The notes under the pieces: model-generated
Seen by the model: only the letters and a program-made list of their open reading frames with translations
Told to the model about the DNA's origin: nothing
Databases searched by the model: none
Program-made: the position numbers and the translations under genes
Part shown: positions 1 to 64,000 of the stretch, piece after piece
How the letters are laid out: each line of letters begins with the position of its first letter
Position numbering within the stretch: position 1 is the stretch's first letter
Source: an uncultured Bdellovibrionales bacterium
GTDB lineage: Bacteria > Patescibacteriota > Minisyncoccia > Moranbacterales > UBA1568
Length of the DNA stretch: 64,000 bases
Reading direction: 5' to 3'
Assembly: GCA_964384235.1 (NCBI GenBank)
Contig: CAYLJX010000003.1
Coordinates: 8,389-72,388 of the forward strand

Positions 1-107
1 TCTTCCAGGATCTTCTGGCTGGTCGGCACACCGATACCGTAGATATAGGTGAGGGCGATTTCGATTCTTTTGTTGTCCGGAATGTTGATTCCCGCGATAC
101 GTACCAT
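1..107 (-). CDS. rpsM: 30S ribosomal protein S13, N-terminal part only (gene continues past window start)
   Basis: Minus-strand translation from ATG at 107 gives [35 protein letters not shown], a typical S13 N-terminus. It sits in the conserved position downstream of rpmJ. Confidence 0.8.
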
Positions 108-111
108 ATGG

Positions 112-225
112 TTATCCTTGGCGCTGCTTATGCTTCGGGGTGACGCAAATCACGTAGAGCACGCCACGGCGCTTTACGATCTTGCAGTGGGCACAGATTT
201 TCTTGACCGAAGCTCTGACTTTCAT
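112..225 (-). CDS. rpmJ: 50S ribosomal protein L36
   Basis: Not in the ORF track (below 60 aa). Minus-strand [40 protein letters not shown] has the L36 zinc-ribbon signature (C-x2-C...C-x4-H). It lies between infA and rpsM as in most bacteria. Confidence 0.85.
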
Positions 226-235
226 AAAAAATTCT

Positions 236-457
236 CTATTTCAACCGATGAACGATCCTGCCCTTGGTCAGGTCATAGGGGCTCATCTCGAGCACCACCC
301 GATCACCCGGCAAGAGACGGATATAGTGGACCCGCATCCGACCGGAAATGTGCGCGAGCACCTCGTGGCCGTTCTGCAACTTCACCCGGAACGTCGTACT
401 GGGAAGGGTTTCCAAAACCTCCCCCTCGAGACGAATCAATTCCTTGTTATTTGCCAT
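236..457 (-). CDS. infA: translation initiation factor IF-1
   Basis: The 73 aa [45 protein letters not shown]...[23 protein letters not shown] is a near-canonical IF-1 S1-like fold. Confidence 0.95.
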
Positions 458-629
458 ACGGTGACCTATGCAAGCACGTTTTCTCCCGGAAAAATTCGAC
501 GTTCCTTCACCAACACAAAAAACAGAGAAGTCTCGTCATGGGGAAGCAATCAATCCTCGATCGTGAATGCGGCTGTTGATTACCCTCTCTTTCCTTGAGA
601 TCTATGCAATTTTTCAAAACGTGCTTTGT

Positions 630-658
630 ATTGTAGACGACTCGTCATTTCTTGTCAA
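630..658 (-). promoter_or_regulatory. sigma-70-type promoter upstream of infA (-35 TTGACA, 17-nt spacer, -10 TACAAT)
   Basis: The reverse complement of 630-658 reads TTGACAagaaatgacgagtcgtcTACAAT, matching consensus hexamers with ideal spacing. It lies about 170 nt upstream of the infA start, between uppS and infA. Confidence 0.55.
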
Positions 659-665
659 GCAAGCC

Positions 666-1418
666 TCACTTGCCCAACCGTCGCCCCCGTCTCATATACT
701 CCCGGATCGCTTCCCGAAAGGCCTCCGGCCCGAAATCCGGGTAGTGTTTCTCTGAGAAATAGAGCTGAGCATCAGCCATATCCCACATCATGAATCCGGC
801 CGAGAGATGCGGTTCCCCACCCGTCCGGATGAGGAGGTCGACCGGCGGCATGTCTTTGGTCATCAGGGCTCCTTTCAAGGATTCCCGCGTTATCTCCGTA
901 CCCTTCGATTGACTCAGGGTTTTCACTGCGCGGAGCATCTCGTCATCCCCGCTATAGGCCAAGAAGAAGTTCAGGAAGTACCGACTGTAATCCTTGGTGG
1001 CATCGAGGCAGCGATAAAGGATCTGCTTAAGCGCTTCCGGAAACTGCTCCTCCCACCGCCCGATGAAACGGATCTTCGCCTCATCCTTGTGGATATCCTC
1101 GCTCTCCAGGAGTTTCGCAAAATACTTGGAATAGATATCCAAGAGTGCCTTACTCTCCGCGAGCGGCCGCTTGGCGAGATTCTCCAGGGACGACCCCCAA
1201 AAGGAAAGCTCCCGGATGCCGATCCGTCTCGCCTCCCGGATGATCGCTTCGGTGTTTTCCGCTCCGGCCTGGTGCCCCTCCCAGGGTTTCAGTCCGCGCT
1301 CCGCCGCCCATCGGCGGTTGCCATCGGGAATGATCACGACGTGCCGTGGAAGAAGCTCGGCTGGAATGTTTGTCATTTCTTCAGAAGTCATATACCTCAA
1401 AGTATCCTTAACAATCAC
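666..1418 (-). CDS. uppS: undecaprenyl (polyprenyl) diphosphate synthase, cis-prenyltransferase
   Basis: Has the HVVIIPDGNRRWA motif and ...LSFWGSSLENLAKRP..., typical of UppS. Length 250 aa. Confidence 0.9.
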   Translation of the reverse strand: MIVKDTLRYMTSEEMTNIPAELLPRHVVIIPDGNRRWAAERGLKPWEGHQAGAENTEAIIREARRIGIRELSFWGSSLENLAKRPLAESKALLDIYSKYFAKLLESEDIHKDEAKIRFIGRWEEQFPEALKQILYRCLDATKDYSRYFLNFFLAYSGDDEMLRAVKTLSQSKGTEITRESLKGALMTKDMPPVDLLIRTGGEPHLSAGFMMWDMADAQLYFSEKHYPDFGPEAFREAIREYMRRGRRLGK

Positions 1419-2484
1419 GATTGGCCATGTAATCAGCTACCGACACGAGAAAATCGTACGCTCGCGGTTCAATCTTTTCCTTGAGTCCTTCCAGGGCGGT
1501 TCGTCCCTCCTGGATATACCCGTCCGCCAAGGCTTTCGCTCCTGCCAAGGCACCCGTCTCCCGGATAATCCCCTGAAATTCCTCGACATCTTTTTCGGTC
1601 AGGCGTTCCCCGAGACCGAGGAGTTCCTTCAGACGCTTCCCCTGCTTCCGGCTGCTGTCCCGGAGCGCCCGTGAGACGAGGAGCGTGATCTTGCCTTCGA
1701 CGATATCGGATCCGACCGGCTTGCCGAGACGCTTCTCGGTGGCAAAGACTCCCAAGATATCATCCTGGATCTGGAACGCGATCCCAAGCGGAATAGCGTA
1801 CGCCGAGAACCCGTCGAGGACCGATTGGTCCGCACCGGCGAGAATACCACCGAGATGGAGCGGTCCTTCGACCGTATACTTGGCAGTCTTGTTGCGATAC
1901 ATCCGGAGGATCTCCTCTTCCGAGGCCTCGCCCTTGTATTCCATATAGACATCACGCGCCTGTCCGATGACCGTGAACGAGATGATGTTCTGCAGTTTCG
2001 AGAGGGCCGCGAACACGCGCTCCTTCGGAAAATCGGAACGGAAAATGACATCGTTTCCGAAAGCCGAGACCATATCCCCCATGATGATCGCAATAGAATT
2101 ACCAAAATGCCTCGCATCAGCCTGAGGAAAGAAACGCCGACCGATATCGGCATAGCGCTCATGGAGCGTCGCGACACCGTGACGCATCCCGTCGCGGTCG
2201 ATGATATCGTCATGGATGAGGAGGAAGAGATGGATGAGTTCGATACTCACCGCCGTCTCAAGCATCTTCTCTTCTTCCCGTCCACCGGCCGCCAGGTACC
2301 CGTAGTACATGAAGGCCGCCCGCAGCCGCTTCCCTCCGGAGAGTGCCAGTTCCTTCACATGTCCCAGGGCCTCGGTCACGAGATCATCCTCCTTGGCGGA
2401 TTCTTTGATAGCCACATCAAAATACGCCTCGATCCGTGGGTCGAGACGCGCCTTAAAAGCTTTCAATTCGGCCTCAATATGCAT
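1408..2484 (-). CDS. trans-polyprenyl diphosphate synthase (IspA/IdsA family)
   Basis: Carries both aspartate-rich motifs (LIHDDIIDRD and FQIQDDILG). The ORF track extends to 2607, but the family alignment begins at MHIEAELKAF (ATG at 2484), and the upstream 41 codons look non-coding. It overlaps uppS by 11 nt, which suggests an operon. Confidence 0.8.
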   Translation of the reverse strand: MHIEAELKAFKARLDPRIEAYFDVAIKESAKEDDLVTEALGHVKELALSGGKRLRAAFMYYGYLAAGGREEEKMLETAVSIELIHLFLLIHDDIIDRDGMRHGVATLHERYADIGRRFFPQADARHFGNSIAIIMGDMVSAFGNDVIFRSDFPKERVFAALSKLQNIISFTVIGQARDVYMEYKGEASEEEILRMYRNKTAKYTVEGPLHLGGILAGADQSVLDGFSAYAIPLGIAFQIQDDILGVFATEKRLGKPVGSDIVEGKITLLVSRALRDSSRKQGKRLKELLGLGERLTEKDVEEFQGIIRETGALAGAKALADGYIQEGRTALEGLKEKIEPRAYDFLVSVADYMANRDC

Positions 2485-2619
2485 ATGCCTGTACCGACAA
2501 AGTCTATCATGAAGAGAAGAAAAATAACAGGCAAAGCCTGTTTTTACCGGCGCTGCGCTCGGAAACGAAAGCTTGCTTCCATTTCGCTCGCTTCGCTTGG
2601 TAATCAAGCACTCTCTCTA

Positions 2620-3324
2620 TCAAAACCGAAGAAAGTCCGCATAGCGGCGGTAGAGCTCGAGCGTCGCCTTGAGGTCGCGAGCGTTGTAACGGGCAATATC
2701 CTCGTAACGTTTGTCGCGGAAGAGGCTCTGCACATCATCGCCGGACACGCCCTGACTCTTGGGACTTTCGATACCGAAGGCCCTCGTCCAGAGGTGGAGA
2801 CTCCCCTTGCGCCGGAGCGCCCCATAGAAAGACAGCTGGTCGAGAAGGTCTACATGGCGGGCGTTCCCCGGCTGGTAGTTGAGGTAACGGTTGGCCATGA
2901 GATTCTTGGACGGTCGGATACCATGCACCGCCGAGCGGATCATGAGGAATGGCACATCGAACATGCGGCCGTTGAACGTGACGAACTCGTCATATTTCCC
3001 GACGATGCTCCAGAACTTCTCGAGCATCGCCTTCTCCGAGAGCGCCTCGTACTTGTACTCCCCTTCCTCAAAGGTCCGCTCCTGTCCCGGCGCCTGAAAG
3101 TACACCGCGCCCTTGTCCTTGTCCCCGTCGAGCACGCCGATGGCGACGACCTCCCCGGTGAGCGGTGAAAACCCGAGACCCTCTCGGATATCGGTGAGGA
3201 GCGCACTATACTCCTCGTCGCTTCCCGCCTCGCGCTTGATCCAGCGCGTGAGACTATCCTTGGTCGTCTCGTCGAGCGCCTCGAAGTCCTCCCCGATGGT
3301 TTCGATGTCGAAGATGAGAGCCAT
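2620..3324 (-). CDS. predicted 3'-5' exonuclease, RNase H-like fold (PolB-exonuclease/YprB-like)
   Basis: N-terminal LIFDIETIG (Exo-I-like DxE) and later YNARDL resemble the stand-alone RNase_H-like exonuclease family. The call rests on motifs only. Confidence 0.45.
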   Translation of the reverse strand: MALIFDIETIGEDFEALDETTKDSLTRWIKREAGSDEEYSALLTDIREGLGFSPLTGEVVAIGVLDGDKDKGAVYFQAPGQERTFEEGEYKYEALSEKAMLEKFWSIVGKYDEFVTFNGRMFDVPFLMIRSAVHGIRPSKNLMANRYLNYQPGNARHVDLLDQLSFYGALRRKGSLHLWTRAFGIESPKSQGVSGDDVQSLFRDKRYEDIARYNARDLKATLELYRRYADFLRF

Positions 3325-3380
3325 ATGATTAGCTGCTAGCTTCCTAGCTTCGTTAGCTTCTTAACTTCAATATTCTAACA

Positions 3381-3440
3381 GAAAAAGAAAAAGCCCGCCT
3401 GCAACGCTTGCGCGTGACAGGACAGGCTTTGCAGGCCGTG
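3381..3440 (-). terminator. rho-independent terminator downstream of pyrE
   Basis: On the minus strand a GC hairpin (GCCTGCAAAGCC...GGCTTTGCAGGC region) is followed by GGGCTTTTTCTTTTTCTGTT. Confidence 0.5.
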
Positions 3441-3488
3441 GTGTGCAGTACACACTCGGTAGCCTTTGAGAGTCGGGTTGCTCTGGAT

Positions 3489-4187
3489 TCAAACACTGAC
3501 ACCATACTGCTCTCGGTAGACGAGAATCTTCTCCAGTATTCCGGCGATATCGTCACCATCGTCTCCGGCCGACGCTCGTTCCAGCAAACTGATGAGGTCC
3601 GAGAGTGTCGCAGCGACATGCACAGGGATCCCATAGTTCCCCTGGAACTCCTGTACCGCCGACAGATCGCTTTCCTTTCCGCGTTCCTGCCGATCGAAAG
3701 CGATCGCACAACCGATGGCAGTGCCTCCATTCACCCGAACGATTTCCACGGCTTCGCCCGAAGATGTACCGGTCGTCATCACGTCATCGACGATCAGGAC
3801 ATCTTTCCCTTCCACGGGCATGCCGACGATGATGCCGCCTTCACCGTGATCCTTCGCTTCCTTGCGGTTGAAGGCATAGCCGATATTCACCCGGAGGCGT
3901 TCCTCCAGCTTCAGGGCTACTGCCGTTGCCAAAGGAATCCCCTTGTAGGCCGGACCGAAAACGATTTCCGGGGAAGAATGGCTCACTATGGCCGCGAGAT
4001 AGGCATCGGCAAGTTGAAGAAGCGACCGTCCCGTATTGAACAGCCCGGAATTGAAGAAATACGGCGATATCCGCCCGCTCTTCAGCTTCCGTCCTTCCGG
4101 CAACAGCTCCAGCGCACCGATACTGAGAGCGTACGCCAGAAAATGCTGAGCAGGATTTCGAGCGTACTTACCAAGACCATGTTTCAT
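3489..4187 (-). CDS. pyrE: orotate phosphoribosyltransferase
   Basis: Shows SPYFFNSG and the PRPP-binding motif VLIVDDVMTTGTS. Confidence 0.9.
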   Translation of the reverse strand: MKHGLGKYARNPAQHFLAYALSIGALELLPEGRKLKSGRISPYFFNSGLFNTGRSLLQLADAYLAAIVSHSSPEIVFGPAYKGIPLATAVALKLEERLRVNIGYAFNRKEAKDHGEGGIIVGMPVEGKDVLIVDDVMTTGTSSGEAVEIVRVNGGTAIGCAIAFDRQERGKESDLSAVQEFQGNYGIPVHVAATLSDLISLLERASAGDDGDDIAGILEKILVYREQYGVSV

Positions 4188-4197
4188 GTTGCCTCCT

Positions 4198-5100
4198 TCA
4201 GTTGCGATACTGGTTGATGGAACTATGCATCTCCTGTGTCTCGCGACGAGCGGCTTCGGGGAAATCCGGGCCGTCCGATGCGAAGATGATGCCGCGCGCG
4301 GAGTTGATAATCATGCCCTGATTGCGGCTGTCCTTCCCCGCCTTCACCGTCGCTTCCAAATCACCGCCCTGCGCGCCGATCCCCGGGATGAGGATCGGCA
4401 TGTCGCCAACGATCTCGCGGACTTCGGCCAGCTCTTGCGGACATGTAGCCCCGACGACGACAGCGCAGTTGCCGTTCGTGTTCCAATACCGAGAAACACG
4501 AAAAGCAACGTACTGATAAAGGGGAATACTCGTATCGCTCGGCTCTCGTTTGACAAGGGAGACGTATTCTTCATACTCACCCATTCGCAAACTGACTGGA
4601 CGATCTTGGAACTCACCGGCGCCCTTGTTGGACGTACGACAGAGCACGATGATGCCCTTGTCCTTCTGATCGAGGAACGACTGCATCGCTTCCTGACCGA
4701 AGTAGGGCGACACTGTCACCGCATCCGCATCGAAGTAATCGAAGGCTTCCTGGACGTAACCGACATTGGTGTTGCCTATGTCGCCACGCTTGGAATCCAG
4801 AATCACCGGAACATCGGGTGCTACTTTCCGGATGTACCTGATGGTGTAGTACAGCACCTCCTCTGCCTCCGGGCCGGTGTAGAAAGCGATATTCGGCTTG
4901 TACGCCAAGACGAGATCACGGGTCGCGTCGATGATCTTGCTGTTGAAGGCGAGACACCCGCCGACATCCTCGATGTTCTCGTCCTTCCAGTGGATGAAAT
5001 ACTGCCCCTTCGGCAGTTTCTGCGGGTCCGTGTCGAGCCCGACGCAGACGAACTTTCCCTCGTCCCATCTCCGTTGCAGCTTCTTCATGAACGTTGTCAC
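4198..5100 (-). CDS. pyrF: orotidine-5'-phosphate decarboxylase (long/type-2 form)
   Basis: Contains FVCVGLDT and ILDSKRGDIGNT, typical of the ~300-aa OMP decarboxylase subfamily. It is adjacent to pyrE. Confidence 0.85.
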   Translation of the reverse strand: MTTFMKKLQRRWDEGKFVCVGLDTDPQKLPKGQYFIHWKDENIEDVGGCLAFNSKIIDATRDLVLAYKPNIAFYTGPEAEEVLYYTIRYIRKVAPDVPVILDSKRGDIGNTNVGYVQEAFDYFDADAVTVSPYFGQEAMQSFLDQKDKGIIVLCRTSNKGAGEFQDRPVSLRMGEYEEYVSLVKREPSDTSIPLYQYVAFRVSRYWNTNGNCAVVVGATCPQELAEVREIVGDMPILIPGIGAQGGDLEATVKAGKDSRNQGMIINSARGIIFASDGPDFPEAARRETQEMHSSINQYRN

Positions 5101-5286
5101 GACAAACCTCTCTTTCTTTCAGTTATTAACAGTACTGCCTCCGTCAGCTTTTCAATCGAAAAGCCGATACTCCAAGATACGGGTTTGAGGGGTTGGTGTC
5201 AAATAAATAAGGCTCTGCCCGTTCGATTCCCTAGCCCTAAGGGGAATCCTCTTCCCTCGCCATTCCGCACGGAGGCTCCGCAGTTT

Positions 5287-5431
5287 GGCCTAAGGGGAAT
5301 TCCGCCTCGCGGTCTGCTGACCGCTTCGTTGTCCGGGGCAGCGCCAGATGCTCGCTTGCTCGCATCCGTCGACACTCGCCAGTTTCGCCTTCGCGAAAAG
5401 ACTTGCTCCTGCCCGTTCGATTCCCCTTAGG
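5287..5431. repeat. tRNA-3'-end-mimicking structured element, copy A (core shared with 6052-6195)
   Basis: A ~130 nt core is near-identical to copy B, including a 48 nt perfect block aattccgcctcgcggtctgctgaccgcttcgttgtccggggcagcgcc. The left flank cctaaggggaat copies the plus-strand image of the tRNA-Glu 3' end. The right flank gttcgattccccttagg is the same segment inverted. A further 17 nt direct copy tagccctaaggggaatc lies at 5229-5245. Confidence 0.7.
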
Positions 5432-5438
5432 ATAACAA

Positions 5439-5476
5439 AGTAAATACCCACCCCATAATGGGGTGGGTATTTACTT
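5439..5476. terminator. bidirectional intrinsic terminator hairpin (AAGTAAATACCCACCCC-ATAA-TGGGGTGGGTATTTACTT)
   Basis: A perfect 17-bp palindrome with A/T runs on both sides lies immediately 3' of tRNA-Glu on the minus strand and 3' of element A on the plus strand. Confidence 0.6.
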
Positions 5477-5482
5477 AATTTG

Positions 5483-5554
5483 TAGCCCTAAGGGGAATCG
5501 AACCCCTGTTTTCTCCGTGAGAGGGAGATGTCCTAGCCGCTAGACGATAGGGCC
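5483..5554 (-). tRNA. tRNA-Glu (anticodon CUC)
   Basis: Manually folded as GGCCCTA/TAGGGCT acceptor (G1:U72), D-arm GTCT..GGAC, anticodon stem TCTCC/GGAGA with loop CTCTCAC, and T-arm AGGGG-TTCGATT-CCCCT. CCA is not encoded. Confidence 0.7.
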
Positions 5555-5575
5555 AAATTTTGAAAACCTTCTTAG

Positions 5576-5646
5576 CAGGGGCGGTAGGAATCGAACCCAC
5601 GCAAAGGGTTTTGGAGACCCTTGTACTACCATTATACGACGCCCCC
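5576..5646 (-). tRNA. tRNA-Trp (anticodon CCA)
   Basis: Acceptor GGGGGCG/CGCCCCT, anticodon stem AGGGT/ACCCT with loop CTCCAAA, and T-loop TTCGATT. It lies next to rpmG as in many bacteria. Confidence 0.75.
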
Positions 5647-5663
5647 GTGAAGAAAACCGAGAA

Positions 5664-5804
5664 CTACTTGCTCTCGGTATGGGTCGTGTTCTTCTTGCAG
5701 AATCGGCAATACTTGCTGAGAGAAAGCTTTTCCTTGACCTTCTTCTTGTTGCGCTTGGTGTAGTGCGTGATGCGGCCGCAGGCGGAGCACTTCATCTTGG
5801 CCAT
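5664..5804 (-). CDS. rpmG: 50S ribosomal protein L33
   Basis: Not in the ORF track. MAKMKCSACGRITHYTKRNKKKVKEKLSLSKYCRFCKKNTTHTESK has a C-x2-C...C-x2-C zinc ribbon and an MAK start typical of L33. An alternative in-frame ATG lies at 5825. Confidence 0.8.
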   Translation of the reverse strand: MAKMKCSACGRITHYTKRNKKKVKEKLSLSKYCRFCKKNTTHTESK

Positions 5805-5902
5805 CGTGTCTTTGATCTGTCCCATACCGTTTCATTAAAACAAAAAATACGCTTCGAAAAGCTTCCCTACTCTACGCGAAAAACGGCTTTTCGTCAACAC
5901 TG

Positions 5903-5975
5903 AGCCGTTGACCGGGATTGAACCGGTGACCCCCACCTTACCATGGTGGTGCTCTACCAGCTGAGCTACAACGGC
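5903..5975 (-). tRNA. tRNA-Thr (anticodon GGU)
   Basis: GCCGTTG/CAACGGC acceptor, D-arm GCTC-AGCTGGTA-GAGC, anticodon stem CCACC/GGTGG with loop ATGGTAA, and T-arm ACCGG-TTCAATC-CCGGT. Confidence 0.8.
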
Positions 5976-6051
5976 TTGTTCAAAACTAAAGAACAAATCC
6001 CGATAATTATCAGGACTTTTTCTATTGTAATGTTTTTCTGAGAAAAGTCTA

Positions 6052-6195
6052 GGGCAGGGAGGGAATTCCGCCTCGCGGTCTGCTGACCGCTTCGTTGTCC
6101 GGGGCAGCGCCGAATGCTCGCTTACTCGCATCCGTCGACACTCGCCAATCTCGCCTTCGCTCGACGGCTCGCTCCTGCCCGTTCGAATCCCTCCC
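6052..6195. repeat. tRNA-3'-end-mimicking structured element, copy B (core shared with 5287-5431)
   Basis: Same conserved core as copy A. The left flank gggcagggaggga is identical to the plus-strand image of the tRNA-Tyr 3' end 190 bp away. The right flank cccgttcgaatccctcccc is the tRNA-Tyr T-loop and 3' stem inverted. It occupies the slot where tRNA-Gly sits in the common thr-tyr-gly-thr cluster. Confidence 0.7.
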
Positions 6196-6206
6196 CATAC
6201 TCAAAC

Positions 6207-6246
6207 AAAAGAGAAAAGGTACCCTCCAGGGTACCTTTTCTCTTTT
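6207..6246. terminator. bidirectional intrinsic terminator hairpin (AAAAGAGAAAAGGTACCCT-CC-AGGGTACCTTTTCTCTTTT)
   Basis: A perfect 19-bp palindrome with T/A tracts on both sides sits between element B and the 3' end of tRNA-Tyr. Confidence 0.6.
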
Positions 6247-6249
6247 TGT

Positions 6250-6332
6250 GGGCAGGGAGGGATTCGAACCCCCGAAGACCGAAGTCGCCTGATTTACAGT
6301 CAGGTGCGATTGACCGCTCCGCCACCTACCCA
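6250..6332 (-). tRNA. tRNA-Tyr (anticodon GUA), type II with long variable arm
   Basis: GGGTAGG/CCTGCCC acceptor, anticodon stem CCTGA/TCAGG with loop CTGTAAA, variable-arm hairpin GACTTCGGTC, and T-arm GGGGG-TTCGAAT-CCCTC. Confidence 0.8.
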
Positions 6333-6403
6333 AAACTCTGCAATACTTTCCAAAGAACTACCATCCTCCTATTTATACATACTTTCTCTTTCTTTTCAAT
6401 ATG

Positions 6404-6476
6404 AGCCACCCGTCGGATTCGGACCGACGACCTACGCATTACAAGTGCGTTGCTCTACCAGCTGAGCTAGGGTGGC
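6404..6476 (-). tRNA. tRNA-Thr (anticodon UGU)
   Basis: GCCACCC/GGGTGGC acceptor, anticodon stem ACGCA/TGCGT with loop CTTGTAA, and T-arm GTCGG-TCCGAAT-CCGAC. The T-loop has C at position 55. Confidence 0.75.
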
Positions 6477-6487
6477 TAGTTTCCCAA

Positions 6488-7093
6488 CTATATCCTATAT
6501 TCCTTGATCCAAAGATTTATCTGGTTCAACAGTTTCTTATCCGAATAATTGATAACTAACGTACCATATGGGGATTTTTTCTTATATGTCCCTTTCTTAC
6601 CGACATGGACATAGGACTTATAGAAATTTTGCTTCTGCACCTTCGTAATGCCGGACCAAAAACCTATCAGTTCTTGCTCATCATGGTCAGGATACATGTG
6701 TATAAGCAATTTCAGACGACTTTCCCAAATTCCACAGACTTCCCGGAGAAACCGAAGAAACAGTCTTATCATGTCAGGATCACTATTCACAAACTTCACC
6801 GTACTCCATCCCTTACATCCTTCAGCCCAATACAGCATAACCCCTGCCAACCGAAGTTTCTCCTCTTCACCATAAAAAGTCTTCTTGAGTACCAGTGGTT
6901 TTTTATGAAATTTCGTTATATGCCACTGGGTGACAGCATCACTCCTCGAACGGCGGACTACTCCATTCTTATTCAGGTAATATACAACTGACGAAGAAGG
7001 AACGTTAAATTTCTTCGCTATCTGAGCCATGGAAAGCCCTTCTTTGAGATAGGATTCTACAAACTTTTTCTGTATATTCTTCGATATTGCCAT
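6488..7093 (-). CDS. hypothetical HTH-domain protein, possible LAGLIDADG-like homing endonuclease, encoded in an AT-rich islet
   Basis: A 201 aa ORF in a ~35% GC segment within a ~58% GC region. The N-terminus LSMAQIAKKFNVPSSSVVYYL resembles a sigma-70 region-4/transposase-type HTH. The central LRLAGVMLYWAEGCKG is loosely LAGLIDADG-like. It lies directly upstream of tRNA-Thr(UGU). Confidence 0.6.
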   Translation of the reverse strand: MAISKNIQKKFVESYLKEGLSMAQIAKKFNVPSSSVVYYLNKNGVVRRSRSDAVTQWHITKFHKKPLVLKKTFYGEEEKLRLAGVMLYWAEGCKGWSTVKFVNSDPDMIRLFLRFLREVCGIWESRLKLLIHMYPDHDEQELIGFWSGITKVQKQNFYKSYVHVGKKGTYKKKSPYGTLVINYSDKKLLNQINLWIKEYRI

Positions 7094-7099
7094 ACCGAA

Positions 7100-7134
7100 A
7101 TTATATCACACCAGTTGTTTAATTAACAACTGGT
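7100..7134 (-). promoter_or_regulatory. perfect 10-bp palindrome ACCAGTTGTT-TAATTA-ACAACTGGT followed by TATAAT about 7 nt before the start codon of the HTH gene
   Basis: Seen directly in the sequence. The arrangement suggests an operator overlapping the promoter of 6488-7093, or a terminator for the upstream gene. Confidence 0.4.
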
Positions 7135-7166
7135 AAACTCCTATTTTAAAAGTACATCCAAATCAA

Positions 7167-8102
7167 TTACGCCTGCCTTTGTCCGGCAAGCAGTTTTTCC
7201 AACCGGCGGATCTTGATCTTGACCATGCGGTGGACAGGACTGAGTTTGAGAACCTGGCGGTAGCACTCTTTGGCGTCCTTGACGTTGTTCGTCTCGAGAT
7301 AATAATCACCGAGCGCCTCATACGCCGCGAAATCCTTAGGATTGGCGGCAATGTTCGCGATGAGATCCTCCTCCCGGGACGCGCGGGTCGTAGTCCGGGA
7401 AGCATTGCGCACAGAACCCGCGGCAGGGCGAGCAACCGGCTTTCGTCTGACCTCGGGCTGCGTCATGGTCTCGCTCACCATAGGTCGGACCGGGCGATCC
7501 TCGTCATCAGAAACATTCCGAGACACTGCCACTTCCTGTTCCTGCCTCTTTCGTCGGATGATCGGAGCAGTGAGCGTTTCGTCGGAGAACGATTTCCTGA
7601 AGGTTTCCCGCTCCGCAACCGGCATTTCCTCTCCTGATGATTTTTCCTCTTCGATCACAGTACTGATTCCCTGCTCTTCTTCCACGACTGTCGTTTCCCG
7701 TCTCCTCTTGAAACGGGAGAAGAAACTTTTCTTTTCAATCTCAGGAATCATTTCCACTCTTTCCGTCTCGGAGACTATTTCCTGCTGAGAAGCTTCGGGT
7801 TGTTCTTCGGAGACAGCAGCCTTTTCCTGCATCTCCTGACGCTTCTCACGAAGCGACTGCGTGAGATCGTTCAGGTGATTGTGCATCTTGAGAGAGATGA
7901 TCTTGAACCGCTGGGTCGTCTTTTCTAGGAGACGAAGAAAAAAAGTCTTGGTCCGGGAAAAAGCGATTTTCTCACCCGCTCCTTCTTCGATATCCGACAC
8001 CAAAGCCGTCACGGCCGGATCCTTCGCCTTCCGCGAGAGATACCATAGCAAAAAAGCGAGACTCAGAACGACGACTACTGGCGGAACAATCAGATACCAC
8101 AT
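7167..8102 (-). CDS. hypothetical membrane-anchored protein with C-terminal TPR-like motif
   Basis: N-terminal TM helix (VPPVVVVLSLAFLLWYL), a long charged low-complexity middle, and a C-terminal AYEALGDYYLETNNVKDAKECYRQVLKLSP that looks like a TPR. Confidence 0.5.
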   Translation of the reverse strand: MWYLIVPPVVVVLSLAFLLWYLSRKAKDPAVTALVSDIEEGAGEKIAFSRTKTFFLRLLEKTTQRFKIISLKMHNHLNDLTQSLREKRQEMQEKAAVSEEQPEASQQEIVSETERVEMIPEIEKKSFFSRFKRRRETTVVEEEQGISTVIEEEKSSGEEMPVAERETFRKSFSDETLTAPIIRRKRQEQEVAVSRNVSDDEDRPVRPMVSETMTQPEVRRKPVARPAAGSVRNASRTTTRASREEDLIANIAANPKDFAAYEALGDYYLETNNVKDAKECYRQVLKLSPVHRMVKIKIRRLEKLLAGQRQA

Positions 8103-8109
8103 TCTTTTA

Positions 8110-8235
8110 TTGCAGAGACTTCAGCGTTCGGCACATTTCTTTGTCGCCGCTTTGGTGCTCGATACGTTACGCTTTCGCAGTAGCGCTTACTTCGCTCCTC
8201 GCGGCTCCTCGAACTGTACTCGAACCCTGAAGCCC
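8110..8235 (-). repeat. MITE-like intergenic repeat, copy 1 (inverted orientation)
   Basis: Its reverse complement reads ...cttcagggttcGAGTACAGTTCGAGGagccgcGAGGAGCGAAGTAAGCgctactgcgaaagcgtaacgtaTCGAGCACcaaaGCggcgACAAAGAAATGTGCCgAAC..., which aligns with the copies at 14053, 17206, 47031 and 52857. Confidence 0.7.
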
Positions 8236-8262
8236 GTATTACTTCAGGCACTCTCACGACGC

Positions 8263-8847
8263 TTACATCTCGTAGCGGATGAAGCTTCCAACCTGTATAT
8301 TCTCCCCGATTTTCTGGATCTTTTCAGTAATGAGCGCTCCGACGGTCTTGTCGGCATCCTTGACGAACGGCTGCGTGAGGAGCGCGATATCGTTTCGGAA
8401 CTTCTGTTCCTTGCCCGTCATGATCTTGTCGAGGATCTCGGCCGGCTTGCCCTCCTGGGCGAGCTGCTCACGCCAGATGGCACGTTCCTTCTCGATAGTC
8501 TCCGCCGGGACATCTTCCGGCTTCAGAAACTGCGGGGCGGCGGCGGCGATATGCATCGCGATATCCTTGCCGAGCTCCTGGAACTCTTCGTTTCGCGCCA
8601 CGAAATCGGTCTCGCAGAAGAGCTTGACCATGGCACCGACACGCTTGTTGGAATGGACGTACGAGGCGATGAATCCTTCGCGGGCCTCACGGTCGCCTTT
8701 CTTGAGGGCCTTGTCCTGGCCGCGCTTGCGAAGAATCTCGATGGCTTTCGCTTCATCGCCGTTCGCTTCCTCGAGGGCTTTCTTCACATCGACGATACCG
8801 GCGCCGGTCCGCTCACGCAGGCCTTTGATCTGTTCCAATTGACTCAT
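8263..8847 (-). CDS. tsf: elongation factor Ts (short form)
   Basis: N-terminal UBA-like LRERTGAGIVDVKKALEEANGDEAKAIEILRKRG plus a dimerisation core. 194 aa. Confidence 0.9.
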   Translation of the reverse strand: MSQLEQIKGLRERTGAGIVDVKKALEEANGDEAKAIEILRKRGQDKALKKGDREAREGFIASYVHSNKRVGAMVKLFCETDFVARNEEFQELGKDIAMHIAAAAPQFLKPEDVPAETIEKERAIWREQLAQEGKPAEILDKIMTGKEQKFRNDIALLTQPFVKDADKTVGALITEKIQKIGENIQVGSFIRYEM

Positions 8848-8922
8848 AGATGTAAGGATACTTTGATTTTAACATTCTCTTCCCTTTCGGGACACTCCAA
8901 GAACCGGCAACAATATAAAGAG

Positions 8923-9738
8923 CTATTTGACAGCCTCTTTCTCGGCTTCCTGCTTCGGAGTCACGACGGCTTTCTCCTTCACGGAAAGCACTGCCTTCCC
9001 GAGAAAACCAAGGAGAAGGCGAAGCGACGACAACGCGTCGTCATTGCCCGGGACGGGATAGTCCACGAAGCTCGGATCGGTGTTGGTATCGACGATACCG
9101 ACGATCGGGACACGCATCTTGCGCGCCTCCTTGAGGACGAGGTCCGCCTCCTTGACGTCGGCGATGACGATCGCTCCAGGGAGTTCCCGCATGTGCTTGA
9201 TACCACCGACCTTCTTCTCCAGCTTTTCGAGCTCCTCCATCATCTTGGACTGCTCGAACTTGGTGTACTTCTTGAACTCCCCCGCCGCGAACTTCTCCTG
9301 GGATTCGATGAGGTGCTTGCCGCGGGCATGGATGGCGTTGAAGTTGGTGAGCGTGCCGCCGAGCCAGCGATCGATGACATACGGCTGCCCCAGACGTGTC
9401 GAGAGCGACCGGACCGTCTCGTGGGTCTGTTTCTTCATCCCGACGAAGAGCACCGGCTTGCCGCTCTTTACCACGTCGGCGAGGAAGGCCGCGGCCGCCT
9501 CCATCTTCTCCTGTGTCTTCTGGAGGTTCAGGATGTTGATGTTCTTGCGCGTCGTGAAGATGTACTCGTCCATCTTCGGATGGCGGCGGGACTTGAGGTG
9601 TCCGAAATGCACGCCGGCCTTGAGCATCGCCTCGAGACTCGCATCGAGCTTGTCAAAATCAAAATCAGCGAAAAACGAGTCGTTCGCCTTGGTCGCGGTT
9701 TTCTCGGCAGTCGCGGCTGCCTTGACGCTATCGGTCAT
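8923..9738 (-). CDS. rpsB: 30S ribosomal protein S2
   Basis: ...MLKAGVHFGHLKSRRHPKMDEYIFTTRKNINILNLQKT...VLFVG... is canonical S2. It is followed by tsf as usual. Confidence 0.95.
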   Translation of the reverse strand: MTDSVKAAATAEKTATKANDSFFADFDFDKLDASLEAMLKAGVHFGHLKSRRHPKMDEYIFTTRKNINILNLQKTQEKMEAAAAFLADVVKSGKPVLFVGMKKQTHETVRSLSTRLGQPYVIDRWLGGTLTNFNAIHARGKHLIESQEKFAAGEFKKYTKFEQSKMMEELEKLEKKVGGIKHMRELPGAIVIADVKEADLVLKEARKMRVPIVGIVDTNTDPSFVDYPVPGNDDALSSLRLLLGFLGKAVLSVKEKAVVTPKQEAEKEAVK

Positions 9739-9915
9739 AATGGTTCTTCCTTACTTGGTTACGTCTACCTCTCCTCCTGACGAGACCCGCAAGCGCATCT
9801 TCAAAAAAGAAACGCGAGGAAGGGATCTTCCGGAGAGATATGCTGGATTTTCCCGCTCCCCCGAGAGGGAACGAACGAAGAAAATACAGTCCCTAGTATA
9901 GCAGAGACGGAGGAC

Positions 9916-9944
9916 TTGTCAATTCCTGAAAGACGTGCTAGACT
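9916..9944 (+). promoter_or_regulatory. candidate sigma-70 promoter for rpmE (TTGTCA-17-TAGACT)
   Basis: Hexamers at 9916-9921 and 9939-9944, about 30 nt upstream of the rpmE start. This is a weak motif match. Confidence 0.3.
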
Positions 9945-9973
9945 CTATTTCACTGAAGTAACACCGACTCATT

Positions 9974-10276
9974 ATGAAGCAAGGTATCCACCCCACCTAT
10001 TTCGAGGAAGCGACTGTCACCTGCGCCTGCGGCGCGGTGTTTCAGACTGGCTCGACCGTCCAGACGATGGATGTCGAAATCTGCTCGCAGTGCCATCCGT
10101 TCTATACCGGCAAGAAGAAATTCATCGACACCACCGGCCGCGTCGACCGCTTCAAGAAGCTGACTGAACGCTCCATCGAAAAGAAAGGCGCCCTCAAGAC
10201 CAAGGCTCCTCGCGTCAAGAAGGACCAGAAAGAAAAGAAGGAAACCGCTCCCGCCAAGGCCGAGAAGGCTGCTTAG
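9974..10276 (+). CDS. rpmE: 50S ribosomal protein L31
   Basis: [47 protein letters not shown] has the type-A zinc-binding motifs. Confidence 0.9.
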
Positions 10277-10344
10277 CGACTTTTCTCAAGCGCTTTCTTT
10301 TCCGTACCTGTGCCCCATTACATTCGAAACTTTTGAGAAAGCGC

Positions 10345-10374
10345 AATCCCGTCCATTTGGTCGGGATTTTGTTT
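10345..10374 (+). terminator. intrinsic terminator after rpmE (AATCCCG-loop-CGGGATT + TTGTTT)
   Basis: A stem-loop followed by a T-run, 70 nt past the rpmE stop. Confidence 0.55.
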
Positions 10375-10420
10375 AGAAAAAATTTTAAATTTTGAACTTT
10401 GACTTTTGACTTGTTGTCAT

Positions 10421-11515
10421 ATGAACGATCTCATCACCGAAATCGAACGCGAGCACCAGGCCGTGACCGCGGCTCTGAGCGATCCGGAAATCGTGAAAGA
10501 ACCCAAGAAGCTCGCGGACTTCGGCCGCCGCAAGACCGAACTCGACGCCATCATCGAACGCGCCGAGAAGCTTCGTGCTGTCGAAAAGAGCATGCGCGAC
10601 AACGCCGCTCTCACTCATGATCCGGACATGGACGCGGAGCTCAAAAGCATGGCCATCGAGGAGAACATCGCGCTCGCCGAACAGAAGACCGCGCTCGAGG
10701 AAGAACTGAAGCGCCTCCTCCTCCCGAAAGACCGGAACGATGACAAGGATATCATAGTCGAGATCCGTGGCGGCGCCGGCGGGGACGAATCCACCCTCTT
10801 CGCGGCCGAACTGTATCGCATGTACGTCCATTACGCGGAAACTCTCGGTTGGCGCATCACCATGCTCCACTCCAACCAGACCGAAGTCGGCGGGTTCAAG
10901 GAAGCCGTCTTTGAGATCAACCGCGGCGGAAGCGACATACCGGTCTATTCCAAGATGAAGTACGAATCCGGCGTACACCGTGTCCAGCGCGTCCCTGAAA
11001 CCGAGAAGATGGGCCGCGTCCACACTTCGACCGTGACCGTCGCCGTCCTCCCTCAGGCCGAAGAAGTGGAAATCTCCATCAATCCGGCTGACCTGCGCAT
11101 CGATACCTTCTGTTCCTCCGGTCCCGGCGGCCAATCGGTCAACACTACCTACAGCGCCGTCCGTATCACCCACATCCCGAGCGGTCTCGTCGTCTCCTGT
11201 CAGGACGAGAAGTCCCAGATCAAGAACCGTGACAAGGCCATGAAGGTCCTGCGCTCGCGCCTCCTCCAGATGGAAGAGGAACGCCAGGCCAAGGAGCAGG
11301 GCGACGCCCGTCGCAGCCAGATCGGCACCGGCGACCGAAGCGAGAAGATCCGCACCTACAATTTCCCCCAGGACCGCATCACCGACCACCGTATCAAAGA
11401 ATCCTGGAGCAATCTCCACGGCATCCTCGCCGGCAACCTCGAACCCATCCTCTCCGCCCTCGAAGCCGAGGATATCCGCCGCAAACTGGAAAGACAGTCA
11501 ACAGAAAACAGTTAA
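10421..11515 (+). CDS. prfA: peptide chain release factor 1
   Basis: GGQ motif ([23 protein letters not shown]) and a PET tripeptide (RF1-type PxT). The ORF track starts at 10406, but [10 protein letters not shown] at 10421 is the more likely start. Confidence 0.9.
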
Positions 11516-11637
11516 CAACAAACAAAGAAACACGAATATGTTGCACACTATAACATACGACCGGATATTATAGTGTGCATGCCCGGGAACTTCGTATCCG
11601 TACTGTTTTCTGTTTTTTGTTGACTGTTATCTGATTT

Positions 11638-12522
11638 ATGACCGTTCAAGCGCTCCAAAAAAAATTCCTCCCCTCCCTCGCGCCGGAGGATTTTTTCGTT
11701 CTGCTTGCGGAAGCGACCAGCAAGGACAAGGCATTCCTCCTGGCCCATCCGGAATACGAGCTTAGGGCAGAGACAGAAGCGAAAGCCCAGGAATACTTCG
11801 CGAGACGCCTCCGCCATGAACCAGTCGCCTACATCGTCGGCCACAAGGAGTTCTACGGCCGGGATTTCAGGGTGACCCCCGCGACGCTCATCCCCAGACC
11901 GGAAACCGAACTGCTTGTCGAGCTTACGCTCAACGAGATTTCCAATTTCCAATTTCCAATTTCCAAAAAAATAATCCTTATCGATGTAGGAACGGGGAGC
12001 GGGAATATCATCATCACCCTTGCAAAGGAAATATCATATCTCATATCTCATATCTCATCATTCAGTTTCCATGCAACGGACATTTCCCTCGATGCGCTCA
12101 CCGTCGCGAAAGAAAATTCCAAACGACATCACGTCGATCATCTCATCTCTTTCCATCAGGGCGATCTCCTTACACCGATCATCGATGAACTGAGAGAGGC
12201 AGAACACATCATCATCACCGCCAATCTCCCTTATCTCTCCGAAACGATCTACGATGACGCCGAAGACGACGTGAAGGATTTCGAACCACGAAGCGCACTC
12301 ATAAGCGACGAGGAGGGACTCGCGCACTCATATCGTCTCCTGGAACAGCTCCACGCACTCACAGCACGCAAGTCTCTCGACGTGTTTTTTGAAATCAGTC
12401 CGGAACAATCTTCTCTTCTGCAAGATCGCATCCGGACGCTCTTTCCTGAGTCAAAAACAACTATTCATCCTGACCTTTCCGGCCGGGACAGAATTGTCTC
12501 TTTTTCCCTTTTTCGAGCCTAA
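11638..12522 (+). CDS. prmC: release factor glutamine N5-methyltransferase PrmC/HemK
   Basis: Class I SAM methyltransferase motifs (ILIDVGTGSGNIIITLA and TANLPYLS, the latter an NPPY-like motif). It lies immediately after prfA as in many bacteria. It contains two in-frame heptanucleotide tracts. Confidence 0.8.
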   Translation: MTVQALQKKFLPSLAPEDFFVLLAEATSKDKAFLLAHPEYELRAETEAKAQEYFARRLRHEPVAYIVGHKEFYGRDFRVTPATLIPRPETELLVELTLNEISNFQFPISKKIILIDVGTGSGNIIITLAKEISYLISHISSFSFHATDISLDALTVAKENSKRHHVDHLISFHQGDLLTPIIDELREAEHIIITANLPYLSETIYDDAEDDVKDFEPRSALISDEEGLAHSYRLLEQLHALTARKSLDVFFEISPEQSSLLQDRIRTLFPESKTTIHPDLSGRDRIVSFSLFRA

Positions 12523-12540
12523 AAACAGGATTGAAAAACG

Positions 12541-12572
12541 AAAAGACCCCGACTTTCGTCGGGGCTCTTCGT
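12541..12572. terminator. bidirectional intrinsic terminator (GACCCCGAC-TTTC-GTCGGGGC)
   Basis: A hairpin with A-runs upstream and T-rich sequence downstream on both strands. It sits between the convergent prmC and the small basic-protein gene. Confidence 0.55.
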
Positions 12573-12602
12573 TGGTTAACCAAAAGAACCTGAAAAGGCA
12601 AA

Positions 12603-12722
12603 ACTATTTGCGCTTCTTGGTGGTCTTCTTCGCGGCCTTCTTCTTCGTCACCTTCTTCGCGGCCTTCTTCTTCGTCACCTTCTTCGCAACTTTCTTTTTG
12701 GTTGTCTTTTTCTTGGCTGCCA
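12603..12722 (-). CDS. small lysine-rich basic protein (histone H1/HCT-like), 39 aa
   Basis: Not in the ORF track. The minus-strand ORF MAAKKKTTKKKVAKKVTKKKAAKKVTKKKAAKKTTKKRK is preceded by a strong SD, GGAGGTGA, 6 nt upstream. It contains a perfect 27-nt direct duplication and ends at the bidirectional terminator. Confidence 0.55.
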
Positions 12723-13231
12723 TATTGCTCACCTCCCTCCTTGCCGTTCTTCTCATCCGTCGTTCCCGTTGGAAGCGCTCGGAGGAAGAATCGGATTATT
12801 TTTTCACACAACACGATTTTTATTTTCAGAGTGTGTGATGCGCGGAAAAATTTTTCCGTACATTTTTATTATACTCTCTTTTTCAAAAATGCAAAGGGAA
12901 AAATAATTCCTGTCAACACCTCGTACACTATTACAAACGATGAAGAGAAAAGTTTCATGTAACAACCGAAGAAAAGTAAAATGAGAAATGGAAAATTAAA
13001 AAATTTAAAAGCAAAATTCAAAATGATTTTCAAAAACAAAACCGATCACATCAATCATGCCCTTCATATTTTTAAAATTTTCCATCACCATTTTCCATTT
13101 TCATCTTTCCAATTTCCATTCTCTGTTTCCTCTGCATGATTGGCATACTCACCCGAAAATATTTCTGTGGAACTTCTATCTCTCTACCAAGAAAATCCCC
13201 ATATTACGCTGAAAAACGTGTTTTTTGTCCA

Positions 13232-13260
13232 GTTGACAGGCACTTTTTCAGACCGTAACA
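13232..13260 (+). promoter_or_regulatory. candidate promoter TTGACA-17-TAACAT within a 660-bp AT-rich spacer
   Basis: ttgacaggcactttttcagaccgtaacat lies ~125 nt upstream of the 13385 start. Confidence 0.35.
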
Positions 13261-13384
13261 TGAAGGGAAAGGGGGTCGAAATGCCGGAACATCCCCTCAC
13301 GAAAACGTGTTCCGACCGAAGCTTCAACGCAAGCGGTACTTTGCAAACTTAGAGATGATTAAGCTAGAAAGAGAGGTGAATACC

Positions 13385-13975
13385 ATGGAACAGATGGACC
13401 AGCAGGATCCGATGTTTGAAGACGATTCCGTTTCCGAAGGAAAGACCTGGATTCAGGAGAATCTCCGTATCATTGTCAGTGTATTCATAGTGGCCGCGAT
13501 CGCCTTGGGTATCTATTCGTACTCGCAGCGCTCGCAGACCGTCTCTGACAACGAGAGCCTCCTCGAATCGAGCGGCGTAAGCGAAGAGCAGTCGGAAGGC
13601 GATGTCGCGGAAGGCGACGAGCCGGAAGCAGTGCAGCCGAACAAAGTCGTCGTCACCCCCGAACTCTCCCGCGAGACGGAAAATTCTTTCGTCGAGCAGG
13701 CGGAACGCGGCAACGGGACGACTCACCTGGCACGCCGAGCACTCGCCCACTATCTCGAGAAGAATCCCGACTCATCCCTCACGGCTGAGCACAAGATCTA
13801 CATCGAGGACTATCTCCGCAAGAACGCCGGTTTCCGAGGCGCTGTCACGACCCAGACTTCGATCGAGTTTCAGAAGAGTCTGATTCAGCAAGCTATCGAG
13901 AAATCGAAGACGCTCAATGAACGCCAGTTGAATAACCTGAAAAAGTATTCCGCTCGCGTGAGCGCCTACCGTTAG
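13385..13975 (+). CDS. hypothetical single-pass membrane protein
   Basis: The start at MEQMDQQDP has a good SD (GAGAGGTGA). One TM helix (IIVSVFIVAAIALGIY) is followed by an acidic region. The ORF track begins upstream at 13307 with no SD. Confidence 0.55.
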   Translation: MEQMDQQDPMFEDDSVSEGKTWIQENLRIIVSVFIVAAIALGIYSYSQRSQTVSDNESLLESSGVSEEQSEGDVAEGDEPEAVQPNKVVVTPELSRETENSFVEQAERGNGTTHLARRALAHYLEKNPDSSLTAEHKIYIEDYLRKNAGFRGAVTTQTSIEFQKSLIQQAIEKSKTLNERQLNNLKKYSARVSAYR

Positions 13976-14022
13976 AATCTCGCAACAAGTTCCCCCGTTC
14001 TTTTTCTGCAGATTAAGAAGAT

Positions 14023-14050
14023 AAAACCCCGCAACCGCGGGGTTTTATGT
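14023..14050. terminator. bidirectional intrinsic terminator AAAACCCCGC-AACC-GCGGGGTTTT
   Basis: A perfect 10-bp GC stem flanked by an A4 and a T4 tract, between convergent genes. Confidence 0.7.
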
Positions 14051-14052
14051 TT

Positions 14053-14173
14053 CAAGCTTTCATTTTGGCACATCTCTTCGTTGCAAGCTCCGGTACTCGA
14101 CGCCGTACTTGCATCAGTACGGCTTACTTCGCTCCTCGCTTGCGCCTTGATCTACACTCAAAATGAAAGCTTG
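14053..14173 (-). repeat. MITE-like intergenic repeat, copy 2 (inverted orientation; perfect 15-bp TIR CAAGCTTTCATTTTG)
   Basis: Internal sequence aligns with copies 1 and 3-5. The central hairpin is GCCGTACT-TGCATC-AGTACGGC. It lies between convergent 3' ends. Confidence 0.7.
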
Positions 14174-14180
14174 ACTGATT

Positions 14181-14651
14181 TTAACGGAATTCCACCCGGT
14201 CGCCGACATTGAGTGAGTCCGCCTCGCCGGCGTTCACCTCAAGGACACTGTCGGCCGCCTCCGGAGGACGGAGAACATCTTGGGAATCAGCCGAAACATG
14301 GCGCTCGATATGCACCACCCGGCCGTCCCGAAGCCAGACGATATCGAGAGGAAACCGCATCCCCTTCATCCAGAAAGTATACTCCCCCGGTTGGTCGAAG
14401 ATAAAGAGCATGGCGGAGCGGCTACTGAGCGTGTCGCGATATCCCAAACCCCGACTGTGTTCCGCTTCCGTCCGGGCGATCTCAAGAGTGAAGTATTTCT
14501 CGTGGAACGTCACCTGTGTCGGAAACGCCTGCCAGGAATCCGGTCTTTCTTTCCTTTCAGACCAAAGGAACAGCAGAGCTGCCGCCACTGCCGCTCCGAT
14601 CCCTCCCCACAGGAGGATGCGCGAAATTTTCCGTATTCCGTTAGGAAGCAT
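14181..14651 (-). CDS. DUF192-family protein (secreted/periplasmic, unknown function)
   Basis: N-terminal TM/signal segment, then LEIARTEAEHSRGLGYR...MLFIF...FWMKGMRFPLDIVWL.DGRVVHI, typical of the DUF192/COG1430 family. Confidence 0.65.
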   Translation of the reverse strand: MLPNGIRKISRILLWGGIGAAVAAALLFLWSERKERPDSWQAFPTQVTFHEKYFTLEIARTEAEHSRGLGYRDTLSSRSAMLFIFDQPGEYTFWMKGMRFPLDIVWLRDGRVVHIERHVSADSQDVLRPPEAADSVLEVNAGEADSLNVGDRVEFR

Positions 14652-15675
14652 GGATTTTCTGTTTCAGGACGGTTTTCCGTTCCACAAAGAGAAGCAGTAG
14701 AAAAATAATCCCCAAGACCAGAAGAATGGCCGCCAGCTTTCCCAGTGCCTGCGTATTGAGGGCGATGCCTGCGATGAAGGCCGTCACCAGGAAAAAGAAC
14801 GCCGTGATGCGCCCATCGGACCAGCCGAGCTCCCGGAGACGGTAGTGCAGGTGCCGCTCGTCTGCCTCAAAAACAGGTGCTTTCGCCCGCAGACGCGACA
14901 CGATGACCCAGGCGGCATCGGCGATGGGAAGTGCCAGGACCAGGAGCGCTGTCGCGATCTTGGTTCCGGCCACGATAGCAAGTACCGAGATGAAAAACCC
15001 GAGAAACATCGCTCCGGCCGTACCAGCGAGAATGCGTGCCGGATATATGTTGAAGAGCAGGAATCCAGCCGTCACCCCGGCCCCGATGATAGCCAGGATA
15101 GCGAGAGGCGGCTGATTGACTTCCGGTTTCAGACTCAAGGCGAAGATGGTGAGAAACGTGATGAAGGCGACTCCTCCGCAGAGACCATCGAGACCGTCGA
15201 GCCAGTTGGTCACGTTCATCACGAGCATCACCCAGCAGAAGACGAAGAAAAAGCTCGGGAACAGCCAGTCCTCCACATGAAGCGACCAGATCCCACCGAA
15301 CGGGTTGGTGACGTATGCCACCCGGATACCGAAAATGAAGATGAGTATCGCAAGCGCCACCTGGAAGAACACCTGAGTCTTCCAGTCCAGCTCGGAGAAA
15401 TCATCCCACAGACCGAAGGCGAGTACGACGATCGTCCCCAAAGCCAGTCCGAGGAATTCCTTGGTGAGCACGAGGTGCGTATCCAGAAACAACGCCGCGA
15501 GGAAGGCTAGGATCATCGCCGCTCCGCCCATCCGCGAGAGTGTCTGTTTTCCGGATCGGGAGCGGTTCCGCCATCGTCGTTCCCGAAAAAACGGCAGCGA
15601 CAGAAATACGATGATGAAACCGGCCGTAAGACCGAAGGCGGTCAGGAAGGGTACCAGGAAAAGATCAGACCACAT
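14641..15675 (-). CDS. polyprenyl-phosphate N-acetylhexosamine-1-phosphate transferase (MraY/WecA/TagO family)
   Basis: Polytopic membrane protein with the family signature NVTNWLDGLDGL. 344 aa. It overlaps the DUF192 gene by 11 nt. Confidence 0.6.
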   Translation of the reverse strand: MWSDLFLVPFLTAFGLTAGFIIVFLSLPFFRERRWRNRSRSGKQTLSRMGGAAMILAFLAALFLDTHLVLTKEFLGLALGTIVVLAFGLWDDFSELDWKTQVFFQVALAILIFIFGIRVAYVTNPFGGIWSLHVEDWLFPSFFFVFCWVMLVMNVTNWLDGLDGLCGGVAFITFLTIFALSLKPEVNQPPLAILAIIGAGVTAGFLLFNIYPARILAGTAGAMFLGFFISVLAIVAGTKIATALLVLALPIADAAWVIVSRLRAKAPVFEADERHLHYRLRELGWSDGRITAFFFLVTAFIAGIALNTQALGKLAAILLVLGIIFLLLLFVERKTVLKQKIHAS

Positions 15676-15700
15676 AACGGAAACTGGAATTTAGACGATC

Positions 15701-16111
15701 TCAGTAGTTCACAAAGGCGATAGCTGAACTGGCAATGAGCACCCCCGCTGAAAACATCCCGGATCCCAGAAGCAGGAGATACGCCGCGATACGCTCCGTC
15801 CGATAATAAAACCCGCGCGCCAGGAACAGGTGTCCGAAAAGGGCGATAGCGGCAGCGGCCGGCAACGCGTATACCTGCCACCATGCCCCCAACAAGTCTA
15901 CGCCGAAATAGACGTTGTAGTGGAGAACGATCGGGTTTTCCGTCGGACGGATGAAGTATGCAAGGATCGCAATGCTCGCCGAAAGAGCGAGGAGGTTTCC
16001 GCCAAACAGGATACGCACGAGCGTGTTCCGGAAAAAATCGACACCTCCCTGAGAAAGCGCGACGCGACTCCCCCATGATACTTTTTCCCGATCGAATCGC
16101 GTTTCTTCCAT
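15701..16111 (-). CDS. hypothetical membrane protein (3-4 TM helices)
   Basis: Hydrophobic segments LLALSASIAILAYFI, ALPAAAAIALFGHLFLA and LLLLGSGMFSAGVLIASSAIAFV. No family recognised. Confidence 0.45.
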   Translation of the reverse strand: MEETRFDREKVSWGSRVALSQGGVDFFRNTLVRILFGGNLLALSASIAILAYFIRPTENPIVLHYNVYFGVDLLGAWWQVYALPAAAAIALFGHLFLARGFYYRTERIAAYLLLLGSGMFSAGVLIASSAIAFVNY

Positions 16112-16118
16112 AAAAACG

Positions 16119-17204
16119 TCAGGTTTCTTCCTGTCCTTCCACGAGCGGTGCGGGCTGATTCAGGCCGAGACGCGCCGATCCGAGCTGGTCGCTCACTTTC
16201 TCGAGCCGCTTCTCGGCATCCTCGTATTTCTTGCCGGCATTGCCGAGATGGTTGCCTAGCACTTCGAATTCCCGGATGAACTTCTCATGCTCGCGTGAGA
16301 GCTTCTCCAGCTGCCCCATGATTTCCTTGGCACGCTTTTCGATCTGCAGTCCCTGCAAGCCGAAAAGGATCGTCTTCATGTAGGCATAGAAGGAGTTCGG
16401 CGATACGGGAATCACACGCTTGTCCGAGAGATAATCCAAAAGCCCCTGTTCGTCCTCGTCCTTGATGATGATCTCGTAGTAGACGTTCTCGGCAGGGATA
16501 TACATGAGCGCGAAATCGAGCGTCCCTTCGGCCGGCAGGATGTATTTGGAAGCGATGGCATCGACATGTTTCTTGACATCCGCATAGAACTGCCGCCTCG
16601 CGACGCGGCGCTCCTCGTCGCTCTGAGCCAAGAGGGTTTTCTTGAAATTTTCCAACGGGAACTTGGAATCGACGCTGATGTTTCCGCTCTTCAGAAGGAT
16701 GAGCGCGTCCACCGCTTCCCCGCTCTTGAAAGCGTGCTGGAGCGTGAAATATTCCCTGGGAAGCATTTTTCCAAGGATGTCCTTGAGCATGAGCTCGCCG
16801 AATCCGCCCCGGATCTTGGGTGCCTTGAGGATCTCCTGAAGCGACGCCACCTCCTTGCTCACCTCGAGGATCTGACGGTTCATCTGACTCACTTCCACCA
16901 GCTTTTCCTTCACCTCGGCATATGAGTGGGCCGCTTTGTCCAGACGCTGGTCCAGACGCGACGTATTGTCGCTCAGGCGCTGGTCGAGGGTGCGCTGGAA
17001 ACTCCCGAGCTGCTGATTGAGCGCGCCCGTGATGTGACGCATCTCTTCGTTCAGTTGTCCCTGGAGCATATCCATCCGCGCCCTCAGTTCGGTCTCTTCC
17101 CTCCCCCGACCGCGGAAAGAAAAAGCCAGCCACACTGCCAGGCCGGCTATGATAATACCGATAATGATAAATAATACCAACAAAGACATAGCTTGTGTTT
17201 CCAA
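16119..17204 (-). CDS. rmuC: DNA recombination protein RmuC
   Basis: N-terminal TM, long coiled coil, and C-terminal ...[18 protein letters not shown]...[22 protein letters not shown]..., characteristic of the RmuC family. Confidence 0.8.
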
Positions 17205-17205
17205 A

Positions 17206-17321
17206 AACTTTCAGATTTGAGCACAGTTCGAGGCGCGAGCGAGGAACGAAGAAGGCTGTACTTCCCAGTACAGTGTCGAGCACTGGAGCTCGCAACAAAG
17301 AAATGTGCCAAATATGGAAGT
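17206..17321 (+). repeat. MITE-like intergenic repeat, copy 3
   Basis: aactttcagaTTTGAGCACAGTTCGAGGCGCGAGCGAGGAACGAAGAAGG-CTGTACTTCCCAGTACAG-TGTCGAGCACTGGAGCTCGCAACAAAGAAATGTGCCAAAtatggaagtt. It sits between the stop of the 17322 gene and the rmuC start. Confidence 0.7.
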
Positions 17322-17927
17322 TTACTTCTTGAGACCAGCGATGAAGCGTTTCAGTTCCGGCACTTTGTTCGTCACCTCCTCATACGGCCCCTCCAAAAAC
17401 TCGATGAAGAACCGGTCCAGCATGTTGAGGCGGTAGTGCAACTCCTCGTTGTTCATGAGTACGAACCGGATCTCTTTGCCGACTTCGGCCTCCAGATGAT
17501 TGATGGCGTGCTTGAGCTTGGTGCGGTTGACGTTGTTCACCACCAGGATCATATCCACCTTGCTCTTCGGATAGTTGAGGAACAGGCCGCTGATGAGGAT
17601 GAGTTTCACCTCGCCGACGATCTTGAGCTTGCGGAACACCTGTGACTGCGCATGGACATTGAGCTTGGAGACCAGGCTCTTGAGCTCCGTATAGAACGGG
17701 AAGTCCTCATTGGCGATATAGATCTTCCGCCCCTTCCGTGACCGCTCCACGATGAACTTCATTTTGGCCAGACGCGCCACTTCCCGAGCCACCTCCGTCC
17801 GGGAAACAAGTGTTTTTTCCGATACCTCGGCGGAACTGAATTCTATGCCGGGGTTCAAGAGGAAGAAGCGGATGAGACGGGAACGAGCCTTCGATCCGAA
17901 CAGCGCATCAAAGAGGGCAAGCGACAT
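17322..17927 (-). CDS. hypothetical protein (possible winged-helix N-terminus)
   Basis: 201 aa. No confident family assignment. Confidence 0.45.
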   Translation of the reverse strand: MSLALFDALFGSKARSRLIRFFLLNPGIEFSSAEVSEKTLVSRTEVAREVARLAKMKFIVERSRKGRKIYIANEDFPFYTELKSLVSKLNVHAQSQVFRKLKIVGEVKLILISGLFLNYPKSKVDMILVVNNVNRTKLKHAINHLEAEVGKEIRFVLMNNEELHYRLNMLDRFFIEFLEGPYEEVTNKVPELKRFIAGLKK

Positions 17928-18097
17928 AATACAGGTTTACGGTAAAAGAGAAACTACCGACCGCCTCCCAAGACCGGTCATGTGAAGTATATGAGAAAGA
18001 ATGAAGAAAGTCAAAAACCACTCTCTTCTCAAAAATCCCTCCTGAAAGCCGAAAACCTCTGAGAAAAAAGGATTTTTATGGTATACTGAAGGAGTCT

Positions 18098-20617
18098 ATG
18101 CACAGAAAAAAAACTCCCGAAAAAAACACTCCCCTTCTGGAACTGGAAAAGGCTGTCAGTGAGGTATTGATCACCAACGGCCGCTCCCTGGAACCCTTCA
18201 TCAAGGTTTTTCATTATCAGGGAGACAACGTCACCCAGAAAAGCCTGGGGGCGCTGGTCGGTGTGTTCGAGGTGGATGAAAAGAGTGAGGACTCGGCTTA
18301 CATCGTGAACTTTCTCGCTTCCGTCGCGAAGAAAGAGTATTTCGGCAATCCACGCCGCGGCGCCATAGAGAGCTTCGAGGCGACCCTTCACAAGGTCAAT
18401 CTCGCCCTCGCCGAGCTCGTCAAGCATGGCAACGTCTCCTGGCTCGGCAAGTTCCACGGCTCCCTCTGTGTCCTCGAAAAGAACCACATCCATTTCTCCG
18501 TCACCGGACAAAGCGCCATTCTCCTCTGGAGAAACGAAGCCTTTACCGACATAAGCGACGGTCTCGCGTCGGAGGAATCCCATGTCCACCCCATCAAGAC
18601 GTTCGTGGAAATCTCCAGCGGACGACTCGACCTCGACGACCGGATCATCGTCGCTTCCCCCGAGCTCCTGGCCCTCTTTTCCTTGGAAGATCTCAGGAAA
18701 AACGCCCTGCGGATGGACAGAGACCGCTTCACGCAGTTCCTCCGGACCGCCCTCGTCAATGAGCTGGACATGGCCGGCATCGTCGTCATCGACTTCGTCG
18801 CCGCACAGCCCGTCGCGGAAGAAAAATCCGCTCCCCGGAAACCGAAGCATGACCAGAACATCTACCGGAACGTCTTCAGCGAAACGACTTTCGTCAAAAA
18901 ACCCGAGGAAATTTCCTCTACGGAACGACCGGTTGAAAGGACGGAACCACCACGGACGGAATATGTCGACACCAAGACCGGACACATCTACGTCCAAGGC
19001 GATACTTTGGAGCAGGAATCATCCCATCCCTTCTGGGAGCGCACACAACTGATCCTCTCCGACCTTGGCGGCGCGATCTCATCATTTCTCGCCGATAAGC
19101 GACGGCTCCTCCGGAAAGGCCGGAAAAAGTCAGTCATTCTCTTCGCCCTCTTCCTGGAACGATCCGGGACGGTATCGAGAAGGGGTCTTAGGGCGCTTCG
19201 CCGGCAGACGAGACACCTGAAAGACCGTCTTGCGGCTTCGCGAGAGAAAGAAGAAGAAAAGAGGAAACAGGAAGAAACTGATCTATCACAGGCATCGCAC
19301 CCGGATACACCGAGAGAAGAGTCTTTCCCCGTTCCAGAACCGGAAAATATTCCGGAGGAACCGCAAAAGAAAGAAGTGAAAACAGAAGAAGAGACCTTCC
19401 TTCTCCCTGAAAACGCACCCGAGGAAGAGAAAAAGGAGCATGTCATGACCACGCTTCCCGACCGTACTCTTCTCAAGACAAAACTCGCCTCCTTCTATGC
19501 CCCAAAAAGAGAACAAGCTGAGGGCCCCCGCAAGACATTCGCGGCTGCCATGGAGCATTCCTTGGAAAAAGCAGGTACTCTTTGGAATGATCTGAAGGAG
19601 AAGTGTTCCCCGAAAAACGTCCGGCTTCCCGATAAGATGGAGTTTTCATTTCCTCCTCAGGCCGTTTCCGCGCTAAAAAATCTGCCGGAACGATACCGAA
19701 GCCTCTCCCCGGAAAAAAAGAAATACTTGCTTGCCGGCTCGACTGTCATCATCCTCGTCGGAGGCACCTTTCTTCTCCTTCTCCCCCTCCTCACCCGTCC
19801 GACAGCCGAGAACGCTCCTGCGCCAGCCACCTCTTCGGAAACGCCCGCCTCTCCTCTCTCTGGTGAAAAAAATCTGCGCACGGTAACGCTCTCCGCCATC
19901 CAAGAGACCAGTGATGAAATCGTCACCCCTCTCATGCTCCACGGCGAACCCTTCCTCGTGACGAAACACGGGATCATTCAGGAGAACGATACTTTCTCTC
20001 TCCCGACAGCCGACCAGGTGGTACTCGCCGCCGCGATGGAAGACCTTCGTCTCATTTTCCTGTTTACCGAGAAGAAAAGCCTCTACGCGTGGAGTCCACT
20101 CACCCGTACCTACGTACAAAACTCCCTCTCTCTCCCGGATGGAGCGACCATCCGAGACATGGGGAGCTATCTCACCTATCTCTATTTCTTCGACAGCACC
20201 GGGAAACAGATCTACCGTTTTCCCCGCGCAACGGGAGGCTTCGGGGAACCGACCCCTTGGCTCAAGGAAAACCTTGAGCTCGGCGAGTCTTCTTCCATGG
20301 CTGTAGGGTCGGATATCTTTCTGTTCTCCCAAGATTCTCTCCGGAGCTATTCACGAGGCCGAACCGCCTCGACCCTGGAGTCACCGGTCAATCCTCTCGG
20401 AGCCATCCTTCTCACGGCACCGGAAGAGAGCTCCTTCCTCTACGCCCTCGACCGGAACAACCGCCGCATCCTCGTCTGGAATCGGGACGGCTCGCTCGTC
20501 GCCCAGTACGCCGCGGAGCAATTCTCCCAGGCCACCGGTCTCAGCGTCTCCGATGACGGCTCACAAATCTTCGTCTCCACTCCTCACACGCTCTACTCTT
20601 TCAAATCGGAGATGTAA
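18098..20617 (+). CDS. large membrane protein with N-terminal PPM/SpoIIE-like phosphatase-like domain and C-terminal extracytoplasmic domain
   Basis: 839 aa. The N-terminal ~240 aa has PP2C/SpoIIE-like blocks (GALVGVFEVDEKSEDSAY..., SAILLWRNEAF, LDLDDRIIVASPELLAL). A central TM helix is YLLAGSTVIILVGGTFLLLLPLL. The C-terminus is hydrophilic, possibly a beta-propeller. Confidence 0.5.
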   Translation: MHRKKTPEKNTPLLELEKAVSEVLITNGRSLEPFIKVFHYQGDNVTQKSLGALVGVFEVDEKSEDSAYIVNFLASVAKKEYFGNPRRGAIESFEATLHKVNLALAELVKHGNVSWLGKFHGSLCVLEKNHIHFSVTGQSAILLWRNEAFTDISDGLASEESHVHPIKTFVEISSGRLDLDDRIIVASPELLALFSLEDLRKNALRMDRDRFTQFLRTALVNELDMAGIVVIDFVAAQPVAEEKSAPRKPKHDQNIYRNVFSETTFVKKPEEISSTERPVERTEPPRTEYVDTKTGHIYVQGDTLEQESSHPFWERTQLILSDLGGAISSFLADKRRLLRKGRKKSVILFALFLERSGTVSRRGLRALRRQTRHLKDRLAASREKEEEKRKQEETDLSQASHPDTPREESFPVPEPENIPEEPQKKEVKTEEETFLLPENAPEEEKKEHVMTTLPDRTLLKTKLASFYAPKREQAEGPRKTFAAAMEHSLEKAGTLWNDLKEKCSPKNVRLPDKMEFSFPPQAVSALKNLPERYRSLSPEKKKYLLAGSTVIILVGGTFLLLLPLLTRPTAENAPAPATSSETPASPLSGEKNLRTVTLSAIQETSDEIVTPLMLHGEPFLVTKHGIIQENDTFSLPTADQVVLAAAMEDLRLIFLFTEKKSLYAWSPLTRTYVQNSLSLPDGATIRDMGSYLTYLYFFDSTGKQIYRFPRATGGFGEPTPWLKENLELGESSSMAVGSDIFLFSQDSLRSYSRGRTASTLESPVNPLGAILLTAPEESSFLYALDRNNRRILVWNRDGSLVAQYAAEQFSQATGLSVSDDGSQIFVSTPHTLYSFKSEM

Positions 20618-20623
20618 GTTTTT

Positions 20624-23101
20624 CTATACGTTCTCCGCGAGGCGGACACGGTCCATGATCTCGCGGTTGACGATGTTGGCGTCCCGGCCGTAGCGCAGAC
20701 GCGAGAGTTCCTTGAGCGCGTTGGCAATCTCCTGATTCCCATGGGTCGGCGCGTAGGTCTTCATGTTGAACGGCTTGGTGAGCTCATTGTTCATGAGGAG
20801 CCGGACGAAACAGTTGTAGTTGTCGACGTTCATGAGATCGCTCGCCGCAAAGACCGGCGCGAACTGTTTCTCCAAAAATTCCGCGTCCTCCGGTCCCACC
20901 CGGAAGGCCGTGAGTGATCCGACGTTGCCGAAGACCGCCTTGGAGATCTCTTCCTTGAGCTGACCGATGAACTGGTGCGCCAGGATGAGGACGAGACGGT
21001 ACTTGCGCGCCTCGGAGAGGATCTGCGCGATGGAGTTGGTCGTCACGTTCTGGAACTCGTCGAGGTAGAGATAGAAGTCCTTGCGCTCGGCTTCCGGCAT
21101 ATCGACGCGGGACAGGGCCGCCATAAGGATCTTGCCGACGATGACCATACCGAGGAGCCGGGCGTTGATCTCGCCGATCTTGCCCTTGGAGAGGTTGATG
21201 AGGACGATCTTGCCGCTGTCCATGATCTCGCGGAAGTTGAGGGAGCTATGCTGCTGCGCGATGATGGGACGCATCATGTCGTTACTGATGAAGGCAGTGA
21301 GCTTGGACGTGATGTAGGGCACCATGTTGGCAAGCGCCGCGTCGCCGCCGGCCTTCTCCGCTTCCTTGAGCCAGAAGTCACGCACGATCGGATTGGTACA
21401 ATGCTCGAGTTTCATCCGGCGGAAATCCTCGTCGGCGAGCACTTTGGAAATCTCCAAGAGCGTCGATCCGCTCTCGGGGTGTTCCATAATGAGGAGCATG
21501 GCGTTTCGCATGTACTGCTCGAACATCGGACCTCCCGTCGCCTTGAGATCGTAGAGCTGATCGAAGATGCCGATCATCTCGTTGATGACGAACGTCTTCT
21601 GCTCGGGATGCGCCGGATCGTATTCGAGGAGGTTGATACCGATGGGTCGTGCCACATCGGCCGGATCGAAGACAATGACGTCCTCGGCCCGTTCCTTGGG
21701 GATAGCGGTCAGGATGTCCTCGATGGCGTCGCCGTGCGGATCGATGAAACAGAAGCCTTTGCCGGACCGCGCGTCTTTCTTGGCCATTTCCTGAAGATAG
21801 TTGGACTTGCCGACACCCGTCTGTCCGATGACATACATGTGGCGACGACGGTCGTTGTCAGTGATGCGGATGTCCGCCTTGGCACCCCGATAGTCATTAA
21901 AGCCGAGAAGGATGCCCTCCTGGGGAATATTGATCGGGGGCGCAGCGGCGCCGGATTTGAGCCACTTGATCTTGGGCGTTTCGGTGGTCGAGATAGGAAA
22001 GTGGAAGATGCTCGCGATCTCCTCGACGTTCATAATCATGGAGTTCTCCTCGTCGAAATTGCGGAAGATGTAATCATAGAGAGCCTCTTTGGCCCGGACA
22101 CGCTTCCTCACGCGGAAGCGGTTCACTTCCGGATTCTCGAACTGACTGAATGCGTTTTCCATATGCGCGAGGATCTCTTCCGCTCGTTCCTGACTCTTGG
22201 CCGAGGCCACCAGGCGGATGTTCACGCGGAAGGCGCTCTTGCTCGCCTTGGTATCGATCGCCTTGACGAGCTCCTGCTCCTCGGGCGTGAGCTGCACGAC
22301 CTTCTTCTCTTCCGACATCGGATTCTTCTTGGAATTCGTAAGGACGCTCACCATGCCCTTGCCGACTTCCTTGCCGACATCGCTCATGAGCGAACCGCCG
22401 CGCGCGTCCTTGAGCCGTTTGCCTTCCTGCATCTTCTGTGCGAGGGAACGGCCAGCTCCGCGCCACTTGGTCCCCGCCTGCGAGAGAAGCACCTGAATGG
22501 AAGCTCCTTCATCGATCGTCTGGAGACGGCTGAGTGCGTTGGAAATCTCATTGAGGGGATCGACACCCATCTGCCGATACGTCCGAAGCGGCAGCGCATG
22601 ACTCTCCGCAAGCTCGAGCGTCGCTACGACCGACACGCTCTCGGGAGAGAAGACGGTATAATCGGAAACCTTTTCGATGACCGCGTGCGGAAAGAAACCA
22701 TGGATCTGCTTCTCCACGCTCTCGCGAAACTTCTTGGGCACGGACAGATAAAAGAAAATCTCTTCGCTCGAAGACGGGTTGGCGATCTCGAACACGATGT
22801 TCGGTACATGAAAAAAAAGCTTCTTGAGGAAGTTTCCTTTCGGCTTGAGCGTCGCGAGGGTGATGAGGAGCTGTTCCATCGCGAGAATCTCCTCCTTCCA
22901 GGCCTCGGCGCTCCGCTCCCCTTCCGGAAGCTTTTTCTTGGTCACCTGGATGACCTCGAGATCCATATTGAGCGACTGGTTGACCTGGTATCGGAAACGG
23001 AAAAAGCTGCGGATCACGAGCAATGCCCCGGAAAAAAGCGTGAAACCCGCGAGTATCCACGCGAGCGGCACGAACACGATATTCAGATCGAATCCCTCCA
23101 T
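20624..23101 (-). CDS. membrane-anchored P-loop ATPase, type IV secretion coupling-protein-like (VirD4/TraG/TraD family)
   Basis: 825 aa. It has two N-terminal TM helices, Walker A VIGQTGVGKSNYL and Walker B FYLYLDEFQN, and a C-terminal region typical of TraG/TrwB-like AAA domains. It is convergent with the 18098 gene. A HerA/FtsK-like relative is an alternative assignment. Confidence 0.5.
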   Translation of the reverse strand: MEGFDLNIVFVPLAWILAGFTLFSGALLVIRSFFRFRYQVNQSLNMDLEVIQVTKKKLPEGERSAEAWKEEILAMEQLLITLATLKPKGNFLKKLFFHVPNIVFEIANPSSSEEIFFYLSVPKKFRESVEKQIHGFFPHAVIEKVSDYTVFSPESVSVVATLELAESHALPLRTYRQMGVDPLNEISNALSRLQTIDEGASIQVLLSQAGTKWRGAGRSLAQKMQEGKRLKDARGGSLMSDVGKEVGKGMVSVLTNSKKNPMSEEKKVVQLTPEEQELVKAIDTKASKSAFRVNIRLVASAKSQERAEEILAHMENAFSQFENPEVNRFRVRKRVRAKEALYDYIFRNFDEENSMIMNVEEIASIFHFPISTTETPKIKWLKSGAAAPPINIPQEGILLGFNDYRGAKADIRITDNDRRRHMYVIGQTGVGKSNYLQEMAKKDARSGKGFCFIDPHGDAIEDILTAIPKERAEDVIVFDPADVARPIGINLLEYDPAHPEQKTFVINEMIGIFDQLYDLKATGGPMFEQYMRNAMLLIMEHPESGSTLLEISKVLADEDFRRMKLEHCTNPIVRDFWLKEAEKAGGDAALANMVPYITSKLTAFISNDMMRPIIAQQHSSLNFREIMDSGKIVLINLSKGKIGEINARLLGMVIVGKILMAALSRVDMPEAERKDFYLYLDEFQNVTTNSIAQILSEARKYRLVLILAHQFIGQLKEEISKAVFGNVGSLTAFRVGPEDAEFLEKQFAPVFAASDLMNVDNYNCFVRLLMNNELTKPFNMKTYAPTHGNQEIANALKELSRLRYGRDANIVNREIMDRVRLAENV

Positions 23102-23104
23102 ATT

Positions 23105-23206
23105 TGTTGAGTGAGTAGTGAGTAGTTTGTAGTGAGTAGAAAAAATTCAAAAAATCCAGTCGGTATCATTGTTATCGGTCTACCGACTACTCACTACGAC
23201 CTACTC
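23105..23206. repeat. heptamer array (AGTGAGT x4), a 45-nt spacer, then the inverted array (ACTACTC/ACTACGA/CCTACTC)
   Basis: gagtgagtagtgagtagtttgtagtgagtag...ctactcactacgacctactcactc sits immediately upstream of the ATPase start codon. Confidence 0.6.
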
Positions 23207-23629
23207 ACTCTTGATCAGTCCCTTCTCCACGAGGCCCTGGTAGAACTTGTCAGCGAGCTCGTCGTGCATCTTGTCGAGAACGTAGTAATCCTTGAGCTTG
23301 CGCGCGACAGAGACCGCGTGCACGACGCCCTTGGTTCCGGCGAGGTCGACGAGCTTCTGTACTTTTGATTCCGCATCGGTCACATCGGCGATACTCTTGG
23401 CATCCTGATGAGTATCCGTATCGGTATCGTCACCCACCTGCTTGGCCGCACCGCCGGCCTTCGAGAGGATCTCATTGAATGTCCCTTCCGCTTGCTCGAC
23501 CGACTGCTCCGCTTGCTCGACCTGTCGCTCAGGCACGTTCGGAACCTCCTGTCCCTCGCCTCCAACCGTTTTCATCTCCTCCGGCTTCGCCTCCTGTTTC
23601 GTCTCCCCGAGAGTCAGTTCTTCAGCCAT
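23201..23629 (-). CDS. hypothetical acidic protein (142 aa)
   Basis: ORF with a Glu/Gln-rich N-terminal half. No family recognised. Confidence 0.45.
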   Translation of the reverse strand: MAEELTLGETKQEAKPEEMKTVGGEGQEVPNVPERQVEQAEQSVEQAEGTFNEILSKAGGAAKQVGDDTDTDTHQDAKSIADVTDAESKVQKLVDLAGTKGVVHAVSVARKLKDYYVLDKMHDELADKFYQGLVEKGLIKSE

Positions 23630-23654
23630 ACTCGTTTTCCTCTATCGTTTATGA

Positions 23655-23960
23655 TTACACCAATCCTTCCTTCATCTCTTCCTTAAACTTCTCGACGACT
23701 TCCTTCACGAAGGCCCCGTAACCGGGAATCTTCTGCTCGAAAAACGCCTCCACTTCTTCCTGACTGGCCGACTTGTCGAGCAACCCTTCGTATTCCTTCA
23801 CGCCGGCGTCTCCGAGCTTGTCCATCGTCTCGAGAAAGATCCGTTTGAGGAGCGCCTCCCCTATCTGGGAAAGCAGCGCTTCCTGCTTTTCCGTCGGGAG
23901 CGTCTCCAGATGAAACGTTTCAACGAGTTCTTTCTTCAGTGCTTCTTGGTCGAGAGTCAT
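23655..23960 (-). CDS. hypothetical small acidic helical protein (101 aa)
   Basis: ORF between heptamer-repeat tracts. No family recognised. Confidence 0.45.
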   Translation of the reverse strand: MTLDQEALKKELVETFHLETLPTEKQEALLSQIGEALLKRIFLETMDKLGDAGVKEYEGLLDKSASQEEVEAFFEQKIPGYGAFVKEVVEKFKEEMKEGLV

Positions 23961-23964
23961 ATTT

Positions 23965-24016
23965 TTTTAGTTAGTAGTGAGTAGTTGGTAGTGAGTAGTT
24001 ATGGTTGGTAGTGAGC
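23965..24016. repeat. heptamer array AGTGAGT/AGTTGGT x about 7 (single orientation)
   Basis: tagttagtagtgagtagttggtagtgagtagttatggttggtagtgagcag. The unit is the same as at 23105. Confidence 0.55.
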
Positions 24017-24025
24017 AGGAGAAAG

Positions 24026-26578
24026 TCAGAAGCGGATTTCTTTGCCGGTGCGAAGTGCGATCGTCATGATACGACGGGTATACTCGTCGACGGTTTCCCC
24101 GGCCTTGGCATAGGAGAGCGGTCCGAGCGCCTTCTCCGCCGCCTTGGTAAACAAGTCAAGCCCCTTCATCTGGGAATAATGCAACGGATTAAGGGAACGG
24201 TCGTAATTGGTGAAGGGATTGCCATTCAGTTTCCCATAGTCACCGAGGACCCGACCGACTTCCGCTCCGCCCAACGCTTTCGCGTTTTCCGTGTACTGAT
24301 ACTCGAGACCGGTCATTCCTTCTATCTCACTCGTCTGAAAGATTCCCATGCGGATATTTCCCAGTCCCCGGTTGAACTGTCCGATCATTTCGGGATTCTC
24401 CGCGAGGTACGCTTTGGGGTTGCTGTTGATGAGGTTCTCTTCCTGGACGCGGACGGCATCCTCCACCGACACATCCCTCACTGCCGGTTCAGAGACCACT
24501 CCGGAGACGGTCCCTTCCGCCGGTACCGCGGCTTCCGTGCCGACCTGCCCGGCTACGGCTTCCGCCACGTTTTTCCCTGGGATATATTCCCCGGAGAGCG
24601 CCTTGTCGATATCCTGCGCGTTGAGAATCTGACCGAATTTGATCGTATCGCCGGCATAGATCTTTCCGATATCGCCATCCGGGAATCCTAAGCCTTTGAG
24701 CTGTTCCGGCGACATGTCATGCAGCTTGTTTTGGATCGCATTTTCCAGGGACTGGATCGCCTTCACGCGGTCAGCACCATGGAGGTCTTCCGGGAGCTTG
24801 GCATCGATGATACCCCAGAGACCCCGCTTGCCATCGGCCGATGTGAGATGATAGTCCTCGAGGGAGAAACTTATCTTTTCAGGTGTCACAGAAGCCGCTC
24901 CCTCCGCTGCGGGAGCTACTGCTGCTACTTCCGTCGCGGCGATTTCAGGCGAAGCCATACCTGCCTCTGCTGAAGGAGTCGCCTCAGCCGACGACCCTAC
25001 GGTACCAATACCCATCTTCTCCGTGATGATCTGCCCGAGCCAGCCGGAACCGACCGCCACGCCAAGTCCCAGTGCAGCGCCTTTACGTACTTTCTTCCAG
25101 GCTTTCTCGTGTGAAAGTCTCTCATCAAGGTCAAAAATATTCCCTTTCAGCATCGCACTTGCTTTGTCGAAATCGATGATTTTCCCGTTTCTTTCTTCAA
25201 CCGCTTTCTGATCGGTCTCGAGAGTAGGTTCCTGTCTCTCCTTTGTGGTGAGTTCCTCCATCGCTTCAGCCACTTCCCTGTCCGCTTTCGATTCTCGACG
25301 CGCTGCAGCCACCTTCTCAAGCCCGGTTTCCGAAGTGACAAAAAGTGCCGATCCGGCCATCATGTTTCTCACCTTGTTGATACCCAAAGCGAGCGCTCCG
25401 CCCGCCACTCCCCCGAAAGCGGCCGTCGTAGCCGCCCCGGTAAGGAGAACCGCGGTGATGGCGATCTTTTCCGCACCGGAAAGCCGGTTGTACCATCTTC
25501 CGAGCGCCCCGAACGAGTCAAGCGCTTTGGTTGGCCAGTTACGATGCTCCGCCTGATACTGCGTCCGCGCGTCCACGAGCTTTATCGTCTCGCCAAGCTT
25601 CACCTCTTTGAGGAGGTTTCCCATTCCCTCTTTGAGCTCCATTCCGGAAAGGTTCCCTTGCTTCAGCTGCTCAAGCTCGAGGTTCTGCAGATCCATGAGC
25701 TTGTTCATGTACTTGGCCTGGTAGTAATTCACCTCGGCATGCCCCTTTTCCTGCCATTCGCGTTCATCCAGTCCTTTCAGTGTTTTTCCAAAAAACTTCT
25801 GCACTCGCGCCCATGCGTTGGTGTTCTCATGGTCCTCCTTCACATACTCCGCCCGCATCGCCTCGACTTCCCCACGAAGCTTGGCGATCCGCTCTTCGAG
25901 AGGAGATTCTTCCGTCTTCATCTCCGGCTTCAGACCAAGTCCCTCTTCGACGACTTCTAACCGGTCAGCCGGCGTCTCGAAAGGCTTTTCCATCTCCGCC
26001 TGGACTTTTTCCGACATGAACTCCTCCGCCTTCAGCTCGGGAATGTCTTCGGTCTTCGTCGCATGCTGATCTGCAGTCGCAGGCACACTTACGTTCTCAG
26101 GACCATCCGTCTCTGGTTTGTTCAATGGTTCCGTTTTTCCCCAGTCTCTGTATACCTCATCCTGATAGTCAGCGTAAGCTTTCGATTCCTCTTCCGTCTG
26201 TACTCGAGGAGTCGGTTCGGCAGCCGAAGCGACATCCGCCACCTGCGGTTCCGAGACGTTAAACGCATCCAGTTCCTGCTGCGCCTTGGCGATATGTCGA
26301 TTCTCACTGCCGAGAAACGGATTGACGGCATTAGCCTTATCAAGATTCTCGCCAACCTTTTTCTTTGACGCCATCCCCCGTGCCGTTCTTTTTCTTGTCC
26401 GCAAAGACTTCTGTTGGTCTTCGTCACCGGCTTCATTATCGGAATACTCTATCGGATTCTCCTTTTCAAGAATCTTCAAGGCAGCCGCTTTCGCAAGCGC
26501 CACCTGCTCCTCGTGGGACTTCTTTTGTCTTTCCGGTCTTACCGGTTGTTGGATATTTTCCATGCCCATAGGGTTCAT
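24026..26578 (-). CDS. very large hypothetical membrane/surface protein (850 aa)
   Basis: Charged Glu/Lys-rich N-terminus, a glycine-rich hydrophobic cluster (ITAVLLTGAATTAAFGGVAGGALALGI ... GAALGLGVAVGSGWLGQII), an Ala/Glu-rich linker and a C-terminal globular part. No family recognised. Confidence 0.55.
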   Translation of the reverse strand: MNPMGMENIQQPVRPERQKKSHEEQVALAKAAALKILEKENPIEYSDNEAGDEDQQKSLRTRKRTARGMASKKKVGENLDKANAVNPFLGSENRHIAKAQQELDAFNVSEPQVADVASAAEPTPRVQTEEESKAYADYQDEVYRDWGKTEPLNKPETDGPENVSVPATADQHATKTEDIPELKAEEFMSEKVQAEMEKPFETPADRLEVVEEGLGLKPEMKTEESPLEERIAKLRGEVEAMRAEYVKEDHENTNAWARVQKFFGKTLKGLDEREWQEKGHAEVNYYQAKYMNKLMDLQNLELEQLKQGNLSGMELKEGMGNLLKEVKLGETIKLVDARTQYQAEHRNWPTKALDSFGALGRWYNRLSGAEKIAITAVLLTGAATTAAFGGVAGGALALGINKVRNMMAGSALFVTSETGLEKVAAARRESKADREVAEAMEELTTKERQEPTLETDQKAVEERNGKIIDFDKASAMLKGNIFDLDERLSHEKAWKKVRKGAALGLGVAVGSGWLGQIITEKMGIGTVGSSAEATPSAEAGMASPEIAATEVAAVAPAAEGAASVTPEKISFSLEDYHLTSADGKRGLWGIIDAKLPEDLHGADRVKAIQSLENAIQNKLHDMSPEQLKGLGFPDGDIGKIYAGDTIKFGQILNAQDIDKALSGEYIPGKNVAEAVAGQVGTEAAVPAEGTVSGVVSEPAVRDVSVEDAVRVQEENLINSNPKAYLAENPEMIGQFNRGLGNIRMGIFQTSEIEGMTGLEYQYTENAKALGGAEVGRVLGDYGKLNGNPFTNYDRSLNPLHYSQMKGLDLFTKAAEKALGPLSYAKAGETVDEYTRRIMTIALRTGKEIRF

Positions 26579-27942
26579 TTTTTCTCAAGACTTTCACTGA
26601 GAAGCGCCTGTATGAGTCCTTCGTGCCGGTCCTGCGGTATCCCTGTCTTCTCCTGTAGAAATTTCATCACTGTCTCCTTGATTCGCGGGACAAGATCACT
26701 CAACCATACCTCGTCACGCGCTTTTTTCGACACGCCCTCACCGTAAAGTCCGTGCTTGAAATCCTTTTGGATTCCCTGTACATATTTTATGAGCGTAGTT
26801 TTTTTCCGATCACCATTTGGTTCCTGGGAAAAATATTCTCCCAATGAATTTTCTTGTGAAGGCGTTTCCTTCTTTTTTTGGAGTTGAAATACGTCCAAAT
26901 CCTCCACAAGTGCTTTCAGTCGCTCTGACACCTTCTTCTTATCAAGAGGACTCCCCATCTTCGCAAGGATTTTGCTCTCTTGCGCCTGGTCGTTCATCTG
27001 CTTCAAGAGATCCAACAAACGATTCCGGTCATCCTCCTGCAGACTGGTCATCTCATGAAGCTTTTCCTGGTTCTTCCCGATGAGTGTTTCCGCTCGACCG
27101 ATCATCTCCTCTATTTCCCGATCCAACTGTTTCTCGGAACCTTCCGATTGCAAAGGAGCGTTTCCTGGTCCTTTCTCATTCGGAACACTCTTCTTCCGGA
27201 AATCATCAAGTTGCACCACATCGGCAGATCGCACCTTCACCTTTGTCTCTTCTCGCTGTGAAGTTGAGACACCGAAGGGTGAGGGTATCGTCTCATTATT
27301 CTTTTTCTTTTCCGGTTCTGCCACCGCTTCCGCAGTCTCCTCTGCGGGTGCTACCGGTACGGACTGAGGGGATTCTACCAGTTCTGTCGCTACAGTCTCC
27401 GTTACTGGAGGTTGTATAGGTTCTGCCACGGCTGCAGGCTCTTCCACCGAGGAAGACGTAGGAATCTCAATTGGCTCTACATCCTGTACTGTTTCTTTTT
27501 GAACAGGATTCTTTTTGGAAATCTCTACGAGAACTCGATCTATATCTTCCTGATTCGGAGATCCTATCGCCCCTGACCGACGGCTTTCCAGGTTGAAACC
27601 TTCGTTTCTCAAAAAATCCTTGAGTTCATCGATTCCTTCGAAAATATGATCGCCCGTCCTGTCCTTGCGAGTACTCTCGGTCCGATAACGAACCCGTATA
27701 TCTCCTTCCCGAAGCGATTCGATACGGATCACATGATGAGGATTCTTCCATTTGTCTTTCTGACCAAGACTCTCCAAGTCTTTCTCCCGTTTGGCGACCG
27801 TCTCGGGAGACTCCGGGGACGCCGAACCACCGGCGGATGTTTCCTCGCCAGCCTTCGCTTCCAATTTATGAAAAAAATCGAACACAGCCGTGTGCGTTTC
27901 CGTTTTCTTTGCTATAATCTTATCATAAGAAACAAAAAACAA
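26575..27942 (-). CDS. hypothetical protein with Pro/Glu/Val-rich linker (455 aa)
   Basis: Overlaps the upstream 850-aa gene by 4 nt (translationally coupled). It has a low-complexity PxxP/E-rich centre. Confidence 0.55.
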   Translation of the reverse strand: MFFVSYDKIIAKKTETHTAVFDFFHKLEAKAGEETSAGGSASPESPETVAKREKDLESLGQKDKWKNPHHVIRIESLREGDIRVRYRTESTRKDRTGDHIFEGIDELKDFLRNEGFNLESRRSGAIGSPNQEDIDRVLVEISKKNPVQKETVQDVEPIEIPTSSSVEEPAAVAEPIQPPVTETVATELVESPQSVPVAPAEETAEAVAEPEKKKNNETIPSPFGVSTSQREETKVKVRSADVVQLDDFRKKSVPNEKGPGNAPLQSEGSEKQLDREIEEMIGRAETLIGKNQEKLHEMTSLQEDDRNRLLDLLKQMNDQAQESKILAKMGSPLDKKKVSERLKALVEDLDVFQLQKKKETPSQENSLGEYFSQEPNGDRKKTTLIKYVQGIQKDFKHGLYGEGVSKKARDEVWLSDLVPRIKETVMKFLQEKTGIPQDRHEGLIQALLSESLEKK

Positions 27943-27982
27943 ACAAATCGTCGCGGGTCAAAATCAGCCCGCGAGCACGAGT

Positions 27983-29599
27983 ATGTTCGAACAAAAAAAG
28001 TATTCCTTGCTTTCCGGACTGCTTCTCGTCGCCATCCTGCTCCTCGCCCTCTTTCTCCGGAGCTACCACATCGAAAGCATCCCTGCCGGACTCTATCCCG
28101 ACGAGGCGACCAATGCCACCGACGCCCTCCATGCCATCGAGACCGGCGACTACCGGCTCTTCTACCCCAACAACTACGGTCGTGAAGGACTCTTCATCAA
28201 TCTCCAGGCCTTTGCGCTCCAGCTTTTCGGATACAGCGTCGCGGCGCTGAAGTTCTGGTCGGTGATTTTCGGCACCCTCACCGTCCTCGGCGTGTATCTT
28301 CTCGGCAAAGAACTCTTCCGCCGCCGGGCCGCCGGTCTCGCTGCCGCCTTCATGACAGCCACCGCCTTCTGGACCATCAACTTTTCACGCATCGGCTTCC
28401 GGGCCATCATGATGCCGTTCCTTATTTCGTTCACGTTCTTCTTTTTCTTCCGCGGACTGCGGACCAGGCGGTACCTCGACTTCGTCTGGAGCGGACTCTT
28501 CCTCGGTCTCGGACTCCATACCTATGTCGCGTTCCGGCTCACGCCGCTCATCTTCGTCGTTCTTCTGCCGGCCCTGTTTCTCTCGTATGAGAAGTTCCTC
28601 AAGCGCTATTGGAAACACGCTCTCGCCTTTTCTTTCGCTGCTTTCGTCGCGGCCGCACCGATGTTCTACCATTTCTTCGTCACCAACCCGGAGGACTTCG
28701 CTTCCCGTTCCGCCGCCGTTTCCATCTTTTCCCCCGAAATCAATCACGGCGACTTCTTCGGGACGCTCGGCAAGACCTTCAGTCTCTCGCTCATCAAGTA
28801 CAACTTTCTCGGTGACCAGAACTGGCGTCACAACTATCCGCCCTATCCGATCCTCGACCCGCTGGTCGGCACGTTCTTCCTCGCCGGTTTCCTCTTCGTC
28901 ATCTGGCAGATCGTCCATCAGGTTATCATCCGTTTCCGCGATCGCAACCGCGAGATCGACCTAGTACGGAACACGTTCCTTCTCGGTTCGTTCTTCGTGA
29001 TGCTCATGCCGGAATTCCTCACCGAGGAAGGATTGCCCCATGCCCTGCGCGCCATCGGCACCCAGGTACCCGTCTTTCTCATCGCCTCATTGCCAATCCT
29101 CTGGATTCTCCGACAGATCCATCGCTCACAGGCCGGATCCCGCCTGATACTCACTTCCCTCCTGGTCCTCTTCCTCGCGGGGAGCGCTCTCATCAATATC
29201 ACCAAGTACTTCGTGTTCTTCGCACAGAGTCCCGAACAGCACGGCGCCTTCGATGAGCGCTACACCAACATGTCCCGCTACCTCCTCTCCCTGCCCGCCG
29301 AGACCCGCAAGTATGTCCTGACCAACGCCGGCGGCACCCATATCGACAACGGCCTCCCCGTCACCGCCCAGCCGATCGCCTTCCTCACCTATGGGAAGAT
29401 CGAGAATCTCGACTACCTGCAGCCGGATACCCGCATCGACCGCAGCTATGAGAATATCATCGTCTTCCAACGAGACGACGACCGGGTCGTCGAGAACCTC
29501 AAAAAGCGCGTTCCCGATGTGAAGATCGAAAAGATCGATCCGCGTCCGGAATTCGGCGGAGGTTTCACCGTCGCCATCCTCCCGGCCTTGCAGAAATGA
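27983..29599 (+). CDS. GT-C family glycosyltransferase (ArnT/PMT-like, polyprenyl-phosphate-sugar dependent)
   Basis: 538 aa polytopic membrane protein. Its N-terminus LYPDEATNATDALHAIETGDY... with DE in the first periplasmic loop is typical of the GT39/GT83 (PMT_2) family. Confidence 0.7.
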   Translation: MFEQKKYSLLSGLLLVAILLLALFLRSYHIESIPAGLYPDEATNATDALHAIETGDYRLFYPNNYGREGLFINLQAFALQLFGYSVAALKFWSVIFGTLTVLGVYLLGKELFRRRAAGLAAAFMTATAFWTINFSRIGFRAIMMPFLISFTFFFFFRGLRTRRYLDFVWSGLFLGLGLHTYVAFRLTPLIFVVLLPALFLSYEKFLKRYWKHALAFSFAAFVAAAPMFYHFFVTNPEDFASRSAAVSIFSPEINHGDFFGTLGKTFSLSLIKYNFLGDQNWRHNYPPYPILDPLVGTFFLAGFLFVIWQIVHQVIIRFRDRNREIDLVRNTFLLGSFFVMLMPEFLTEEGLPHALRAIGTQVPVFLIASLPILWILRQIHRSQAGSRLILTSLLVLFLAGSALINITKYFVFFAQSPEQHGAFDERYTNMSRYLLSLPAETRKYVLTNAGGTHIDNGLPVTAQPIAFLTYGKIENLDYLQPDTRIDRSYENIIVFQRDDDRVVENLKKRVPDVKIEKIDPRPEFGGGFTVAILPALQK

Positions 29600-29642
29600 T
29601 TTTCAAAAAATACCCTCCAAATGGTAACAACATAAAACGTTT

Positions 29643-31577
29643 ATGGAACTTCTCAAAAAACACGCTGGTCGGATCGTCCTCCTCATCCTCGTCCTCTTCT
29701 TTGCCGTCTCACTCGTCGTCTCCCGACAGGAATCCACCACCATGGACGAGAAGGCCCATATCCCCGCCGGGTACAGCTACGTCCGCTATGGTGACATGCG
29801 TATCAATCCCGAACATCCGCCCATGCTCAAGGATTTCGCCGGGCTGCCGCTTCTCCTCCTCGATCCGCAGCCGGTGATGCCGCAAAGCGACCCCCTCTGG
29901 GAGAGCGGTGACTGGTTGGACAAGACGAAGTTCCCCGAGGGACCGGCCCGTACCTGGGGACTCGCCCAATGGAACTTCGGTGACACAATCCTTCATCAAA
30001 ATGGGAACGACGCCGACGCGATCACCTTCTGGTCACGCTTCCCGATCGTACTGGTCGCCATGCTTCTCGGTTTCTTCGTCTATCGCTGGACCAAGGAACT
30101 CGGTGGGACGCTCGCGGGACTCTTCGCCCTCGTCCTCTATGCCTTCGATCCCAACATCATCGCCCACAGTCACTACGTGACGACCGACATCGGCATCGCC
30201 GCCTTCATCTTCATGTCGATGTACTACTTCGTCCGCTTCCTCAAGGACCCGAGCGGAAAGAACGTCATCCTCTCCGGTCTCTTCCTCGGTCTCGCGGAAC
30301 TCGCCAAGTTCTCCGCCGTCCTTCTCTTTCCCATCTTCGGACTGTTCACGGTCGCCTACGCCCTCACCTTCCAGGTGAACGGGACCTCCGTATGGAAAGC
30401 CAAGTTCCTGAAGCTCTGGGAATACCTCTGGAAATATGCCGCCTCCGTGGCGGTCGCCTTTGTCGCCATCTGGATCCTCTACTTCGTGAACACCATCAAT
30501 ATGCCGGGCGAGGTCATCGCGGAGATCGCCCGCGCCCAGTTCCCCAATGACCGTAGCCTAGGACGACTGGCGGAAACAGCCGTCATCGCGATGAGCAACG
30601 TCCCCGTCCTCAAGCCGCTTGCCGAATACTTCCTCGGCGTCTTCATGGTCTTCGCACGCGTCGCCGGCGGCAACACCTTCTACTTCCTCGGCACCGTCTC
30701 CAACCACGCCGATCCCTGGTACTTCCCGGTCGTCTTCTTCCTCAAGGAAACCCTGCCGTTCCTCTTCCTGCTTCTTTTCACCACTCTCTACACCCTCTAT
30801 CGCATCGGCCGCTCCGTCGCGATGGAAGAGACGAAAAACATCCGATCGCTCTGGAACCTCTTCGCCCGATCCTTCCAGCACCGCATCGCGCAGTACCTGG
30901 CCGCGTTCTTCATCCTCTTCTATGCGTACGTGAGCATCACCGGCAACCTCAACATCGGCTTCCGTCATCTCTTCCCCATCCTGCCGTTCCTCTACATGCT
31001 CGTGGGGAAGACTGCCTTCGACTTCCTCAAGCGCCACCAGGAGGAGATCGCGACGCACGGGCTCATCCGCTTCGCGCTCGGTGCCGTCGTCCTCGTCATC
31101 ATCGCCATCCCGGTCCTCTCCTACCCGAGCTACCTCTCCTATTTCAACCCCATCGGCGGCGGCCACGAGAACGGATACAAATATGTCACCGACTCCAACT
31201 ACGACTGGGGTCAGGACCTCAAGCGCTTGCGGAATTTCGTGGATCAGTACAATGGTTGTCAGGATAGTACGACCACATCCATCGACTGTACGAAGATCCC
31301 ATTCGTACCAGGAAGCAGCGAGATCGACAAGATCCATGTCGACTATTTCGGCGGATCGAATCCGCAGTACTATCTCGGCGACAAGTATGTCCCGACACAC
31401 GGCGAAGCCGCCCCGGGAACCGGCTGGTACGCCGTCTCCATCGGCTTCCTCCAGGAGAGCACCCACAAGGAACTCAAACCCGGCGACATGAGCTACCGCT
31501 GGCTCGTCGACAATCATGAGCCCGTCGCCCGCGCCGGCGATTCCATCTTCATCTACTACGTCCCGGAAGAAGAGTAG
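29643..31577 (+). CDS. GT-C family glycosyltransferase (ArnT/PMT-like), paralogue of the preceding gene
   Basis: 644 aa. Same architecture (TM1, a MDEKAHIPAGYSY loop, and more than 10 TM helices) plus a larger C-terminal periplasmic domain. Confidence 0.7.
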   Translation: MELLKKHAGRIVLLILVLFFAVSLVVSRQESTTMDEKAHIPAGYSYVRYGDMRINPEHPPMLKDFAGLPLLLLDPQPVMPQSDPLWESGDWLDKTKFPEGPARTWGLAQWNFGDTILHQNGNDADAITFWSRFPIVLVAMLLGFFVYRWTKELGGTLAGLFALVLYAFDPNIIAHSHYVTTDIGIAAFIFMSMYYFVRFLKDPSGKNVILSGLFLGLAELAKFSAVLLFPIFGLFTVAYALTFQVNGTSVWKAKFLKLWEYLWKYAASVAVAFVAIWILYFVNTINMPGEVIAEIARAQFPNDRSLGRLAETAVIAMSNVPVLKPLAEYFLGVFMVFARVAGGNTFYFLGTVSNHADPWYFPVVFFLKETLPFLFLLLFTTLYTLYRIGRSVAMEETKNIRSLWNLFARSFQHRIAQYLAAFFILFYAYVSITGNLNIGFRHLFPILPFLYMLVGKTAFDFLKRHQEEIATHGLIRFALGAVVLVIIAIPVLSYPSYLSYFNPIGGGHENGYKYVTDSNYDWGQDLKRLRNFVDQYNGCQDSTTTSIDCTKIPFVPGSSEIDKIHVDYFGGSNPQYYLGDKYVPTHGEAAPGTGWYAVSIGFLQESTHKELKPGDMSYRWLVDNHEPVARAGDSIFIYYVPEEE

Positions 31578-32004
31578 CTTTCTTTCACTCTCTCCAGTCA
31601 AAGTCTCCCTTTTCGGAGTCGCTCGCCCGTCCGGCGCGCAACCTCACTCCTGAAGCTCCTTCGCTCTCCTCCTTGCCAGTCGGAACCATGCCCCCGCCTA
31701 GCCGGCGAGGCTGGCGCTTTCGGATCTTCAAGACTCCGAAAAGGAATCTTTGCCTTCCGTTCGAATAAAAGACTCGGAGCTTCCCTGTTTCTTCTCTTAT
31801 CCCTTCCTTCCCGAACAGCAACTCTTTTCGAGACTTTTACAAATTTTTTGCTTCAGTTTTTTTTCCTACCCTAAAGAAAAAATTTGTACTAAGCGAACGA
31901 AACGACTACGGAGAAACATACATTACCACAGATGATGTTGGAGTGAGTGAGCGGGTCGAGAAAGGAGGTTGCTGGAGGAAAGGAAGAAGGAGAGGGAAAG
32001 AAAA

Positions 32005-32973
32005 TCATTTCTTTTTCTTCTTCTCTTCCTTCTTCAAAGATTCCTCTTTCTTTTCGTCCGAGTTTTCCTCCTTCTTCTCCTCTCCCTTCATCACGTAGTA
32101 GATCCGGTTTTCGGCACGGAGGTCAACATACGAGAGAGACTTCCGCTTCTCATCTGACGATATTTCCTTATCTAAAAGAAGCTTGAGCGCTTTAAGCGAG
32201 CTCTCCATCGGGATACTCGTGGAAAAATATACTTCCCACCCTTCCGCCGTCCTGACCCGGAGTTCCTCCGCGAACCGCGATGGGGTGGAAAACTCCGTCA
32301 TGATTTCCATACCGATCGATTCCTTGAACACCTCCGGAAGGGCAAGCACGAAGGATACGAAATGTGAATCGATCACATCCTGGCCGAAACCGACCGGTTT
32401 TGCACTCATGTCGGTCACCGTCCGCACCGCGATCGCCTCACCGTCCATGAGCATCCGCGAGCTGTCCGAAGCGCGACCGTTCTCATCGAGGAGATAGCAC
32501 GGGCCGCTGCTGCACCACAAGAGCACCTCGTTTCGCCTCACCACCTCCACCGTCATCCTGTCAGGAAAGACTTTCTCGACATCCGCTTCCCGAAGAAGAG
32601 GATACTCATCATGAAGCGATGCCTCCAAAGCGTCGGTCCGTATGACAAAAAAGTTGTTGCGAGGAAGCAGACCGAAATACTTCCCGGAAATTCTCCCTTC
32701 AAGAAAACCGCTCACTTTGTCCCGAATCGGCGCCTCACTTCCGATCACGGAAACCTGCACCACGGAAAGGTACGGGGAAAAAAACGCGACGTAGACGACC
32801 GTCATGAAGAGAAGTCCCCAGAGGAACACCACGCCGCTCACACCGGGTTTCTCTTTCTCCTTTTCCTGGACGACTGCCAACCGCTCCTTCCGGGACGATT
32901 TACGAAAAGAAAACAATCCTTTTGAGGATTTTTTTTCCTTTTCCCTATGGGATTTGTGATGGAGAAATCGCAT
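32005..32973 (-). CDS. cell-division protein FtsQ/DivIB-like (POTRA domain)
   Basis: Basic cytoplasmic tail, one TM helix (VVFLWGLLFMTVVYVAFF), then POTRA-like VVQVSVIGSEAPIRDKV...NNFFVIRTDALEASL...VEKVFPDRMTVEVVRRNEVLLW. A Lys/Glu-rich C-terminal tail follows. Confidence 0.5.
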   Translation of the reverse strand: MRFLHHKSHREKEKKSSKGLFSFRKSSRKERLAVVQEKEKEKPGVSGVVFLWGLLFMTVVYVAFFSPYLSVVQVSVIGSEAPIRDKVSGFLEGRISGKYFGLLPRNNFFVIRTDALEASLHDEYPLLREADVEKVFPDRMTVEVVRRNEVLLWCSSGPCYLLDENGRASDSSRMLMDGEAIAVRTVTDMSAKPVGFGQDVIDSHFVSFVLALPEVFKESIGMEIMTEFSTPSRFAEELRVRTAEGWEVYFSTSIPMESSLKALKLLLDKEISSDEKRKSLSYVDLRAENRIYYVMKGEEKKEENSDEKKEESLKKEEKKKKK

Positions 32974-32976
32974 ACA

Positions 32977-33879
32977 TCAGAGCGAAAGAAACAATCTCTC
33001 CAGAAGGAGCCGCGAATTGCTCTGCGTCGTCTTGAGAAGCGTCATAGCGTCCGCCGTCATTTCCAGAAAACCGAAAAAACGTTCCGTGGTCTTTTTCTCT
33101 TTCGCTTTCTTGGCCTGGGCATGAAGACCAGGAAGCCACCACTCGAGGAGACGGATCGTCTGCGGTACATTCTGCGAAAGCGTTTCCGCGAGTCTCAGAC
33201 GTTCAGGAAGAGAGAGCGAGGAAATCCGAAAGAGCGAAGCGAGTTTTTCCCGTTCATCGGAAAACAAGACCGGTTCACGGAGAGCCTGGACAATCATGCC
33301 AGGCCGGCCGAGGGAATAGAAGAACGCCGCGACTTCTTCCTGTCGACCCGGAAACAGAGCTTCCATACCGGCAGCCAGTTCTCCCTCGGGAACAAAAGAA
33401 AGCCGCACCTGCTGGACACGAGAAAGAATCGTCGGCACGAGACTTGCTGCCTCATGCGTCACGAGGACGAGTATCGCCGTGGAAGACGGTTCCTCCAGGG
33501 TCTTGAGAAGGGCGTTTTGCGCCGAGAGGGACAGCTTGTGCGCCTCTTCGATGATGACCACTCGGTACCGGCCCTTCGAGGGAAACCGTCCGAGAAAAGA
33601 GATAGCCTCGCGCACGTCCTCAGTCTTGATACTCTTTTCTTTGGTCACACCCTTCTTGGTCTCGACCTGCGGCCGCAGGACCATAACCTCCATCGGTTCC
33701 GGTCGTTCCTCAGTCGGAATAAACTCCGGCTCACCGACAAGCATGGAAGCGAACTCGCACGCCACGAGACTCTTCCCCGTGCCGCGCGGCCCGGAAAACA
33801 GATACGCCTGCGGTATCTGTTCCGCTTCCGCCAGTCTTCGCAGAAAGTCACGTTGTTTCCGATGACCGATGATGTACAT
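32977..33879 (-). CDS. holB: DNA polymerase III delta-prime subunit
   Basis: Contains AYLFSGPRGTGKSLVACEFA, VVIIEEAHKLSLSAQNALLKTLEEP and SRVQQVRL (the sensor-2 arginine). The start was moved to MYIIGHRKQ, since the ORF track starts 17 codons upstream. Confidence 0.75.
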   Translation of the reverse strand: MYIIGHRKQRDFLRRLAEAEQIPQAYLFSGPRGTGKSLVACEFASMLVGEPEFIPTEERPEPMEVMVLRPQVETKKGVTKEKSIKTEDVREAISFLGRFPSKGRYRVVIIEEAHKLSLSAQNALLKTLEEPSSTAILVLVTHEAASLVPTILSRVQQVRLSFVPEGELAAGMEALFPGRQEEVAAFFYSLGRPGMIVQALREPVLFSDEREKLASLFRISSLSLPERLRLAETLSQNVPQTIRLLEWWLPGLHAQAKKAKEKKTTERFFGFLEMTADAMTLLKTTQSNSRLLLERLFLSL

Positions 33880-33933
33880 AGGGAAATCAGGAATAAGGAA
33901 TGATGAATGATGAGGCGAGCAAGAGTGCAAAAA

Positions 33934-35088
33934 TCATAATTCCTTATTCGTCATTCCATATTCATCGACAAGTTTCCGTATTTCTTCTTGGAAATGCCGT
34001 TTTGAAAAACGTTCTACAGAAGAACGCATACGCGTTTCGTCGTATTTCCCCTCTTTCTCCAGAAACCGACGCACGCCTTCGGCGATGATTTCCGGCGTCG
34101 CCGCGTGAAAGAGCTCGCCGGTGATACCCGGTTCCACGATTTCGCGGATGCCACCATACTCGTACCCGATGACCGGTGTCCCGAAGGAGAGCGCCTCCAC
34201 CGCCACCATGCCGAAATCCTCCTCGGACGGGAAGATGACAGCCCGCGTTTCACGGTAGTATTTCGCAAGTGCTTCATCCGACGCGAACCCGAAAAAGGAA
34301 ACGTTGTCTGCCGCGATACTCTTCAGTCGCTTCTCTTCCTTTCCCGTTCCCACGATGACGAGCGGGAACCCCAGCTTGTTGAACGCTTCGATCACCGCTT
34401 CGACCTTCTTGGCTCTGGTAAGACGCGACACGACCAGAAAGTGACGGCGTTTCACGTCGTCACCCTGAACTTGTTTCAGGGTCTTTGTGGCCTGCTCGGA
34501 CAACCCAAGCGCTGGCGGGTACACCACCACGCTTTCCCTCCGATAGTACTTGCGCACGCGCTCTTCGGTGAATTTGGAATTGGCAATGAGGAAGTCCGGG
34601 CGCTCCGCCGCTTCTCGGTCCCAGAGTCGCAGATACGAGAGAAGGAGCCGCGTGAAAATCCTTCGCTTCCCTCGCGGCTGCAAGTCGTCGAGATACTCGG
34701 CGTGCGTATCCCAGGCGTAGCGCATGGGCGAATGGAGATACGCGATATGGGTCGTGTTGAGCCGCGTCACGATCCCCTTGCTCCAGGCGCCAGAAGACGA
34801 GATGACGAGATCGAAGTCGCGCAGATCGAACGTCTCCACCGCCACCGGAAAGAACGGCAAAAGCCACCGATACCGCTTCCGGAGGAATTTCGGAAACTTC
34901 TGAAGAAACGATGGACGGATATCCCGATTTTTGAAGTGTCCTTCGACAAGCTCAGGGTTGGCAAGCAACGTATAGATCGGCGCCTCGGGAAACATCTCCG
35001 CAAACGCCTCAAGCACCCGCTCCGCTCCACCATATGAAACGAGAAAATCATGAACAAGGGCGATTTTTTTGTTGTTCGGCTGGTTCAT
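33934..35088 (-). CDS. glycosyltransferase family 4 (GT-B, retaining)
   Basis: C-terminal EX7E-type motif region ...FPSEEDFGMVAVEALSFGTPVIGYEYGGIREIV... The start was taken at MNQPNNKKIALVHDF. Its ATG overlaps the stop of the next gene (ATGA). Confidence 0.75.
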   Translation of the reverse strand: MNQPNNKKIALVHDFLVSYGGAERVLEAFAEMFPEAPIYTLLANPELVEGHFKNRDIRPSFLQKFPKFLRKRYRWLLPFFPVAVETFDLRDFDLVISSSGAWSKGIVTRLNTTHIAYLHSPMRYAWDTHAEYLDDLQPRGKRRIFTRLLLSYLRLWDREAAERPDFLIANSKFTEERVRKYYRRESVVVYPPALGLSEQATKTLKQVQGDDVKRRHFLVVSRLTRAKKVEAVIEAFNKLGFPLVIVGTGKEEKRLKSIAADNVSFFGFASDEALAKYYRETRAVIFPSEEDFGMVAVEALSFGTPVIGYEYGGIREIVEPGITGELFHAATPEIIAEGVRRFLEKEGKYDETRMRSSVERFSKRHFQEEIRKLVDEYGMTNKEL

Positions 35089-36200
35089 TTTTCTTTTCTT
35101 AACAACCCAATAATGCCTCGAGAACATCTTTCCCAGGAAAATTTTTCGACATTCTTCTTTCCTTTTTCTATTATACCACCCCGAAAAACTTCATCTGAAA
35201 GGACTTTTTGTACCGCGTCGGCTATCGCTTCGGCACTCGAAGGATCGCAATACGCCGCCCCCTCGCCTGCCACTTCCGGAAGCGATGAAGTATCTGACGT
35301 CACCACCGGCACCCCTACCGCCTGCGCCTCCAGGACCGGGATCCCGAATCCTTCATACAGCGTCGGAAACAGAAATACGTCGGCATTTTTCAACAACTCC
35401 CATTTCTCTTCCTCGATCACATATCCTCGTTCAACGATGTCGTCCGCGACTTTTGCCTTTTGCCTTTTGCCTTTTGCCTTTTCATACCCATACCCCGGTT
35501 TTCCCACAAGCACGAGCTTATGCGGTATCTTGTATTTCTCTTTCAAAATCCCAAACGCCTCGATTATTCGTACGACGTTCTTTCTTTCTTCCAATCTCCC
35601 AATGAATAAAAGGTATTCTGTATTATGTATCTTGTATTTTGTATCCGATACTTGATACTTAATACCTGATACTTGATACCGATTCTCATATCCTTCATAC
35701 ACCACCTTCACCCTCTCCTCCGGCACGCCATACAATTTCACCACGTCGCGCTTGGTATTCTCCGACACGGCGATAACCGTTTCCGACACGCGCACCGAAA
35801 AGCGGATGGAATAGCGCATATAGATCCGCTCCCACCAAGAGTACGCCTTCGGACAGAATTCGTATTCGAGCCCGTGCACCGTCACGATGGTCTTCTTAGG
35901 GTGAATGAGCGGCACCGTGTGCGCCGGCACGAAAAGCACGTCCGGCGGATGAAAAAACATCTCCAGGGACAGCCGGATCTGTGTCCAGAACCTCGGCGCC
36001 CAGAGCTTCTTCACCCGCCAGTGCTTCGGAAGGTCAAAAGAAACCTCTTGATCGGAACGGATATACAAAACTACCCGATCATTGTTCGGTATGGCATCAC
36101 GCAGGTGCCTGATCACCTGGTAGCTGTATTCTTCTATTCCCGTCCGTCTCTTCAGAAACGCCCTCGATGCGTCGATACCGATTATCATAGTCAAGTTCAA
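35085..36200 (-). CDS. glycosyltransferase family 4 (GT-B) containing in-frame heptanucleotide repeat tracts
   Basis: ...FLFPTLYEGFGIPVLEAQAVGVPVVTSDTSSLPEVAG... GT4 signature. It contains (TTTTGCC)x4 at 35451-35478 and a nine-unit heptamer block at 35620-35682. Confidence 0.75.
   Translation of the reverse strand: MNLTMIIGIDASRAFLKRRTGIEEYSYQVIRHLRDAIPNNDRVVLYIRSDQEVSFDLPKHWRVKKLWAPRFWTQIRLSLEMFFHPPDVLFVPAHTVPLIHPKKTIVTVHGLEYEFCPKAYSWWERIYMRYSIRFSVRVSETVIAVSENTKRDVVKLYGVPEERVKVVYEGYENRYQVSGIKYQVSDTKYKIHNTEYLLFIGRLEERKNVVRIIEAFGILKEKYKIPHKLVLVGKPGYGYEKAKGKRQKAKVADDIVERGYVIEEEKWELLKNADVFLFPTLYEGFGIPVLEAQAVGVPVVTSDTSSLPEVAGEGAAYCDPSSAEAIADAVQKVLSDEVFRGGIIEKGKKNVEKFSWERCSRGIIGLLRKEK
35451..35482. 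repeat. (TTTTGCC)x4 + TTTT heptanucleotide tract inside the GT4 gene
   Basis: cgac ttttgcc ttttgcc ttttgcc ttttgcc ttttcat encodes EKAKGKRQKAKVAD on the minus strand. The unit length is not a multiple of 3. Confidence 0.8.
35620..35682. repeat. heptamer array TGTATnn x4 followed by the inverted array GATACnT x5, inside the GT4 coding sequence
   Basis: tgtatta tgtatct tgtattt tgtatcc gatactt gatactt aatacct gatactt gataccg. The 63 nt block is in-frame and encodes ...YENRYQVSGIKYQVSDTKYKIHNTEY... Confidence 0.75.
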
Positions 36201-36363
36201 GAATGACAGGAAAACCGAAACAAACAGGTTCGAGCTACTTTGAAGATCGGATTTGCATGGTTCGGAAATGCGACATTTCCGAAAATCCGAGCTTCACGGA
36301 GGAAAACCTCTCGCAGGGAAGTTTTCCGATAGCGAGAAGCTTGTTTGCGAGGTTTTCTAAAAA

Positions 36364-37380
36364 CTACTTTGCCAGCATTATACTCCTCTTATAGGTATCA
36401 AGGTTCTCCAGCACGATACCCGTCCCTTTGACCACGCAGTAGGCCGGGTCGTCCGCCACGTAGCACGGCACGTTGATCGTCTTGGAGATGAGCTGGTCGA
36501 GATACTTAAGCTGGGCCGTCCCGCCGGAGAGCACCATTCCCTTGTCCATGATGTCGGCCGCCAGTTCCGGCGGTGTCTCCTGGAGGACCGACTTGATGAC
36601 GTTGATGATCTCCCGTAGCTCGTCCTGGATGGCTTCCGTCACCTCGTTGGACGAGATCGTCACGGTCTTGGGCAGGCCGCCCATCAGGTCGCGGCCGCGG
36701 ATGTCCATGTGCTCCTCCTTGACCTGGGCGAGAGCGGAGCCGATGGTCACCTTGACTTCTTCCGCCGTCCGGTCGCCGATGGCGAGGCTGTATTTTCGTT
36801 TGATGTAGTCCGAGATGGCCTGGTCGATGCGGTTGCCGCCGACACGCGCGCTCTGTGCCGCTACGATGCCGCCCAAGCTGATGATGGCGATTTCCGTCGT
36901 GCCGCCGCCGATATTGATGATCATGTTGCCCTGCGCCGTGTGGATGGGAATGCCGGCGCCGATGGCCGCGAGGATCGGTTCCTTGACGACATAGGCCGCC
37001 TTGGCACCAGCCTTGAGTGCCGCGTCGATGACCGCGCGCCGCTCCGTCGACGTGACGCCGGCCGGGATGGAGAGGACCACTTCCGGACGGACGAAACGTA
37101 CCCGGCCGCTCACCCGGTTCAGGAAATACTTGAGCATGGCCTCCGTGATGCGATAGTCCGCAATGGCACCGTCCTTCAAGGGCTGGCTCGCGACGATGGT
37201 GTCCGGTGTCCTACCGAGCATTTCCTTGGCCTCGTTCCCGACCGCGAGCACCTTGTTCTCGGTGAGCGATATCGCCACGACCGACGGCTCGTTGATGACG
37301 ACACCCTTCCCCGGCACGAACACCAACGTGTTCGCCGTCCCGAGATCGATACCGATTTTCCGTAGAAACATATCGTTCAA
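36364..37380 (-). CDS. mreB: rod-shape determining protein MreB (actin homologue)
   Basis: IGIDLGTANTLVF...; DGAIADY...; GGGTTEIAIISLGG; VLSGGTAQL. All five actin-fold motifs are present. Confidence 0.9.
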   Translation of the reverse strand: MNDMFLRKIGIDLGTANTLVFVPGKGVVINEPSVVAISLTENKVLAVGNEAKEMLGRTPDTIVASQPLKDGAIADYRITEAMLKYFLNRVSGRVRFVRPEVVLSIPAGVTSTERRAVIDAALKAGAKAAYVVKEPILAAIGAGIPIHTAQGNMIINIGGGTTEIAIISLGGIVAAQSARVGGNRIDQAISDYIKRKYSLAIGDRTAEEVKVTIGSALAQVKEEHMDIRGRDLMGGLPKTVTISSNEVTEAIQDELREIINVIKSVLQETPPELAADIMDKGMVLSGGTAQLKYLDQLISKTINVPCYVADDPAYCVVKGTGIVLENLDTYKRSIMLAK

Positions 37381-37395
37381 AATTTCCCCTTATAC

Positions 37396-38652
37396 CTAGA
37401 CTCGCCTGATGACCGCGCCGATTTTCTGCAACCGCTCTTCGATTCTCTCGTAGCCGCGGTCCACCTGGTAGATGTCCTCGATGATCGTCTTGCCCTTGGC
37501 GCACAGGGCCGCGATGATGAGCGCCGCTCCGGCCCGCAGGTCATAGCTCTTGATGACCGTCCCGCGAAGCGCCGTCTTTCCGGAGATCACTACCTGATGC
37601 GGATTGAGCACGACTGCGTGACCGCCCATCTTTTCCAACTCTGACACATAGTTGAAGCGTCCCTCGAAGAGAGTATCGAACACAAACGTTTCCCCCTTTG
37701 TCTGGGTCGCGAGCACACCGAACGGTGCCTGGACATCCGTCGGAATACCGGGGTAGGTACGCGTCTCCACTTTGGCGACACTGCGAAGTTTTTTTCCCGG
37801 TACGACCGTGATGGCGTTTTTCTTGACGATGAAATCCGCCCCGAACTCCCGAAGTTTCTCCAGGACCAGATCGAGATGCTCCGCCCACGCGTTCCTGACA
37901 GTCAGAGGACTGCCGGTCGCGACGCCGAGAATGAGAAAGGTGGCGGCTTCGTTGGCATCAGGGATGATCGTGTGTTTCGCACCGCGAAGCCTCTTCTGTC
38001 CGATGATCGTAAGCGTGTGTGTCCCCAGTCCCTCGATCTTCGCTCCCATCGCGATGAGGAATTTCCCGAGGTCCTCGACGTGCGGTTCGGCCGCGGCGAT
38101 CTTGATGATCGTTTTGCCGGGCATGCCGGCGGCGAGCATCATGGCGTTCTCCGTACCCGTCACCGAGAATTCCTTGAGTACGACCGTGGCGGGTTTGCGC
38201 TTGCCTGCGTCGACGACATATTCCTTCTCCGTGCGCTTCACCGAAACGCCGAGCTTGGCAAAGGCATCGACATGCGTATCCACCGGTCGCGCCCCGATGA
38301 CGCACCCGCCCGGCTGGTAGAGCCTGAACCGGTCAAAACGTGCCGCGAGCGCCCCCATGAGAAGCACCGAGGAACGGATGCGCTTCACCAGGTCGGTATC
38401 CATCCTGCCCGGGTCGATGTCCTTGGTAGTAACCGCTACCGTATGTTTCCCTCTCCATTCGACAGCCGCTCCCATGCTCTCCAGGATCTCCAGCATGCGA
38501 AAAACATCCTCGATGAGAGGGATGTTCGAAAGGATACAGGTTTCCTTGGTGAGCAGAGTGGCGGCGAGGATCGGCGTCGTGGCGTTCTTGGATCCGGACA
38601 CGGTTATCTCCCCTTTGAGCCGCTTTCCCCCTTCGATTTCGAATACTTCCAT
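37396..38652 (-). CDS. murA: UDP-N-acetylglucosamine 1-carboxyvinyltransferase
   Basis: 418 aa with the EPSP-synthase fold signature (ITVSGSKNATTPILAATLL, catalytic-loop region PGGCVIGARPVDTH). Confidence 0.9.
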   Translation of the reverse strand: MEVFEIEGGKRLKGEITVSGSKNATTPILAATLLTKETCILSNIPLIEDVFRMLEILESMGAAVEWRGKHTVAVTTKDIDPGRMDTDLVKRIRSSVLLMGALAARFDRFRLYQPGGCVIGARPVDTHVDAFAKLGVSVKRTEKEYVVDAGKRKPATVVLKEFSVTGTENAMMLAAGMPGKTIIKIAAAEPHVEDLGKFLIAMGAKIEGLGTHTLTIIGQKRLRGAKHTIIPDANEAATFLILGVATGSPLTVRNAWAEHLDLVLEKLREFGADFIVKKNAITVVPGKKLRSVAKVETRTYPGIPTDVQAPFGVLATQTKGETFVFDTLFEGRFNYVSELEKMGGHAVVLNPHQVVISGKTALRGTVIKSYDLRAGAALIIAALCAKGKTIIEDIYQVDRGYERIEERLQKIGAVIRRV

Positions 38653-38825
38653 ACCTGGGAACTATACCTCAAAACAAGCCTTTTATCAATATTAAAGCCG
38701 CTTGCCAGAAGATTCCGGAAGCGGCGCGTTTTTGCCCTGAAAAGAGCTAAGACAAAGAGATTTGTCTTAAATGGATGTTTTTTCTTTTTGTTTTGTTTTG
38801 AAAGGACGAGAGAAAAAGAAAAAAC

Positions 38826-38860
38826 GGGCTTGGCACCCGTTTTGCTCTTTCTTAAATACA
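38826..38860 (-). terminator. intrinsic terminator after trxB (GCAAAACGGGTGCCAAGCCCGTTTT + TTCTTTTTC on minus strand)
   Basis: A hairpin followed by a T-rich run, about 60 nt past the trxB stop. Confidence 0.55.
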
Positions 38861-38913
38861 GTATAGCACATTTTCGACTCCTTGTCCACCCTAAGTAAGT
38901 GAGTGAGTGAACC

Positions 38914-39843
38914 CTATTTCCCCTTGCGGAGGAAATCGTAGGCCGAGAGGGCGGCGACTATGCCGTAGCCGGCGGAGATGTTGTTCTGCTTGTAGGGAAG
39001 ATCCGTCGCGTCGCCCGTCGCGAAGATGCCCGGTTTGGAAGTCGCAGCGGTCTTGCCGTCGAGGATGATCTCTCCACGCTCATTGAGATCGAGAATATCC
39101 TTCACGAACTCGGTGTTCGGCACCATACCGATCTCCACGAAGACACCGTCGACGTCGAGCGTTTTCTTTTCGTTCGTCTCCGTATCACGATACCTGATGC
39201 CCGTCACTTTTTCCTCACCGAGGACCTCCTCTGTCAGCGCATGATAGACGACACTCACCTTGTCCGAAGCGAGGATCGTGTCCTGGGTGATCTGATCGCC
39301 TTTGAGTCCGCCGGAACGCACCATGAGAATGATTTCCTTCGCGTACGGCAGCAGGTCTTCTACCGCTTCGAGACCGGCGTTGCCGCCGCCCACCACGGCC
39401 ACCTTCCTGTCACGGAAGAATGGCGCGTCGCACGTCGAGCAGTACACGACGCCTTTGCCCTTGAATTTTTCTTCACCGGGCACATCGAGATGCCGATGCC
39501 GACCGCCGGACGCGACGATCACGGTCTTGGTCTCGTACCGCTCACCCTTCTCCGTGACGACCGCGTATCCCTTTCCCAGAAGTTCTTCCAGCTTGGCAGC
39601 CCGCTCCCCTGTTCGTATCTCTATCCCTTCCTGTGCGCGCAGGTGCTTCTCGAGGGACTGGGCGAATTCCCATCCCGTGATCGACACCGTTCCGATCCAG
39701 TTCTCGATACCGGCCGATACCGCCGACTGGCTCTGGAAACTCTCCGTAAGGAAGAGGGTCTTGAGCTGCTTGCGCGCCGTGTACACTCCTGCCGCTACTC
39801 CTCCTGGCCCCCCTCCAATGATGATGACATCATACATAATCAA
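38914..39843 (-). CDS. trxB: thioredoxin-disulfide reductase
   Basis: YDVIIIGGGPGGVAAGVY (FAD), redox-active CSTCD, VAVVGGGNAGLEA (NADPH), and GIFATGDA. Confidence 0.8.
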   Translation of the reverse strand: MIMYDVIIIGGGPGGVAAGVYTARKQLKTLFLTESFQSQSAVSAGIENWIGTVSITGWEFAQSLEKHLRAQEGIEIRTGERAAKLEELLGKGYAVVTEKGERYETKTVIVASGGRHRHLDVPGEEKFKGKGVVYCSTCDAPFFRDRKVAVVGGGNAGLEAVEDLLPYAKEIILMVRSGGLKGDQITQDTILASDKVSVVYHALTEEVLGEEKVTGIRYRDTETNEKKTLDVDGVFVEIGMVPNTEFVKDILDLNERGEIILDGKTAATSKPGIFATGDATDLPYKQNNISAGYGIVAALSAYDFLRKGK

Positions 39844-39857
39844 AAATATTAGCGATT

Positions 39858-41093
39858 CTACCCTCTTCCCCGCTCTTCCATGGCATGCGCGACCCGGCGG
39901 ACGGCGAGCGCGTAGGCGCCCATCCGATAGCTCGTGTTGTATTTCTCCCGTTCCTCCGAAACCGCCTGGAATGCTGTCCGCATGATTTTCTCCAGTTTAC
40001 CAAGAACCTCTTCTTCTTCCCAGTAATATCCGAAGGCGTTCTGGACCTGTTCGAAATACGAGACGGTCACGCCGCCGGCATTGGCGAGAATGTCCGGTAC
40101 CACGATCACTCCCCTGTCGAAAAGCATGGCATCGGCTTCCGGGGTCACCGGACCGTTGGCCACTTCCACGATATAACGGGCCTGGATCGTATCGGCATTT
40201 TCCGATGTGATCGCATTCTCCAGGGCGGCCGGCACCAGGATATCCGTCGGGACCGAGAGGACCGCGTCGCTCGGAAGGCTCTCGCAACCGGCACACTGAT
40301 CCAGACTGCCGGTCGCACGCTTGTGAGCGATGAGCTCGTCCACATCGAGGCCACTCTCGCGATAGAGGGTCGACTTGGAATCGGCGATGGCGACCAATGT
40401 ATATCCAGCTTCCGAAAGGATTTTCGCAAGAAAGCTCCCGCCGTTCCCGAACCCCTGGATCGCGACGCGCGTCCCTGCTTGGAGATGATGTTTCTTCGCC
40501 AGTTCGTCGAGACAAAAGAACGCTCCCTGGGCCGTGGCATAGTCACGAACGACCGATCCGCCCAAAGACGTCGGCTTGCCCGTGATGACACCGGGAGCGT
40601 GCCGACCTGTCACCGATTCGTACTCGTCGAGCATCCAGGCCATGATACGGGGATCCGTCGAGACGTCCGGCGCCGGCACATCGAGATCCGGCCCGATGAA
40701 GGGCGCGAGGGCGCGGGCGTAGGCGCGCGAAAGCGATTCGAGCTCACGGTCAGAGAGCTGTTTCGGATCGACCGCCACGCCACCCTTGCCGCCGCCGAGA
40801 GGGATCTTGACCACGGCCGTCTTCCACGTCATCCAGGCCGAGAGCGCCTTCACCTCGTCAAGCGTCACCTGCCGGTGGAAGCGGATGCCGCCCTTGAACG
40901 GTCCGCGGGCGTCGTTGTACTGCGAGCGATATCCGGTAAAGACTTCTACGCGACCGTCGTCCATCTTCACGGGAAGCGATACTTCGATCACGCGCTTCGG
41001 ATGCATGAGCTGCGCAAGGATGTTGTCGTCGATCTTGAGAATCTCCTGCACCGCGCGAAGCTGCTGCTTCGCATTTTCAAAGGGGGAATTCAT
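39858..41093 (-). CDS. gdhA: NAD(P)-dependent glutamate dehydrogenase
   Basis: GGIRFHRQVTLDEVKALSAWMTWKTAVVKIPLGGGKGG (Glu/Leu/Phe/Val dehydrogenase active site) and the Rossmann motif GFGNGGSFLA. Confidence 0.9.
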   Translation of the reverse strand: MNSPFENAKQQLRAVQEILKIDDNILAQLMHPKRVIEVSLPVKMDDGRVEVFTGYRSQYNDARGPFKGGIRFHRQVTLDEVKALSAWMTWKTAVVKIPLGGGKGGVAVDPKQLSDRELESLSRAYARALAPFIGPDLDVPAPDVSTDPRIMAWMLDEYESVTGRHAPGVITGKPTSLGGSVVRDYATAQGAFFCLDELAKKHHLQAGTRVAIQGFGNGGSFLAKILSEAGYTLVAIADSKSTLYRESGLDVDELIAHKRATGSLDQCAGCESLPSDAVLSVPTDILVPAALENAITSENADTIQARYIVEVANGPVTPEADAMLFDRGVIVVPDILANAGGVTVSYFEQVQNAFGYYWEEEEVLGKLEKIMRTAFQAVSEEREKYNTSYRMGAYALAVRRVAHAMEERGRG

Positions 41094-41129
41094 AATCTTT
41101 CTGTAAAAAATTTTCGCTGTTCTTCGTTC

Positions 41130-41387
41130 TTACTGCATCTTGAACAATGATTTCAGGTACGCTTCATCGATCTTTTTCTTGCCGTCCCACTTGCACGTGA
41201 TATCGTCCTTGAGGAGCTCGACGCCGAGCATCGCCACCGCTTCCCTGATCGCCGAGATCTGCGTGATGATATCGAGGCATTCCTTTTTTTCCTCCACCAT
41301 GCGGCGGATACCCTTGAGCTGACCCTCGATGCGCGCGATACGCGACAGCACCAGCGAATGTATGTCCTGTTTCTTCGGCATAGGCAT
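41130..41387 (-). CDS. csoR: CsoR/RcnR/FrmR-family metal-sensing transcriptional repressor
   Basis: 85 aa all-helical protein with the RLxRIEGQLxGIxRM motif and conserved Cys/His positions (C36...H?/C74). Confidence 0.65.
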   Translation of the reverse strand: MPMPKKQDIHSLVLSRIARIEGQLKGIRRMVEEKKECLDIITQISAIREAVAMLGVELLKDDITCKWDGKKKIDEAYLKSLFKMQ

Positions 41388-41415
41388 ATTCTTTAAAACA
41401 AGTGAGGGTAAGAAA

Positions 41416-41436
41416 ATATACCCTCTGGGGGTATAT
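41416..41436. promoter_or_regulatory. CsoR-type operator ATATACCC-TCTGG-GGGTATAT
   Basis: A GC-centred pseudo-palindrome (TACCC-N5-GGGTA) lies 30-50 nt upstream of the csoR start codon. It matches the known operator architecture of the CsoR family. Confidence 0.5.
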
Positions 41437-41708
41437 TAGTATGGAAGGAAAATTATGTCAAAATTTTATTCTTTTCCTTCTTGTCTTCCCACTCCTCTTC
41501 TTCGAGCATTAGCCGAGTTTTGCCAGCCTCGCGCGATGAAGTCGTCGCTAGAAACGGAGCGTGACGCGTGGCTTAGTTAGCAGGACAGCGACGTTTCTCG
41601 ACGACGAGTCGGGCGAGGGTCAAAAACGGGTACGTGAGAAAAGAGGGCGTGGGAAGATGAGAAGGTCGGAAGAGAATATCGAGAAACAAAGTTGCTTCAA
41701 AAAACTCC

Positions 41709-43103
41709 CTATAATTCCCCTACGCACTTTTTGAACTGATCCCCACGGTCGAACTCGTTCTGAAACACGCCGAAGCTCGCCGTCCCGGGCGAGAGCAGGA
41801 CGATATCCCCGGAGGCCGCCGCTTCACGGGCCAGTCGTACCGCCTCGGCCATGGATCCGACCACTGTCCATTCCTCTTCCTTTTCGGGAGCCAGCCGATG
41901 CAGCTCTTGAAGGATCTTTTCCGTTCCTTCACCCCTGAAAAGGATAACCCGCTTGGCATGCTTGAGGATCGCTTCGGAAAATGCGGCAAATTCCAAACGT
42001 TTGTCACTTCCGCCCGCCAAAAGGACGATCGGCTGCGAAAACGTCCGAAGTGCCGCGATGGCCGCTTCGGGAATGGTCGCTGCCGTATCGTTGTAATAGC
42101 AGACCCCATCCTTTTCTCTCACCAGTTCCAGACGATGCGGCACGCCTCGGAAACTCTCTATGCCGTCCCGTACCTCGTCGGCCGAAAGCCCGAACGCGAG
42201 CGTCGCTCCCGCCGCCGCTAAGACATTCGAGAGATGGTGTTCCCCCAGCAAAGCGATCTTTTCGACGGGAAGGAGCACGGTCTCCTTTCCTCCCACCTGC
42301 GCGAAGATCATGCCGTCCTCGACCCAGATACCGTCCCCATCCACTTTTCCGGATTTCGAAAACCAGCCGAGCTGCGCCGGAGCATCCTGGGCCGCTTCCC
42401 GAGAAAGCTCATTGTCAAAATTGGCGATAAACGTGTCGTTTCGTTTCTGAAAGAGGAAGATGTTCTTCTTGTCGGACACGTATGCATCGATTGTCTTATA
42501 GTAGTTGAGATGATCAGGATAGAGGTTGGTCAGGACGGCGATGTGCGGACTCTTCTTCATATGTGAAAGAGCCGACAGCCGCCATGAGGAAAGTTCGAAG
42601 ACGACCACGCTTTCGGAAGTGATCTTGGAAAGGCGCGAGAGCACGCCGGTCTGTCCGATACCGGCTTCGATCACGTTTCGTCCGGCAGCCTTGAGGATAT
42701 GAGCGATGAGCGTCGAAGTGGTCGTCTTCCCCTTGGTGCCGGTCACGCCGATGATCGGGGCTTTGCACAAGGCGAAGAAAATACTCGAATCCATTTCCAC
42801 CGAAACGCCGTTCTTCTGCGCGAGCCGTATGTATTCGTTGGTCCATGGGATACCTGGGTTCTTGATCACCATGTCGACATGGGTGAAATCCTCCGGCCGG
42901 TGCTGTCCGAGGACATAGGTGATATTTTTGTATTTGGCAAGCTTCTCCAAAGAAGCCGCGAGTTCCTCGCGCTTCTTGATGTCGGTCACGACGACTTCCC
43001 GGACACCCTGACGGACCAGGAACTCCACCGTTCCGACCCCGCCGGCATTGAGACCCAGTCCGAAGACGGTGATTCGCTTGTTCTTGAAAAAATCCCCTTG
43101 CAT
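41709..43103 (-). CDS. murD: UDP-N-acetylmuramoyl-L-alanine--D-glutamate ligase
   Basis: ITVFGLGLNAGG (N-terminal Rossmann), IIGVTGTKGKTTTSTLIAHIL (P-loop), Mur ligase middle and C domains. Confidence 0.9.
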   Translation of the reverse strand: MQGDFFKNKRITVFGLGLNAGGVGTVEFLVRQGVREVVVTDIKKREELAASLEKLAKYKNITYVLGQHRPEDFTHVDMVIKNPGIPWTNEYIRLAQKNGVSVEMDSSIFFALCKAPIIGVTGTKGKTTTSTLIAHILKAAGRNVIEAGIGQTGVLSRLSKITSESVVVFELSSWRLSALSHMKKSPHIAVLTNLYPDHLNYYKTIDAYVSDKKNIFLFQKRNDTFIANFDNELSREAAQDAPAQLGWFSKSGKVDGDGIWVEDGMIFAQVGGKETVLLPVEKIALLGEHHLSNVLAAAGATLAFGLSADEVRDGIESFRGVPHRLELVREKDGVCYYNDTAATIPEAAIAALRTFSQPIVLLAGGSDKRLEFAAFSEAILKHAKRVILFRGEGTEKILQELHRLAPEKEEEWTVVGSMAEAVRLAREAAASGDIVLLSPGTASFGVFQNEFDRGDQFKKCVGEL

Positions 43104-43124
43104 ATGTGACGAAAGATGTTCCGG

Positions 43125-44720
43125 TTACCACGGAAACCATGAGGAAGACCGGTGACGGAGCACGGATCCGGCCCGTTTGTCCAGATATTTTCCCTGCTCG
43201 ACGGTCACGACACCGTTGACGATGACCTGCGAGATACCGACAGGATACTGGTAGGGTTCCTCCATCGTGGCCCGGTCCTGGATTTCTCCCGGACGGAACA
43301 CCACTATATCAGCGAAATACCCTTCCTGCAAGAGTCCTCTTTTTTCCAGATTGAATTTCATGGCCGGCTTACCGCTCATCTTGTGGACCGCTTCCTCCCA
43401 GGAGAGCACCTTCTTCTCGCGGACATACTCGGCGAAGATCTTGGGGAACGTCCCGAAGTTTCTCGGATGCACCAGGTCGCCGGTCTCCTTGTGCTCTACG
43501 CCATATCCGACACCGTTGGAGCTGATGATGGAAAACGGGTGCTGGACAGCCTTGGTGACGTTCCGCTCCGAAAGCACTTCCATGGAAACGATGGCCCGGC
43601 CGTCGCTTGCCACGAGGAAGTCCACTACGACTTCCTCCGGCGTCTTGCCCTGAAGCTCGGCGATCTCGGAAATCTTCCGGCGGGTGAGCATCTTGGAGAG
43701 CGTCGAGACGGAGATGAGGATGTTCGAGTAATCGACTTCTTTCTTCCTCATGTCGCGCAGGACGGCGCTCCGCACCTGGGTTTCCTTCAGGCGCTCGAGC
43801 ATCATCTTGCGACCGCCCTCCGTGATCCATTCCGGCAGGAGCGTATAGAGCACCGATCCGGTCACGGTATACGGATAGACATCGAATGTCACCTCGACAT
43901 CGTTGAGTGCCGCCGTTTCGATCAGGTTGAAGACTTCGTCCATGAGCGGCCAGTTCTTCTTGCCGACGGCCTTGAGGTGCGAGATATGCACCGACGCTCC
44001 GGTATCGCGCGCGACGCCGACCGCCTCCTCGACGGACTGCACCAGACCTTCTTCCTCATCCCGCACGTATGTCGCGTACATGCCTTTCTCGCCGGCGGCC
44101 AGCCTAGCCAGTGTCGAAAGCTCCCGGGCCCCGGCACCGCGGGCATGCGTATACTTGAGTCCCGTGGACAGACCGATCGCTCCTTCCTTGAGCGCGCGCT
44201 TGAGCATCGTCTGCATGATCGCGATCTCCGCAGGCGTGATGGTCCGTGTCTCGTCCTTCATGGCACCGCGACGGAGCGTCCCGTGACCGACAAGCGTGGC
44301 GAAATTGAGGGCCGGTCGGCGTTTCTCCACCTGATCCAGGAATTCCTTCATGGAAAGCCAGTTGAAGTTGATCTTGCCGACATCCGTCCACTTCTGGATG
44401 GAGCGGATGATGCTCGGATCGATGAGCGGGGCGAGGGACGATCCGGAGTTCCCTCCGATGATGGTCGTCACGCCCTGCTGGAGCATACTCTCGAGCTCCG
44501 GATGCGAAAGCAGCTCCCAGTACGTGTCGGAATGGTTGTTGACATCGACAAAGCCGGGAGCGACATATTGTTCGGTCGCGTCGATGACCCGCTCCGCCGT
44601 CGCATGGGAGAGATCGCCCATCGCGACGATGTGCTCCTCCCTGACCGCGATATCGGCCCGATACATCGGTCGGCCGCTTCCATCCACGACGGTACCGTTT
44701 TTTATGAGAATATCGTACAT
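43125..44720 (-). CDS. amidohydrolase-superfamily enzyme, N-acyl-D-amino-acid deacylase (D-aminoacylase)-like
   Basis: ILIKNGTVVDGSG...ADIAV.EE.IVA.GDL...VIDATEQYVAPGFVDVNNHSD... is typical of the D-aminoacylase/dihydroorotase-like metal-dependent hydrolases. Confidence 0.6.
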   Translation of the reverse strand: MYDILIKNGTVVDGSGRPMYRADIAVREEHIVAMGDLSHATAERVIDATEQYVAPGFVDVNNHSDTYWELLSHPELESMLQQGVTTIIGGNSGSSLAPLIDPSIIRSIQKWTDVGKINFNWLSMKEFLDQVEKRRPALNFATLVGHGTLRRGAMKDETRTITPAEIAIMQTMLKRALKEGAIGLSTGLKYTHARGAGARELSTLARLAAGEKGMYATYVRDEEEGLVQSVEEAVGVARDTGASVHISHLKAVGKKNWPLMDEVFNLIETAALNDVEVTFDVYPYTVTGSVLYTLLPEWITEGGRKMMLERLKETQVRSAVLRDMRKKEVDYSNILISVSTLSKMLTRRKISEIAELQGKTPEEVVVDFLVASDGRAIVSMEVLSERNVTKAVQHPFSIISSNGVGYGVEHKETGDLVHPRNFGTFPKIFAEYVREKKVLSWEEAVHKMSGKPAMKFNLEKRGLLQEGYFADIVVFRPGEIQDRATMEEPYQYPVGISQVIVNGVVTVEQGKYLDKRAGSVLRHRSSSWFPW

Positions 44721-44745
44721 GCCTGTTTGAATACGGATTCTTTCC

Positions 44746-45954
44746 CTAGGGCCTGCTGTGGCGGATGCTCCACGGACCCTTTTTCGGAGCGGAGGACGAA
44801 ACGTTCTCCGAAGCCGCCTGGACCTTGTCCGCTTCCGCTTCCTTCTTCGGAGTCTCCTCTTTCTTCTTGACCGCCGACACCTTCGTCACTTCCTCCATGA
44901 ACGCCTTGTCTTTCTGCAAGATTTTCGGGATCAGGAACGTCACATCCACGCCCTCCTTCAGTTCCTTCACCTTGGCGAGTGCACCCCGCTTGGCGATCGA
45001 AAGCATCTCGTCATAGTCGTCCATCCCTGCATGCGCGAAGCGGATGTTCCGGAAATCCTGCCTGACACCCGCGAGCACCACCTTGGATGTCCGCATCTCG
45101 GGAAGCATTTCCGAAAGCGCGTTTCCGGTATTGCGGACGTTTTTTATGCCCGCGATACGCACATTGAAATCCTCATCTTTCTTGAGGGTATCGGAATCAG
45201 CATAATGCATCGCGTAGGCCGGATCGATCGCCGCCACTTTCACCATGAACGACTTGCTCCGTTTGGCCGCTACCGGCAGACCCTGCAGGATCACTCCGAG
45301 CGTATGAGGACTGCTTTCGATCTGTTCCAGATACCGGTCAAACTCTCCGCTCTCCTTGAGCGGATCGGTCACGATTGCCTCATTTCCGAAACGCTCCTCC
45401 TCGACTGAGGATTCGGACACCGGTTCCGGCATCGTGACGGCCGGTTCTTCTTTCTCCTCCTCCGGAGATTCGATCGCCTCGTTCTCTTTTCTCTCCGGAG
45501 CGACACTCTCCGGACGAAGCGTCTCCGCAGGTTCTTCCTCTTCGTCTTGCTCCTCCTCGATCGGAATTTCCGGTTCCGGCTGCGGGAGCGGTTCATCATC
45601 TCCCTTGATTCCCAACTGTTCCGAGAGCGCCTCGAGCTTCACTTCCAAATCTTTCCGTTCCTTGATGAGCTCCAGGAGATCATCGTCGCTCTTGTCCGGC
45701 GTGATCGTCTCGTTGAGCCTCGCGATGTCATCAGCTACCGAATCATACTCCTTCCGCAGGGCGGCCTGTTGTTCCTCGGCCTCCTTGGCTTCCCGGTATG
45801 CGCGTTCCTCCTCTTCCAGCTGTTTGCGCGACGCCAAAAGCCGGAGCACCTCGTCATCGGAGAGCGTACCGAGTTTCGTCTCACGGATTTCTTCCAAGCG
45901 GGCCGCAAGAGCGACCGGGTCGGCGACCGTTTGTGTTTCTGATTTTTTTACCAT
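44746..45954 (-). CDS. hypothetical acidic coiled-coil protein (402 aa)
   Basis: The N-terminal half is a Glu-rich coiled coil. The C-terminal ~200 aa is globular (..LGVILQGLPVAAKRSKSFMVKVAAIDPAYAMHYADSD..). No family recognised. Confidence 0.5.
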   Translation of the reverse strand: MVKKSETQTVADPVALAARLEEIRETKLGTLSDDEVLRLLASRKQLEEEERAYREAKEAEEQQAALRKEYDSVADDIARLNETITPDKSDDDLLELIKERKDLEVKLEALSEQLGIKGDDEPLPQPEPEIPIEEEQDEEEEPAETLRPESVAPERKENEAIESPEEEKEEPAVTMPEPVSESSVEEERFGNEAIVTDPLKESGEFDRYLEQIESSPHTLGVILQGLPVAAKRSKSFMVKVAAIDPAYAMHYADSDTLKKDEDFNVRIAGIKNVRNTGNALSEMLPEMRTSKVVLAGVRQDFRNIRFAHAGMDDYDEMLSIAKRGALAKVKELKEGVDVTFLIPKILQKDKAFMEEVTKVSAVKKKEETPKKEAEADKVQAASENVSSSAPKKGPWSIRHSRP

Positions 45955-45986
45955 ACTTCCCTCCCTCAGTAACTATAATAGCCCCG

Positions 45987-46994
45987 CTATTTCCCGATGA
46001 GCTCCGCCATCTCGACGAGGCGGTTCGAATAGCCCCACTCGTTATCATACCATGCCACGACTTTCACTAGGTCGCCATCGATCACCTTGGTAAGCGACAG
46101 ATCGACGATACTCGAGTACGGATTGCCGATGAAGTCCGACGAGACAAGCGGCTCTTCGGTGACCGCGAGCACCTTGCGGAAACGCTCCTCCCTGGCCGCG
46201 TCCTTGAGCGCCTGATTGATCTCTTCCTTGGTCGTTTTCTTTTTCAGGAGAAAGGTGAAGTCCGTGAGCGACACGACGATGGTCGGCACGCGTACGGAGA
46301 GACCGTCAAAGAGGCCCTGGAGTTCCGGCATGACCTGCGTCACGGCGATCGCCGCACCAGTCGTGGTCGGGACGATGTTCTCCGCCGCCGCCCGGGCCCG
46401 CCGCAAGTCCTTGTGCGGACCGTCCTGCAGGTTCTGGTCGGCCGTGTAGGAATGGATCGTCGTCATGAGCGCCTTCGCGATGCCGAACTTCTCTTCCAGT
46501 ACCTTGGCTACGGGAGCGAGGGAATTGGTCGTACAGGAAGCGTTGGAGAGCACCGTTTCCGCGCCGTACGTCTCTTCGTTCACGCCGATGAGGAACGTCG
46601 GGACCGCCCCGTCGTCACCCTTGGAAGGCGCCGAAAGGATGACTTTCTTGGCACCCGCCTCGAGATGCTGCGAGGAGCCTTCCTTGTCCGTGAAACGTCC
46701 CGTGCATTCCAAAACGACATCGACGCCAAGTTCGCCCCAGGGCAGTTTCTTGGGATCCGGTTCGGCGAGCACAGGAAACGACCGGCCGTCGACCACGAGC
46801 TTCCCCGCTTCGGCACTCACGTCCTTGCGGTAGTGCCCGTAGGCCGTATCGTACTTGAGAAGATGCGCGAGAATCGGAGCCTCGGTCAGGTCGTTGATCG
46901 CCACGATCTCCAGATCCTTCTTCTCAGAAGCGATCTTGAACGCGGCCCGCCCGATCCGTCCGAAACCGTTGATCGCGATTTTTGTCTTATGCAT
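45987..46994 (-). CDS. gap: glyceraldehyde-3-phosphate dehydrogenase
   Basis: IAINGFGRIGR; active-site ASCTTNSLAP; 335 aa. Confidence 0.9.
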   Translation of the reverse strand: MHKTKIAINGFGRIGRAAFKIASEKKDLEIVAINDLTEAPILAHLLKYDTAYGHYRKDVSAEAGKLVVDGRSFPVLAEPDPKKLPWGELGVDVVLECTGRFTDKEGSSQHLEAGAKKVILSAPSKGDDGAVPTFLIGVNEETYGAETVLSNASCTTNSLAPVAKVLEEKFGIAKALMTTIHSYTADQNLQDGPHKDLRRARAAAENIVPTTTGAAIAVTQVMPELQGLFDGLSVRVPTIVVSLTDFTFLLKKKTTKEEINQALKDAAREERFRKVLAVTEEPLVSSDFIGNPYSSIVDLSLTKVIDGDLVKVVAWYDNEWGYSNRLVEMAELIGK

Positions 46995-47030
46995 ATATAC
47001 TTACCTCTATTTTTAATAAAAGTTTACAGG

Positions 47031-47228
47031 ACTTGAATGTTTGAGTACAGTTCGAGGCGCAAGTGAGGAGCAAAGTAACGGGTCTTACAGACCCGATTTT
47101 ACCAGCACTCGCTCGAAAACGAAAGTAATTTTCGTTTTACTCGCTTCGTTTGGTAATAAGCCGTACTGATGCAAGTACGGCGTCGAGCACCGGAGCTTGC
47201 AACAAAGAAATGTGCCAAACAGGCAAGT
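47031..47228 (+). repeat. MITE-like intergenic repeat, copy 4 (longest; about 20-bp TIR ACAGGACTTGAATGTTTGAG / CCAAACAGGCAAGTCCTGCC)
   Basis: Carries the family core plus two extra hairpins (CGGGTCTTACAGACCCG, CGAAAACGAAAGTAATTTTCGTTTT) and GCCGTACT-GATGCA-AGTACGGC. It lies between the fba stop and the gap start. Confidence 0.75.
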
Positions 47229-47233
47229 CCTGC

Positions 47234-48091
47234 CTACACTCTGTTGGCGCTGCCGAACGCATACATTTTGGCTTTCACTGCCTCTTTGGCACTTTCCTTG
47301 GCCATACCCATCACCTTGCGCACATCCGTCTCTTCTTCCGATTGCAGTGCCCGTTTCAGTCCTCCGATGAACGAGAGCCGGAGTGCCGTATCGACGTTGA
47401 AACAGCTGATTCCGCGCTCGATGACCTGCGCCACCCGTCCGTTGTTCCAATCGGAAGCGCCATGGAGCACCAGAGGACAGGAGACCCGCTTCGCGACCTC
47501 CGTGAGACGGTCGTAATCAGGCTCGCTTCGTTCCTGGAAAAACCCGTGCGCGTTGCCGATGGCGACCGCGAGCGTATCGAGACCGGTCTCGCGGACGAAT
47601 TCCTCCGCCTGGGCCGGGTCCGTCATGTACTGGTCCCAGTCGATCGTGTCCATCTGCATCTCACCGAGATACGGGACGCTCCCGAGCTCCGCCTGCACGA
47701 CGATGCCGCGCATATGGGCCAGAGTGACGATCTTCTTGGTCGTCATGAGGTTGTCGGCATATTCCTTGCGCGAGCCGTCGTACATCACCGACGTGAACCC
47801 GATCTCCATGGCCCGCTCCACCACCTCGAAACTCTTCCCATGGTCGAGATGGATGCCGATCGGGATATCCTTGGCGTAGAATTCCGCGATGTTTTTGATC
47901 AGATGAAAGATCGCCCGGCCTCCCGCGAAATCGAACGTCTTCTCCGTCACCTGGACGATGACCGGGGAACGCAGTTCCTTGGCGGCCTCGATGATGGCTC
48001 GTGTCGTTTCCAGGTTCACGGTATTGAAAGCCCCGACGGCGTATCCCTCGCTCCTCGCCTTCTCCAGCATTTCCTTCACGTTGGTCAACAT
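47234..48091 (-). CDS. fba: class II fructose/tagatose-bisphosphate aldolase
   Basis: GYAVGAFN..N.E; IHLDHG; LHGASDW. The zinc-ligand histidines are present. 285 aa. Confidence 0.85.
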   Translation of the reverse strand: MLTNVKEMLEKARSEGYAVGAFNTVNLETTRAIIEAAKELRSPVIVQVTEKTFDFAGGRAIFHLIKNIAEFYAKDIPIGIHLDHGKSFEVVERAMEIGFTSVMYDGSRKEYADNLMTTKKIVTLAHMRGIVVQAELGSVPYLGEMQMDTIDWDQYMTDPAQAEEFVRETGLDTLAVAIGNAHGFFQERSEPDYDRLTEVAKRVSCPLVLHGASDWNNGRVAQVIERGISCFNVDTALRLSFIGGLKRALQSEEETDVRKVMGMAKESAKEAVKAKMYAFGSANRV

Positions 48092-48102
48092 ACGCTTCTC
48101 TC

Positions 48103-48891
48103 TTATGGGTTATCTTCCTCCCGACGAACCTCCTCCTCGAACATCTGTGCCATCTTGACGAGCTCGTACGGGAAGAGACTCTCTCTCCCGACGAGTACCC
48201 CGTCCATCTCCGCCTCCCACGACACCGCTGGAAGAAGCGCCGCTTTCACGGATCCTCCATAGAGAACCTTCACCCGCTTCGCCACGTGCTCATCGAACAT
48301 TTCCGTGAGGAGTTTCCGGAGAAACACCCGGACCTGAAGGATCTCTGCGGTCGTCGGAAGCGTATCGGTCCCGATCGCCCAGCGCGGTTCATAGGCAAGC
48401 ATCACCTTTTCGGCCTGAAGCTTGGAAAGGCCCTCGAAAACCGCTTTGACCTGCTGTGTCAGCACCTTGTCGATCCGTTCACGTCTGCGTTCCTCGGCGG
48501 TTTCCCCGATACAGACGATCGGAACGAGCATGTGTTTGAGCGCCAGGCGCGCCTTGGCGGCGACGATCTCATCCGTATCCCCGCCATAGAGGCGGCGTTC
48601 GCTGTGACCCACGAGCACGTATTCCACTCCTTCGTTCTTGAGCACGAGGGGCGATACCTGGCCGGTATAGGCGCCACCCTTCTCCCAGAACGTATCCTGA
48701 GCTCCCTTCTTCACGCTGCCCGGCAGATGGTCGAACAGCGAAAGATACGGGAACGGCGGACAGACGACGAACGTCACGGCCTGCAGATGCTTCCCTTGCG
48801 TTTCACGACGAAGAATGGAAAGATACTGGTTCGTCTCTTCCCGGGAAGTCAGGTTCATCTTGAGGTTTCCCACTACGAAAAAATTCCGCAT
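48103..48891 (-). CDS. tpiA: triosephosphate isomerase
   Basis: NLKMN; VGHSERR; IGET; YEPRWAIGTD; VLYGGSV. The start was set at MRNFFVVGNLKMN, since the ORF track begins 34 codons upstream. Confidence 0.85.
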   Translation of the reverse strand: MRNFFVVGNLKMNLTSREETNQYLSILRRETQGKHLQAVTFVVCPPFPYLSLFDHLPGSVKKGAQDTFWEKGGAYTGQVSPLVLKNEGVEYVLVGHSERRLYGGDTDEIVAAKARLALKHMLVPIVCIGETAEERRRERIDKVLTQQVKAVFEGLSKLQAEKVMLAYEPRWAIGTDTLPTTAEILQVRVFLRKLLTEMFDEHVAKRVKVLYGGSVKAALLPAVSWEAEMDGVLVGRESLFPYELVKMAQMFEEEVRREEDNP

Positions 48892-48910
48892 ATCAGAGAG
48901 ACAATCTTCC

Positions 48911-49942
48911 TTATTGTTCGAGCTTCGATCGCAGGTATTCGGCCGCCACTTCCGGCTGGATGGTCGAGATCTCGATACCGGTGGAAAGTTCAAACCCGGC
49001 CCAGGTCGCCGTATGGGGCAAGATCTCGATATGCCACTGGTAGTGCGGATAGTCCCGCCCGTCGCAGGGAGCCGTATGGATATAGAAATTGTAGGGCGGA
49101 TCGTTCAGTCCGCGGTTGATCGAGAGGAGAGCCTGTTGCAGCGCTTCGGCGGCGGAAAATTTCTCCTCGTCGGTGATGCGCTCGAAATACGGGTTGTGCC
49201 GCTTGCCGAGGATCCACACCTCGAAGGCCGCCCGCGACGCGAACGGACAGAAGGCGATGAAGTGATCGTTCTCGAAGATGATCCGCTTCTTCGCTTCCGT
49301 CTCGTACTCCGCCATGACGGTGTAGACGTTATGACGGTTGCGACGATAGTACTGTTCCGCGCCCCGAAGTTCCAGTTCGATATACGGGGAGACGACCGGA
49401 ATCGCCATGAGCTGCGAGTGCGGGTGCGGCAGAGACGCTCCGGCTTCCTTGCCGTGATTGTGGAATACCTGGATGTAGTTGACGCTCTTCTTGTTCATGA
49501 GCGCCAGGTAACGCTCCTGGTACGCATCGAGCACCTCCGCCACCTGCCACGTCTCGAGGTGCGCGAGGGAGCGTCTCGCATCGCGCGTCACCACCACCTC
49601 ATGGTACCCCGTGCCGTTCATCGCGAAGTACGGACCTTCGGAGAGCTGCTTTGCGACCTTGCCGCGGGAAAAGGCCGGATACTTGTTGGGAAAGACACGC
49701 AGGCTCCAATCTCCGTCGTCCCTGCGGTAGATGAGCACGTCCTTCTCCTGTCCGCTTGCTTCCGGATCCTCGAACGGGTCACCGGAAAGATCCGACTGGA
49801 TACGCTCTCCCTGCACGAACTCATCCGGACGCTTGGCCCGGCCGGTCGCGATGACGACCCAGTCTCCGGTCACGATATCCTGACGAAGTTCCGATTCGTA
49901 TCCCGCCGCAGGTTTGGTTTTTTCGATCTGATTGCCGGACAT
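48911..49942 (-). CDS. HIT-superfamily nucleotidyltransferase, galactose-1-phosphate uridylyltransferase (GalT)-like
   Basis: Two HIT-like halves. The active-site region LPHPHSQLMAIP resembles the GalT HPH.Q motif. Confidence 0.55.
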   Translation of the reverse strand: MSGNQIEKTKPAAGYESELRQDIVTGDWVVIATGRAKRPDEFVQGERIQSDLSGDPFEDPEASGQEKDVLIYRRDDGDWSLRVFPNKYPAFSRGKVAKQLSEGPYFAMNGTGYHEVVVTRDARRSLAHLETWQVAEVLDAYQERYLALMNKKSVNYIQVFHNHGKEAGASLPHPHSQLMAIPVVSPYIELELRGAEQYYRRNRHNVYTVMAEYETEAKKRIIFENDHFIAFCPFASRAAFEVWILGKRHNPYFERITDEEKFSAAEALQQALLSINRGLNDPPYNFYIHTAPCDGRDYPHYQWHIEILPHTATWAGFELSTGIEISTIQPEVAAEYLRSKLEQ

Positions 49943-49981
49943 GTTTTTGTCTTCAGTTTTCTTTTTTCCCGAGAGTCCCTC

Positions 49982-50752
49982 TCAGGCGACCGCTTTTTTC
50001 CTCGCGTACTCACCGATACGATAGGCACCCGAGATGAGCCGTCCTTTCGTCTTGAACAGGTCGATGAGCACCTGGATGAAGCCATTCGGACCGGTGAGAC
50101 TCACCGTCGATCCCTCCTCGTTCATCCAGCGTACCGGCATCTGCTTGATCTTGAAGCCGAGCTTGTGCGCAAGGATGATGAGCTCGAAGTCGAAGCCGAA
50201 GCGGTCCACCACCATGCGGCTCGCCACTTCCTTGGCCGCTTCCGCCGAGAGCATCTTGAATCCGCACTGGGTATCCGGATAGCTCCACAGTCCCAGGACG
50301 ATACGGATGAGCCAGTTGCCGCCCTCACCCATGATCTCACGATGTTTCGGCTGGTGCACCTGAATGAAGGATCCTTCGATCTTGCGCGAACCGATGACGA
50401 CGTCATACCCGGCCTCGAACTGCGGGAGGAAAGTGTCGAGATGCGTGATGGAGGTAGAGCCGTCGGCGTCGAGAAAGACCCGACATTTCCCCGTCGCTTC
50501 CAAGAGTCCCTGGCGGACGACGTAGCCCTTGCCGTGGTTCTCGGGATTGTCGATGACGCGGAGGTTCGGTACCTGGAGTGAATAGTTCCTCGCCACTTCC
50601 GCCGTGTTGTCCGGAGAACCGTCCACGACGACCACGATCTCGTAGGTATACCGCTTGTCCTTCAGGTATTTGTCTATTTCCAACAGATTACGCCCGATAC
50701 GCTCCCCTTCCTTGTAGGCGGGAATGATGACGGAAAGAAACGGTTGTTCCAT
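49982..50752 (-). CDS. GT2 family glycosyltransferase, polyprenyl-phosphate sugar synthase-like (DPM1/ArnC-type)
   Basis: LSVIIPAYKEGERI...; DGSPDNT; DAD (DxD) motif. At 256 aa it is the likely donor-lipid synthase partner for the GT-C enzymes. Confidence 0.75.
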   Translation of the reverse strand: MEQPFLSVIIPAYKEGERIGRNLLEIDKYLKDKRYTYEIVVVVDGSPDNTAEVARNYSLQVPNLRVIDNPENHGKGYVVRQGLLEATGKCRVFLDADGSTSITHLDTFLPQFEAGYDVVIGSRKIEGSFIQVHQPKHREIMGEGGNWLIRIVLGLWSYPDTQCGFKMLSAEAAKEVASRMVVDRFGFDFELIILAHKLGFKIKQMPVRWMNEEGSTVSLTGPNGFIQVLIDLFKTKGRLISGAYRIGEYARKKAVA

Positions 50753-50793
50753 ATATCAAAAAAGAGGACTTGAATCCCGGATTATGCAGCTTC

Positions 50794-50826
50794 ATTGTAC
50801 CACAAAAGAAAAAAAGAGGCATCAGG
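50794..50826 (-). terminator. intrinsic terminator overlapping the ruvX stop (AGAGGCCTGATGCCTCT + TTTTTTTCTTTTG on minus strand)
   Basis: A hairpin and T-run lie immediately at the stop codon of the 50822 gene. Confidence 0.55.
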
Positions 50827-51250
50827 CCTCTTTCTCGTTTCTCCGTGTATCCAACCATTCCTGAAGGATGATGCGGGCCGCCTCCTCGTCGTCATGTTTG
50901 GATACCTGCTTCGTACCCCGTTCGATCAAATTGGCCTGGGCCATCTTGGTCGTGAACATCTCGTCCTGATAGGCGATTTCCAGAAAAGGAAAACGTTCTT
51001 TCAGGGACTTGCCGAGCTTTTCTCCGGAATATTCCGCTGTCTCGTGATTGATATAAGAAGGAATACCGATCACGACCGTACCGATACTTTCTTTCAAAAA
51101 GATCTTTCCCAAAGACTCCAGAAGCTTCCCGTCATTTGCAAGCGTCGCGTACGCCAAGGCGACCCGCGTCTCGTGATCCGCCACCGCCACGCCGACATCC
51201 GTCGCTCCCCAGTCGATACCCATATAGTTTTTCTGACCTTCCTTTTCCAT
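50822..51250 (-). CDS. ruvX: Holliday-junction resolvase-like nuclease YqgF/RuvX
   Basis: MGIDWGATDVGVAVAD is the RNase H-fold N-terminus of YqgF, followed by ...IGTVVIGIP.... A possible later start lies at MGIDWG (codon 10). Confidence 0.7.
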   Translation of the reverse strand: MEKEGQKNYMGIDWGATDVGVAVADHETRVALAYATLANDGKLLESLGKIFLKESIGTVVIGIPSYINHETAEYSGEKLGKSLKERFPFLEIAYQDEMFTTKMAQANLIERGTKQVSKHDDEEAARIILQEWLDTRRNEKEA

Positions 51251-51292
51251 GACTTTCGCCTTCTTTCAAGGTTTTGAGAAATTACAAAAACG

Positions 51293-51376
51293 TATCATGT
51301 ATCAAGTATTACGTATTATGTATAAAAGCAAATCATTCCCCATACATAATACATGATACGCAATACACAATACTCC
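51293..51376. repeat. heptamer array GTATnnn x5, a spacer, then the inverted array nATACnn x5
   Basis: gtatcat gtatcaa gtattac gtattat gtataaa agcaaatcattcc ccatacataatacatgatacgcaatacacaatactc, in the intergenic region between map and ruvX. Confidence 0.65.
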
Positions 51377-52144
51377 CTATCTTGTCACGACTTCCGCTCC
51401 TGTCTCAGTGATGACCACCGTGTCCTCGAAGTGTGCCGAAAGCGACCCGTCCGCCGTGACGAACGTCCAGCCGTCGGAGGCGATCCGCACCGGGAAACCG
51501 CCTGCATTGACCATCGGCTCGAGTGCGAGTGTCATGCCGGCCTCGAGGAAAAAATCGTGCATGCCGCGCGAGACATAGTTCGGCACCTGTGGCTCCTCAT
51601 GGAGCTCACGCCCCACGCCGTGTCCCACCAGGTCGCGCACCACCGAACAACCGTTCGCCTCGACGAATGACTGTACGGCCTGCGCATAGACGGAGATCCG
51701 TGCCCCGGGCTTCAGTTCGGCGATGCCCCGATCGAGACTCTCTTGTGTCACATCCAAAAGATGTTTGGCTTCGGCGGAAATATTTCCTACCGGAACCGTC
51801 CGCGCCATGTCAGTCACCATTCCCTCATAACGCAGACCGATATCGAGCTTCAAAAGGTCACCGTCATGCAGTACCCGGTCCCTCTTCGGAATGCCGTGCA
51901 CCACCTCGTCATTGAGCGACACGCACAAAGAAGCCGGAAACGGTGTTCCCGACTCTTTGCCATATCCCTTGAAAATAGGAGTCCCTCCTTCTTCACGGAT
52001 CAACCGTTCGGCGAGCGTATCGATCTCCTCCGTCGTCATTCCCGGCCGGACGCTTCGTATCACCGTATCGAGCACGCGAGCGAGGCGCTTGCCTGACTCG
52101 CGCAGTCGCCTCACCTCATCGTCGGTTTTGATCCACTGTTTCAT
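51377..52144 (-). CDS. map: methionine aminopeptidase, type I
   Basis: ...FKGYGKESGTPFPASLCVSLNDEVVHGIP...HGVGRELHEEP... The start was taken at MKQWIKTDDEV, 7 nt after the adk stop. The ORF track extends 46 codons upstream into adk. Confidence 0.85.
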   Translation of the reverse strand: MKQWIKTDDEVRRLRESGKRLARVLDTVIRSVRPGMTTEEIDTLAERLIREEGGTPIFKGYGKESGTPFPASLCVSLNDEVVHGIPKRDRVLHDGDLLKLDIGLRYEGMVTDMARTVPVGNISAEAKHLLDVTQESLDRGIAELKPGARISVYAQAVQSFVEANGCSVVRDLVGHGVGRELHEEPQVPNYVSRGMHDFFLEAGMTLALEPMVNAGGFPVRIASDGWTFVTADGSLSAHFEDTVVITETGAEVVTR

Positions 52145-52151
52145 ACGAATT

Positions 52152-52820
52152 TCAGGAAATCTCGTTTTTCCCGATACCCTCGAGAATGGTCTGAAAGATC
52201 TTCTCCGGAGTCTGCTCACCGCGCACCCAGAGAAGCCTGCCTCGCTTGGCGAAGTACTCGATGACCGGACGCGTCTCGTCATGGAATATCTGGTACCGTC
52301 GCTCTATGCCTTCCTCCGTATCATCGTCGCGCTGCACCAGTTTGCCGCCACAGACCGTACAAGGGGTCTCTGAATTTTCGATGTCCGTCCCCACCACGAA
52401 CTTCTTGCCGCACTGCGAACAGGAAAAACGTCTCGAAATGCGATCGATAGAGACCTCTTTGGGCAGGTCGATATAGATGACCCGTTCCACTTCGCGCCCG
52501 TGCTCGCGGAAGGCCGAGAGGACTTCTTCGATCTGGGTTTCCCGGCGGGGCGCCCCGTCGAGGATGATACCCTGATCGTCAGGCACTCCGGCAAAGGCGA
52601 GGCGAAGCACTTCCTGGATGATCTCATCGGAAACGAGTTCGTGCCGGACATCCATGGTTTCCTTTACCTCGCGGCCGAGATCCGAGTCATGGCTCGCGAT
52701 CTTACGGAGTTCGGCGCCCATCTCGATACGCGCTTTCTGGAACTGGTCGACGAAAAACTGCGCCTGCGTACTCTTGCCCGATCCCGGCGGCCCAAGAAGG
52801 ATATAGTTCTTTTTGGTCAT
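52152..52820 (-). CDS. adk: adenylate kinase with zinc-ribbon LID domain
   Basis: ILLGPPGSGKSTQA (P-loop) and C-x2-C...C-x2-C in the LID (CSQCGKKF...CTVCGGKL). Confidence 0.9.
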   Translation of the reverse strand: MTKKNYILLGPPGSGKSTQAQFFVDQFQKARIEMGAELRKIASHDSDLGREVKETMDVRHELVSDEIIQEVLRLAFAGVPDDQGIILDGAPRRETQIEEVLSAFREHGREVERVIYIDLPKEVSIDRISRRFSCSQCGKKFVVGTDIENSETPCTVCGGKLVQRDDDTEEGIERRYQIFHDETRPVIEYFAKRGRLLWVRGEQTPEKIFQTILEGIGKNEIS

Positions 52821-52856
52821 CTAAACAGGATAAAGAATTTAAATTTCAAAAGGAAA

Positions 52857-52974
52857 AACTTTCATGTTTGAGTGCAGTTCTAGGCGTAACCGAGGAACGA
52901 GGTAAGCTGTATTTCCAATACAGTGTCCGAGTCCCGGAGGTTACAACAACGAAATGCACCAAACAGGGAAGTTT
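52857..52974 (+). repeat. MITE-like intergenic repeat, copy 5
   Basis: aactttcatgTTTGAGTGCAGTTCTAGGCGTAACCGAGGAACGAGGTAAG-CTGTATTTCCAATACAG-TGTCCGAGTCCCGGAGGTTACAACAACGAAATGCACCAAACagggaagttt. It lies between the secY stop and the adk start. Confidence 0.7.
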
Positions 52975-54246
52975 TTAGAAGCTCTCGTAGCTTCGCATGG
53001 TCAGCTGGCTCTGAATATGCTTGATCGTCTCGAGCACCACCGAGACGACGATGAGGATAGAGATACCCCCGATGGAAAAGGCCTGGATACCGGTTATCCC
53101 CTGCACGACGAAGGGAAGCACGGCGATCGCCCCGAGAAAGAGCGACCCCGCGAGCGTGATACGGTTGATGATGTGGTAGAGATACTCGGCTGTCGTATGA
53201 CCGGGACGCACCCCCGGGATATATCCCCCTTGCTTCTGGAGGTTCTCCGCGATCTTGACCGGATCGAAGACGACCGCGGTGTAGAAATACGTGAAGAGCA
53301 CGACCAGGACGAAGTAGATCCCGCCATAGACCCACTGGTTCTGCAACCACGCCGAGACCGAGAGGGCGATATCCGCGACGGAAGCGTTCCCGGACTGCGC
53401 CAAGTAGTTCGCGACCATGGTCGGAATGAGGATGAGCGAGACGGCGAAGATGATCGGGATGACACCGGCCTGATTGACCTTGAGCGGCAGATGTGTCGCT
53501 CCGCCGCCAGCCATTCCTGCCCCGCGCACCCGCTTGGCATACGATACCGGAATGGTCCGCTGACCTTCGTTCACGAAGATCACTCCCGCGATCGTCACCG
53601 CCGCCAACAGGGCGAACAGGATATAGGTGAAGACCTGCGACGGATCCCAGGTCGCGAGGAAGCGCGATATGCCGGTCGGCAGGCTGGTCACGATACCGGC
53701 GAAGATGATCATGGAGACGCCGTTCCCGAGACCCTTCTCGGTGATGAGTTCGCCGAGCCACATGAGGAAGATGGTACCGGCCGTGGCCGAAATCACGATC
53801 ACTGCCGTATTGAAAGGCGAAAGGTCGGCAAGAATATTCTGCGAGCGGAGAAGCGAGAGCATACTGAAAGACTGGATCGCCGCCAAAGGTACCGTGAGCC
53901 ACCTCGTCCACATGTTGAACTTCTGCCGTCCCTGCTCTCCTTCTTCCTTGTAGAGCTTTTCGAGGGACGGCACGATCGTCGTCATGAGCTGCATGATGAT
54001 CGAAGCCGTGATGTACGGGGCGACACCGAGAAGCACAATGGAGATATTGGAGAGCCCGCCACCGGAAAAAACGTTGAGGAGTCCGAGGAGCGTACTCTCC
54101 TCGAACAGTCGTTTCAACGCCAAAACATCCACTCCGGGAAGAGGGATGTTGGCGGCGATACGGTAGATCACGAGCACTCCGAGAATGAACAGGATCTTGT
54201 TCCGGAGTTCGGGAACCTTGAAGATATTGAGAAGGGTTGCGTACAT
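52975..54246 (-). CDS. secY: preprotein translocase subunit SecY
   Basis: 423 aa with 10 TM helices. NIFKVPELRNKILFILGVLVIYRIAANIPLPGVD is a canonical N-terminus. Confidence 0.95.
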   Translation of the reverse strand: MYATLLNIFKVPELRNKILFILGVLVIYRIAANIPLPGVDVLALKRLFEESTLLGLLNVFSGGGLSNISIVLLGVAPYITASIIMQLMTTIVPSLEKLYKEEGEQGRQKFNMWTRWLTVPLAAIQSFSMLSLLRSQNILADLSPFNTAVIVISATAGTIFLMWLGELITEKGLGNGVSMIIFAGIVTSLPTGISRFLATWDPSQVFTYILFALLAAVTIAGVIFVNEGQRTIPVSYAKRVRGAGMAGGGATHLPLKVNQAGVIPIIFAVSLILIPTMVANYLAQSGNASVADIALSVSAWLQNQWVYGGIYFVLVVLFTYFYTAVVFDPVKIAENLQKQGGYIPGVRPGHTTAEYLYHIINRITLAGSLFLGAIAVLPFVVQGITGIQAFSIGGISILIVVSVVLETIKHIQSQLTMRSYESF

Positions 54247-54311
54247 GGGAGAAGTTTTTTGTTTATACCCCTGCCAAAAATACCAAGTACGGAAGCATCA
54301 GGAGTTTCCGT

Positions 54312-54725
54312 CTACTTCTTGAACGCTTCCTTGGCCTTTTCGGAACAAGCGACACTCTCATCGAGACCAAGTTTCTTCTTGAGGGTGCCCGTCGCGACGA
54401 TCTTCGCACCGGCGACGAGCGCCTTCTTCGGAACCACCCGCTTCTCGATCAGGGTGGCGAGCGTCACGGTCTCTCCGTCGGAGAAACGGGCTTCCAACTG
54501 ATCAAGGGTCACGGTGTACTTCTTGGGATGAACGGACTTGAAACCGCGCACCTTCTTGAGACGCTCGGTGAATGTCGAGCGACCACCTTCGAAGAGCGGG
54601 TCCTTCTTCTTGCCGTGCGCACCCTGACCTTTCGTACCGCGACCGGACGTCGTGCCGCGCTTGCCGCCGCGTCCGATGCGCTTGCGCTCCGGCTTCTTGG
54701 TAACTTTGAGCGTGTGGATCTGCAT
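54312..54725 (-). CDS. rplO: 50S ribosomal protein L15
   Basis: KRIGRGGKRGTTSGRGTKGQ is a glycine-rich L15 N-terminus. Confidence 0.9.
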   Translation of the reverse strand: MQIHTLKVTKKPERKRIGRGGKRGTTSGRGTKGQGAHGKKKDPLFEGGRSTFTERLKKVRGFKSVHPKKYTVTLDQLEARFSDGETVTLATLIEKRVVPKKALVAGAKIVATGTLKKKLGLDESVACSEKAKEAFKK

Positions 54726-54760
54726 ACTGATTATAGCAAAATGATGATGTTCTTCGGAAC

Positions 54761-55288
54761 TTACGCCTTCGCTGTCTCGGCCGGCGCTGCTTCTTTCTTT
54801 TCTTTCGGCGGCTTCAGGTCCTCCAGAGCCTTCACGGTCACACGGGCGACATTGAGCGGGTTGGACGCGCCGAGCGATTTCGAAACGATATCCTTGACCC
54901 CCAGGAGATCAACCACGGCACGGACCGCACCGCCGGCGATGATACCCTGACCCTTGGAGGCAGGCTTGAGGAGCACTTTGGCGCTCCCGAGCTTGGCTTT
55001 CACATCGTGAGAGATGGTCGAACCGTCGAGAGTGACCGCAATGAGGTTCTTCTTGGCATCATTGAAAGCCTTCTGGATGGCATCGGACACATCGGATCCC
55101 TTGGCGACACCGACACCGACCTTGCCCTTGCGGTTGCCGATGACGAGCGTGGCACGGAAACGGAACCGGCGACCACCCTTCACGACGCGGGTCACGCGCG
55201 CCAAATTGAGGAGTTTCTGGTCGAACTCCGGTTTCTCGCGTCGCATACCGCCGCGCTTTCCCTGTCTTGGTCCTTGCTTCATTGCCAT
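54761..55288 (-). CDS. rpsE: 30S ribosomal protein S5
   Basis: VTRVVKGGRRFRFRATLVIGN.KGKVGVGVAKG is a canonical S5 dsRBD and C-domain. No rpmD (L30) ORF lies in the 35-nt gap to rplO. Confidence 0.95.
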   Translation of the reverse strand: MAMKQGPRQGKRGGMRREKPEFDQKLLNLARVTRVVKGGRRFRFRATLVIGNRKGKVGVGVAKGSDVSDAIQKAFNDAKKNLIAVTLDGSTISHDVKAKLGSAKVLLKPASKGQGIIAGGAVRAVVDLLGVKDIVSKSLGASNPLNVARVTVKALEDLKPPKEKKEAAPAETAKA

Positions 55289-55310
55289 ACTCCTTCCTTA
55301 AACTAAAGGC

Positions 55311-55666
55311 TTAAAACTTGAGTCCTCCCTCGCGCGCCCCTTCGGCGAGCGCCTTGACTTTCCCGTGATAGCGATAGCCCGAACGGTCGAAGACCGCCTC
55401 GTTCACCCCTGCTTTGACGCACTTCTCGGCGAGAAGCGCTCCGACTTTGGCCGCGCTTTCGACCGTGTGCTTCGCCTTGACGCCGAGATCGGCGAGCTTG
55501 GCGGAACAGAGGGTCTTGCCGGTCACGTCATCGATCGCCTGAACGGAGATGCTCCGGAGGCTGCGGAAAACGGAAAGACGAGGCTTCGTTGCCGTGCCGG
55601 AAATCTTAGCTCGGACGCGGCGCTTGCGCTCGAACCGTTTCGCTTTTCTTGCTGCTTGATTGATCA
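55311..55666 (-). CDS. rplR: 50S ribosomal protein L18
   Basis: RKRRVRAKISGTATKPRLSVFRSLRSI...YHGKVKALAEGAREGGLKF. The start was set at MINQAARKAKR, since the ORF track extends 25 codons into the repeat spacer. Confidence 0.85.
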
Positions 55667-55679
55667 TAATATCTAGCTT

Positions 55680-55776
55680 TCTAGCTTCGTTAGCTTTTAG
55701 CTTCGTTAGCTTCCTAATTTCATCAGCCGTTATTCCTAACAAGCTAGTGAAGCTAAGAAGCTAGTGAAGCTGATCT
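55680..55776. repeat. heptamer array TAGCTTC-like x5, a spacer, then the inverted array GAAGCTA-like x4, inside the spc operon between rplF and rplR
   Basis: agctttc tagcttc gttagct tttagct tcgttag cttccta atttcatcagccgttattcctaacaa gctagtg aagctaa gaagcta gtgaagc. The TAGCTTC array also occurs at 3333-3372. Confidence 0.65.
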
Positions 55777-56313
55777 CTATGCGGCGGCCTTCTTGCCTTC
55801 CTTGAGACGGACGAGTTCTCCGACGTATCGGAACCCTTTCCCCTTGTACGGTTCGACCGGTTTCAACTTGCGTACCACCGCGGCGAACTGTCCTACCTGC
55901 TGGCGATCGATACCGGCAATGGTGAGAACGTTCCCTTCCACTTTCGTGTCCAATCCTTCCGGAACGATCACCTCCACCGGATGGGAGAAACCAAGCGCGA
56001 GCGTCAGTTTCTTCCCCGAAGCGGACATACGGTACCCGACGCCGTTGAGCTCCAGCTGCTTCTGGAAACCAGTCGTCACTCCCGTGAGCATGTTGGCGAT
56101 GAGCTTGGCGGTCGTTCCCCAGATGGCAGCCGCCTCCTTGGTCCGTCCCAGCTTCGTCACCGTGACGTTCCCTTCCTCGAGAGCGACCGACACTTCGCGG
56201 CGATGCGTCCACTCGAGGGTACCCTTGGGACCCTTGACGGTCACCACGTTGGCCCGGAGGGTCACTTCAGTGCCAGCGGGAAGAGCGATCGGTTTTTTTC
56301 CAATTCTTGACAT
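55777..56313 (-). CDS. rplF: 50S ribosomal protein L6
   Basis: MSRIGKKPIALPAGTEVTL....VKGPKG is canonical L6. Confidence 0.95.
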   Translation of the reverse strand: MSRIGKKPIALPAGTEVTLRANVVTVKGPKGTLEWTHRREVSVALEEGNVTVTKLGRTKEAAAIWGTTAKLIANMLTGVTTGFQKQLELNGVGYRMSASGKKLTLALGFSHPVEVIVPEGLDTKVEGNVLTIAGIDRQQVGQFAAVVRKLKPVEPYKGKGFRYVGELVRLKEGKKAAA

Positions 56314-56323
56314 AAGAGATACG

Positions 56324-56731
56324 TTACCAGACTTTGCACAGATATTCGCCGCCCAGACCCTTGCGATAGGCTTCCCCGCCCGTCATCACGCCCTGGGACG
56401 TCGAGATGATGGCGATACCGTAGCCGTTCTTCACCTTCTTCACTTCGCTCTGCTTCACGTAGATCCGGCAGCCTTCCTTGGAAACCCGGGTGATCTCACG
56501 AATCGCCGGACTCTTCTTGGTCGGAGACACCTGGGTGTACTTGAGCCAAACGGTCAGCATGTCGTGTCCGCCTTCGGCCGATTCCTTCTCGACACGCGCC
56601 ACGAAACCCTCCTGCTCGAGGATCTTCGCGATGGTGTGTTTGAGCTTCGACGCGCGCACACTCATCTTGGCATGACCGGCGGCCTGCGCGTTGCGAATCC
56701 GAGTGAGCATGTCTGCGATTGGATCTAACAT
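56324..56731 (-). CDS. rpsH: 30S ribosomal protein S8
   Basis: MLDPIADMLTRIRNA and ...GIAIISTSQGVMT are canonical S8. Confidence 0.95.
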   Translation of the reverse strand: MLDPIADMLTRIRNAQAAGHAKMSVRASKLKHTIAKILEQEGFVARVEKESAEGGHDMLTVWLKYTQVSPTKKSPAIREITRVSKEGCRIYVKQSEVKKVKNGYGIAIISTSQGVMTGGEAYRKGLGGEYLCKVW

Positions 56732-56761
56732 AATGTCTTGCTTAGCTTAGAGCGGTTTCAA

Positions 56762-56947
56762 TTACCAGGAGGCCTTCTTGACTCCGGGAATCTCGCCGGT
56801 ATTGGCGAGCTCGCGGAAACAGATACGGCAGATATCGAACCGACGCAGGTACCCACGCTTCCGACCACACTTCCAACACCGCTTGACGATGCGGGTTGAA
56901 AATTTCGGGGTTTTCTCTGCTCTTGCGGCAGTGGATGTCTTGGCCAT
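56762..56947 (-). CDS. rpsZ: 30S ribosomal protein S14, zinc-binding type Z (61 aa)
   Basis: C-x2-C...C-x2-C ([23 protein letters not shown]). Confidence 0.9.
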
Positions 56948-56961
56948 AGTTGGTTCAATGC

Positions 56962-57528
56962 TTATTTATTCGCTTGCGCTTCGTCGCTCTGAAGCGGGAG
57001 ACCGATGAGACGAAACAGGGTCTCGCCGGCTTTTTTGTCCTTGGCGGTCGTCACGATATTCACCTGGAAACCGAAGATGTGCTGGACCTTTTCCGGAACG
57101 ATCTCGGGAAATACCATATGTTCCTTGAGTCCCAGGTTACAGTTGCCATAGGGATCGATCGCGCTCTTGGGAATTCCCTGGAAATCACGGACACGCGGCA
57201 AAGCGACATTGAACAACCGGTCGAGGAACTGCCACATGCGGTTACCGGTGAGCGTCACACGGGCTCCGACCTCCAGTCCTTCACGGATCTTGAAGCCGGC
57301 GATAGCCTTGCGCGCCTTGGTCTGCACCACCTTCTGTCCGGTGATCGCCTCCAGGGAAGCGATCACTTCCTCCACGCGCTTGGTGTCCTTGAGGATCTTG
57401 CCGACCCCGACATTCACCACGACCTTGCGGACGCGCGGCACCGCCATCGGATTCTTGATACCGAGGGCTTCCTTGAGACCGGGCACAGCCTTCTCAAGGT
57501 ACTTGGTTTTGGTCAATGGAGTCTTCAT
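56962..57528 (-). CDS. rplE: 50S ribosomal protein L5
   Basis: Canonical L5 core. The start was set at [11 protein letters not shown] (the ORF track starts 16 codons upstream). Confidence 0.9.
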
Positions 57529-57541
57529 AAATACAGGTTCT

Positions 57542-57850
57542 TTAGGCGATCGTCTTACCGGAGCGCTTGCTGACACGAATCTTTTCGCCGCCTTCGATCC
57601 GATACCCGACGCGGGTCGGTCTTCCGGTATCCGGACAGACGAGCATCACGTTGGAGACATGGAGCGGAGCGGCCTTTTCGATGCGCTCCCCTTTCTGTCC
57701 CTCGCGGCGCGCCTTGATATGGCGCTTCATGAGGTTCAGTCCCTCGACGACCACCTTGGACGTCTGGGGATAGACACGCACCACCTTGCCTCGCTTTCCG
57801 CGGTCCTTGCCGGCAATGATCTCTACTTGGTCACCTTTCTTGATCTTCAT
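57542..57850 (-). CDS. rplX: 50S ribosomal protein L24
   Basis: MKIKKGDQVEIIAGKDRGKRGKV (KOW motif). Confidence 0.9.
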   Translation of the reverse strand: MKIKKGDQVEIIAGKDRGKRGKVVRVYPQTSKVVVEGLNLMKRHIKARREGQKGERIEKAAPLHVSNVMLVCPDTGRPTRVGYRIEGGEKIRVSKRSGKTIA

Positions 57851-57862
57851 AACTGTCTTTGA

Positions 57863-58228
57863 TTACAAAACTTCCGGAGCAAGGGAAACGATCTTGGCAA
57901 ATCCTTTCTCGCGCAACTCTCTCGCGACCGGTCCGAAGATACGGGTTCCTTTCGGTTCCGTACCGTCCAGGATGACGGCGGCATTCTCGTCGAATCGGAT
58001 ATAGGAGTTGTCCTTGCGGCGGTATTCCTTGCTTTGGCGGACGATCACGGCTTTCACCTTGTCACCCTTCTTCACCATGCCGCGCGGTTCGGCTACCTTC
58101 ACCGAGGCGACGATGATGTCACCCAGGGAGGCATAGCGCCGTCTGGTTCCGCCGAGCACCTTGAAACATTCGATGACTTTGGCACCGGTGTTGTCGGCTA
58201 CTTTCAATCTGGTTTCCGCTTGGATCAT
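57863..58228 (-). CDS. rplN: 50S ribosomal protein L14
   Basis: [17 protein letters not shown]... Confidence 0.95.
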
Positions 58229-58249
58229 ATGGTTACGATTCTCTGTTCC

Positions 58250-58513
58250 TTATTCGGAGACTACCTGATGACGCTTGTCACGGCTGATGGGCCGGCACTC
58301 CTGAAACGTCACGACATCGCCGACCTTGTGTCTGTTCTCGGCATCATGCACCTTGTAACGCTTGGTCGATCGGTACTGCTTGAGATACTTCGGATGGGTC
58401 TTGAGCGTCTCGACGGCCACGACGATCGTCTTGTCCATCTTGTCGCTCACTACCACGCCCTTGAATTTGGGAGCCTTGTTCTGCTTTTCAGTTGTGACCG
58501 GGGTCGTTTTCAT
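58250..58513 (-). CDS. rpsQ: 30S ribosomal protein S17
   Basis: KGVVVSDKMDKTIVVAVE.....KYLK.....KYKVHDE... Confidence 0.9.
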   Translation of the reverse strand: MKTTPVTTEKQNKAPKFKGVVVSDKMDKTIVVAVETLKTHPKYLKQYRSTKRYKVHDAENRHKVGDVVTFQECRPISRDKRHQVVSE

Positions 58514-58542
58514 AAAAATGTATGAGACTGGCTTGGGAAAAT

Positions 58543-58740
58543 TTAGTCGATCGAGAGTTCCGCTTCGCGCTTGAGCGTGAGGAGCCTCGCGATATCCTTC
58601 TTGAGCTTGCGGTATTCCCGGTGGTTCTTCGCCTCGCGCGTCGCGATGTCGAAGCGGAGCTTCCGGGATTTGTCCTGGAGCTCGAGGAGAAGCTTCTCCT
58701 GTTCACCGCTGTTCTTTTCTCGCAATTCTTTGACTTTCAT
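58543..58740 (-). CDS. rpmC: 50S ribosomal protein L29
   Basis: MKVKELREKNSGEQEKLLLELQDK...; the ORF track begins 7 codons earlier (58761). Confidence 0.85.
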   Translation of the reverse strand: MKVKELREKNSGEQEKLLLELQDKSRKLRFDIATREAKNHREYRKLKKDIARLLTLKREAELSID

Positions 58741-58791
58741 AACGCTCTCGACTTGATACACTTTACAGACTTGATTGACTTTGTGACTCTC

Positions 58792-59202
58792 TTATTGTTT
58801 TTCGACGAATTTCGTCTTGATCGCCAACTTGTGTCCGGCGAGTCGCATGGCTTCCGCCGCCGCTTCCCTGGCGATACCGTCGAGTTCGAAGAGGACTCTT
58901 CCGGCCCGGATCTTGGCGACGAAGTGGTCGACACTTCCCTTGCCCTTGCCCATCGGAGTCTGTTCGCCTTTCTTGGTCATCGGCTTGTCGGGAAAGACGC
59001 GGATCCACACCTTGCCGCCACGCTGGATGGATCGAGTCATGGCCCGGCGGGCCGCTTCGATCTGGCGGGCGGAGACGAGACCCTCCTCGGTCGCCTTGAG
59101 ACCGAAACTGCCGAAGCTCACCTTGTCACCGCGAGTGGCCGGGCTACCCGACCAGCCGCCGCGCTGGATCTTCCTGTGTTTGACTTTTCGTGGCATCAAC
59201 AT
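58792..59202 (-). CDS. rplP: 50S ribosomal protein L16
   Basis: [15 protein letters not shown]... and [11 protein letters not shown] are canonical. Confidence 0.95.
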
Positions 59203-59211
59203 AGACGTGGG

Positions 59212-59865
59212 CTACGCTACTGTTTCAAATTTCTCACCCTTGTAAATCCAGACTTTCACCCCGATCACACCATAGGTCGTACGGGCTTCGGTCCGGGCGA
59301 AGTCGATATCCGCGCGCAGGGTATGGAGAGGAATCTTGCCGCGGGACAACCATTCCCGACGCGACATCTCGGCACCGCCGAGACGGCCGGAAATCTCGAT
59401 CTTCACACCCTGGATGCCCTTGTTGGCCTCCACCTGGTCGAGCATACCCTTGAGGACACGACGGAACGGGACACGCTTCTCCAGCTGCTCGGCCACCTGC
59501 TGCCCCACGAGCATGGCGCTCGCTTCGGCGTTCTTGATCTCCTGGATTTCCACCTTGAGTTCCACCTTCTTGCCGGCGAAGAACTTCTTCCTGACGGCAC
59601 GGGTGAGATCCTCGATACCGGTGCCGCCGCGGCCGATGAGCACGCCGGGACGAGAGGTATGGATGATGAGACGGACCGCGTTGGCGGAGCGCTCGATATG
59701 GACCGAGGCGATGGCTGCCGCCTTCCACTTGGTCGTGATCATCTCGCGGATCTCCACGTCCTTGCGGAGCTGCTCCTTGTACGTCTTCTTCGCACCGAAC
59801 CAGCGCGACTGCCAGTCGGTCGTGATCCCGAGACGGATTCCAGTTGGATTGACTTTATGACCCAT
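59212..59865 (-). CDS. rpsC: 30S ribosomal protein S3
   Basis: MGHKVNPTGIRLGITTDWQSRWF, KH domain. Confidence 0.95.
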   Translation of the reverse strand: MGHKVNPTGIRLGITTDWQSRWFGAKKTYKEQLRKDVEIREMITTKWKAAAIASVHIERSANAVRLIIHTSRPGVLIGRGGTGIEDLTRAVRKKFFAGKKVELKVEIQEIKNAEASAMLVGQQVAEQLEKRVPFRRVLKGMLDQVEANKGIQGVKIEISGRLGGAEMSRREWLSRGKIPLHTLRADIDFARTEARTTYGVIGVKVWIYKGEKFETVA

Positions 59866-59879
59866 AACTTCTGTAAAGT

Positions 59880-60401
59880 TTATGCGGCTTTCCGCTGAAA
59901 TACCTTTTTGACGAATTTCCCGCCGGTCTTCCCGCTGACTCGGCTCCCTGTTCCTTCAGTCTTGATCGGTCTGGCTTCGGACTTCTCTTCCTTGACTTCC
60001 TCGACTTCGGATTCTTTCACGGTGACGATCGCTTCCTGTTTCTTTTTCTCGGTGCGGTTCTTGCCTTCCACCTTCTCCTCGAGGATGAGCGTCACATTGG
60101 AACCACGGCGCAAGAGCGGCGTCGCGCGGCCGAAGGCGCGCGGCAGCCAGCGCTGGAGGCGAAGACCGTCACCGACCCGTACAGCAAAGACGTAGAGATT
60201 GTCCTTGTCCAGACCGAAGTTATTCGTCGCATTGGCCACGGCGCTCTTGAGGAGGTCATGGATCGGCTGCGAGGATTTCTTGGTCTGCTTGGAAAGCTGG
60301 ATGAGCGCCTCGGAGGCGTCCACGCCCACGATCGAATGCGTCACGAGACGGACTTTCCGGGGAGCGACTCTCAAGTTGTTCAGGGTGGCGTGTACCTTCA
60401 T
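59880..60401 (-). CDS. rplV: 50S ribosomal protein L22 with ~55-aa Lys/Glu-rich C-terminal extension
   Basis: MKVHATLNNLRVAPRKVRLV... is the L22 core; residues ~118-173 are a low-complexity extension. Confidence 0.9.
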   Translation of the reverse strand: MKVHATLNNLRVAPRKVRLVTHSIVGVDASEALIQLSKQTKKSSQPIHDLLKSAVANATNNFGLDKDNLYVFAVRVGDGLRLQRWLPRAFGRATPLLRRGSNVTLILEEKVEGKNRTEKKKQEAIVTVKESEVEEVKEEKSEARPIKTEGTGSRVSGKTGGKFVKKVFQRKAA

Positions 60402-60420
60402 AAATCTCTAGACTCTAGAA

Positions 60421-60762
60421 CTATTTCTTGGCGGTTGTCGCGGCCTTGGCTGCCTTGGCGGCATCCAGTTCGCGCTGTTTGGCGGCCTGTTCGATCTCTT
60501 TCTGCATCTTGCCACCATGACGCTGGAACTTGCGCGTCGGGGAAAACTCCCCGAGCTTGTGCCCTACCATCTCTTCCGTCACGAAGACCGAGACGAAGTC
60601 CTTGCCGTTGTGCACGCCAAAGGTAAAGCCTACCATCTCCGGAGAGATCGTGCAAGCGCGCGACCACGTCTTGATGACGGTGCGGTCGCCGAGCTTCTTC
60701 CCTTCGAGCTTCTTGAGGACTCTCGGGTCGACGTATGGACCTTTTTTCAGACTTCGTGACAT
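60421..60762 (-). CDS. rpsS: 30S ribosomal protein S19 with Ala/Lys-rich C-terminal extension
   Basis: [12 protein letters not shown]...[29 protein letters not shown]. Confidence 0.95.
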
Positions 60763-60792
60763 AAGTTATGTGGATTCAAACGAAATTGATGG

Positions 60793-61620
60793 CTATTTCT
60801 TGGTGCGGCGCTTGACGATGTACTTGTTGCTGTGTTTCTTGCGCTTGCGGGTCTTCTTGCCGAGCGCCGGCTTGCCCCACGGGGTCTTCGGATGCATACC
60901 GAGCGGCTGACGGCCTTCACCACCACCGTGCGGGTGATCCACCGGGTTCATCGCGGTACCACGGACCACCGGACGACGGTTCATGTGACGGGCGCGACCG
61001 GCCTTGCCGATGCGTTCCGCGCTGTGTTCGAAGTTGCTCACCTGACCAAGCGTCGCGTAACAGTCCTTGCTCACGAGACGGATCTCGCCGGAAGCGAGTT
61101 TCACCTGAGCCATCGGACCGTCGAGTGCCATCAGAGTCGCCTGTGAACCGGCACTCCGGACGATCTGTCCGCCCTTGCCGATCTTCATCTCGATGTTGCA
61201 GATGGTCGTACCGACGGGAATGTTTTTGAGGAGCAGACGGTTGCCATTGACGATGGGGGCCGTTTCTCCGGAGATAATCTCCTGACCGACCTTCATGCCG
61301 GCCGTCGCGAGGACATAGCGCTTCTCGCCGTCCTTATAGTGCACGAGCGCGATGAGTGACGAACGATTCGGATCCTTCTCGAGCGCGGCGATCCGACCCG
61401 GGACGTTCCATTTGTCCTGGCGGAAGTCCACCACGCGATAGCGACGCTTGTGCCCGCCACCCTGGTGACGCACCGAAATCTTGCCGCCCGAGCGACCAGC
61501 CCGTTTCTTGTGGGCGGCGAGGAGAGACTTCTCTGGCTTCTTGTCGGTCAGTCCTTCCGGCTTCACCACCGACATGTTGCGGCGCCCGGCGTTGTTTCGT
61601 TTGTAGATCTTGATGGCCAT
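60793..61620 (-). CDS. rplB: 50S ribosomal protein L2
   Basis: ...VDHPHGGGEGR... and ...TAMNPVDHPHGGG... are canonical. Confidence 0.95.
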   Translation of the reverse strand: MAIKIYKRNNAGRRNMSVVKPEGLTDKKPEKSLLAAHKKRAGRSGGKISVRHQGGGHKRRYRVVDFRQDKWNVPGRIAALEKDPNRSSLIALVHYKDGEKRYVLATAGMKVGQEIISGETAPIVNGNRLLLKNIPVGTTICNIEMKIGKGGQIVRSAGSQATLMALDGPMAQVKLASGEIRLVSKDCYATLGQVSNFEHSAERIGKAGRARHMNRRPVVRGTAMNPVDHPHGGGEGRQPLGMHPKTPWGKPALGKKTRKRKKHSNKYIVKRRTKK

Positions 61621-61625
61621 ATCCC

Positions 61626-62060
61626 TTAGATTCCAGCTTTGAACAATTCAATAGACTGTCCCGATTCCACGGAAACGATTGCTTTCTTGACGGCACCCTT
61701 CTGCCCCATCGTCTTGCCGAAACGCTTCGTGCGACTCGGCAGACGGACCATACGTACCGCTTTCACCGCGACACCATAGGCCTCCTCCACCGCGCGCTTC
61801 ACAGACTGCTTGGTCGCATCCTTGGAAACGACAAAGACATACTGATTGAGCGTATTCAGGGCGTACGCCTTCTCGGTGATGCGCGGACGGGTGAGAAGCC
61901 TGGCAGCGAGCGCGCTCTCCTTCGCAGACAGCTCTTTCTTACTGGTCTTCACGGCTTTCTTTGCAGCCCGAGGCTCATCCTTCGTTTCAGGAGCCTTCTT
62001 CTCTTCAGTTGTCTCTTTTCCAAAGAGTGCCATAGGTATGTTTATGCTTGCTTGTTCCAC
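61626..62060 (-). CDS. rplW: 50S ribosomal protein L23 with ~50-aa basic N-terminal extension
   Basis: C-terminal 90 aa (...ITEKAYAL...YVFVV...A.K..VKRAVEEAYGV.V..V...) is L23; the N-terminal extension is Lys/Glu/Ala-rich. Confidence 0.85.
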   Translation of the reverse strand: MEQASINIPMALFGKETTEEKKAPETKDEPRAAKKAVKTSKKELSAKESALAARLLTRPRITEKAYALNTLNQYVFVVSKDATKQSVKRAVEEAYGVAVKAVRMVRLPSRTKRFGKTMGQKGAVKKAIVSVESGQSIELFKAGI

Positions 62061-62692
62061 GTCTTGAACCGCTCTTCCAATTTCTTGATACCCGCTTCCG
62101 TCATGAGGACGTATTCGCGGTCCAGGAGTTCCTTGACGTTGAGATTCTCAGTGAGCGTCTGCTCCACTTTCGGGACATTGCGGGCGACCCGCTCGAAAGC
62201 CTTCTCCTCTCCCGTGAGACAGAGCGTGAGACCCTTGCCGGAAATATCGAGATGCTTCAGGGACTCGGCGAACAGCTTGGTCTTCTTCTCAGGAAAAGTG
62301 AAGGTATCCAAAATCACCAGCTTGCCGCCGCGGACCTTCTCGGAAAGCGCGATAAGCGTCGCCTTCTGGCGCATCTTGGCAGTCGTATTCTTGGAAAAAT
62401 TGCGATCCTTGGTCGGACCGAAGGTGATACCACCCTTGCGCCAGATCGGACTGCGGACGGAGCCGACACGGGCCCGACCGGTTCCCTTCTGACGCCACGG
62501 CTTGATACCGGAACCGGCGCGGTCGCCCCTATCCTTGGTATGAGCGATCACCTGACGCAGATTAGCCGTCATGGCCACATAGATCTGATGGAGAAGCGTG
62601 TCGTTTCCGGGCAGACCGAAGAGCGCCTCGCTCAGTTCGAGGTCCTTCACATCCTTGCCGGCAAGATTTTTGACGGTGACTTTCATAGGCAT
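62042..62692 (-). CDS. rplD: 50S ribosomal protein L4
   Basis: ...KPWRQKGTGRAR.GS.RSPIWRKGG..FGP... canonical; overlaps rplW start by 19 nt. Confidence 0.9.
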   Translation of the reverse strand: MPMKVTVKNLAGKDVKDLELSEALFGLPGNDTLLHQIYVAMTANLRQVIAHTKDRGDRAGSGIKPWRQKGTGRARVGSVRSPIWRKGGITFGPTKDRNFSKNTTAKMRQKATLIALSEKVRGGKLVILDTFTFPEKKTKLFAESLKHLDISGKGLTLCLTGEEKAFERVARNVPKVEQTLTENLNVKELLDREYVLMTEAGIKKLEERFKTWNKQA

Positions 62693-63300
62693 TATTTGAC
62701 GCTCATGATCTTGACGAGGCGACCGTTCACTCCCGGAACCGCACCGCGCACCCCGATCATCCCTTCTTCCTCATTGACATAGACGACGGAAAGGTTTTTG
62801 ACCGTGAAATTCTCCCCGCCCATGCGACCAGCCATACGGCGACCCTTGATGACGTGCTCCGGAAAAGTCGCACCGATGGAGCCCGGCTTACGCAGGTCGT
62901 GCTTGCGGCCGTGGCTCGCGGGAGATCCCCGGAAACCATGACGCTTGACCACACCCTGGAAGCCTTTGGCTTTGGTCACGCCGGTCACGCTCACCTTGTC
63001 TCCGACCTGGAAGGCCGTGACCGAGAGTTCAGTTCCCGTAGCGAACGCTTCCAACTCCTTGGCCAGAGCGGTTCGGTCCGCGCTCGGAGCCAGGTTCTTA
63101 TCCAGACGGAATTCCTTGCGGACGGACTTGCGAGTGGTCTTGGGGGCCTCGACCTGTACGGCGAGGTAACCGTCCTTCTCGAGAGTCCGGTTGACCGTCA
63201 CGGTGTTCTTCTCACAGACGATCATGGTCACGTTCAAGGCACCCTTCGTCTCGTCGAAGAGCGTCGTCATGCCGAGTTTTTTACCGATGAGGAATTTCAT
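62692..63300 (-). CDS. rplC: 50S ribosomal protein L3
   Basis: MKFLIGKKLGMTTLFDE...; GTKAKGFQGVVKRHGF.G; start set at MKFLIGKK (the ORF track extends 34 codons upstream). Confidence 0.9.
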   Translation of the reverse strand: MKFLIGKKLGMTTLFDETKGALNVTMIVCEKNTVTVNRTLEKDGYLAVQVEAPKTTRKSVRKEFRLDKNLAPSADRTALAKELEAFATGTELSVTAFQVGDKVSVTGVTKAKGFQGVVKRHGFRGSPASHGRKHDLRKPGSIGATFPEHVIKGRRMAGRMGGENFTVKNLSVVYVNEEEGMIGVRGAVPGVNGRLVKIMSVK

Positions 63301-63435
63301 ACTCCGTACCTTCTGTAACAAACAAAAAAACCGGACTCGAAGCGCGCCAGTTTCTTTCGTGAAACTTTTGTCGCTCAGTATCCTCTCTCTCACCAACAAC
63401 AACCAGGAGAGAAGGACTTTAACGAAAACCTGCTT

Positions 63436-63759
63436 TTACATCTTTATTTCCACATCTACGCCAGCTGGGAGATCCATATTCGTGAGGTTGTCGATGGTTT
63501 TCCCAGTCGGGTTCACGATGTCGATGAGCCGCTTGTGCACTCGCATCTCGTACTGGTCACGGGAGTTCTTGTGCACGAAGGTCGAGCGGTTGACCGTCAC
63601 CTTGTGGATCTCCGTCGGAAGCGGTACCGGACCCATGATCTCCGCACCGGTGCGCTCGGCCGTCTCCACGATCTTTCTCGCGGACTGGTCGATCACCTTG
63701 TGGTCGTAGGCCTTGATTTTGATGCGGACGCGAAGCGCCGGCGTGTCTGTCTTTTTCAT
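63436..63759 (-). CDS. rpsJ: 30S ribosomal protein S10
   Basis: [38 protein letters not shown]. Confidence 0.95.
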
Positions 63760-63794
63760 TGCTCAATACTACGGGAAAATTTCTTCTTTGTCCA

Positions 63795-63860
63795 GCCTGC
63801 CCGTCGAAGAGACGGGTTCAAGAGAACTATTCGTCCCGGGACCCCCTTCCCGGGACTGAA
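63795..63860 (-). terminator. GC-rich hairpins between tuf and rpsJ (possible attenuator/terminator)
   Basis: GTCCCGGGAAGGGGGTCCCGGGAC and CCCGTCTCTTCGACGGG on the minus strand; only weak T-tracts follow. Confidence 0.35.
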
Positions 63861-63879
63861 GTTCGCTCGAAGGAGATCT

Positions 63880-64000
63880 ACTTCAGGATCTTCGTCGCGA
63901 CACCGGCACCGACCGTGCGGCCACCTTCGCGGATCGCGAAACGCATACCTTCTTCCATGGCGACCGGGGCCAAGAGCTTGATCTTGAGCGTCACCGTGTC
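63880..64000 (-). CDS. tuf: elongation factor Tu, C-terminal 40 codons (gene continues beyond window end)
   Basis: Minus-strand translation ...[40 protein letters not shown] is the canonical EF-Tu C-terminus. Confidence 0.85.

Follow-up and report, generated by a model that had tools for sequence, protein, structure and literature searches.

Two copies of a small GC-rich element, A (5289–5431) and B (6052–6195), lie among five tRNA genes (Glu, Tyr, Trp, Thr and Thr) in the window, which is the whole 64-kb stretch of DNA that was analysed. All five flanking tRNA genes are on the minus strand (ARAGORN, Rfam tRNA model). Copy A is found beside tRNA-Glu(CTC) (5482–5554; 62.9 bits with the Rfam tRNA model), the last tRNA of its operon, and copy B beside tRNA-Tyr(GTA) (6248–6331), the source of its arms. 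The G+C content of the copies is 62–67%, compared with 28–30% for the adjoining spacers and 55% for the window. A repeat search of the window returned a direct repeat of 131 nt (5295–5425 and 6061–6191) with 91% identity, in agreement with a sequence-only reading of this DNA that had described two copies of a GC-rich element sharing a core of about 130 nt. The longest block identical in A and B is 51 nt (5295–5345 and 6061–6111) rather than the 48 nt given there. A 44-mer taken from this block occurs exactly twice in the window, and shuffles expect no occurrence.

Each copy is separated from its tRNA gene by a perfect palindrome. The one between tRNA-Glu and copy A (5438–5476) has 19-bp arms (5438–5456 and 5458–5476), a G+C-rich centre and A/T-rich tails, and a terminator scan flags 5447–5467 on both strands; it is a predicted bidirectional intrinsic terminator. 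The one between tRNA-Tyr and copy B (6207–6246) has the same sequence layout and perfect 19-bp arms (6207–6225 and 6228–6246). Both have the G+C-rich hairpin and T run of a Rho-independent terminator on both strands, so the perfect palindromic terminators noticed earlier beside the two copies stand, each with arms of 19 nt.

Read along the tRNA strand (minus), copy A begins with a 5′ arm of 17 nt (GTTCGATTCCCCTTAGG, 5415–5431), located by repeat search and arm matching, which is an inverted copy of tRNA-Glu from G53 to about position 69. The core (5301–5414), defined by homologue comparison, folding and covariation, opens with helix P3 (5409–5414 paired with 5336–5341), which encloses P5 (about 5371–5408) and P4 (about 5343–5370). 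It continues with a conserved junction (5325–5335), hairpin P2 (5309–5324) and another junction (5301–5308). The 3′ arm (5289–5300) repeats tRNA-Glu in direct orientation from A58 (exact over 12 nt, 15/17) and pairs with the 5′ arm; CCTAAGGGGAAT at 5289–5300 and ATTCCCCTTAGG at 5420–5431 are perfect inverted counterparts over 12 nt. Both arms of the copy come from the segment of tRNA-Glu between the T-loop and the 3′ end, as the earlier match of its flanks to this gene had suggested.

Next to copy A are two relics, also on the minus strand. The first (5232–5288) is left from an older unit with another type of core and is homologous to the 3′ end of an element in a sister-strain contig (L063). 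It consists of the degenerate 3′ end of a core (5249–5288) and of 17 nt (5232–5248) that repeat the 3′ end of tRNA-Glu exactly, in direct orientation; an extra 17-nt copy of tRNA-Glu had been recognised before, but was placed at 5229–5245. The second (5215–5231; GGGAATCGAAC followed by GGGCAG on the minus strand) is a 5′ fragment of a window-type unit, found by repeat search and by an nhmmer match at 5214–5237.

Copy B has the same plan, again on the minus strand. Its 5′ arm is a 15-nt inverted copy of tRNA-Tyr from G53 (GTTCGAATCCCTCCC, 6181–6195; repeat search), its core (6065–6180) is 91% identical to that of A (P3, 6175–6180 with 6102–6107; P2, 6075–6090), and its 13-nt 3′ arm (GGGCAGGGAGGGA, 6052–6064) is a direct copy of tRNA-Tyr 6250–6262. 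GTTCGAATCCCTCCC is the perfect inverted counterpart of GGGCAGGGAGGGA, and the proposed match of the copy B flanks to tRNA-Tyr is upheld. The copy occupies a position between tRNA-Tyr and tRNA-Thr(GGT) where many bacteria carry tRNA-Gly, as had been pointed out, and tRNA-Gly is missing from that slot also in relatives with the same tRNA cluster.

A and B represent a family, undescribed so far, whose small structured members lie at the 3′ ends of tRNA operons. Genomes scanned with 18-mers and metagenomes scanned with two anchors yielded 26 loci with real homologues. The sequence-only reading had allowed for a core that is absent elsewhere; instead, nhmmer found about 40 copies, spread over 26 other contigs of which most come from bacteria of the Candidate Phyla Radiation (CPR). 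All homologues with an adjacent canonical tRNA gene are downstream of the last tRNA of the operon, on the same strand and at a distance of no more than about 60 nt. Across the family, the adjoining tRNAs are of ten types (Glu, Tyr, Lys, Val, Arg, Gly, Leu, Met, Gln and Ala) and score as intact. The units range in length from 91 to 258 bp. The window-type core is 65–82% identical across Saccharibacteria, Paceibacterota and other bins, and is absent from one relative at 73% identity. Some loci carry arrays, with five tandem units of two interleaved subtypes in L045 and three units in L040; in the window and in L040 the intact copy is nearest the tRNA and relics are farther out. In L014 and L045 the gap between tRNA and element is only 15–17 nt and holds no terminator, while in L053 the palindrome extends into the 3′ end of the tRNA. 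Lys-type arms occur beside tRNA-Val in L001, and a Gly-type 3′ arm beside tRNA-Glu in L029; either may be an assembly chimera across the repeat, and neither locus was counted on either side for any of the models.

On the tRNA strand, the tRNA gene is followed in most cases by a bidirectional terminator. Then come a copy of the tRNA in inverted orientation, running outward from G53, the folded core, and a direct copy from A58 to the 3′ end of the tRNA. Several loci have a further terminator distal to the direct copy, and it resembles the original one of the tRNA. In window-type copies the 5′ arm begins at G53 and is 10–24 nt long, whereas units with other types of core have it shifted or degenerate. 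The match in the inverted arm begins next to the core, not next to the terminator. The direct repeat begins at A58 or G57, varies in length from 8 to about 68 nt, and at six loci stops at the encoded 3′ end of the tRNA or at most 2 nt past it. The closing helix, composed of T-stem and acceptor sequence, measures 7 to more than 20 bp, and one of its arms is often of T-stem length only. In L043 the repeat does not stop with the tRNA but enters the terminator of that gene (about 68 nt altogether, 29 nt exact), and the two terminators at this locus are duplicates of each other. Because the repeat has a CCA only where the gene encodes one, and because the repeat of L043 enters the terminator, the sequences show DNA-level copying of the arms.

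For tRNAs without a downstream element, the best match to their own 3′ end (inverted or direct) within 450 nt is 4–9 nt long, the exception being the tRNA-Trp of the window, which scores on the neighbouring tRNA-Glu and copy A. The tRNAs with an element have inverted matches of 9–23 nt, and direct matches of 12–19 nt in most cases and 6–10 nt in the rest. Given these controls and the family-wide occurrence of the arms, chance similarity restricted to the two loci of the window does not account for the flanks.

The core has a clear structure of nested three-way junctions. In the covariation analysis 95.9% of cells are paired and 15 of the 29 pairs have changed on both sides, a result matched by none of 500 shuffles; slid controls are about 40% paired. 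Unpaired junction sequences and purine-rich loop motifs are conserved as well. There are 27 G·U pairs on the tRNA strand versus 4 on the opposite strand, and the covarying helices P4 and P5 have 21 cells that form G·U on the minus strand but A·C mismatches if read on the plus strand, versus one the other way. Whole-molecule folding energy and a pooled G·U count did not separate the strands, but the helix-restricted count did, and the G·U bias therefore assigns the structure to the minus (tRNA) strand. One of the three readings first offered, a structured RNA with a T-arm/acceptor mimic, is thus right about the structured core and the T-stem/acceptor helix, but not about a plus-strand molecule ending at the terminators, as the structure is on the minus strand, where the terminator is upstream.

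No cloverleaf was detected at the cores by ARAGORN, or by the Rfam tRNA model over 5286–5434 and 6051–6199 at E ≤ 10, and the arms copy only the 3′ part of a tRNA, so the suggestion of a degenerate intron-bearing tRNA is rejected. Rfam 15 (4227 models), searched at the gathering score and at E ≤ 10, gave no match overlapping the cores and none in L031 and L034. Likeness to tmRNA, RNase P RNA or a self-cleaving ribozyme amounted to short words without a model match. Copy A had no BLAST match in plasmid and phage collections, and pattern scans of viral contigs found none. In an all-against-all BLASTP of ORFs near the copies no recurrent partner was seen, and proteins were shared only between near-identical contigs. 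A Pfam scan of L031 and L034 found no integrase or recombinase; the domains present (AEP-TOTE, Fic, reverse transcriptase, NTP_transf_2 and Z1) are not recurrent, and the reverse transcriptase gene is near one copy only (L031). Genes bracketed by two copies were seen only in L031 (AEP-TOTE and Fic genes) and L034 (an NTP_transf_2 gene); most copies bracket nothing. Literature searches on structured RNAs beside tRNAs, non-coding RNAs of CPR bacteria, mimics of minihelices and the TOTE conflict system returned no description of the element.

Other origins were set aside as well. Derivation from mature tRNA (through a primer-binding site or retro-copy) is ruled out by repeats that have no CCA wherever the gene has none. 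A retron or SINE-like retroelement does not agree with a reverse transcriptase near the L031 copy only and a CCA that is gene-encoded only. An IS91-type or IS200/IS605-type insertion beside GAAC leaves the inverted arm unaccounted for, and other core types have no such junction.

The slots after tRNA-Tyr and tRNA-Glu are filled in most related genomes examined, and carry different cores in four of them (L051, L052, L057 and L063). One core type is common to both slots of a genome in the window, L051 and L057. Cores in orthologous slots are unalignable, and in L057 are down to a 20-nt hairpin. The sister strain (L063) is 99.8% identical up to the T arm of tRNA-Glu; past the T arm it has a different terminator and a different core, and pyrF is merely 62% identical. 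A clean pair of empty and filled alleles was not recovered: L052 has no element after tRNA-Glu, but its spacer does not align to those of the other genomes.

Tandem arrays, decayed distal relics, different cores in the same slots and a patchy distribution across phyla suggest mobility. The explanation that we favour, at somewhat less than even odds (a probability of about 0.45), is that each unit is a non-autonomous integrative element of miniature size, which recombines at the T-loop of a tRNA gene and leaves the tRNA intact. A tRNA-targeting non-autonomous mobile element had been the first of the three original readings, and the association with tRNA 3′ ends, the repeat from A58 to the 3′ end, the arrays and relics and the turnover of cores make it the best supported of them; its simpler part, that the elements are att remnants, does not fit a core with compensatory changes. 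Islands in tRNA genes are marked by a regenerated target and a displaced fragment (PMC4383910), and integration at the T-loop, with a preference against disrupting polycistronic units, is documented (10.1101/2020.11.02.365908). A unit of the present family would enter a tRNA gene by T-loop recombination, bringing a replacement 3′ end, and the original 3′ end would be left behind the unit. The covarying core on the tRNA strand would be the cis-acting part, either as a folded single-stranded DNA site or as RNA made by read-through transcription from the promoter of the tRNA, and the arms would supply a helix identical in sequence to the target. A recombinase would act in trans, and there may be an RNA or single-stranded DNA intermediate. 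A bolder version, which we regard as doubtful, would be a new class of minimal mobile element, a protein-free homing cassette made only of folded nucleic acid, either read-through RNA or single-stranded DNA of the tRNA strand, the arms of which would programme the T-loop of the target tRNA, with a host or phage enzyme serving and the tail rebuilt at each insertion.

Several points weigh against the mobile-element model. No recombinase, transposase or reverse transcriptase recurs beside the elements, and we know of none that acts on such a site. The terminators of A and B, which would be part of the inserted unit, are unrelated in sequence; A and B are therefore not recent transposition products of each other, and their 91% identity would need gene conversion. 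The failure to recover a clean pair of empty and filled alleles also counts against the model, and the conserved unpaired junctions and purine-rich loop motifs resemble those of functional RNA. The model does not explain how an inverted arm would be matched to another type of tRNA, and at most loci a strong terminator between the promoter of the tRNA and the element makes expression as RNA uncertain.

If the elements are part of the host, they could be non-coding trailer RNAs of tRNA operons, produced by read-through beyond the terminator, or by co-transcription where there is none, their closing helix, copied from the T-stem and the acceptor 3′ strand of the upstream tRNA, allowing trimming and protection by RNase P, RNase Z or the CCA-adding enzyme, and their copies arising by local duplication and kept alike by gene conversion. 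This is a serious rival, and a possible one, but we do not consider it probable. It draws on the strong covariation and the conservation of junctions across phyla, on the G·U bias that puts the structure on the tRNA strand, and on the Tyr and Glu slots, which are filled in most relatives that were examined. A helix of up to 12–13 bp has the length of stacked acceptor and T-stem, and co-transcription is likely at L014 and L045, where the short gap has no terminator. At most loci, however, an intrinsic terminator lies directly upstream of the element, with no promoter-like site between them. The helix has a variable length, 7 to more than 20 bp, and often one arm of the T-stem only; unalignable cores in orthologous slots are unusual for a conserved RNA function, and decaying copies and mixed-subtype arrays resemble a graveyard and not a gene.

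Scars of integrase-borne islands or prophages, in which the direct repeats would be old attachment-site remnants and the core the leftover arm of a shared attachment site after deletion of the rest of the island, are distinctly unlikely. Island integration classically leaves a repeat that extends from the T-loop to the tRNA 3′ end at an operon's last tRNA, and the copy pairs of L031 and L034 bracket small defence-type gene sets. Against this, every copy with a canonical tRNA beside it is within about 60 nt of that tRNA, in no copy do the repeats enclose an integrase or a kilobase-scale body, compensatory base-pair changes are not expected of protein-binding arms, and an attL/attR scar has no room for an inverted arm.

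Palindrome-driven replication errors are very unlikely. Template switching at the terminator hairpin and the T-loop (TTCGAA) would triplicate the tail in forward, inverted and forward orientation, and the core would be neutral filler. These genomes do have unusually long perfect palindromic terminators, that of L053 reaching into the tRNA, and the terminators of L043 duplicate each other. Without the core, the arms would form a near-perfect hairpin centred on the T-loop, and a perfect palindrome where the T-loop is TTCGAA (as in tRNA-Tyr). Neutral filler, however, would not stay 65–82% conserved across phyla with covarying helices, and the identity of the inverted arm begins on the wrong side for such a switch, next to the core and not the terminator.

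Least probable of all is a small RNA from the plus strand, with its end at the bidirectional terminator and a segment antisense to the tRNA 3′ end, or a degenerate intron-bearing tRNA: the terminator does come after the element on the plus strand, a weak promoter-like site (5979–6007) lies upstream of B, and whole-element folding energies and the crude G·U count are not decisive, but the P4/P5 cells favour the minus strand by 21 to 1, the terminator abuts the plus-strand 5′ end at several loci and leaves no room for a promoter, and neither ARAGORN nor Rfam at E ≤ 10 finds a tRNA.

If mobile, these would be the smallest tRNA-homing elements known, with no gene and just a conserved fold and target-derived arms, and their mobility could depend on an enzyme with site-programmable recombination activity. 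As host RNAs, they would form a widespread unannotated class of CPR RNA at the ends of tRNA operons, in which a copied tRNA tail serves as the end of the RNA. Either way, the elements account for recurrent assembly breaks and recombination boundaries at CPR tRNA genes, and annotation pipelines should mask or annotate them.

Among known systems, islands and prophages in tRNA genes (tyrosine integrase, Islander-type) likewise regenerate the tRNA and displace a direct repeat of the T-loop to 3′ end to their far end, use the last tRNA of an operon, and can stack by successive insertion. The regenerated tRNA and displaced repeat are present here, but no integrase and cargo lie between the repeats: the elements are only about 90–260 bp. 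They also have an extra inverted copy of the tail and a core with compensatory changes, and one core family is found behind many tRNA types.

Integron attC sites (such as the Vibrio VCR) and the hairpin site of the CTX phage are, like the elements, strand-specific, structured imperfect palindromes of about 60–150 nt in which pairing is conserved above sequence and the stem mimics a double-stranded target. They also occur in arrays beside a fixed site, sometimes bracketing small toxin-antitoxin or defence genes, to which L031 and L034 may offer a parallel. In contrast to attC, the elements lack GTTRRRY/RYYYAAC boxes (the element end is GTTCGAA, with C at the fourth position), and no integron integrase (at the loci examined) or attI site accompanies them. 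Unlike both attC and CTX sites, they have long conserved unpaired sequences and branched junctions, and the target junction is at the inner end of the stem.

The elements have in common with MITEs, and with non-autonomous transposable elements in general, their small size, multiple non-coding copies, foldable inverted ends, and copies that are more alike within a genome than at the same position in different genomes. MITEs are recognised by conserved terminal inverted repeats and a fixed target duplication, whereas the inverted ends of the elements copy each local target tRNA, there is no target duplication of fixed length, and no transposase-bearing parent was found.

Like tmRNA, viral tRNA-like structures, mascRNA and bacterial YrlA, the elements have an acceptor/T-stem-like terminal helix that processing enzymes could recognise. 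They differ from these tRNA-like RNAs in having no intact T arm or T-loop and no Rfam match, and their helix is copied from the neighbouring gene rather than being an independent mimic, in multiple copies of which some are decaying.

Downstream of the E. coli tyrT gene are 178-bp repeats, each containing the last 19 nt of tRNA-Tyr, at one locus and for one tRNA only. They are not known to have an inverted arm, a covarying core or a spread across phyla. As in the family described here, they are tandem units behind a tRNA gene, each ending in a copy of the tRNA 3′ terminus.

Copies A (5289-5431) and B (6052-6195) lie behind tRNA-Glu and tRNA-Tyr, respectively, in a region with five tRNA genes on the minus strand (Thr(TGT), Tyr, Thr(GGT), Trp and Glu), with rpmG between tRNA-Thr(GGT) and tRNA-Trp, and pyrF downstream. 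Both are G+C-rich and have a 131 nt core in common (91% identity, with an identical block of 51 nt); a 44-mer from this core occurs exactly twice in the window, with no occurrences expected by chance. The left flank of each copy is a plus-strand repeat of the 3′ end of the tRNA gene, the right flank is an inverted copy of that end, and a perfect palindrome with 19-nt arms separates each copy from the tRNA to its right. The sequence-only reading had described two GC-rich copies with tRNA-matched flanks and palindromes, and a repeat search confirmed this, with slight corrections to coordinates and lengths. A promoter scan found no site in the interval between terminator and element; immediately beyond copy B it placed one that would serve the next tRNA. 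Relics are present at 5215-5288, farther from the tRNA than the intact copy.

Homologues of the neighbouring window genes are labelled Patescibacteria or Vogelbacteria, which assigns the window to a bacterium of the Candidate Phyla Radiation (CPR). The protein encoded at 6488-7093 (minus strand, ~200 aa) has more than 100 homologues, a minority of which carry helix-turn-helix Pfam domains or regulator-type names, and has no match in NCBIfam; in the relatives examined, its gene is flanked by tsf and a gene for tRNA-Thr. The bidirectional terminators that close tRNA operons in the window (5438-5476 and 6207-6246) and at two other loci, L051 (6247-6288) and L053 (3031-3078), are unusually long, perfect palindromes (arms of 19-22 nt); that of L053 extends into the tRNA 3′ end (GCTCCA...TGGAGC).

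The element belongs to a wider family. A scan of genomes with an 18-mer from the core matched 27 contigs, seven of which carry true homologues. Four of the seven belong to a single bin labelled Gammaproteobacteria, and one each to a Paceibacterota bin, a Saccharibacteria bin and a bin labelled Bdellovibrionales. A two-anchor pattern retrieved 19 metagenome contigs, all true homologues, and a profile search of the homologous loci gave ~40 copies. The element had no match among plasmids, phages or viral contigs, nor in Rfam, a check proposed in the sequence-only reading.

Wherever a canonical tRNA adjoins, the element lies 3′ of the last tRNA of the cluster, on the same strand; such tRNAs are those for Glu, Tyr, Lys, Val, Arg, Gly, Leu, Met, Gln and Ala. 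Along the tRNA strand, the tRNA is followed by a spacer or, usually, a bidirectional terminator, then by the 5′ arm, the core and the 3′ arm. The 5′ arm reproduces 10-24 nt of the tRNA as their reverse complement, beginning at G53 and running outward; the 3′ arm repeats the tRNA directly, from A58 or, in other core types, from G57. In six loci, this repeat stops where the encoded tRNA ends or up to 2 nt past that point. It includes CCA only where the gene encodes CCA, and in L043, a homologous locus, it extends into the tRNA's own terminator (~68 nt in total, 29 nt exact); the arms were thus copied from DNA and not from mature tRNA. For tRNAs lacking an element, the best-matching stretch to their own tail in a 450-nt range was 4-9 nt, the one exception being tRNA-Trp of the window, which scored on the neighbouring tRNA-Glu.

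RNAalifold, run on 18 distinct copies, predicts a closing helix formed by the two arms (P1), an invariant helix GGGCAG/CUGCCC (P3) enclosing hairpins P5 and P4, then a conserved junction, CGGACAACGA, a variable hairpin (P2) and another conserved junction, CGAGGCGRA. Paired cells make up 95.9% (~40% with partners slid), both sides change in 15 of 29 pairs, and none of 500 shuffles reached the observed values. These statistics support the fold; the core is structured and covaries. There are 27 G·U pairs on the tRNA strand and four on the opposite strand (P4, 11 to 1; base of P5, 10 to 0), and folding energies prefer the tRNA strand in 20 of 28 copies. The functional strand is thus the minus strand of the window, which puts the terminators upstream of the element and not at its end.

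Arrays are found at two homologous loci. In L045, tRNA-Gln is directly followed by five tandem units in which two subtypes are interleaved, and in L040 there are three units after tRNA-Lys. A gradient of decay is seen both in the window and in L040, with the intact copy adjoining the tRNA and relics farther out. In two other homologous loci, element pairs in the same orientation bracket a small defence-type gene set, and no canonical tRNA was detected in either. The pair in L031 (1402-1556 and 4487-4640) encloses genes for an AEP-TOTE primase domain and for an HTH-Fic protein; a gene for a reverse transcriptase follows shortly outside the pair. The pair in L034 (2804-2958 and 4266-4417) encloses an NTP_transf_2 gene, and a protein with a Z1 domain is encoded close by. 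A perfect mini-palindrome of ~20 nt, CCTGCCTRCCGGYAGGCAGG, is inserted at unrelated sites in several CPR loci (L041; L052, 3166-3186; L040, 4586-4606; L014, ~885-905), in some cases within an element, as in the 3′ arm of that in L041, and looks like a separate tiny mobile repeat.

Syntenic loci of relatives, fetched via the neighbouring HTH protein, show the same tRNA cluster and the same two slots (after tRNA-Tyr and tRNA-Glu) with other cores. Both slots of L051 are filled by a shorter core; L052 has a third core type, in tandem, after tRNA-Tyr and nothing after tRNA-Glu, and L057 has arms with only a 20-nt hairpin between them. Genomes with both slots filled (window, L051 and L057) carry one core type each. 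Within a genome, the direct repeat lies equally far from A58 of the tRNA in both slots: 198 nt in the window (5285/5483 and 6052/6250) and 153 nt in L051. This equality of unit length is seen despite sequence-unrelated terminators. The sister strain L063 is 99.8% identical to the window from rpmG through tRNA-Trp and into tRNA-Glu as far as the T arm; past this point it has a different terminator, a different core and a pyrF protein only 62% identical to that of the window. The divergence is abrupt and falls inside the 3′ part of tRNA-Glu (window ~5483-5500; L063 ~440-450), and from these alignments the tRNA-Glu tail is a recombination boundary between the two lineages. The relic in the window shows homology to the L063 core at its 3′ end, so in the window a newer unit separates the tRNA from an older, truncated one. 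The window-type core shows 65-82% identity in very distant lineages, yet is missing from close relatives. Turnover of the elements is shown by these comparisons. A clean empty-versus-filled allele pair was not recovered among the loci compared.

Two public-assembly contigs (L009 and L011) end inside the element, and several contigs from the same organism (L061-L064) begin or end near copy B. Short-read assemblies therefore seem to break at the repeat, which may also give rise to chimeric joins; the metagenome contigs L001 and L029 are possible cases. L029 (~996-1119) and L030 (~1084-1207) have identical core, terminator and adjacent tRNA-Glu, but differ in the 3′ arm and beyond (Gly-type in L029, Glu-type in L030); either copies located at different tRNAs have recombined, or the assembly is chimeric.

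A direct repeat from T-loop to tRNA 3′ end, placement at an operon's last tRNA, and regeneration of the tRNA in intact form are together the known signature of integration into tRNA genes (PMC4383910; 10.1101/2020.11.02.365908). Our best reading is that the copies are miniature, non-autonomous integrative elements, to which we give a probability of about 0.45. A host trailer RNA would fit the covariation, the conserved junctions and the co-transcribed layout in L014 and L045, but sits poorly with upstream terminators, unalignable cores in orthologous slots and decaying copies, and we consider it rather unlikely. That the copies are scars of ordinary islands is highly improbable, as no copy has an integrase or body and the core covaries. 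Palindrome-driven replication errors may help to make the arms, given the very long perfect palindromes of these genomes, but leave the conserved core unaccounted for and are a highly improbable explanation of the whole. The G·U bias and the tRNA searches contradict the plus-strand small RNA and the intron-bearing tRNA of the sequence-only reading, which are the least credible.

A miniature integrative element of this kind would consist only of the folded core and target-matching arms, and we infer, for both mechanism and enzyme, that its movement would depend on a recombination activity provided in trans. The intermediate could be RNA or folded single-stranded DNA, and in the latter case it would resemble the attC sites of integrons and the hairpin site of CTX phage.

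Follow-up and report, generated by a model that had tools for sequence, protein, structure and literature searches.

A probably mobile family of palindromic repeats beside stop codons in Moranbacteria-type CPR bacteria

Five intergenic repeats and their counterparts in other contigs

The 64-kb stretch of DNA analyzed here in full (the window) holds five copies of a repeat, every one of them intergenic (Table 1). A preliminary description of the window had reported these copies from the letters alone; all were present where it placed them, and a covariance model refined their bounds. Pfam confirmed the flanking genes (EF-Ts and TPR, DUF192, a hypothetical protein and RmuC, FBP aldolase and GAPDH, SecY and Adk). 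Copies were 120 to 128 nt long, except for the composite copy 4 (208 nt). Copy 1, the most degenerate of the five, begins about 24 to 27 nt past the tsf stop, and copy 2 lies 5 to 7 nt 3' of the DUF192 gene. The remaining three abut or overlap upstream stop codons, as had been noted before: copy 3 occupies the whole spacer between a 201-amino-acid hypothetical gene and rmuC, and its 3' end overlaps the TAA stop of the former (17322-17324); the 3' end of copy 5 overlaps the TAA stop of secY (52975-52977); and copy 4 ends one base short of the TAG stop of fba (47234-47236). In copy 4, the outer arms are normal and enclose two apical hairpins (47080-47094 and 47160-47181) with a 65-nt insert between them (47095-47159). 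The right half (47157-47219) shares 95% identity with copy 2. Directly after copy 2, outside the element, a separate intrinsic-terminator-like hairpin was found, indicating that copy 2 itself is not the terminator there.

Table 1. Repeat copies in the window, the terminator-like hairpin behind copy 2, and neighboring genes
Feature	Position	Strand	cmsearch score	Fold (kcal/mol)	z	Neighboring genes or remarks
Copy 1	8113-8238	-	104.9 bits, E 1e-22	-54.1	-5.25	tsf (8263-8847, -); TPR gene (7167-8102, -)
Terminator-like hairpin	14021-14048	-				Intrinsic-terminator-like; 12-bp stem, 6 GC pairs, T-rich tail; top-ranked terminator-like site
Copy 2	14050-14176	-	123.7 bits, E 3e-27	-54.5	-7.13	DUF192 gene (14181-14651, -)
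Copy 3	17202-17326	+	122.6 bits	-46.5	-5.49	Hypothetical gene (17322-17927, -); rmuC (16119-17204, -)
Copy 4 (composite, 208 nt)	47026-47233	+	97.2 bits	-85	-8.2	fba (47234-48091, -); gap (45987-46994, -)
Copy 5	52853-52977	+	123.3 bits	-49	-6.77	secY (52975-54246, -); adk (52152-52820, -)

The covariance model was built on four window copies and five copies from outside the window, with copy 4 left out of the training set. In cmsearch, the four training copies of the window scored E = 1e-22 to 3e-27, and copy 4 was recovered at E = 7e-21. A possible sixth copy proposed at 31600-31690 did not hold up: a window scan with the full model and filters off gave no match there at E <= 10, and half-element HMMs found nothing near it. 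Elsewhere, about 100 more copies were found in metagenomic and MAG contigs of CPR bacteria (83 plus about 15 covariance-model matches; non-redundant sites, n = 85). Copies of one locus were just 57 to 86% identical and no closer to each other than copies from separate genomes, so that a recent burst is not visible. Mean GC was 0.49 for the element versus 0.46 for the host locus, the element being higher in 43 of 68 cases, and element GC stayed near 0.49 across host loci of 0.33 to 0.63 GC (r = 0.13). In the window, four of the five copies were somewhat below the host (0.44 to 0.48 versus 0.55).

Searches of existing catalogs returned no known family. When the window was scanned with Rfam 15, only tRNAs reached the gathering score; copy 3 had no overlapping Rfam 15 match at E <= 10, nor did four copies in three other loci (L019, L054, and L093) at E <= 1. 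Literature text searches found no MITE or repeat family described for CPR/Patescibacteria. The repeat family seems to be uncatalogued: elements of its type are well known, but apparently none has been described from this host group. Two further identities were rejected. An integron attC site was discounted because the GTTTGAG and GCCAAAC motifs of the window misfit the R''/R' cores (RYYYAAC and GTTRRRY), the copies stand singly between housekeeping genes (tsf, fba/gap, and secY/adk), and no integrase was found among the Pfam-scanned window ORFs. An intrinsic (Rho-independent) terminator was likewise dismissed, since no consistent T tract follows the rod and copies lie inside operons such as secY-adk.

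Pairing along the element and strand asymmetry

Each copy folds into one end-to-end rod of about 44 bp with conserved purine-rich internal loops (MFE of -46 to -54 kcal/mol and z = -5.3 to -7.1 in whole-element folds, the composite copy 4 aside; Table 1). Across the roughly 100 further copies, compensatory changes occurred in nearly every helix. In the model-based alignment, pairing was present in 92% of cells, versus 73% in shuffles and about 35% for slid partners, and double changes were seen at 38 of 44 pairs (matched by 0 of 500 shuffles). An independent, sequence-only MAFFT alignment analyzed with RNAalifold gave double changes at 34 of 42 pairs, and the stem covariation anticipated in the preliminary description was thus found in both alignments. 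Nearly the entire element self-pairs, and compensatory changes maintain this pairing in copies that are 57 to 86% identical.

These data also modify the layout first proposed, that of terminal inverted repeats (TIRs) around a single internal hairpin. Both parts are real: TIRs that form an outer stem of roughly 17 + 5 + 3 bp are conserved across the family (perfect over 15 bp in copy 2; imperfect, about 17 to 19 bp, in copy 4), and the central (apical) hairpins vary in sequence while retaining their pairing. However, pairing is not confined to them, since the whole element pairs. Similarly, the suggestion that selection acts on structure rather than sequence was correct as to structure, for which covariation is strong, but the core sequence is itself strongly conserved, and therefore selection extends beyond structure. 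Conservation of the inner core, its unpaired purines included, exceeds what is usual for the interior of a MITE, and the conserved mismatches are purine-purine and fall on the same strand in both arms. Some variants retain ends of about 28 nt around interiors that are unrelated or expanded.

The two strands of the element are not equivalent. One strand (the strong strand) folded better in 66 of 68 copies, by about 10 kcal/mol, with RNA parameters and in 67 of 68 with DNA parameters. G-U/G-T pairs outnumbered A-C pairs 195:82, with 38 of the 82 A-C cases in one column. The strong strand is mostly antisense to the upstream gene, with an orientation bias of 32:4. Within the window, it is antisense to the flanking genes in copies 3 and 5, sense to the neighboring genes in copy 1, and sense to the DUF192 gene in copy 2; strong strands occur on both DNA strands, and GC skew is uniform. 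This asymmetry and the 32:4 bias do not follow from simple cut-and-paste transposition.

Termini, stop codons, and empty sites in relatives

The family consensus has the ends 5'-(A/T)TAGGACTT...AAGTCCTA(T/A)-3', with the termini spelled (A/T)TAGGACTTACGCAGTTGGATG...GCGCCAACTGCGTAAGTCCTA(T/A) and with T,A in columns 2-3 and 301-302. The family is therefore TA-flanked and reads TAG on both strands; all five window copies have degenerate ends. At 37 of the 85 non-redundant sites, an opposite-strand ORF of at least 80 amino acids stops within 9 nt of the 3' end of the model. In the modal docked case, the element's own TA+G serves as the stop, and the stops at the 37 docked sites were TAG (20), TAA (16), and TGA (1). 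Because the consensus starts with TAG on either strand, the element is able to re-create or supply a stop codon. No direct repeat longer than TA was seen in the flanks, and a TA duplication is inseparable from the last pair of the palindrome, TA being self-complementary.

Related Moranbacteria (84 to 88% SecY identity) keep the gene order of the window, but their secY-adk and fba-gap spacers are short and empty (both spacers in L111 and L112; fba-gap in L110). In two relatives (84 to 87% SecY identity), the secY-adk spacers are 30 and 16 nt versus 154 nt in the window, and the fba-gap spacers are 37 and 20 nt versus 239 nt; in a third (88% SecY identity), the fba-gap spacer is 45 nt. These empty sites come from other species rather than strains. 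The spacers of window and relatives differ by roughly one element length, the C-termini of the encoded proteins are unaltered, and 21 kb from each of four relatives contained no copy. The same gene order with empty spacers indicates that the window copies are insertions at the stop codon. Insertion adds about 125 bp directly at, or no more than a few bases from, a stop codon and leaves the frame and the original short spacer intact.

A probable mobile family and alternative readings

The five sequences probably belong to a non-autonomous palindromic family of mobile DNA, broadly a bacterial MITE comparable to ERIC, Correia, RUP, bcr1, and larger REP-type elements, that has spread among Moranbacteria-type CPR. 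A MITE-like family had been proposed for the window, and the roughly 100 further CPR-contig copies, strong covariation, orthologous empty sites, TA-flanked termini, and end-conserving variants uphold that proposal. Mobilization of the copies would depend on a transposase whose gene lies outside the element and whose product acts in trans. The TA ends, long TIRs, and variants in which the ends alone are retained make an IS630/Tc1-type DDE enzyme that targets TA our preferred candidate; next would come an HUH/Y1 enzyme (RAYT/TIRYT-like) that uses the folded single strand as its substrate. After insertion, operon transcripts would include the element as a long hairpin, either between cistrons or at the 3' end, and selection on this hairpin may maintain its pairing and filter which orientation survives beside a stop codon. 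Such selection might reflect how well terminating ribosomes tolerate the hairpin, its processing by RNases, or its effect on mRNA stability. Neither the window nor about 0.9 Mb of fetched loci contained an autonomous element or transposase with matching ends, nothing was found in plasmids, phages, or viral contigs, and the genes between inverted copy pairs whose translations we inspected were not transposase-like (signal peptidase I-like in L093 and membrane proteins in L066). The lack of such an enzyme in the sequences covered, of a distinguishable target-site duplication, and of a visible burst, together with copies that are not A+T-rich relative to their hosts, the conserved inner core, the strand asymmetry, and the orientation bias, weakens the mobile-element reading.

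Bacterial MITEs are defined as dispersed, multicopy, non-coding elements of <200 bp with TIRs and terminal 5'-TA-3' (Delihas 2008; PMC2229807). The Moranbacteria family shows the size and dispersal, TIRs, consensus TA termini, and presence or absence at orthologous sites; A+T-richness relative to the host, a further MITE criterion, was not seen on average over the 68 cases compared. ERIC, Correia, and RUP share TA ends, TIRs, stem-loop transcripts, and orientation-dependent effects (PMC2229807). ERIC/IRU (~127 bp) is closest in form, being in the same size class, an imperfect end-to-end palindrome with TA at both termini, and seated in transcribed spacers just 3' of genes, where its effect on upstream mRNA depends on its orientation (PMC2229807). 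However, copy 3 was unmatched in 5,426 complete Escherichia coli genomes (blastn, word 11), and the family here differs in its CPR host, in an inner core with conserved purine-purine loops, and in a stop codon very often formed by, or abutting, the terminus. Two other small, dispersed, non-coding families, RUP (Streptococcus pneumoniae, 107 bp) and Correia/NEMIS (Neisseria, 104 to 157 bp), also have TIRs and TA ends, and their transcripts fold into long stem-loops; RUP mobilization is attributed to IS630-Spn1 acting at TA targets, and Correia hairpins are RNase III substrates (PMC2229807). Both have a parent IS or TIR similarity to one known, whereas none was found here, and RUP copies are highly similar (recent spread), in contrast to the same-locus divergence of this family. 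The bcr1 element (Bacillus cereus group, ~155 bp) is also a transcribed mobile repeat whose RNA structure is kept by compensatory changes (PMC3184786), but it is flanked by 5-bp direct repeats, has not been reported to dock at stop codons, and is unrelated in sequence. In GTAG-tagged REP/RAYT/TIRYT systems, REP termini supply TAG stops and sit near upstream ORF ends, G-T stem pairs are frequent, and one strand is recognized, RAYT cleaving single-stranded REPs at GTAG (PMC3733652). REPs are 20 to 40 bp with an unpaired GTAG at one end only, whereas the element here spans ~125 bp, its (A/T)TAG...CTA(T/A) ends are both paired, and no RAYT gene was seen in the loci inspected.

These REP systems bear on an alternative in which the element behaves as a giant REP and moves as folded single-stranded DNA, recognized by a RAYT/TIRYT-like HUH/Y1 transposase or another recombinase of comparable structure specificity. 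The better folding of one strand under both parameter sets, the excess of G-U/G-T over A-C pairs with many of the latter in a single column, and the purine-purine mismatches conserved on one strand of both arms all suit such movement, as do TAG termini reminiscent of the GTAG tag, of REP-supplied TAG stops, and of RAYT cleavage (PMC3733652); TIRtrons, in which long TIRs forming repeat families flank a RAYT-like gene, are also known. We nevertheless regard it as unlikely: the ends are symmetric, TAG pairs with CTA instead of standing free as a tag on one side, A or T rather than G precedes it in most cases, the element is 3 to 5 times REP size, and no Y1 transposase was seen near copies in the loci inspected. 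In addition, strong strands on both strands of the window despite uniform GC skew argue against a mechanism tied strictly to one replication strand. A cis-acting RNA module useful to the host, transcribed inside operons just past a stop codon as a putative stabilizer or processor of upstream mRNA or an uncoupler of translation whose mobility is only historical, appears similarly doubtful. The actions proposed for it are a block to 3' exonucleases and an RNase III/E site. Pairing that persists in old, diverged copies, the tight constraint on position (just past stops, ahead of the next gene's spacer), the orientation bias, and the precedents of ERIC and of REPs near ORF 3' ends speak for a module of this kind. 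However, the same operons in close relatives are wholly without the element, and therefore no operon needs it; moreover, the mRNA usually carries the other strand, not the better-folding, purine-looped one, and copy 2 has its own terminator behind it.

The structured appearance of the strong strand (conserved G-U wobbles, purine-rich loops, and invariant positions) could also suggest a family of independently transcribed sRNA genes encoding rod-like, protein-binding RNAs with tandem G-A loops. Such genes would need their own promoters, since the strong strand is often antisense to the flanking genes; yet a scan at copies 1 to 3 found no promoter-like site or T-tract terminator framing the element. 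The flanks are not conserved, many copies take up all of the space separating essential genes that are transcribed together, the element is missing from close relatives, and Rfam gave zero family matches, making this reading very improbable. A more speculative idea, to which we give little weight, is that the element exceeds a passive MITE in that its purine-rich strand is a conserved single-stranded (RNA or ssDNA) ligand of a dedicated protein. The protein would recognize a rod bearing four tandem G-A loops and G-U wobbles at fixed places, with an apical stem that contains an invariant UA/UA step. If this were true, the 32:4 docking would reflect a strand-specific insertion mechanism aimed at gene ends or, alternatively, a CPR-specific role in the fate of operon mRNA at translation termination.

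The genomes of CPR/Patescibacteria are small and tightly packed, and their mobile DNA is little known. As a mobile family found across hosts of 33 to 63% GC, the repeats would mark gene flow between uncultured CPR lineages, and they could explain some unusually long spacers, such as secY-adk and fba-gap here. Repeats of this kind may also break short-read assemblies, and annotators gain a model with which such hairpins need not be mistaken for genes or terminators. Finally, the family provides natural material for testing how a long hairpin just past a stop codon is tolerated and why one orientation is strongly preferred.

Copies at gene boundaries

Direct reading of all five stretches confirmed that the copies of the ~125-nt element have common sequence, and repeat detection in the window resolved its left and right halves as direct-repeat families (D3 and D5), with inverted pairs between strands (I1, I3, I6, and I10). 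A covariance model (CM) of the consensus was seeded with four window copies (1, 2, 3, and 5) and five copies from other genomes, with copy 4 left out. The model recovered all five window copies, with 105 to 124 bits for the four seed copies (E = 1e-22 to 3e-27) and 97 bits for copy 4 (outside the seed; E = 7e-21). With every filter disabled, scanning of the complete window added no member to these five. A possible sixth copy had been proposed at 31600-31690; this stretch gave no match to the CM (filters off) or to the half-element HMM. The ~10 kb of the same genome outside the window ends also contained no additional copy. The gene names initially given to the neighbors agree with Pfam, and all the named neighbor genes are carried on the minus strand. 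For copies 3 to 5, the stop codon of the gene upstream is directly adjacent to the element or overlapped by it. In the opposite orientation, copy 1 lies ~24 to 27 nt and copy 2 lies 5 to 7 nt after a stop; a canonical terminator hairpin, distinct from the element, follows copy 2.

Copies of the element (CM-refined bounds; neighbors by Pfam) and other features of the window
Feature	Position	Strand	Neighbors or location
Copy 1	8113-8238	-	EF-Ts/TPR protein
Copy 2	14050-14176	-	DUF192
Copy 3	17202-17326	+	hypothetical/RmuC
Copy 4	47026-47233	+	class II FBP aldolase/GAPDH
Copy 4, apical hairpins	47080-47094, 47160-47181		
Copy 5	52853-52977	+	SecY/adenylate kinase
tRNA-like element, copy a	5288-5437	+	tRNA gene cluster
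tRNA-like element, copy b	about 6054-6200	+	tRNA gene cluster
Inverted repeat, 39-nt arms	5415-5503		tRNA-Glu 3' end/tRNA-like element 3' end
Tandem 27-nt periodic repeat (D1)	12617-12700		within minus-strand ORF 12461-12814
CU-rich leader	23099-23139	-	TraG/VirD4-like ATPase (20624-23101)
CU-rich leader	23958-23998	-	101-aa ORF (23655-23960)
AT-rich inverted repeat (I8)	51292-51373		RuvX-like/methionine aminopeptidase gene spacer

When folded, every copy forms one imperfect rod over its entire length. The minimum free energy ranges from -46 to -54 kcal/mol among the copies of ~125 nt (z-scores, -5.3 to -7.1) and is -85 kcal/mol for the 208-nt copy 4 (z-score of -8.2). The consensus structure comprises about 44 pairs in helices separated by small internal loops: an outer stem of ~17 bp, variable among copies; helices of 5, 3, and 6 bp, the last being GCAAGC/GCUUGC; several steps of 1 to 2 bp; and a 7-bp apical hairpin. 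Copy 4 is a composite, in which normal outer arms enclose two apical hairpins separated by an insert of 65 nt. Over 63 nt, its right half shares 95% identity with copy 2, although the outer stems of the two differ, a pattern that points to exchange between copies.

The host is assigned to the CPR because the window SecY shares 88% identity with its counterpart in a "Candidatus Moranbacteria" MAG and the ~100 matches that follow are Moranbacteria or Patescibacteria. Among 185,579 species-representative genomes, an exact degenerate pattern of the right arm matched six stretches, all in CPR-type MAGs. With a gapped pattern, metagenome contigs yielded 99 matching stretches and viral contigs yielded none; the CM then identified 83 plus about 15 copies, frequently two or three per locus. 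Two of the six exact matches are titled as "uncultured Bdellovibrionales" MAG records (L003, CAYTED010000003.1; L002, CAYGEA010000013.1), which suggested spread beyond the CPR. This reading was rejected, since the YifB encoded by L003, the one contig tested, has its nearest named relatives in Moranbacteria/Patescibacteria (65 to 68% identity); judged from this protein, the label or binning of L003 looks wrong. The name "Paceibacterota" is a mere synonym of the whole CPR phylum. Element GC content stays near 49% and does not track that of the host loci (33 to 63%; r = 0.13). The copies tested matched no Rfam family at gathering or permissive thresholds, and no similar sequence was found in plasmid, phage, or E. 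coli collections.

Other repeats were also observed in the window. The two ~148-nt tRNA-like copies (91% identity over 131 nt) lie within a cluster formed by five tRNA genes of the minus strand (Glu, Trp, Thr, Tyr, Thr) and were not called by ARAGORN or Rfam. Their 5' and 3' ends pair, with compensatory differences between the copies (CCTAAGGGGA/TCCCCTTAGG versus GGGAGGGA/TCCCTCCC), and a T-arm-like GTTCGA(T/A)TCC lies near the 3' end. In the inverted repeat with 39-nt arms (79% complementary), the tRNA-Glu 3' end (minus strand) pairs with that of the tRNA-like element, and the interval between the arms holds a perfect terminator-like hairpin, aaagtaaatacccacccc...ggggtgggtatttactt. Two minus-strand genes share nearly identical CU-rich 40-nt leaders (CTACTCACTAC.AACTACTCACTACT.ACT.AA.AAATATG) that reach directly to the ATG without a Shine-Dalgarno-like motif. 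The AT-rich repeat I8 (32-nt arms, 78% complementary, 18-nt loop) is unrelated to the family studied here, and D1, which alternates 12 and 15 nt, would as read encode a lysine/alanine-rich repeat.

Empty sites and docking at stop codons

The order of ribosomal-protein genes, secY, and adk is kept in four relatives (78 to 88% SecY identity), and that of tpiA, fba, and gap is also kept in three of the four (84 to 88% SecY identity). No element copy was found in the 21 kb from each. The secY-adk spacer is 154 nt in the window versus 30 nt in L111 and 16 nt in L112, and the fba-gap spacer is 239 nt versus 37, 20, and 45 nt in L111, L112, and L110, respectively (all three related Moranbacteria); secY-adk of L110 is not an empty site. 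The surplus in the window thus approximates the length of the element. The SecY C terminus (...RSYESF*) is common to the window and L111, the end position of the aldolase is unchanged between the window and the relatives, and ~32 nt, a normal length, is left from the element to the next start codon. Given unchanged proteins, an unchanged original spacer, and a surplus close to element length, we conclude that insertion of the element took place precisely at the stop codon.

L110 (88% SecY identity) has many spacers of 100 to 390 nt in its ribosomal-protein operon (e.g., 11273-11455), compared to 10 to 40 nt in the other relatives. Its secY-adk spacer, the one read, is AT-rich, and the region lacks copies of the present family; some other insertion or repeat may be involved.

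The family ends read 5'-(A/T)TAGGACTTACGCAGTTGGATG ... GCGCCAACTGCGTAAGTCCTA(T/A)-3', with degenerate versions in the window copies. The element is TA-flanked, such that either strand starts with TAG when read. A TA duplication at the insertion sites is at most putative, because TA is self-complementary and the empty sites come from other species. To count docking, we removed same-site duplicates (85 sites remaining) and considered coding-like ORFs of at least 80 aa that end at most 9 nt from an element end. An opposite-strand ORF ended at the 3' end of the model at 37 of the 85 sites, and an ORF read into the 5' end at only 9, of which 5 were convergent pairs with both. Sites with one ORF type only were split 32 versus 4 in favor of the 3' end (binomial P = 2e-6). 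Most commonly, the terminal TA+G of the element itself forms the stop codon; next most common is a stop immediately before the element. Docked sites use 20 TAG, 16 TAA, and 1 TGA stop codons, and the next gene usually starts 0 to 65 nt past the far end of the element.

Conserved pairing and strand asymmetry

In a model-based alignment of 76 distinct copies, standard pairs filled 92% of cells, versus 73% with partners shuffled and 30 to 38% with partners slid by 1 to 3 columns. None of 500 shuffles reached the observed pairing values, and changes on both sides were present in 38 of 44 pairs. Because this alignment was fitted to the structure, the test was repeated with 45 copies aligned by MAFFT on sequence alone, from which RNAalifold returned the same rod with double changes in 34 of 42 pairs. 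Copies at the same locus are only 57 to 86% identical, not closer than to copies in other genomes; therefore, pairing has been kept in old, diverged copies. The covariation noticed in the preliminary description is correct, although it extends over the full length of the element and is not confined to one internal hairpin. Its proposal of selection on structure rather than sequence holds insofar as pairing is kept, but the sequence of the inner core is strongly conserved too.

The strand on which the consensus was originally written is the better-folding (strong) strand in 66 of 68 copies with RNA parameters (mean of -53.5 versus -43.3 kcal/mol) and in 67 of 68 with DNA parameters. On this strand, G-U pairs outnumber A-C pairs 195 to 82 (38 of the 82 in one column), and the remaining mismatches are chiefly G-A, A-G, or A-A. 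Conserved unpaired bases on both arms are mostly purines, giving four loops of the tandem G-A type, and two apical pairs (U-A and A-U) are invariant.

Where the element abuts a stop codon, the strong strand is usually antisense to the gene concerned. GC skew is negative throughout the window, and the strong strands of copies 1 and 2 and of copies 3 to 5 lie on opposite DNA strands, which excludes a strict replication-strand rule; a statistical bias would be confounded with gene orientation in these data. Possible causes of the asymmetry include counterselection, in mRNA beside the stop codon, of the strand that is more stable and Shine-Dalgarno-like (GGAG-rich), orientation-dependent RNase effects by analogy with ERIC, loss of copies with the strong strand on the lagging-strand template, and a strand-specific insertion mechanism.

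Origin of the family

The MITE-like label first applied to these repeats was right, and the finding is real. The family is most likely a non-autonomous palindromic mobile element, because it is multicopy and dispersed, is present or absent at orthologous sites, has terminal inverted repeats (TIRs) with TA ends, includes variants that share the ends only, has a composition independent of the host, and keeps its pairing by compensation. In those variants (window copy 4 and outside loci L029, L061, L073, L085, and L059), the outer ~28 nt on each side is kept and the interior is expanded or unrelated, which is the typical look of MITE families and marks the ends as what propagation requires.

Copies would be mobilized in trans, and the favored mobilizer, by analogy with RUP (PMC2229807), would be an IS630/Tc1-type DDE transposase that targets TA. 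A RAYT/TIRYT-like route, in which an HUH/Y1 enzyme acts on a single strand, is a credible alternative that would account for the strand-specific structure and TAG termini (PMC3733652). Neither a transposase nor an autonomous copy was detected in the window (no transposase among 20 ORFs by Pfam), in the ~0.9 Mb of loci retrieved, or between copies forming inverted pairs; judged from translations, the gene between the L093 pair is signal peptidase-like and those between the L066 pair are membrane protein-like. Searches of all fetched loci for an autonomous parent, as separated half-elements (nhmmer) or as solo or distant TIRs (fuzzy matching), returned only internally expanded copies.

The element would be co-transcribed with the operon as a long hairpin on which selection would act. 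There are precedents: ERIC has orientation-dependent effects on mRNA (PMC2229807), bcr1 shows compensatory changes (PMC3184786), and REPs supply TAG stops and sit near the ends of upstream ORFs (PMC3733652). An origin as a purely host-functional RNA is unlikely, given that close relatives manage without the element; secondary use by the host may occur. An integron attC site, an intrinsic terminator, and a REP proper were each rejected, as their defining features are absent. The non-autonomous mobile element described here is a new family of a well-known kind, and we found no such family described for CPR hosts in the literature. Two features merit further attention: the docking at stop codons, biased 32:4 in orientation, and the conserved strong strand with its purine loops.

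Follow-up and report, generated by a model that had tools for sequence, protein, structure and literature searches.

A chromosomal type IV coupling protein homologue and its small acidic partner in Candidatus Moranbacteria

Coupling proteins and their orphan homologues

In the type IV coupling proteins (T4CPs) TrwB and VirD4, an all-alpha domain interrupts the RecA-like nucleotide-binding domain between its Walker A and Walker B motifs. Both proteins carry two N-terminal membrane helices and no DUF8128, and are encoded together with relaxase and T4SS genes. Other coupling proteins, here called DUF8128-type, combine a DUF8128 N-domain with a T4CP ATPase that has the all-alpha insertion. Most of these lack the classical two-helix membrane domain, and they are found on mobile elements beside replication-relaxation (relaxase-like), VirB4-like, VirB6/TrbL, PrgI or ParM genes.

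In Patescibacteria, Quinonero-Coronel et al. 2025 counted 5,713 VirD4-type homologues across 2,918 of 3,035 genomes; only 148 lay near virB4, and the authors raised the possible exaptation of the orphan copies (PMC12102498). The published figures place T4CP homologues in 96% of Patescibacteria genomes as against 80% for VirB4. The T4SS of Southlakia epibionticum was reported without a recognisable coupling protein; this T4SS is reported to be essential, whereas the T4CP homologue, which may or may not carry DUF8128, is not.

The window analysed here is a 64-kb stretch of a contig whose source genome is a Candidatus Moranbacteria (Patescibacteria/CPR). An initial annotation had proposed an uncharacterised six-protein secretion, DNA-transfer or cell-interaction apparatus centred on a VirD4/TraG-like ATPase. 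All six ORFs (839, 825, 142, 101, 850 and 455 aa) were recovered with the same coordinates and lengths, and the public gene call on the identical contig agrees, except that its last gene begins at a downstream start and encodes 436 aa instead of 455. The kind of protein at the centre can no longer be called uncharacterised, since a 2025 catalogue already covers orphan VirD4-type homologues from Patescibacteria (PMC12102498). Our ATPase shares the phylum and the situation of these homologues, and its family may be among the 5,713. The passages of that study that were consulted mention no DUF8128 N-domain, small partner protein, partner fusion or alternation of helix and fusion, and we found no earlier description in the literature of the partner, of its fusion to the ATPase or of the connection with DUF8128. 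Public annotations name members of the ATPase family as 'type IV secretion system DNA-binding domain-containing' or 'TraM recognition domain-containing' proteins.

The 825-aa ATPase and its relatives

The 825-aa ATPase (20624..23101, minus strand) is made up of a membrane helix, DUF8128 and a T4CP nucleotide-binding domain that resembles TrwB and has an all-alpha segment inserted in it. The two transmembrane segments first annotated were not observed: a hydropathy scan gave one N-terminal hydrophobic helix at aa ~9-34 (23000..23077, minus strand), and the AlphaFold2 model (pLDDT 81) likewise has one, at aa 6-44. The alpha/beta DUF8128 N-domain follows at aa ~46-365 (22007..22966, minus strand; PF26449 in the precomputed annotation). 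The T4CP-like soluble domain, placed at aa ~395-820 (20642..21919, minus strand) by Foldseek against TrwB, a profile match to TrwB/DotL and the model, is a RecA-like nucleotide-binding domain and contains both Walker motifs that had been claimed, GQTGVGKS at aa 426-433 (21803..21826, minus strand) and LDEFQN at aa 680-685 (21047..21064, minus strand). In the model an all-helical insertion (aa ~501-628) lies between them. Across the family alignment, G426, G429, G431 and K432 of Walker A and D681 and E682 of Walker B do not vary, and Q684 and N685 hardly do.

The ATPase is a T4CP homologue, as its initial assignment to the VirD4/TraG type had it: this is borne out by profile matches to TrwB and DotL, by a structural match to TrwB and by homologues in plasmid conjugation clusters. 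Pfam matches were to TrwB_AAD_bind, DUF87 and TraG-D_C; the Pfam and NCBIfam T4CP models matched weakly, far under the NCBIfam cut-offs. When the family profile was compared with solved structures, TrwB (2.3e-8) and DotL (2.2e-5) came out best, with HerA (1e-3) behind. Foldseek placed the C-terminal half on TrwB with a TMt of 0.66-0.68 over 412-442 columns (rmsd ~4.5 A), and the TM was 0.56 for Cagbeta and 0.55 for HerA. Unlike TrwB/VirD4, the protein has a single helix and an additional N-domain of ~320 aa, and no T4SS is linked to its gene.

VirB4 (TrwK) is of similar length and also has a two-domain layout, with an N-domain and a C-terminal ATPase. It gave the top full-length Foldseek E-value (4e-15), yet the TM was only ~0.3 and the rmsd ~16 A. 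VirB4 was absent from the sequence-profile matches of the family, and the Pfam scan of the ATPase gave no CagE_TrbE_VirB or AAA_10; moreover, plasmids and phage G carry a separate VirB4-like gene beside the ATPase homologue. HerA, FtsK and SpoIIIE share the ASCE P-loop superfamily with the ATPase, which has the weak DUF87 match and weak PADLOC matches to HerA and mad8. HerA was rejected, as there is no HAS-barrel and no NurA, Sir2 or other nuclease partner, and the TrwB match is clearly better. FtsK/SpoIIIE was rejected, as the ATPase has no FtsK_SpoIIIE domain, multi-helix membrane domain or gamma domain. A robust classification as FtsK or HerA, named beforehand as the result that would speak against a coupling protein, was looked for and did not emerge.

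The whole ATPase, DUF8128 included, is homologous to T4CPs of Bacillus, actinomycete and haloarchaeal plasmids and of Bacillus phages, with an identical layout. The homology spans aa ~90 to 818 (tblastn E up to 9e-63) at an identity of only ~22-28%. Homologues were present in 258 plasmid records, and plasmid T4CPs matched 83 of 83 CPR ATPase ORFs in phmmer, with E down to 1.6e-79. The structural match to gp150 of phage JL had a TM of 0.68/0.62 over 863 columns. The DUF8128 N-domain is kept in phage and plasmid homologues from aa ~90-117 onward, and in Natrinema it is a separate 395-aa protein. A 27.5-kb B. subtilis plasmid encodes ParM, an 885-aa homologue, a replication-relaxation protein, conjugal transfer proteins and an 847-aa ATP-binding protein that we take as VirB4-like. 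An Embleya plasmid has PrgI, a 643-aa ATP-binding protein (also taken as VirB4-like), an 812-aa homologue, a replication-relaxation protein and NlpC/P60, and in Bacillus phage G the homologue is gp156, next to a TrbL-like gp153 and a VirB4-like gp155. These comparisons show that the coupling proteins of conjugation systems in monoderms and archaea are the source from which the ATPase descends.

In contrast to these plasmid and phage relatives, the CPR ATPase is chromosomal, lacks such neighbours and has a dedicated small partner. A search for VirB4, VirB6 and pilin partners had been suggested; neither these nor PrgI or a relaxase turned up anywhere in the 64-kb window or closer than 10 kb to any of 81 related loci. 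The ATPase is thus a chromosomal orphan, a stand-alone T4CP copy. The family comprises 5,767 cluster representatives at E<=1e-30, and the comparisons show that in Patescibacteria the gene has become chromosomal and passes down vertically, with strong conservation and no linkage to T4SS genes.

The 142-aa partner and the role of the pair

The 142-aa protein is encoded upstream of the ATPase gene (23201..23629, minus strand); a helical core of ~55 aa is conserved at the C-terminal end. It is acidic (pI 4.64), as is the 101-aa protein of the locus (pI 4.58), in agreement with the initial annotation. In 30 loci a homologue is encoded directly upstream of the ATPase in the same orientation, and in 22 it forms an in-frame fusion with the N-terminus of the ATPase; 16 other loci have an unrelated small protein in the upstream position (hhalign probability 0.15). 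Among 130 family representatives, 17 were fused to the partner, and the fused forms have no membrane helix. The partner had no match in Pfam or the PDB, and none of the five phage loci checked contained it. Outside Moranbacteria, the conserved unit is the pair of the ATPase and the 142-aa acidic protein, and their adjacency and fusion suggest that the two interact physically.

The explanation that we lean towards, with moderate confidence, is a two-gene module in which a former coupling protein works with the 142-aa protein and has a T4SS as its likeliest client. The protein would form a TrwB-like ring at the cytoplasmic face of the membrane, anchored by its single N-terminal helix, and ATP would power its grip on a substrate and the pushing of that substrate. 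DNA or nucleoprotein would be the likeliest substrate because of the ancestry, and protein is possible. The partner may bind the N-terminal side of the ATPase, acting as adaptor or regulator; some lineages have it fused where the membrane helix otherwise sits. Cagbeta (8dol) and DotL (6sz9) also use small adaptor or regulator proteins, as the titles of both entries indicate. The likeliest client would be the relaxase-less chromosomal T4SS encoded elsewhere in most Patescibacteria genomes.

Several observations speak against coupling to a T4SS. The canonical two-helix VirD4/TrwB membrane domain is missing, T4CP homologues are commoner than VirB4, the S. epibionticum homologue is non-essential although the T4SS is essential, and that T4SS was described without a recognisable coupling protein. 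A T4SS-independent role for the ATPase is, in our view, nearly as likely as a T4SS client.

Taken as a full explanation, a T4SS-independent housekeeping translocase is possible but doubtful. Here the former coupling protein, together with its small partner, would have been exapted for a core cytoplasmic or membrane task without a secretion channel, such as chromosome or DNA handling in division, or nucleic-acid processing or import. In many other CPR lineages the gene sits in housekeeping operons, with the ribosomal spc operon, SecY and Adk upstream and Ndk, DnaX and RmuC downstream, but in reduced genomes gene neighbours say little about function. The identity within Moranbacteria (58-81%) is comparable to that of the release factor (71-77%), VirB4 is less widely distributed than T4CP homologues, and the 2025 study raised exaptation as a possibility (PMC12102498). 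Bacillus phage and plasmid homologues adjoin ParM/StbA or RepA/ParA partition genes; however, every relative that has been characterised operates alongside a relaxase or T4SS, and the homologues on plasmids lie in conjugation clusters. Fused variants that lack a membrane helix exist, and ~13% of representatives have no membrane helix at all, which fits poorly with a channel-docked role, although the N-terminal helix is retained in 93 of 130 N-complete family representatives. The absence of a detectable FtsK_SpoIIIE or gamma domain also counts against a housekeeping translocase.

Other genes of the locus

The five minus-strand genes are co-directional and tightly spaced, with a 4-nt overlap and gaps of 65 and 25 nt. 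The 101-aa acidic protein (23655..23960), first annotated simply as small and acidic, belongs to Pfam DUF5663 (E 9e-10) and was found in 11 of 81 related loci. The next gene encodes an 850-aa acidic protein (24026..26578) with a coiled-coil-like central block. Its glycine-rich hydrophobic cluster was confirmed, as two Gly/Ala-rich hydrophobic segments at aa ~370-401 and ~500-519. It had no match in Pfam, NCBIfam, PADLOC or PHROG, and is fast-evolving and Moranbacteria-specific: 7 of the 81 loci have a homologue, 23-41% identical. The 455-aa acidic protein (26575..27942) is encoded by a gene that overlaps the 850-aa gene by 4 nt, in keeping with the coupling claimed for the pair. No homologue was present in the 81 related loci, close relatives included, and the gene has a low codon-usage score and a local GC of 0.488. 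All three proteins may be accessories that are specific to Moranbacteria and transcribed together.

The 839-aa membrane protein (18098..20617, plus strand) is a separate, convergently transcribed gene product. Alignment divides it into a conserved N-domain, a low-complexity linker, a membrane helix (aa ~541-570) and a C-domain. The PPM/SpoIIE-like N-terminus described initially stands only as a weak resemblance (Pfam SpoIIE, E 0.0049 in 2 of 8 relatives). The C-domain, with weak NHL beta-propeller matches (E 2e-4 and 7e-3), is probably an extracellular beta-propeller. The family occurs in 7 of 81 loci, in Moranbacteria only; it has 333 members, none with a Pfam domain, and those with a named source are all Moranbacteria.

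It is improbable that the six proteins, perhaps with the glycosyltransferases of the PMT_2 genes that adjoin the cluster as annotated, form one novel envelope-spanning machine for secretion, DNA transfer or host attachment centred on the ATPase. The spacing and direction of the five genes would allow a single transcript, but a hairpin and T-runs split the 142-aa gene from the ATPase gene, and the convergent 839-aa gene must be transcribed separately. The hydrophobic segments of the 850-aa protein, and the membrane helix and probable propeller of the 839-aa protein, would suit an envelope machine, and the arrangement is kept in 7-8 Moranbacteria loci. However, at least 70 other loci have the ATPase and partner without the large proteins, the 455-aa protein is missing even from close relatives, and the large proteins, at 23-47% identity, change far more rapidly than the ATPase (58-81%). 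Moranbacteria synteny also runs unchanged through RmuC, a GT4 transferase, PrmC and the release factor; since these are unrelated housekeeping genes, it reflects whole-region synteny and not a dedicated cluster. Across the phylum the 142-aa protein alone accompanies the ATPase, and the 839-, 850- and 455-aa proteins, confined to Moranbacteria or to this lineage, are lineage-specific neighbours that are not shown to be parts of one machine.

A decayed integrated conjugative element or phage-plasmid with the ATPase as a leftover gene, which close architectural relatives on plasmids and in Bacillus phages and the low GC and poor codon score of the 455-aa region might suggest, is largely refuted and very improbable, given the presence of the gene at conserved chromosomal positions across the Patescibacteria lineages sampled, strong purifying selection, intact and invariant Walker motifs, a GC across the ATPase (0.54-0.58) that matches the window, and no integrase, relaxase or Rep gene found nearby.

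The heptamer arrays of the initial annotation are real, but do not flank the ATPase gene: both are 5', in the leaders of the ATPase and DUF5663 genes, and on the 3' side a 6-nt gap leads to the convergent 839-aa gene. Array 1 (23110-23139; ACTCACT on the coding strand, by tandem repeat finder) lies in the spacer between the 142-aa and ATPase genes (23102..23200, minus strand), which also forms a long hairpin (RNA fold -39.2 kcal/mol, z -3.98) followed by T-runs. Array 2 is at 23968..24015 (minus strand). A motif search gave 8 matches as against 0.68 expected, and the arrays are local to this region; the leaders of relatives are A-rich and G-poor, without heptamers. Beyond the 839-aa gene, a highly conserved 201-aa neighbour (17322..17927, minus strand), which we do not argue to be part of the module, has 49-84% identity in syntenic Moranbacteria loci and matches the PADLOC candidate family PDC-M05A (E 2.6e-22) and, weakly, MarR_2.

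The ATPase and its relatives among coupling proteins

We observed that the six open reading frames of the cluster were exactly as the initial annotation had described them, and gene calls on the identical public contig were in essence no different. In the 825-aa ATPase (20624-23101, minus strand), Walker A (GQTGVGKS, aa 426-433) and Walker B (LDEFQN, aa 680-685) are both intact, and their key residues were invariant in alignments of 29 and 40 diverse homologues. The Pfam matches of the protein were weak (TrwB_AAD_bind, 3.7e-7; DUF87, 3.6e-6; TraG-D_C), and precomputed annotation placed a DUF8128 domain (PF26449) at its N-terminus. When a profile of 29 diverse family members was compared with PDB sequences, the best matches were TrwB (2.3e-8) and DotL (2.2e-5), before HerA.

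We further evaluated the predicted fold. A first AlphaFold2 model, with 33 close homologues as input, was of poor quality (pLDDT 62), and the model used was a second one, made from 40 sequences of 41-83% identity obtained by profile search (pLDDT 81). In Foldseek comparisons with the PDB, this model aligned to TrwB over ~412-442 columns (~411-427 residues, nearly the whole soluble protein) with a TM-score normalised to the target (TMt) of 0.66-0.68 and an rmsd of ~4.5 Å. The TMt was 0.56 for Cagbeta (~500-530 columns, rmsd ~6 Å), 0.55 for HerA (~525-535 columns, rmsd 13-14 Å) and ~0.3 for the VirB4 protein TrwK, which aligned full length (~910-950 columns, rmsd ~16 Å) and had the best E-value of all (4e-15). 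The model is all-helical at aa 501-628, between Walker A and Walker B, and TrwB likewise has its all-alpha domain between the Walker motifs. Canonical VirD4/TrwB coupling proteins have two N-terminal transmembrane helices, whereas the hydropathy scan and the model indicated a single N-terminal hydrophobic helix in the ATPase (aa ~9-34), where two had been claimed, and relatives fused to a partner domain have none.

An FtsK/SpoIIIE or HerA identity, which the initial annotation had raised against its own reading, did not emerge from these comparisons. HerA gave weak P-loop-level matches only (DUF87, 3.6e-6; PADLOC HerA, ~1e-3) and a TMt of 0.55 as against 0.67 for TrwB, and its partner genes (NurA, Sir2, DUF4297) were not found near the ATPase with Pfam or PADLOC. 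A VirB4 identity is contradicted by the lack of a Pfam CagE_TrbE_VirB or AAA_10 match, by the absence of VirB4 from the PDB-profile matches and by the low fold score (TM only ~0.3); VirB3 and VirB6 neighbours were also not seen in the window or in 81 related loci carrying the ATPase. FtsK/SpoIIIE was set aside, as there was no FtsK_SpoIIIE match in Pfam or NCBIfam, no place among the top structural matches, and one membrane helix. A defence system (only weak P-loop-level mad8 and HerA matches in PADLOC) and a mobile-element remnant (uniform composition, no integrase or relaxase found nearby) were dismissed.

With tblastn, 258 plasmid records contained an ATPase homologue (up to 9e-63), among them 100 from Streptomyces and 56 from Bacillus, and also records from haloarchaea and Sulfolobus. 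On a B. subtilis plasmid, the homologue is found with ParM, a replication-relaxation protein, conjugal transfer proteins and an 847-aa ATP-binding protein, and on an Embleya plasmid with PrgI, a 643-aa ATP-binding protein, a replication-relaxation protein and NlpC/P60; we read both ATP-binding proteins as VirB4-like. On Natrinema pellirubrum pNATPE02 (8737-12925), DUF8128 forms its own 395-aa protein, encoded directly upstream of, and overlapping, the ATPase gene. Since DUF8128 is separately encoded in haloarchaeal plasmids, the N-domain is an independent module. In the reverse direction, plasmid coupling proteins used as phmmer queries matched 83 of 83 ATPase reading frames from Patescibacteria (CPR), with E-values down to 1.6e-79.

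Among phages, phrog_5156 (PHROGs) matched the ATPase over its full length (4e-92), and tblastn gave matches in 64 records, nearly all of Bacillus phages, with at least 80% of the ATPase covered, DUF8128 included, in 45 of the 64. Examples are phage G gp156, SP-10, JL, CP-51, Tsamsa-like phages and 0105phi7-2. Compared with predicted phage structures, the ATPase model matched phage G gp156 (E 3e-46) and JL gp150 (TM 0.68/0.62 over 863 columns). The phage G homologue adjoins a TrbL/VirB6-like protein and a VirB4-like ATPase (region 1770-7334 of the phage). In the Tsamsa-like phage Thrax4, the order is ParM, M23 peptidase and homologue, and a 'replication-relaxation' gene overlaps the homologue downstream.

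From the plasmid and phage homologues and their contexts, we therefore place the ATPase family in a DUF8128 coupling-protein subclass typical of monoderm and archaeal conjugation. Most members of this subclass are without the classical two-helix membrane domain; as homologues in genuine conjugation clusters also lack it, the domain is not defining for the subclass. Judged by profile matches to TrwB and DotL, the TrwB fold of the model and the homologues in conjugation clusters, the ATPase is a coupling-protein homologue of the VirD4/TrwB type, as had been proposed.

Large Bacillus phages and phage-plasmids were also seen to carry a T4SS-like gene set, with TrbL/VirB6-like, VirB4-like and DUF8128 coupling-protein genes in phage G. 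The homologues of Thrax4, JL and 0105phi7-2 lie beside ParM/StbA, a replication-relaxation protein, a tyrosine recombinase, or RepA/ParA partition genes. Several of the T4SS-like or neighbouring genes in Bacillus phages are labelled hypothetical or mis-annotated as MsbA.

The 142-aa partner and the other cluster proteins

The genes of the 81 related loci were called and then clustered. We observed that the 142-aa acidic protein (23201-23629, minus strand) was the only neighbour accompanying the ATPase across lineages in this set. Iterated profile searches detected its family in 52 of the 81 loci, and in 51 of the 73 with enough upstream sequence. A family member was encoded on the same strand directly upstream of the ATPase in 30 loci, and in 22 it was fused in frame to the ATPase N-terminus, with products 900-970 aa long, or 1,164 aa in one case. 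Among 130 N-complete representatives of the ATPase family, 93 had an N-terminal membrane helix and no fused domain, 17 had the fused partner domain (16 of these being without the helix) and 20 had neither. In the fusion proteins, the partner domain occupies the site of the membrane helix in unfused ATPases. The conserved core of the 142-aa family is a C-terminal helical segment of ~55 residues, and the family has no relative in Pfam or the PDB. Fusion and adjacency are good evidence, drawn from gene arrangement, that the two proteins would be physical partners, and by analogy with CagZ-Cagbeta and the DotL adaptors we infer that the 142-aa protein may act as an adaptor or regulator.

A different small protein of ~165 aa, with an acidic N-terminus and the conserved C-terminal motif W-L-x-x-IPGVNKFFLEQEAKIKTD, lies directly upstream of the ATPase in 16 non-Moranbacteria loci. 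Its membership of the 142-aa family was considered and set aside, no relationship being detectable (hhalign probability 0.15).

The 101-aa protein (23655-23960, minus strand) matched Pfam DUF5663 with 39.4 bits (cut-off 23.7) over model positions 1-83 of 84, in agreement with precomputed annotation, and had homologues in 11 of the 81 loci (44-71% identity to the window copy). The initial annotation had listed it as a small acidic protein, a detail that the family match corrects. For the 850-aa (24026-26578, minus strand) and 455-aa (26575-27942, minus strand) proteins, Pfam, NCBIfam, PADLOC and PHROGs gave nothing credible. Homologues of the 850-aa protein were present in seven of the 81 loci (23-41% identity), and none was found for the 455-aa protein. 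Since the latter has no homologue even in close relatives, its gene is either very fast-evolving or recently acquired; its codon-usage score is very low for its length, and the local GC (26001-28000) is 0.488, as against about 0.55-0.58.

The 839-aa protein (18098-20617, plus strand) had homologues in seven of the 81 loci (38-47% identity) and belongs to a family of 333 members that carry no Pfam domain; every member with a named source is from Moranbacteria. Its C-domain gave weak matches to NHL beta-propellers (2e-4) and the PknD sensor domain (0.08). The N-domain of the window protein had no Pfam match, a weak SpoIIE match (E 0.0049) was seen in two of eight relatives, and the PPM motif positions, aligned by eye, are partly substituted. 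The protein may plausibly be a membrane (pseudo)phosphatase-like sensor. In the five phage loci checked, there were no homologues of the 142-aa, DUF5663, 850-aa or 839-aa proteins.

In Moranbacteria, synteny is unbroken from the PMT_2 genes through the cluster to RmuC, the GT4 transferase, PrmC and the release factor. As the whole region is syntenic here, unrelated housekeeping genes included, conserved gene order in reduced genomes is unsafe as evidence of a machine, and the synteny does not single one out. The initial annotation had envisaged a six-protein uncharacterised apparatus and suggested neighbourhood conservation as a check; only the 142-aa protein tracks the ATPase, and the evidence supports, in place of such an apparatus, a two-gene module of known ancestry amid lineage-specific and housekeeping genes.

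Across syntenic Moranbacteria loci, a 201-aa protein (17322-17927, minus strand) shows the same degree of conservation as the ATPase (49-84% identity). Its entire length matched PDC-M05A, a candidate defence family of PADLOC (E 2.6e-22), and it gave a weak MarR-type winged-helix match.

An orphan gene in Patescibacteria and its possible role

An exhaustive search with the ATPase gave 5,767 cluster representatives (50% identity) at E<=1e-30, and among the 150 matches listed, most align over most of its length. At least 597 loci with a homologue were found in a scan of one genome per species, and those with a credible lineage name are distributed over many Patescibacteria lineages. The named close homologues belong to Candidatus Moranbacteria, within this group. 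Outside Moranbacteria, the commonest neighbours in the 81-locus set were ribosomal proteins L5, S8, L6, L18, S5 and L15, followed by SecY and Adk on the upstream side; other recurring neighbours were Ndk, DnaX, an RNase J-like protein, IF3-L35-L20, RmuC, CysRS and CorA. As the ATPase and its partner lie directly downstream of SecY-Adk in many other lineages, their position has moved in Moranbacteria. Within Moranbacteria, the conservation of the ATPase (58-81% identity to the window copy) is on a par with that of the release factor (71-77%) and well above that of RmuC (33-68%).

The VirB4, VirB6 and pilin partners for which a search had been proposed were not found in the 64-kb window, nor was a relaxase; T4SS channel genes and relaxase were likewise missing within 10 kb of the ATPase in the 81 loci. 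Plasmid conjugation proteins, used as queries against the 81 loci and the window, recovered the ATPase itself and nothing else. In Patescibacteria, the gene is thus an orphan with the behaviour of a core gene. This matches the survey of Quinonero-Coronel et al. 2025 (PMC12102498), which counted 5,713 VirD4-type homologues, just 148 of them near virB4; of the 3,035 Patescibacteria genomes surveyed, 2,918 had a homologue. Orphan VirD4-type homologues are, in other words, a kind already known and recently catalogued. The new observations are modest ones: the 142-aa partner, its fusion to the ATPase, and a connection through DUF8128 with coupling proteins of monoderm plasmids and Bacillus phages. 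Literature searches for DUF5663, DUF8128 or DUF87 in combination with CPR found nothing.

A large part of bacterial diversity falls within the host-dependent Patescibacteria, and the movement of macromolecules across their envelope is little understood. In the sole genetically tractable species, Southlakia epibionticum, the chromosomal T4SS is essential and was described without recognisable coupling and relaxase proteins (Wang et al. 2023), and orphan coupling-protein homologues are nearly universal in the group. We lean towards a reading in which the ATPase would be a TrwB-like ring motor at the membrane, the 142-aa protein its putative adaptor, and a distal relaxase-less T4SS the presumed client of the module. 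The main rival, which we hold to be possible but rather doubtful, is an exapted role independent of any T4SS; PMC12102498 raises exaptation of the orphan homologues as a possibility and reports that the homologue of S. epibionticum is non-essential. Less probable still, taken as a whole, is a Patescibacteria-wide, near-essential translocation motor of the 142-aa protein and the DUF8128 ATPase that is no longer conjugative and would transport DNA or nucleoprotein, or else proteins, in a core episymbiotic process, such as host nucleic-acid acquisition, or chromosome handling in cells without the usual systems, with the 850-, 455- and 839-aa proteins of Moranbacteria recruited as envelope accessories. 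The orphan is now defined as a DUF8128 N-domain joined to a TrwB-like ATPase, with a dedicated small partner backed by gene fusions and an ancestry in common with the coupling proteins of Bacillus phages and of monoderm and archaeal plasmids; this definition therefore names two genes as experimental targets.

Among TPA_asm metagenome bins with a Patescibacteria-type locus, many bear the title 'uncultured Bdellovibrionales', 'Gammaproteobacteria' or 'Candidatus Saccharibacteria'. These labels look unreliable, since the gene content is Moranbacteria- or Paceibacteria-like.

Leader sequences and the rest of the window

The heptamer arrays (ACTCACT on the coding strand) had been described as flanking the ATPase, but both lie upstream of it, one in the leader of the ATPase gene and the other in that of the DUF5663 gene. 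In the predicted RNA fold of 23102-23225 (minus strand), the ATPase-leader heptamers are paired with their inverted copy, which lies at the 3' end of the 142-aa gene, and the resulting hairpin between the two genes (-39.2 kcal/mol, z -3.98) encloses a smaller stem that is followed by T-runs. The hairpin may be a terminator, an attenuator or a processing site. It is not conserved in relatives, whose leaders are plain, A-rich and G-poor, so that conserved regulatory repeats were rejected; the arrays look like G-free leader sequence particular to this lineage. The five co-directional genes could still share a transcript, although the hairpin and T-runs stand between the 142-aa gene and the ATPase gene.

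Apart from the cluster, the gene content of the window is ordinary housekeeping: isoprenoid synthases, EF-Ts, ribosomal protein S2, the release factor, PrmC, the GT4 transferase, RmuC, PMT_2 glycosyltransferases, an FtsQ-like protein, the DNA polymerase III delta' subunit, MreB, MurA, a Mur ligase, glycolytic enzymes, RuvX, Adk, SecY and a tRNA cluster. Adk (52152-52820, minus strand) and SecY (52975-54246, minus strand) are ~30 kb from the ATPase, and the small co-directional reading frames at 54.3-63.8 kb (to 63759, minus strand) form an apparent ribosomal protein operon. Two stretches have low GC, 6001-8000 (0.479) and 12001-14000 (0.467). One holds a 311-aa TPR protein, and the other an unannotated gap (12522-13307) and a 222-aa protein that has no Pfam match and is 55-69% identical in Moranbacteria.
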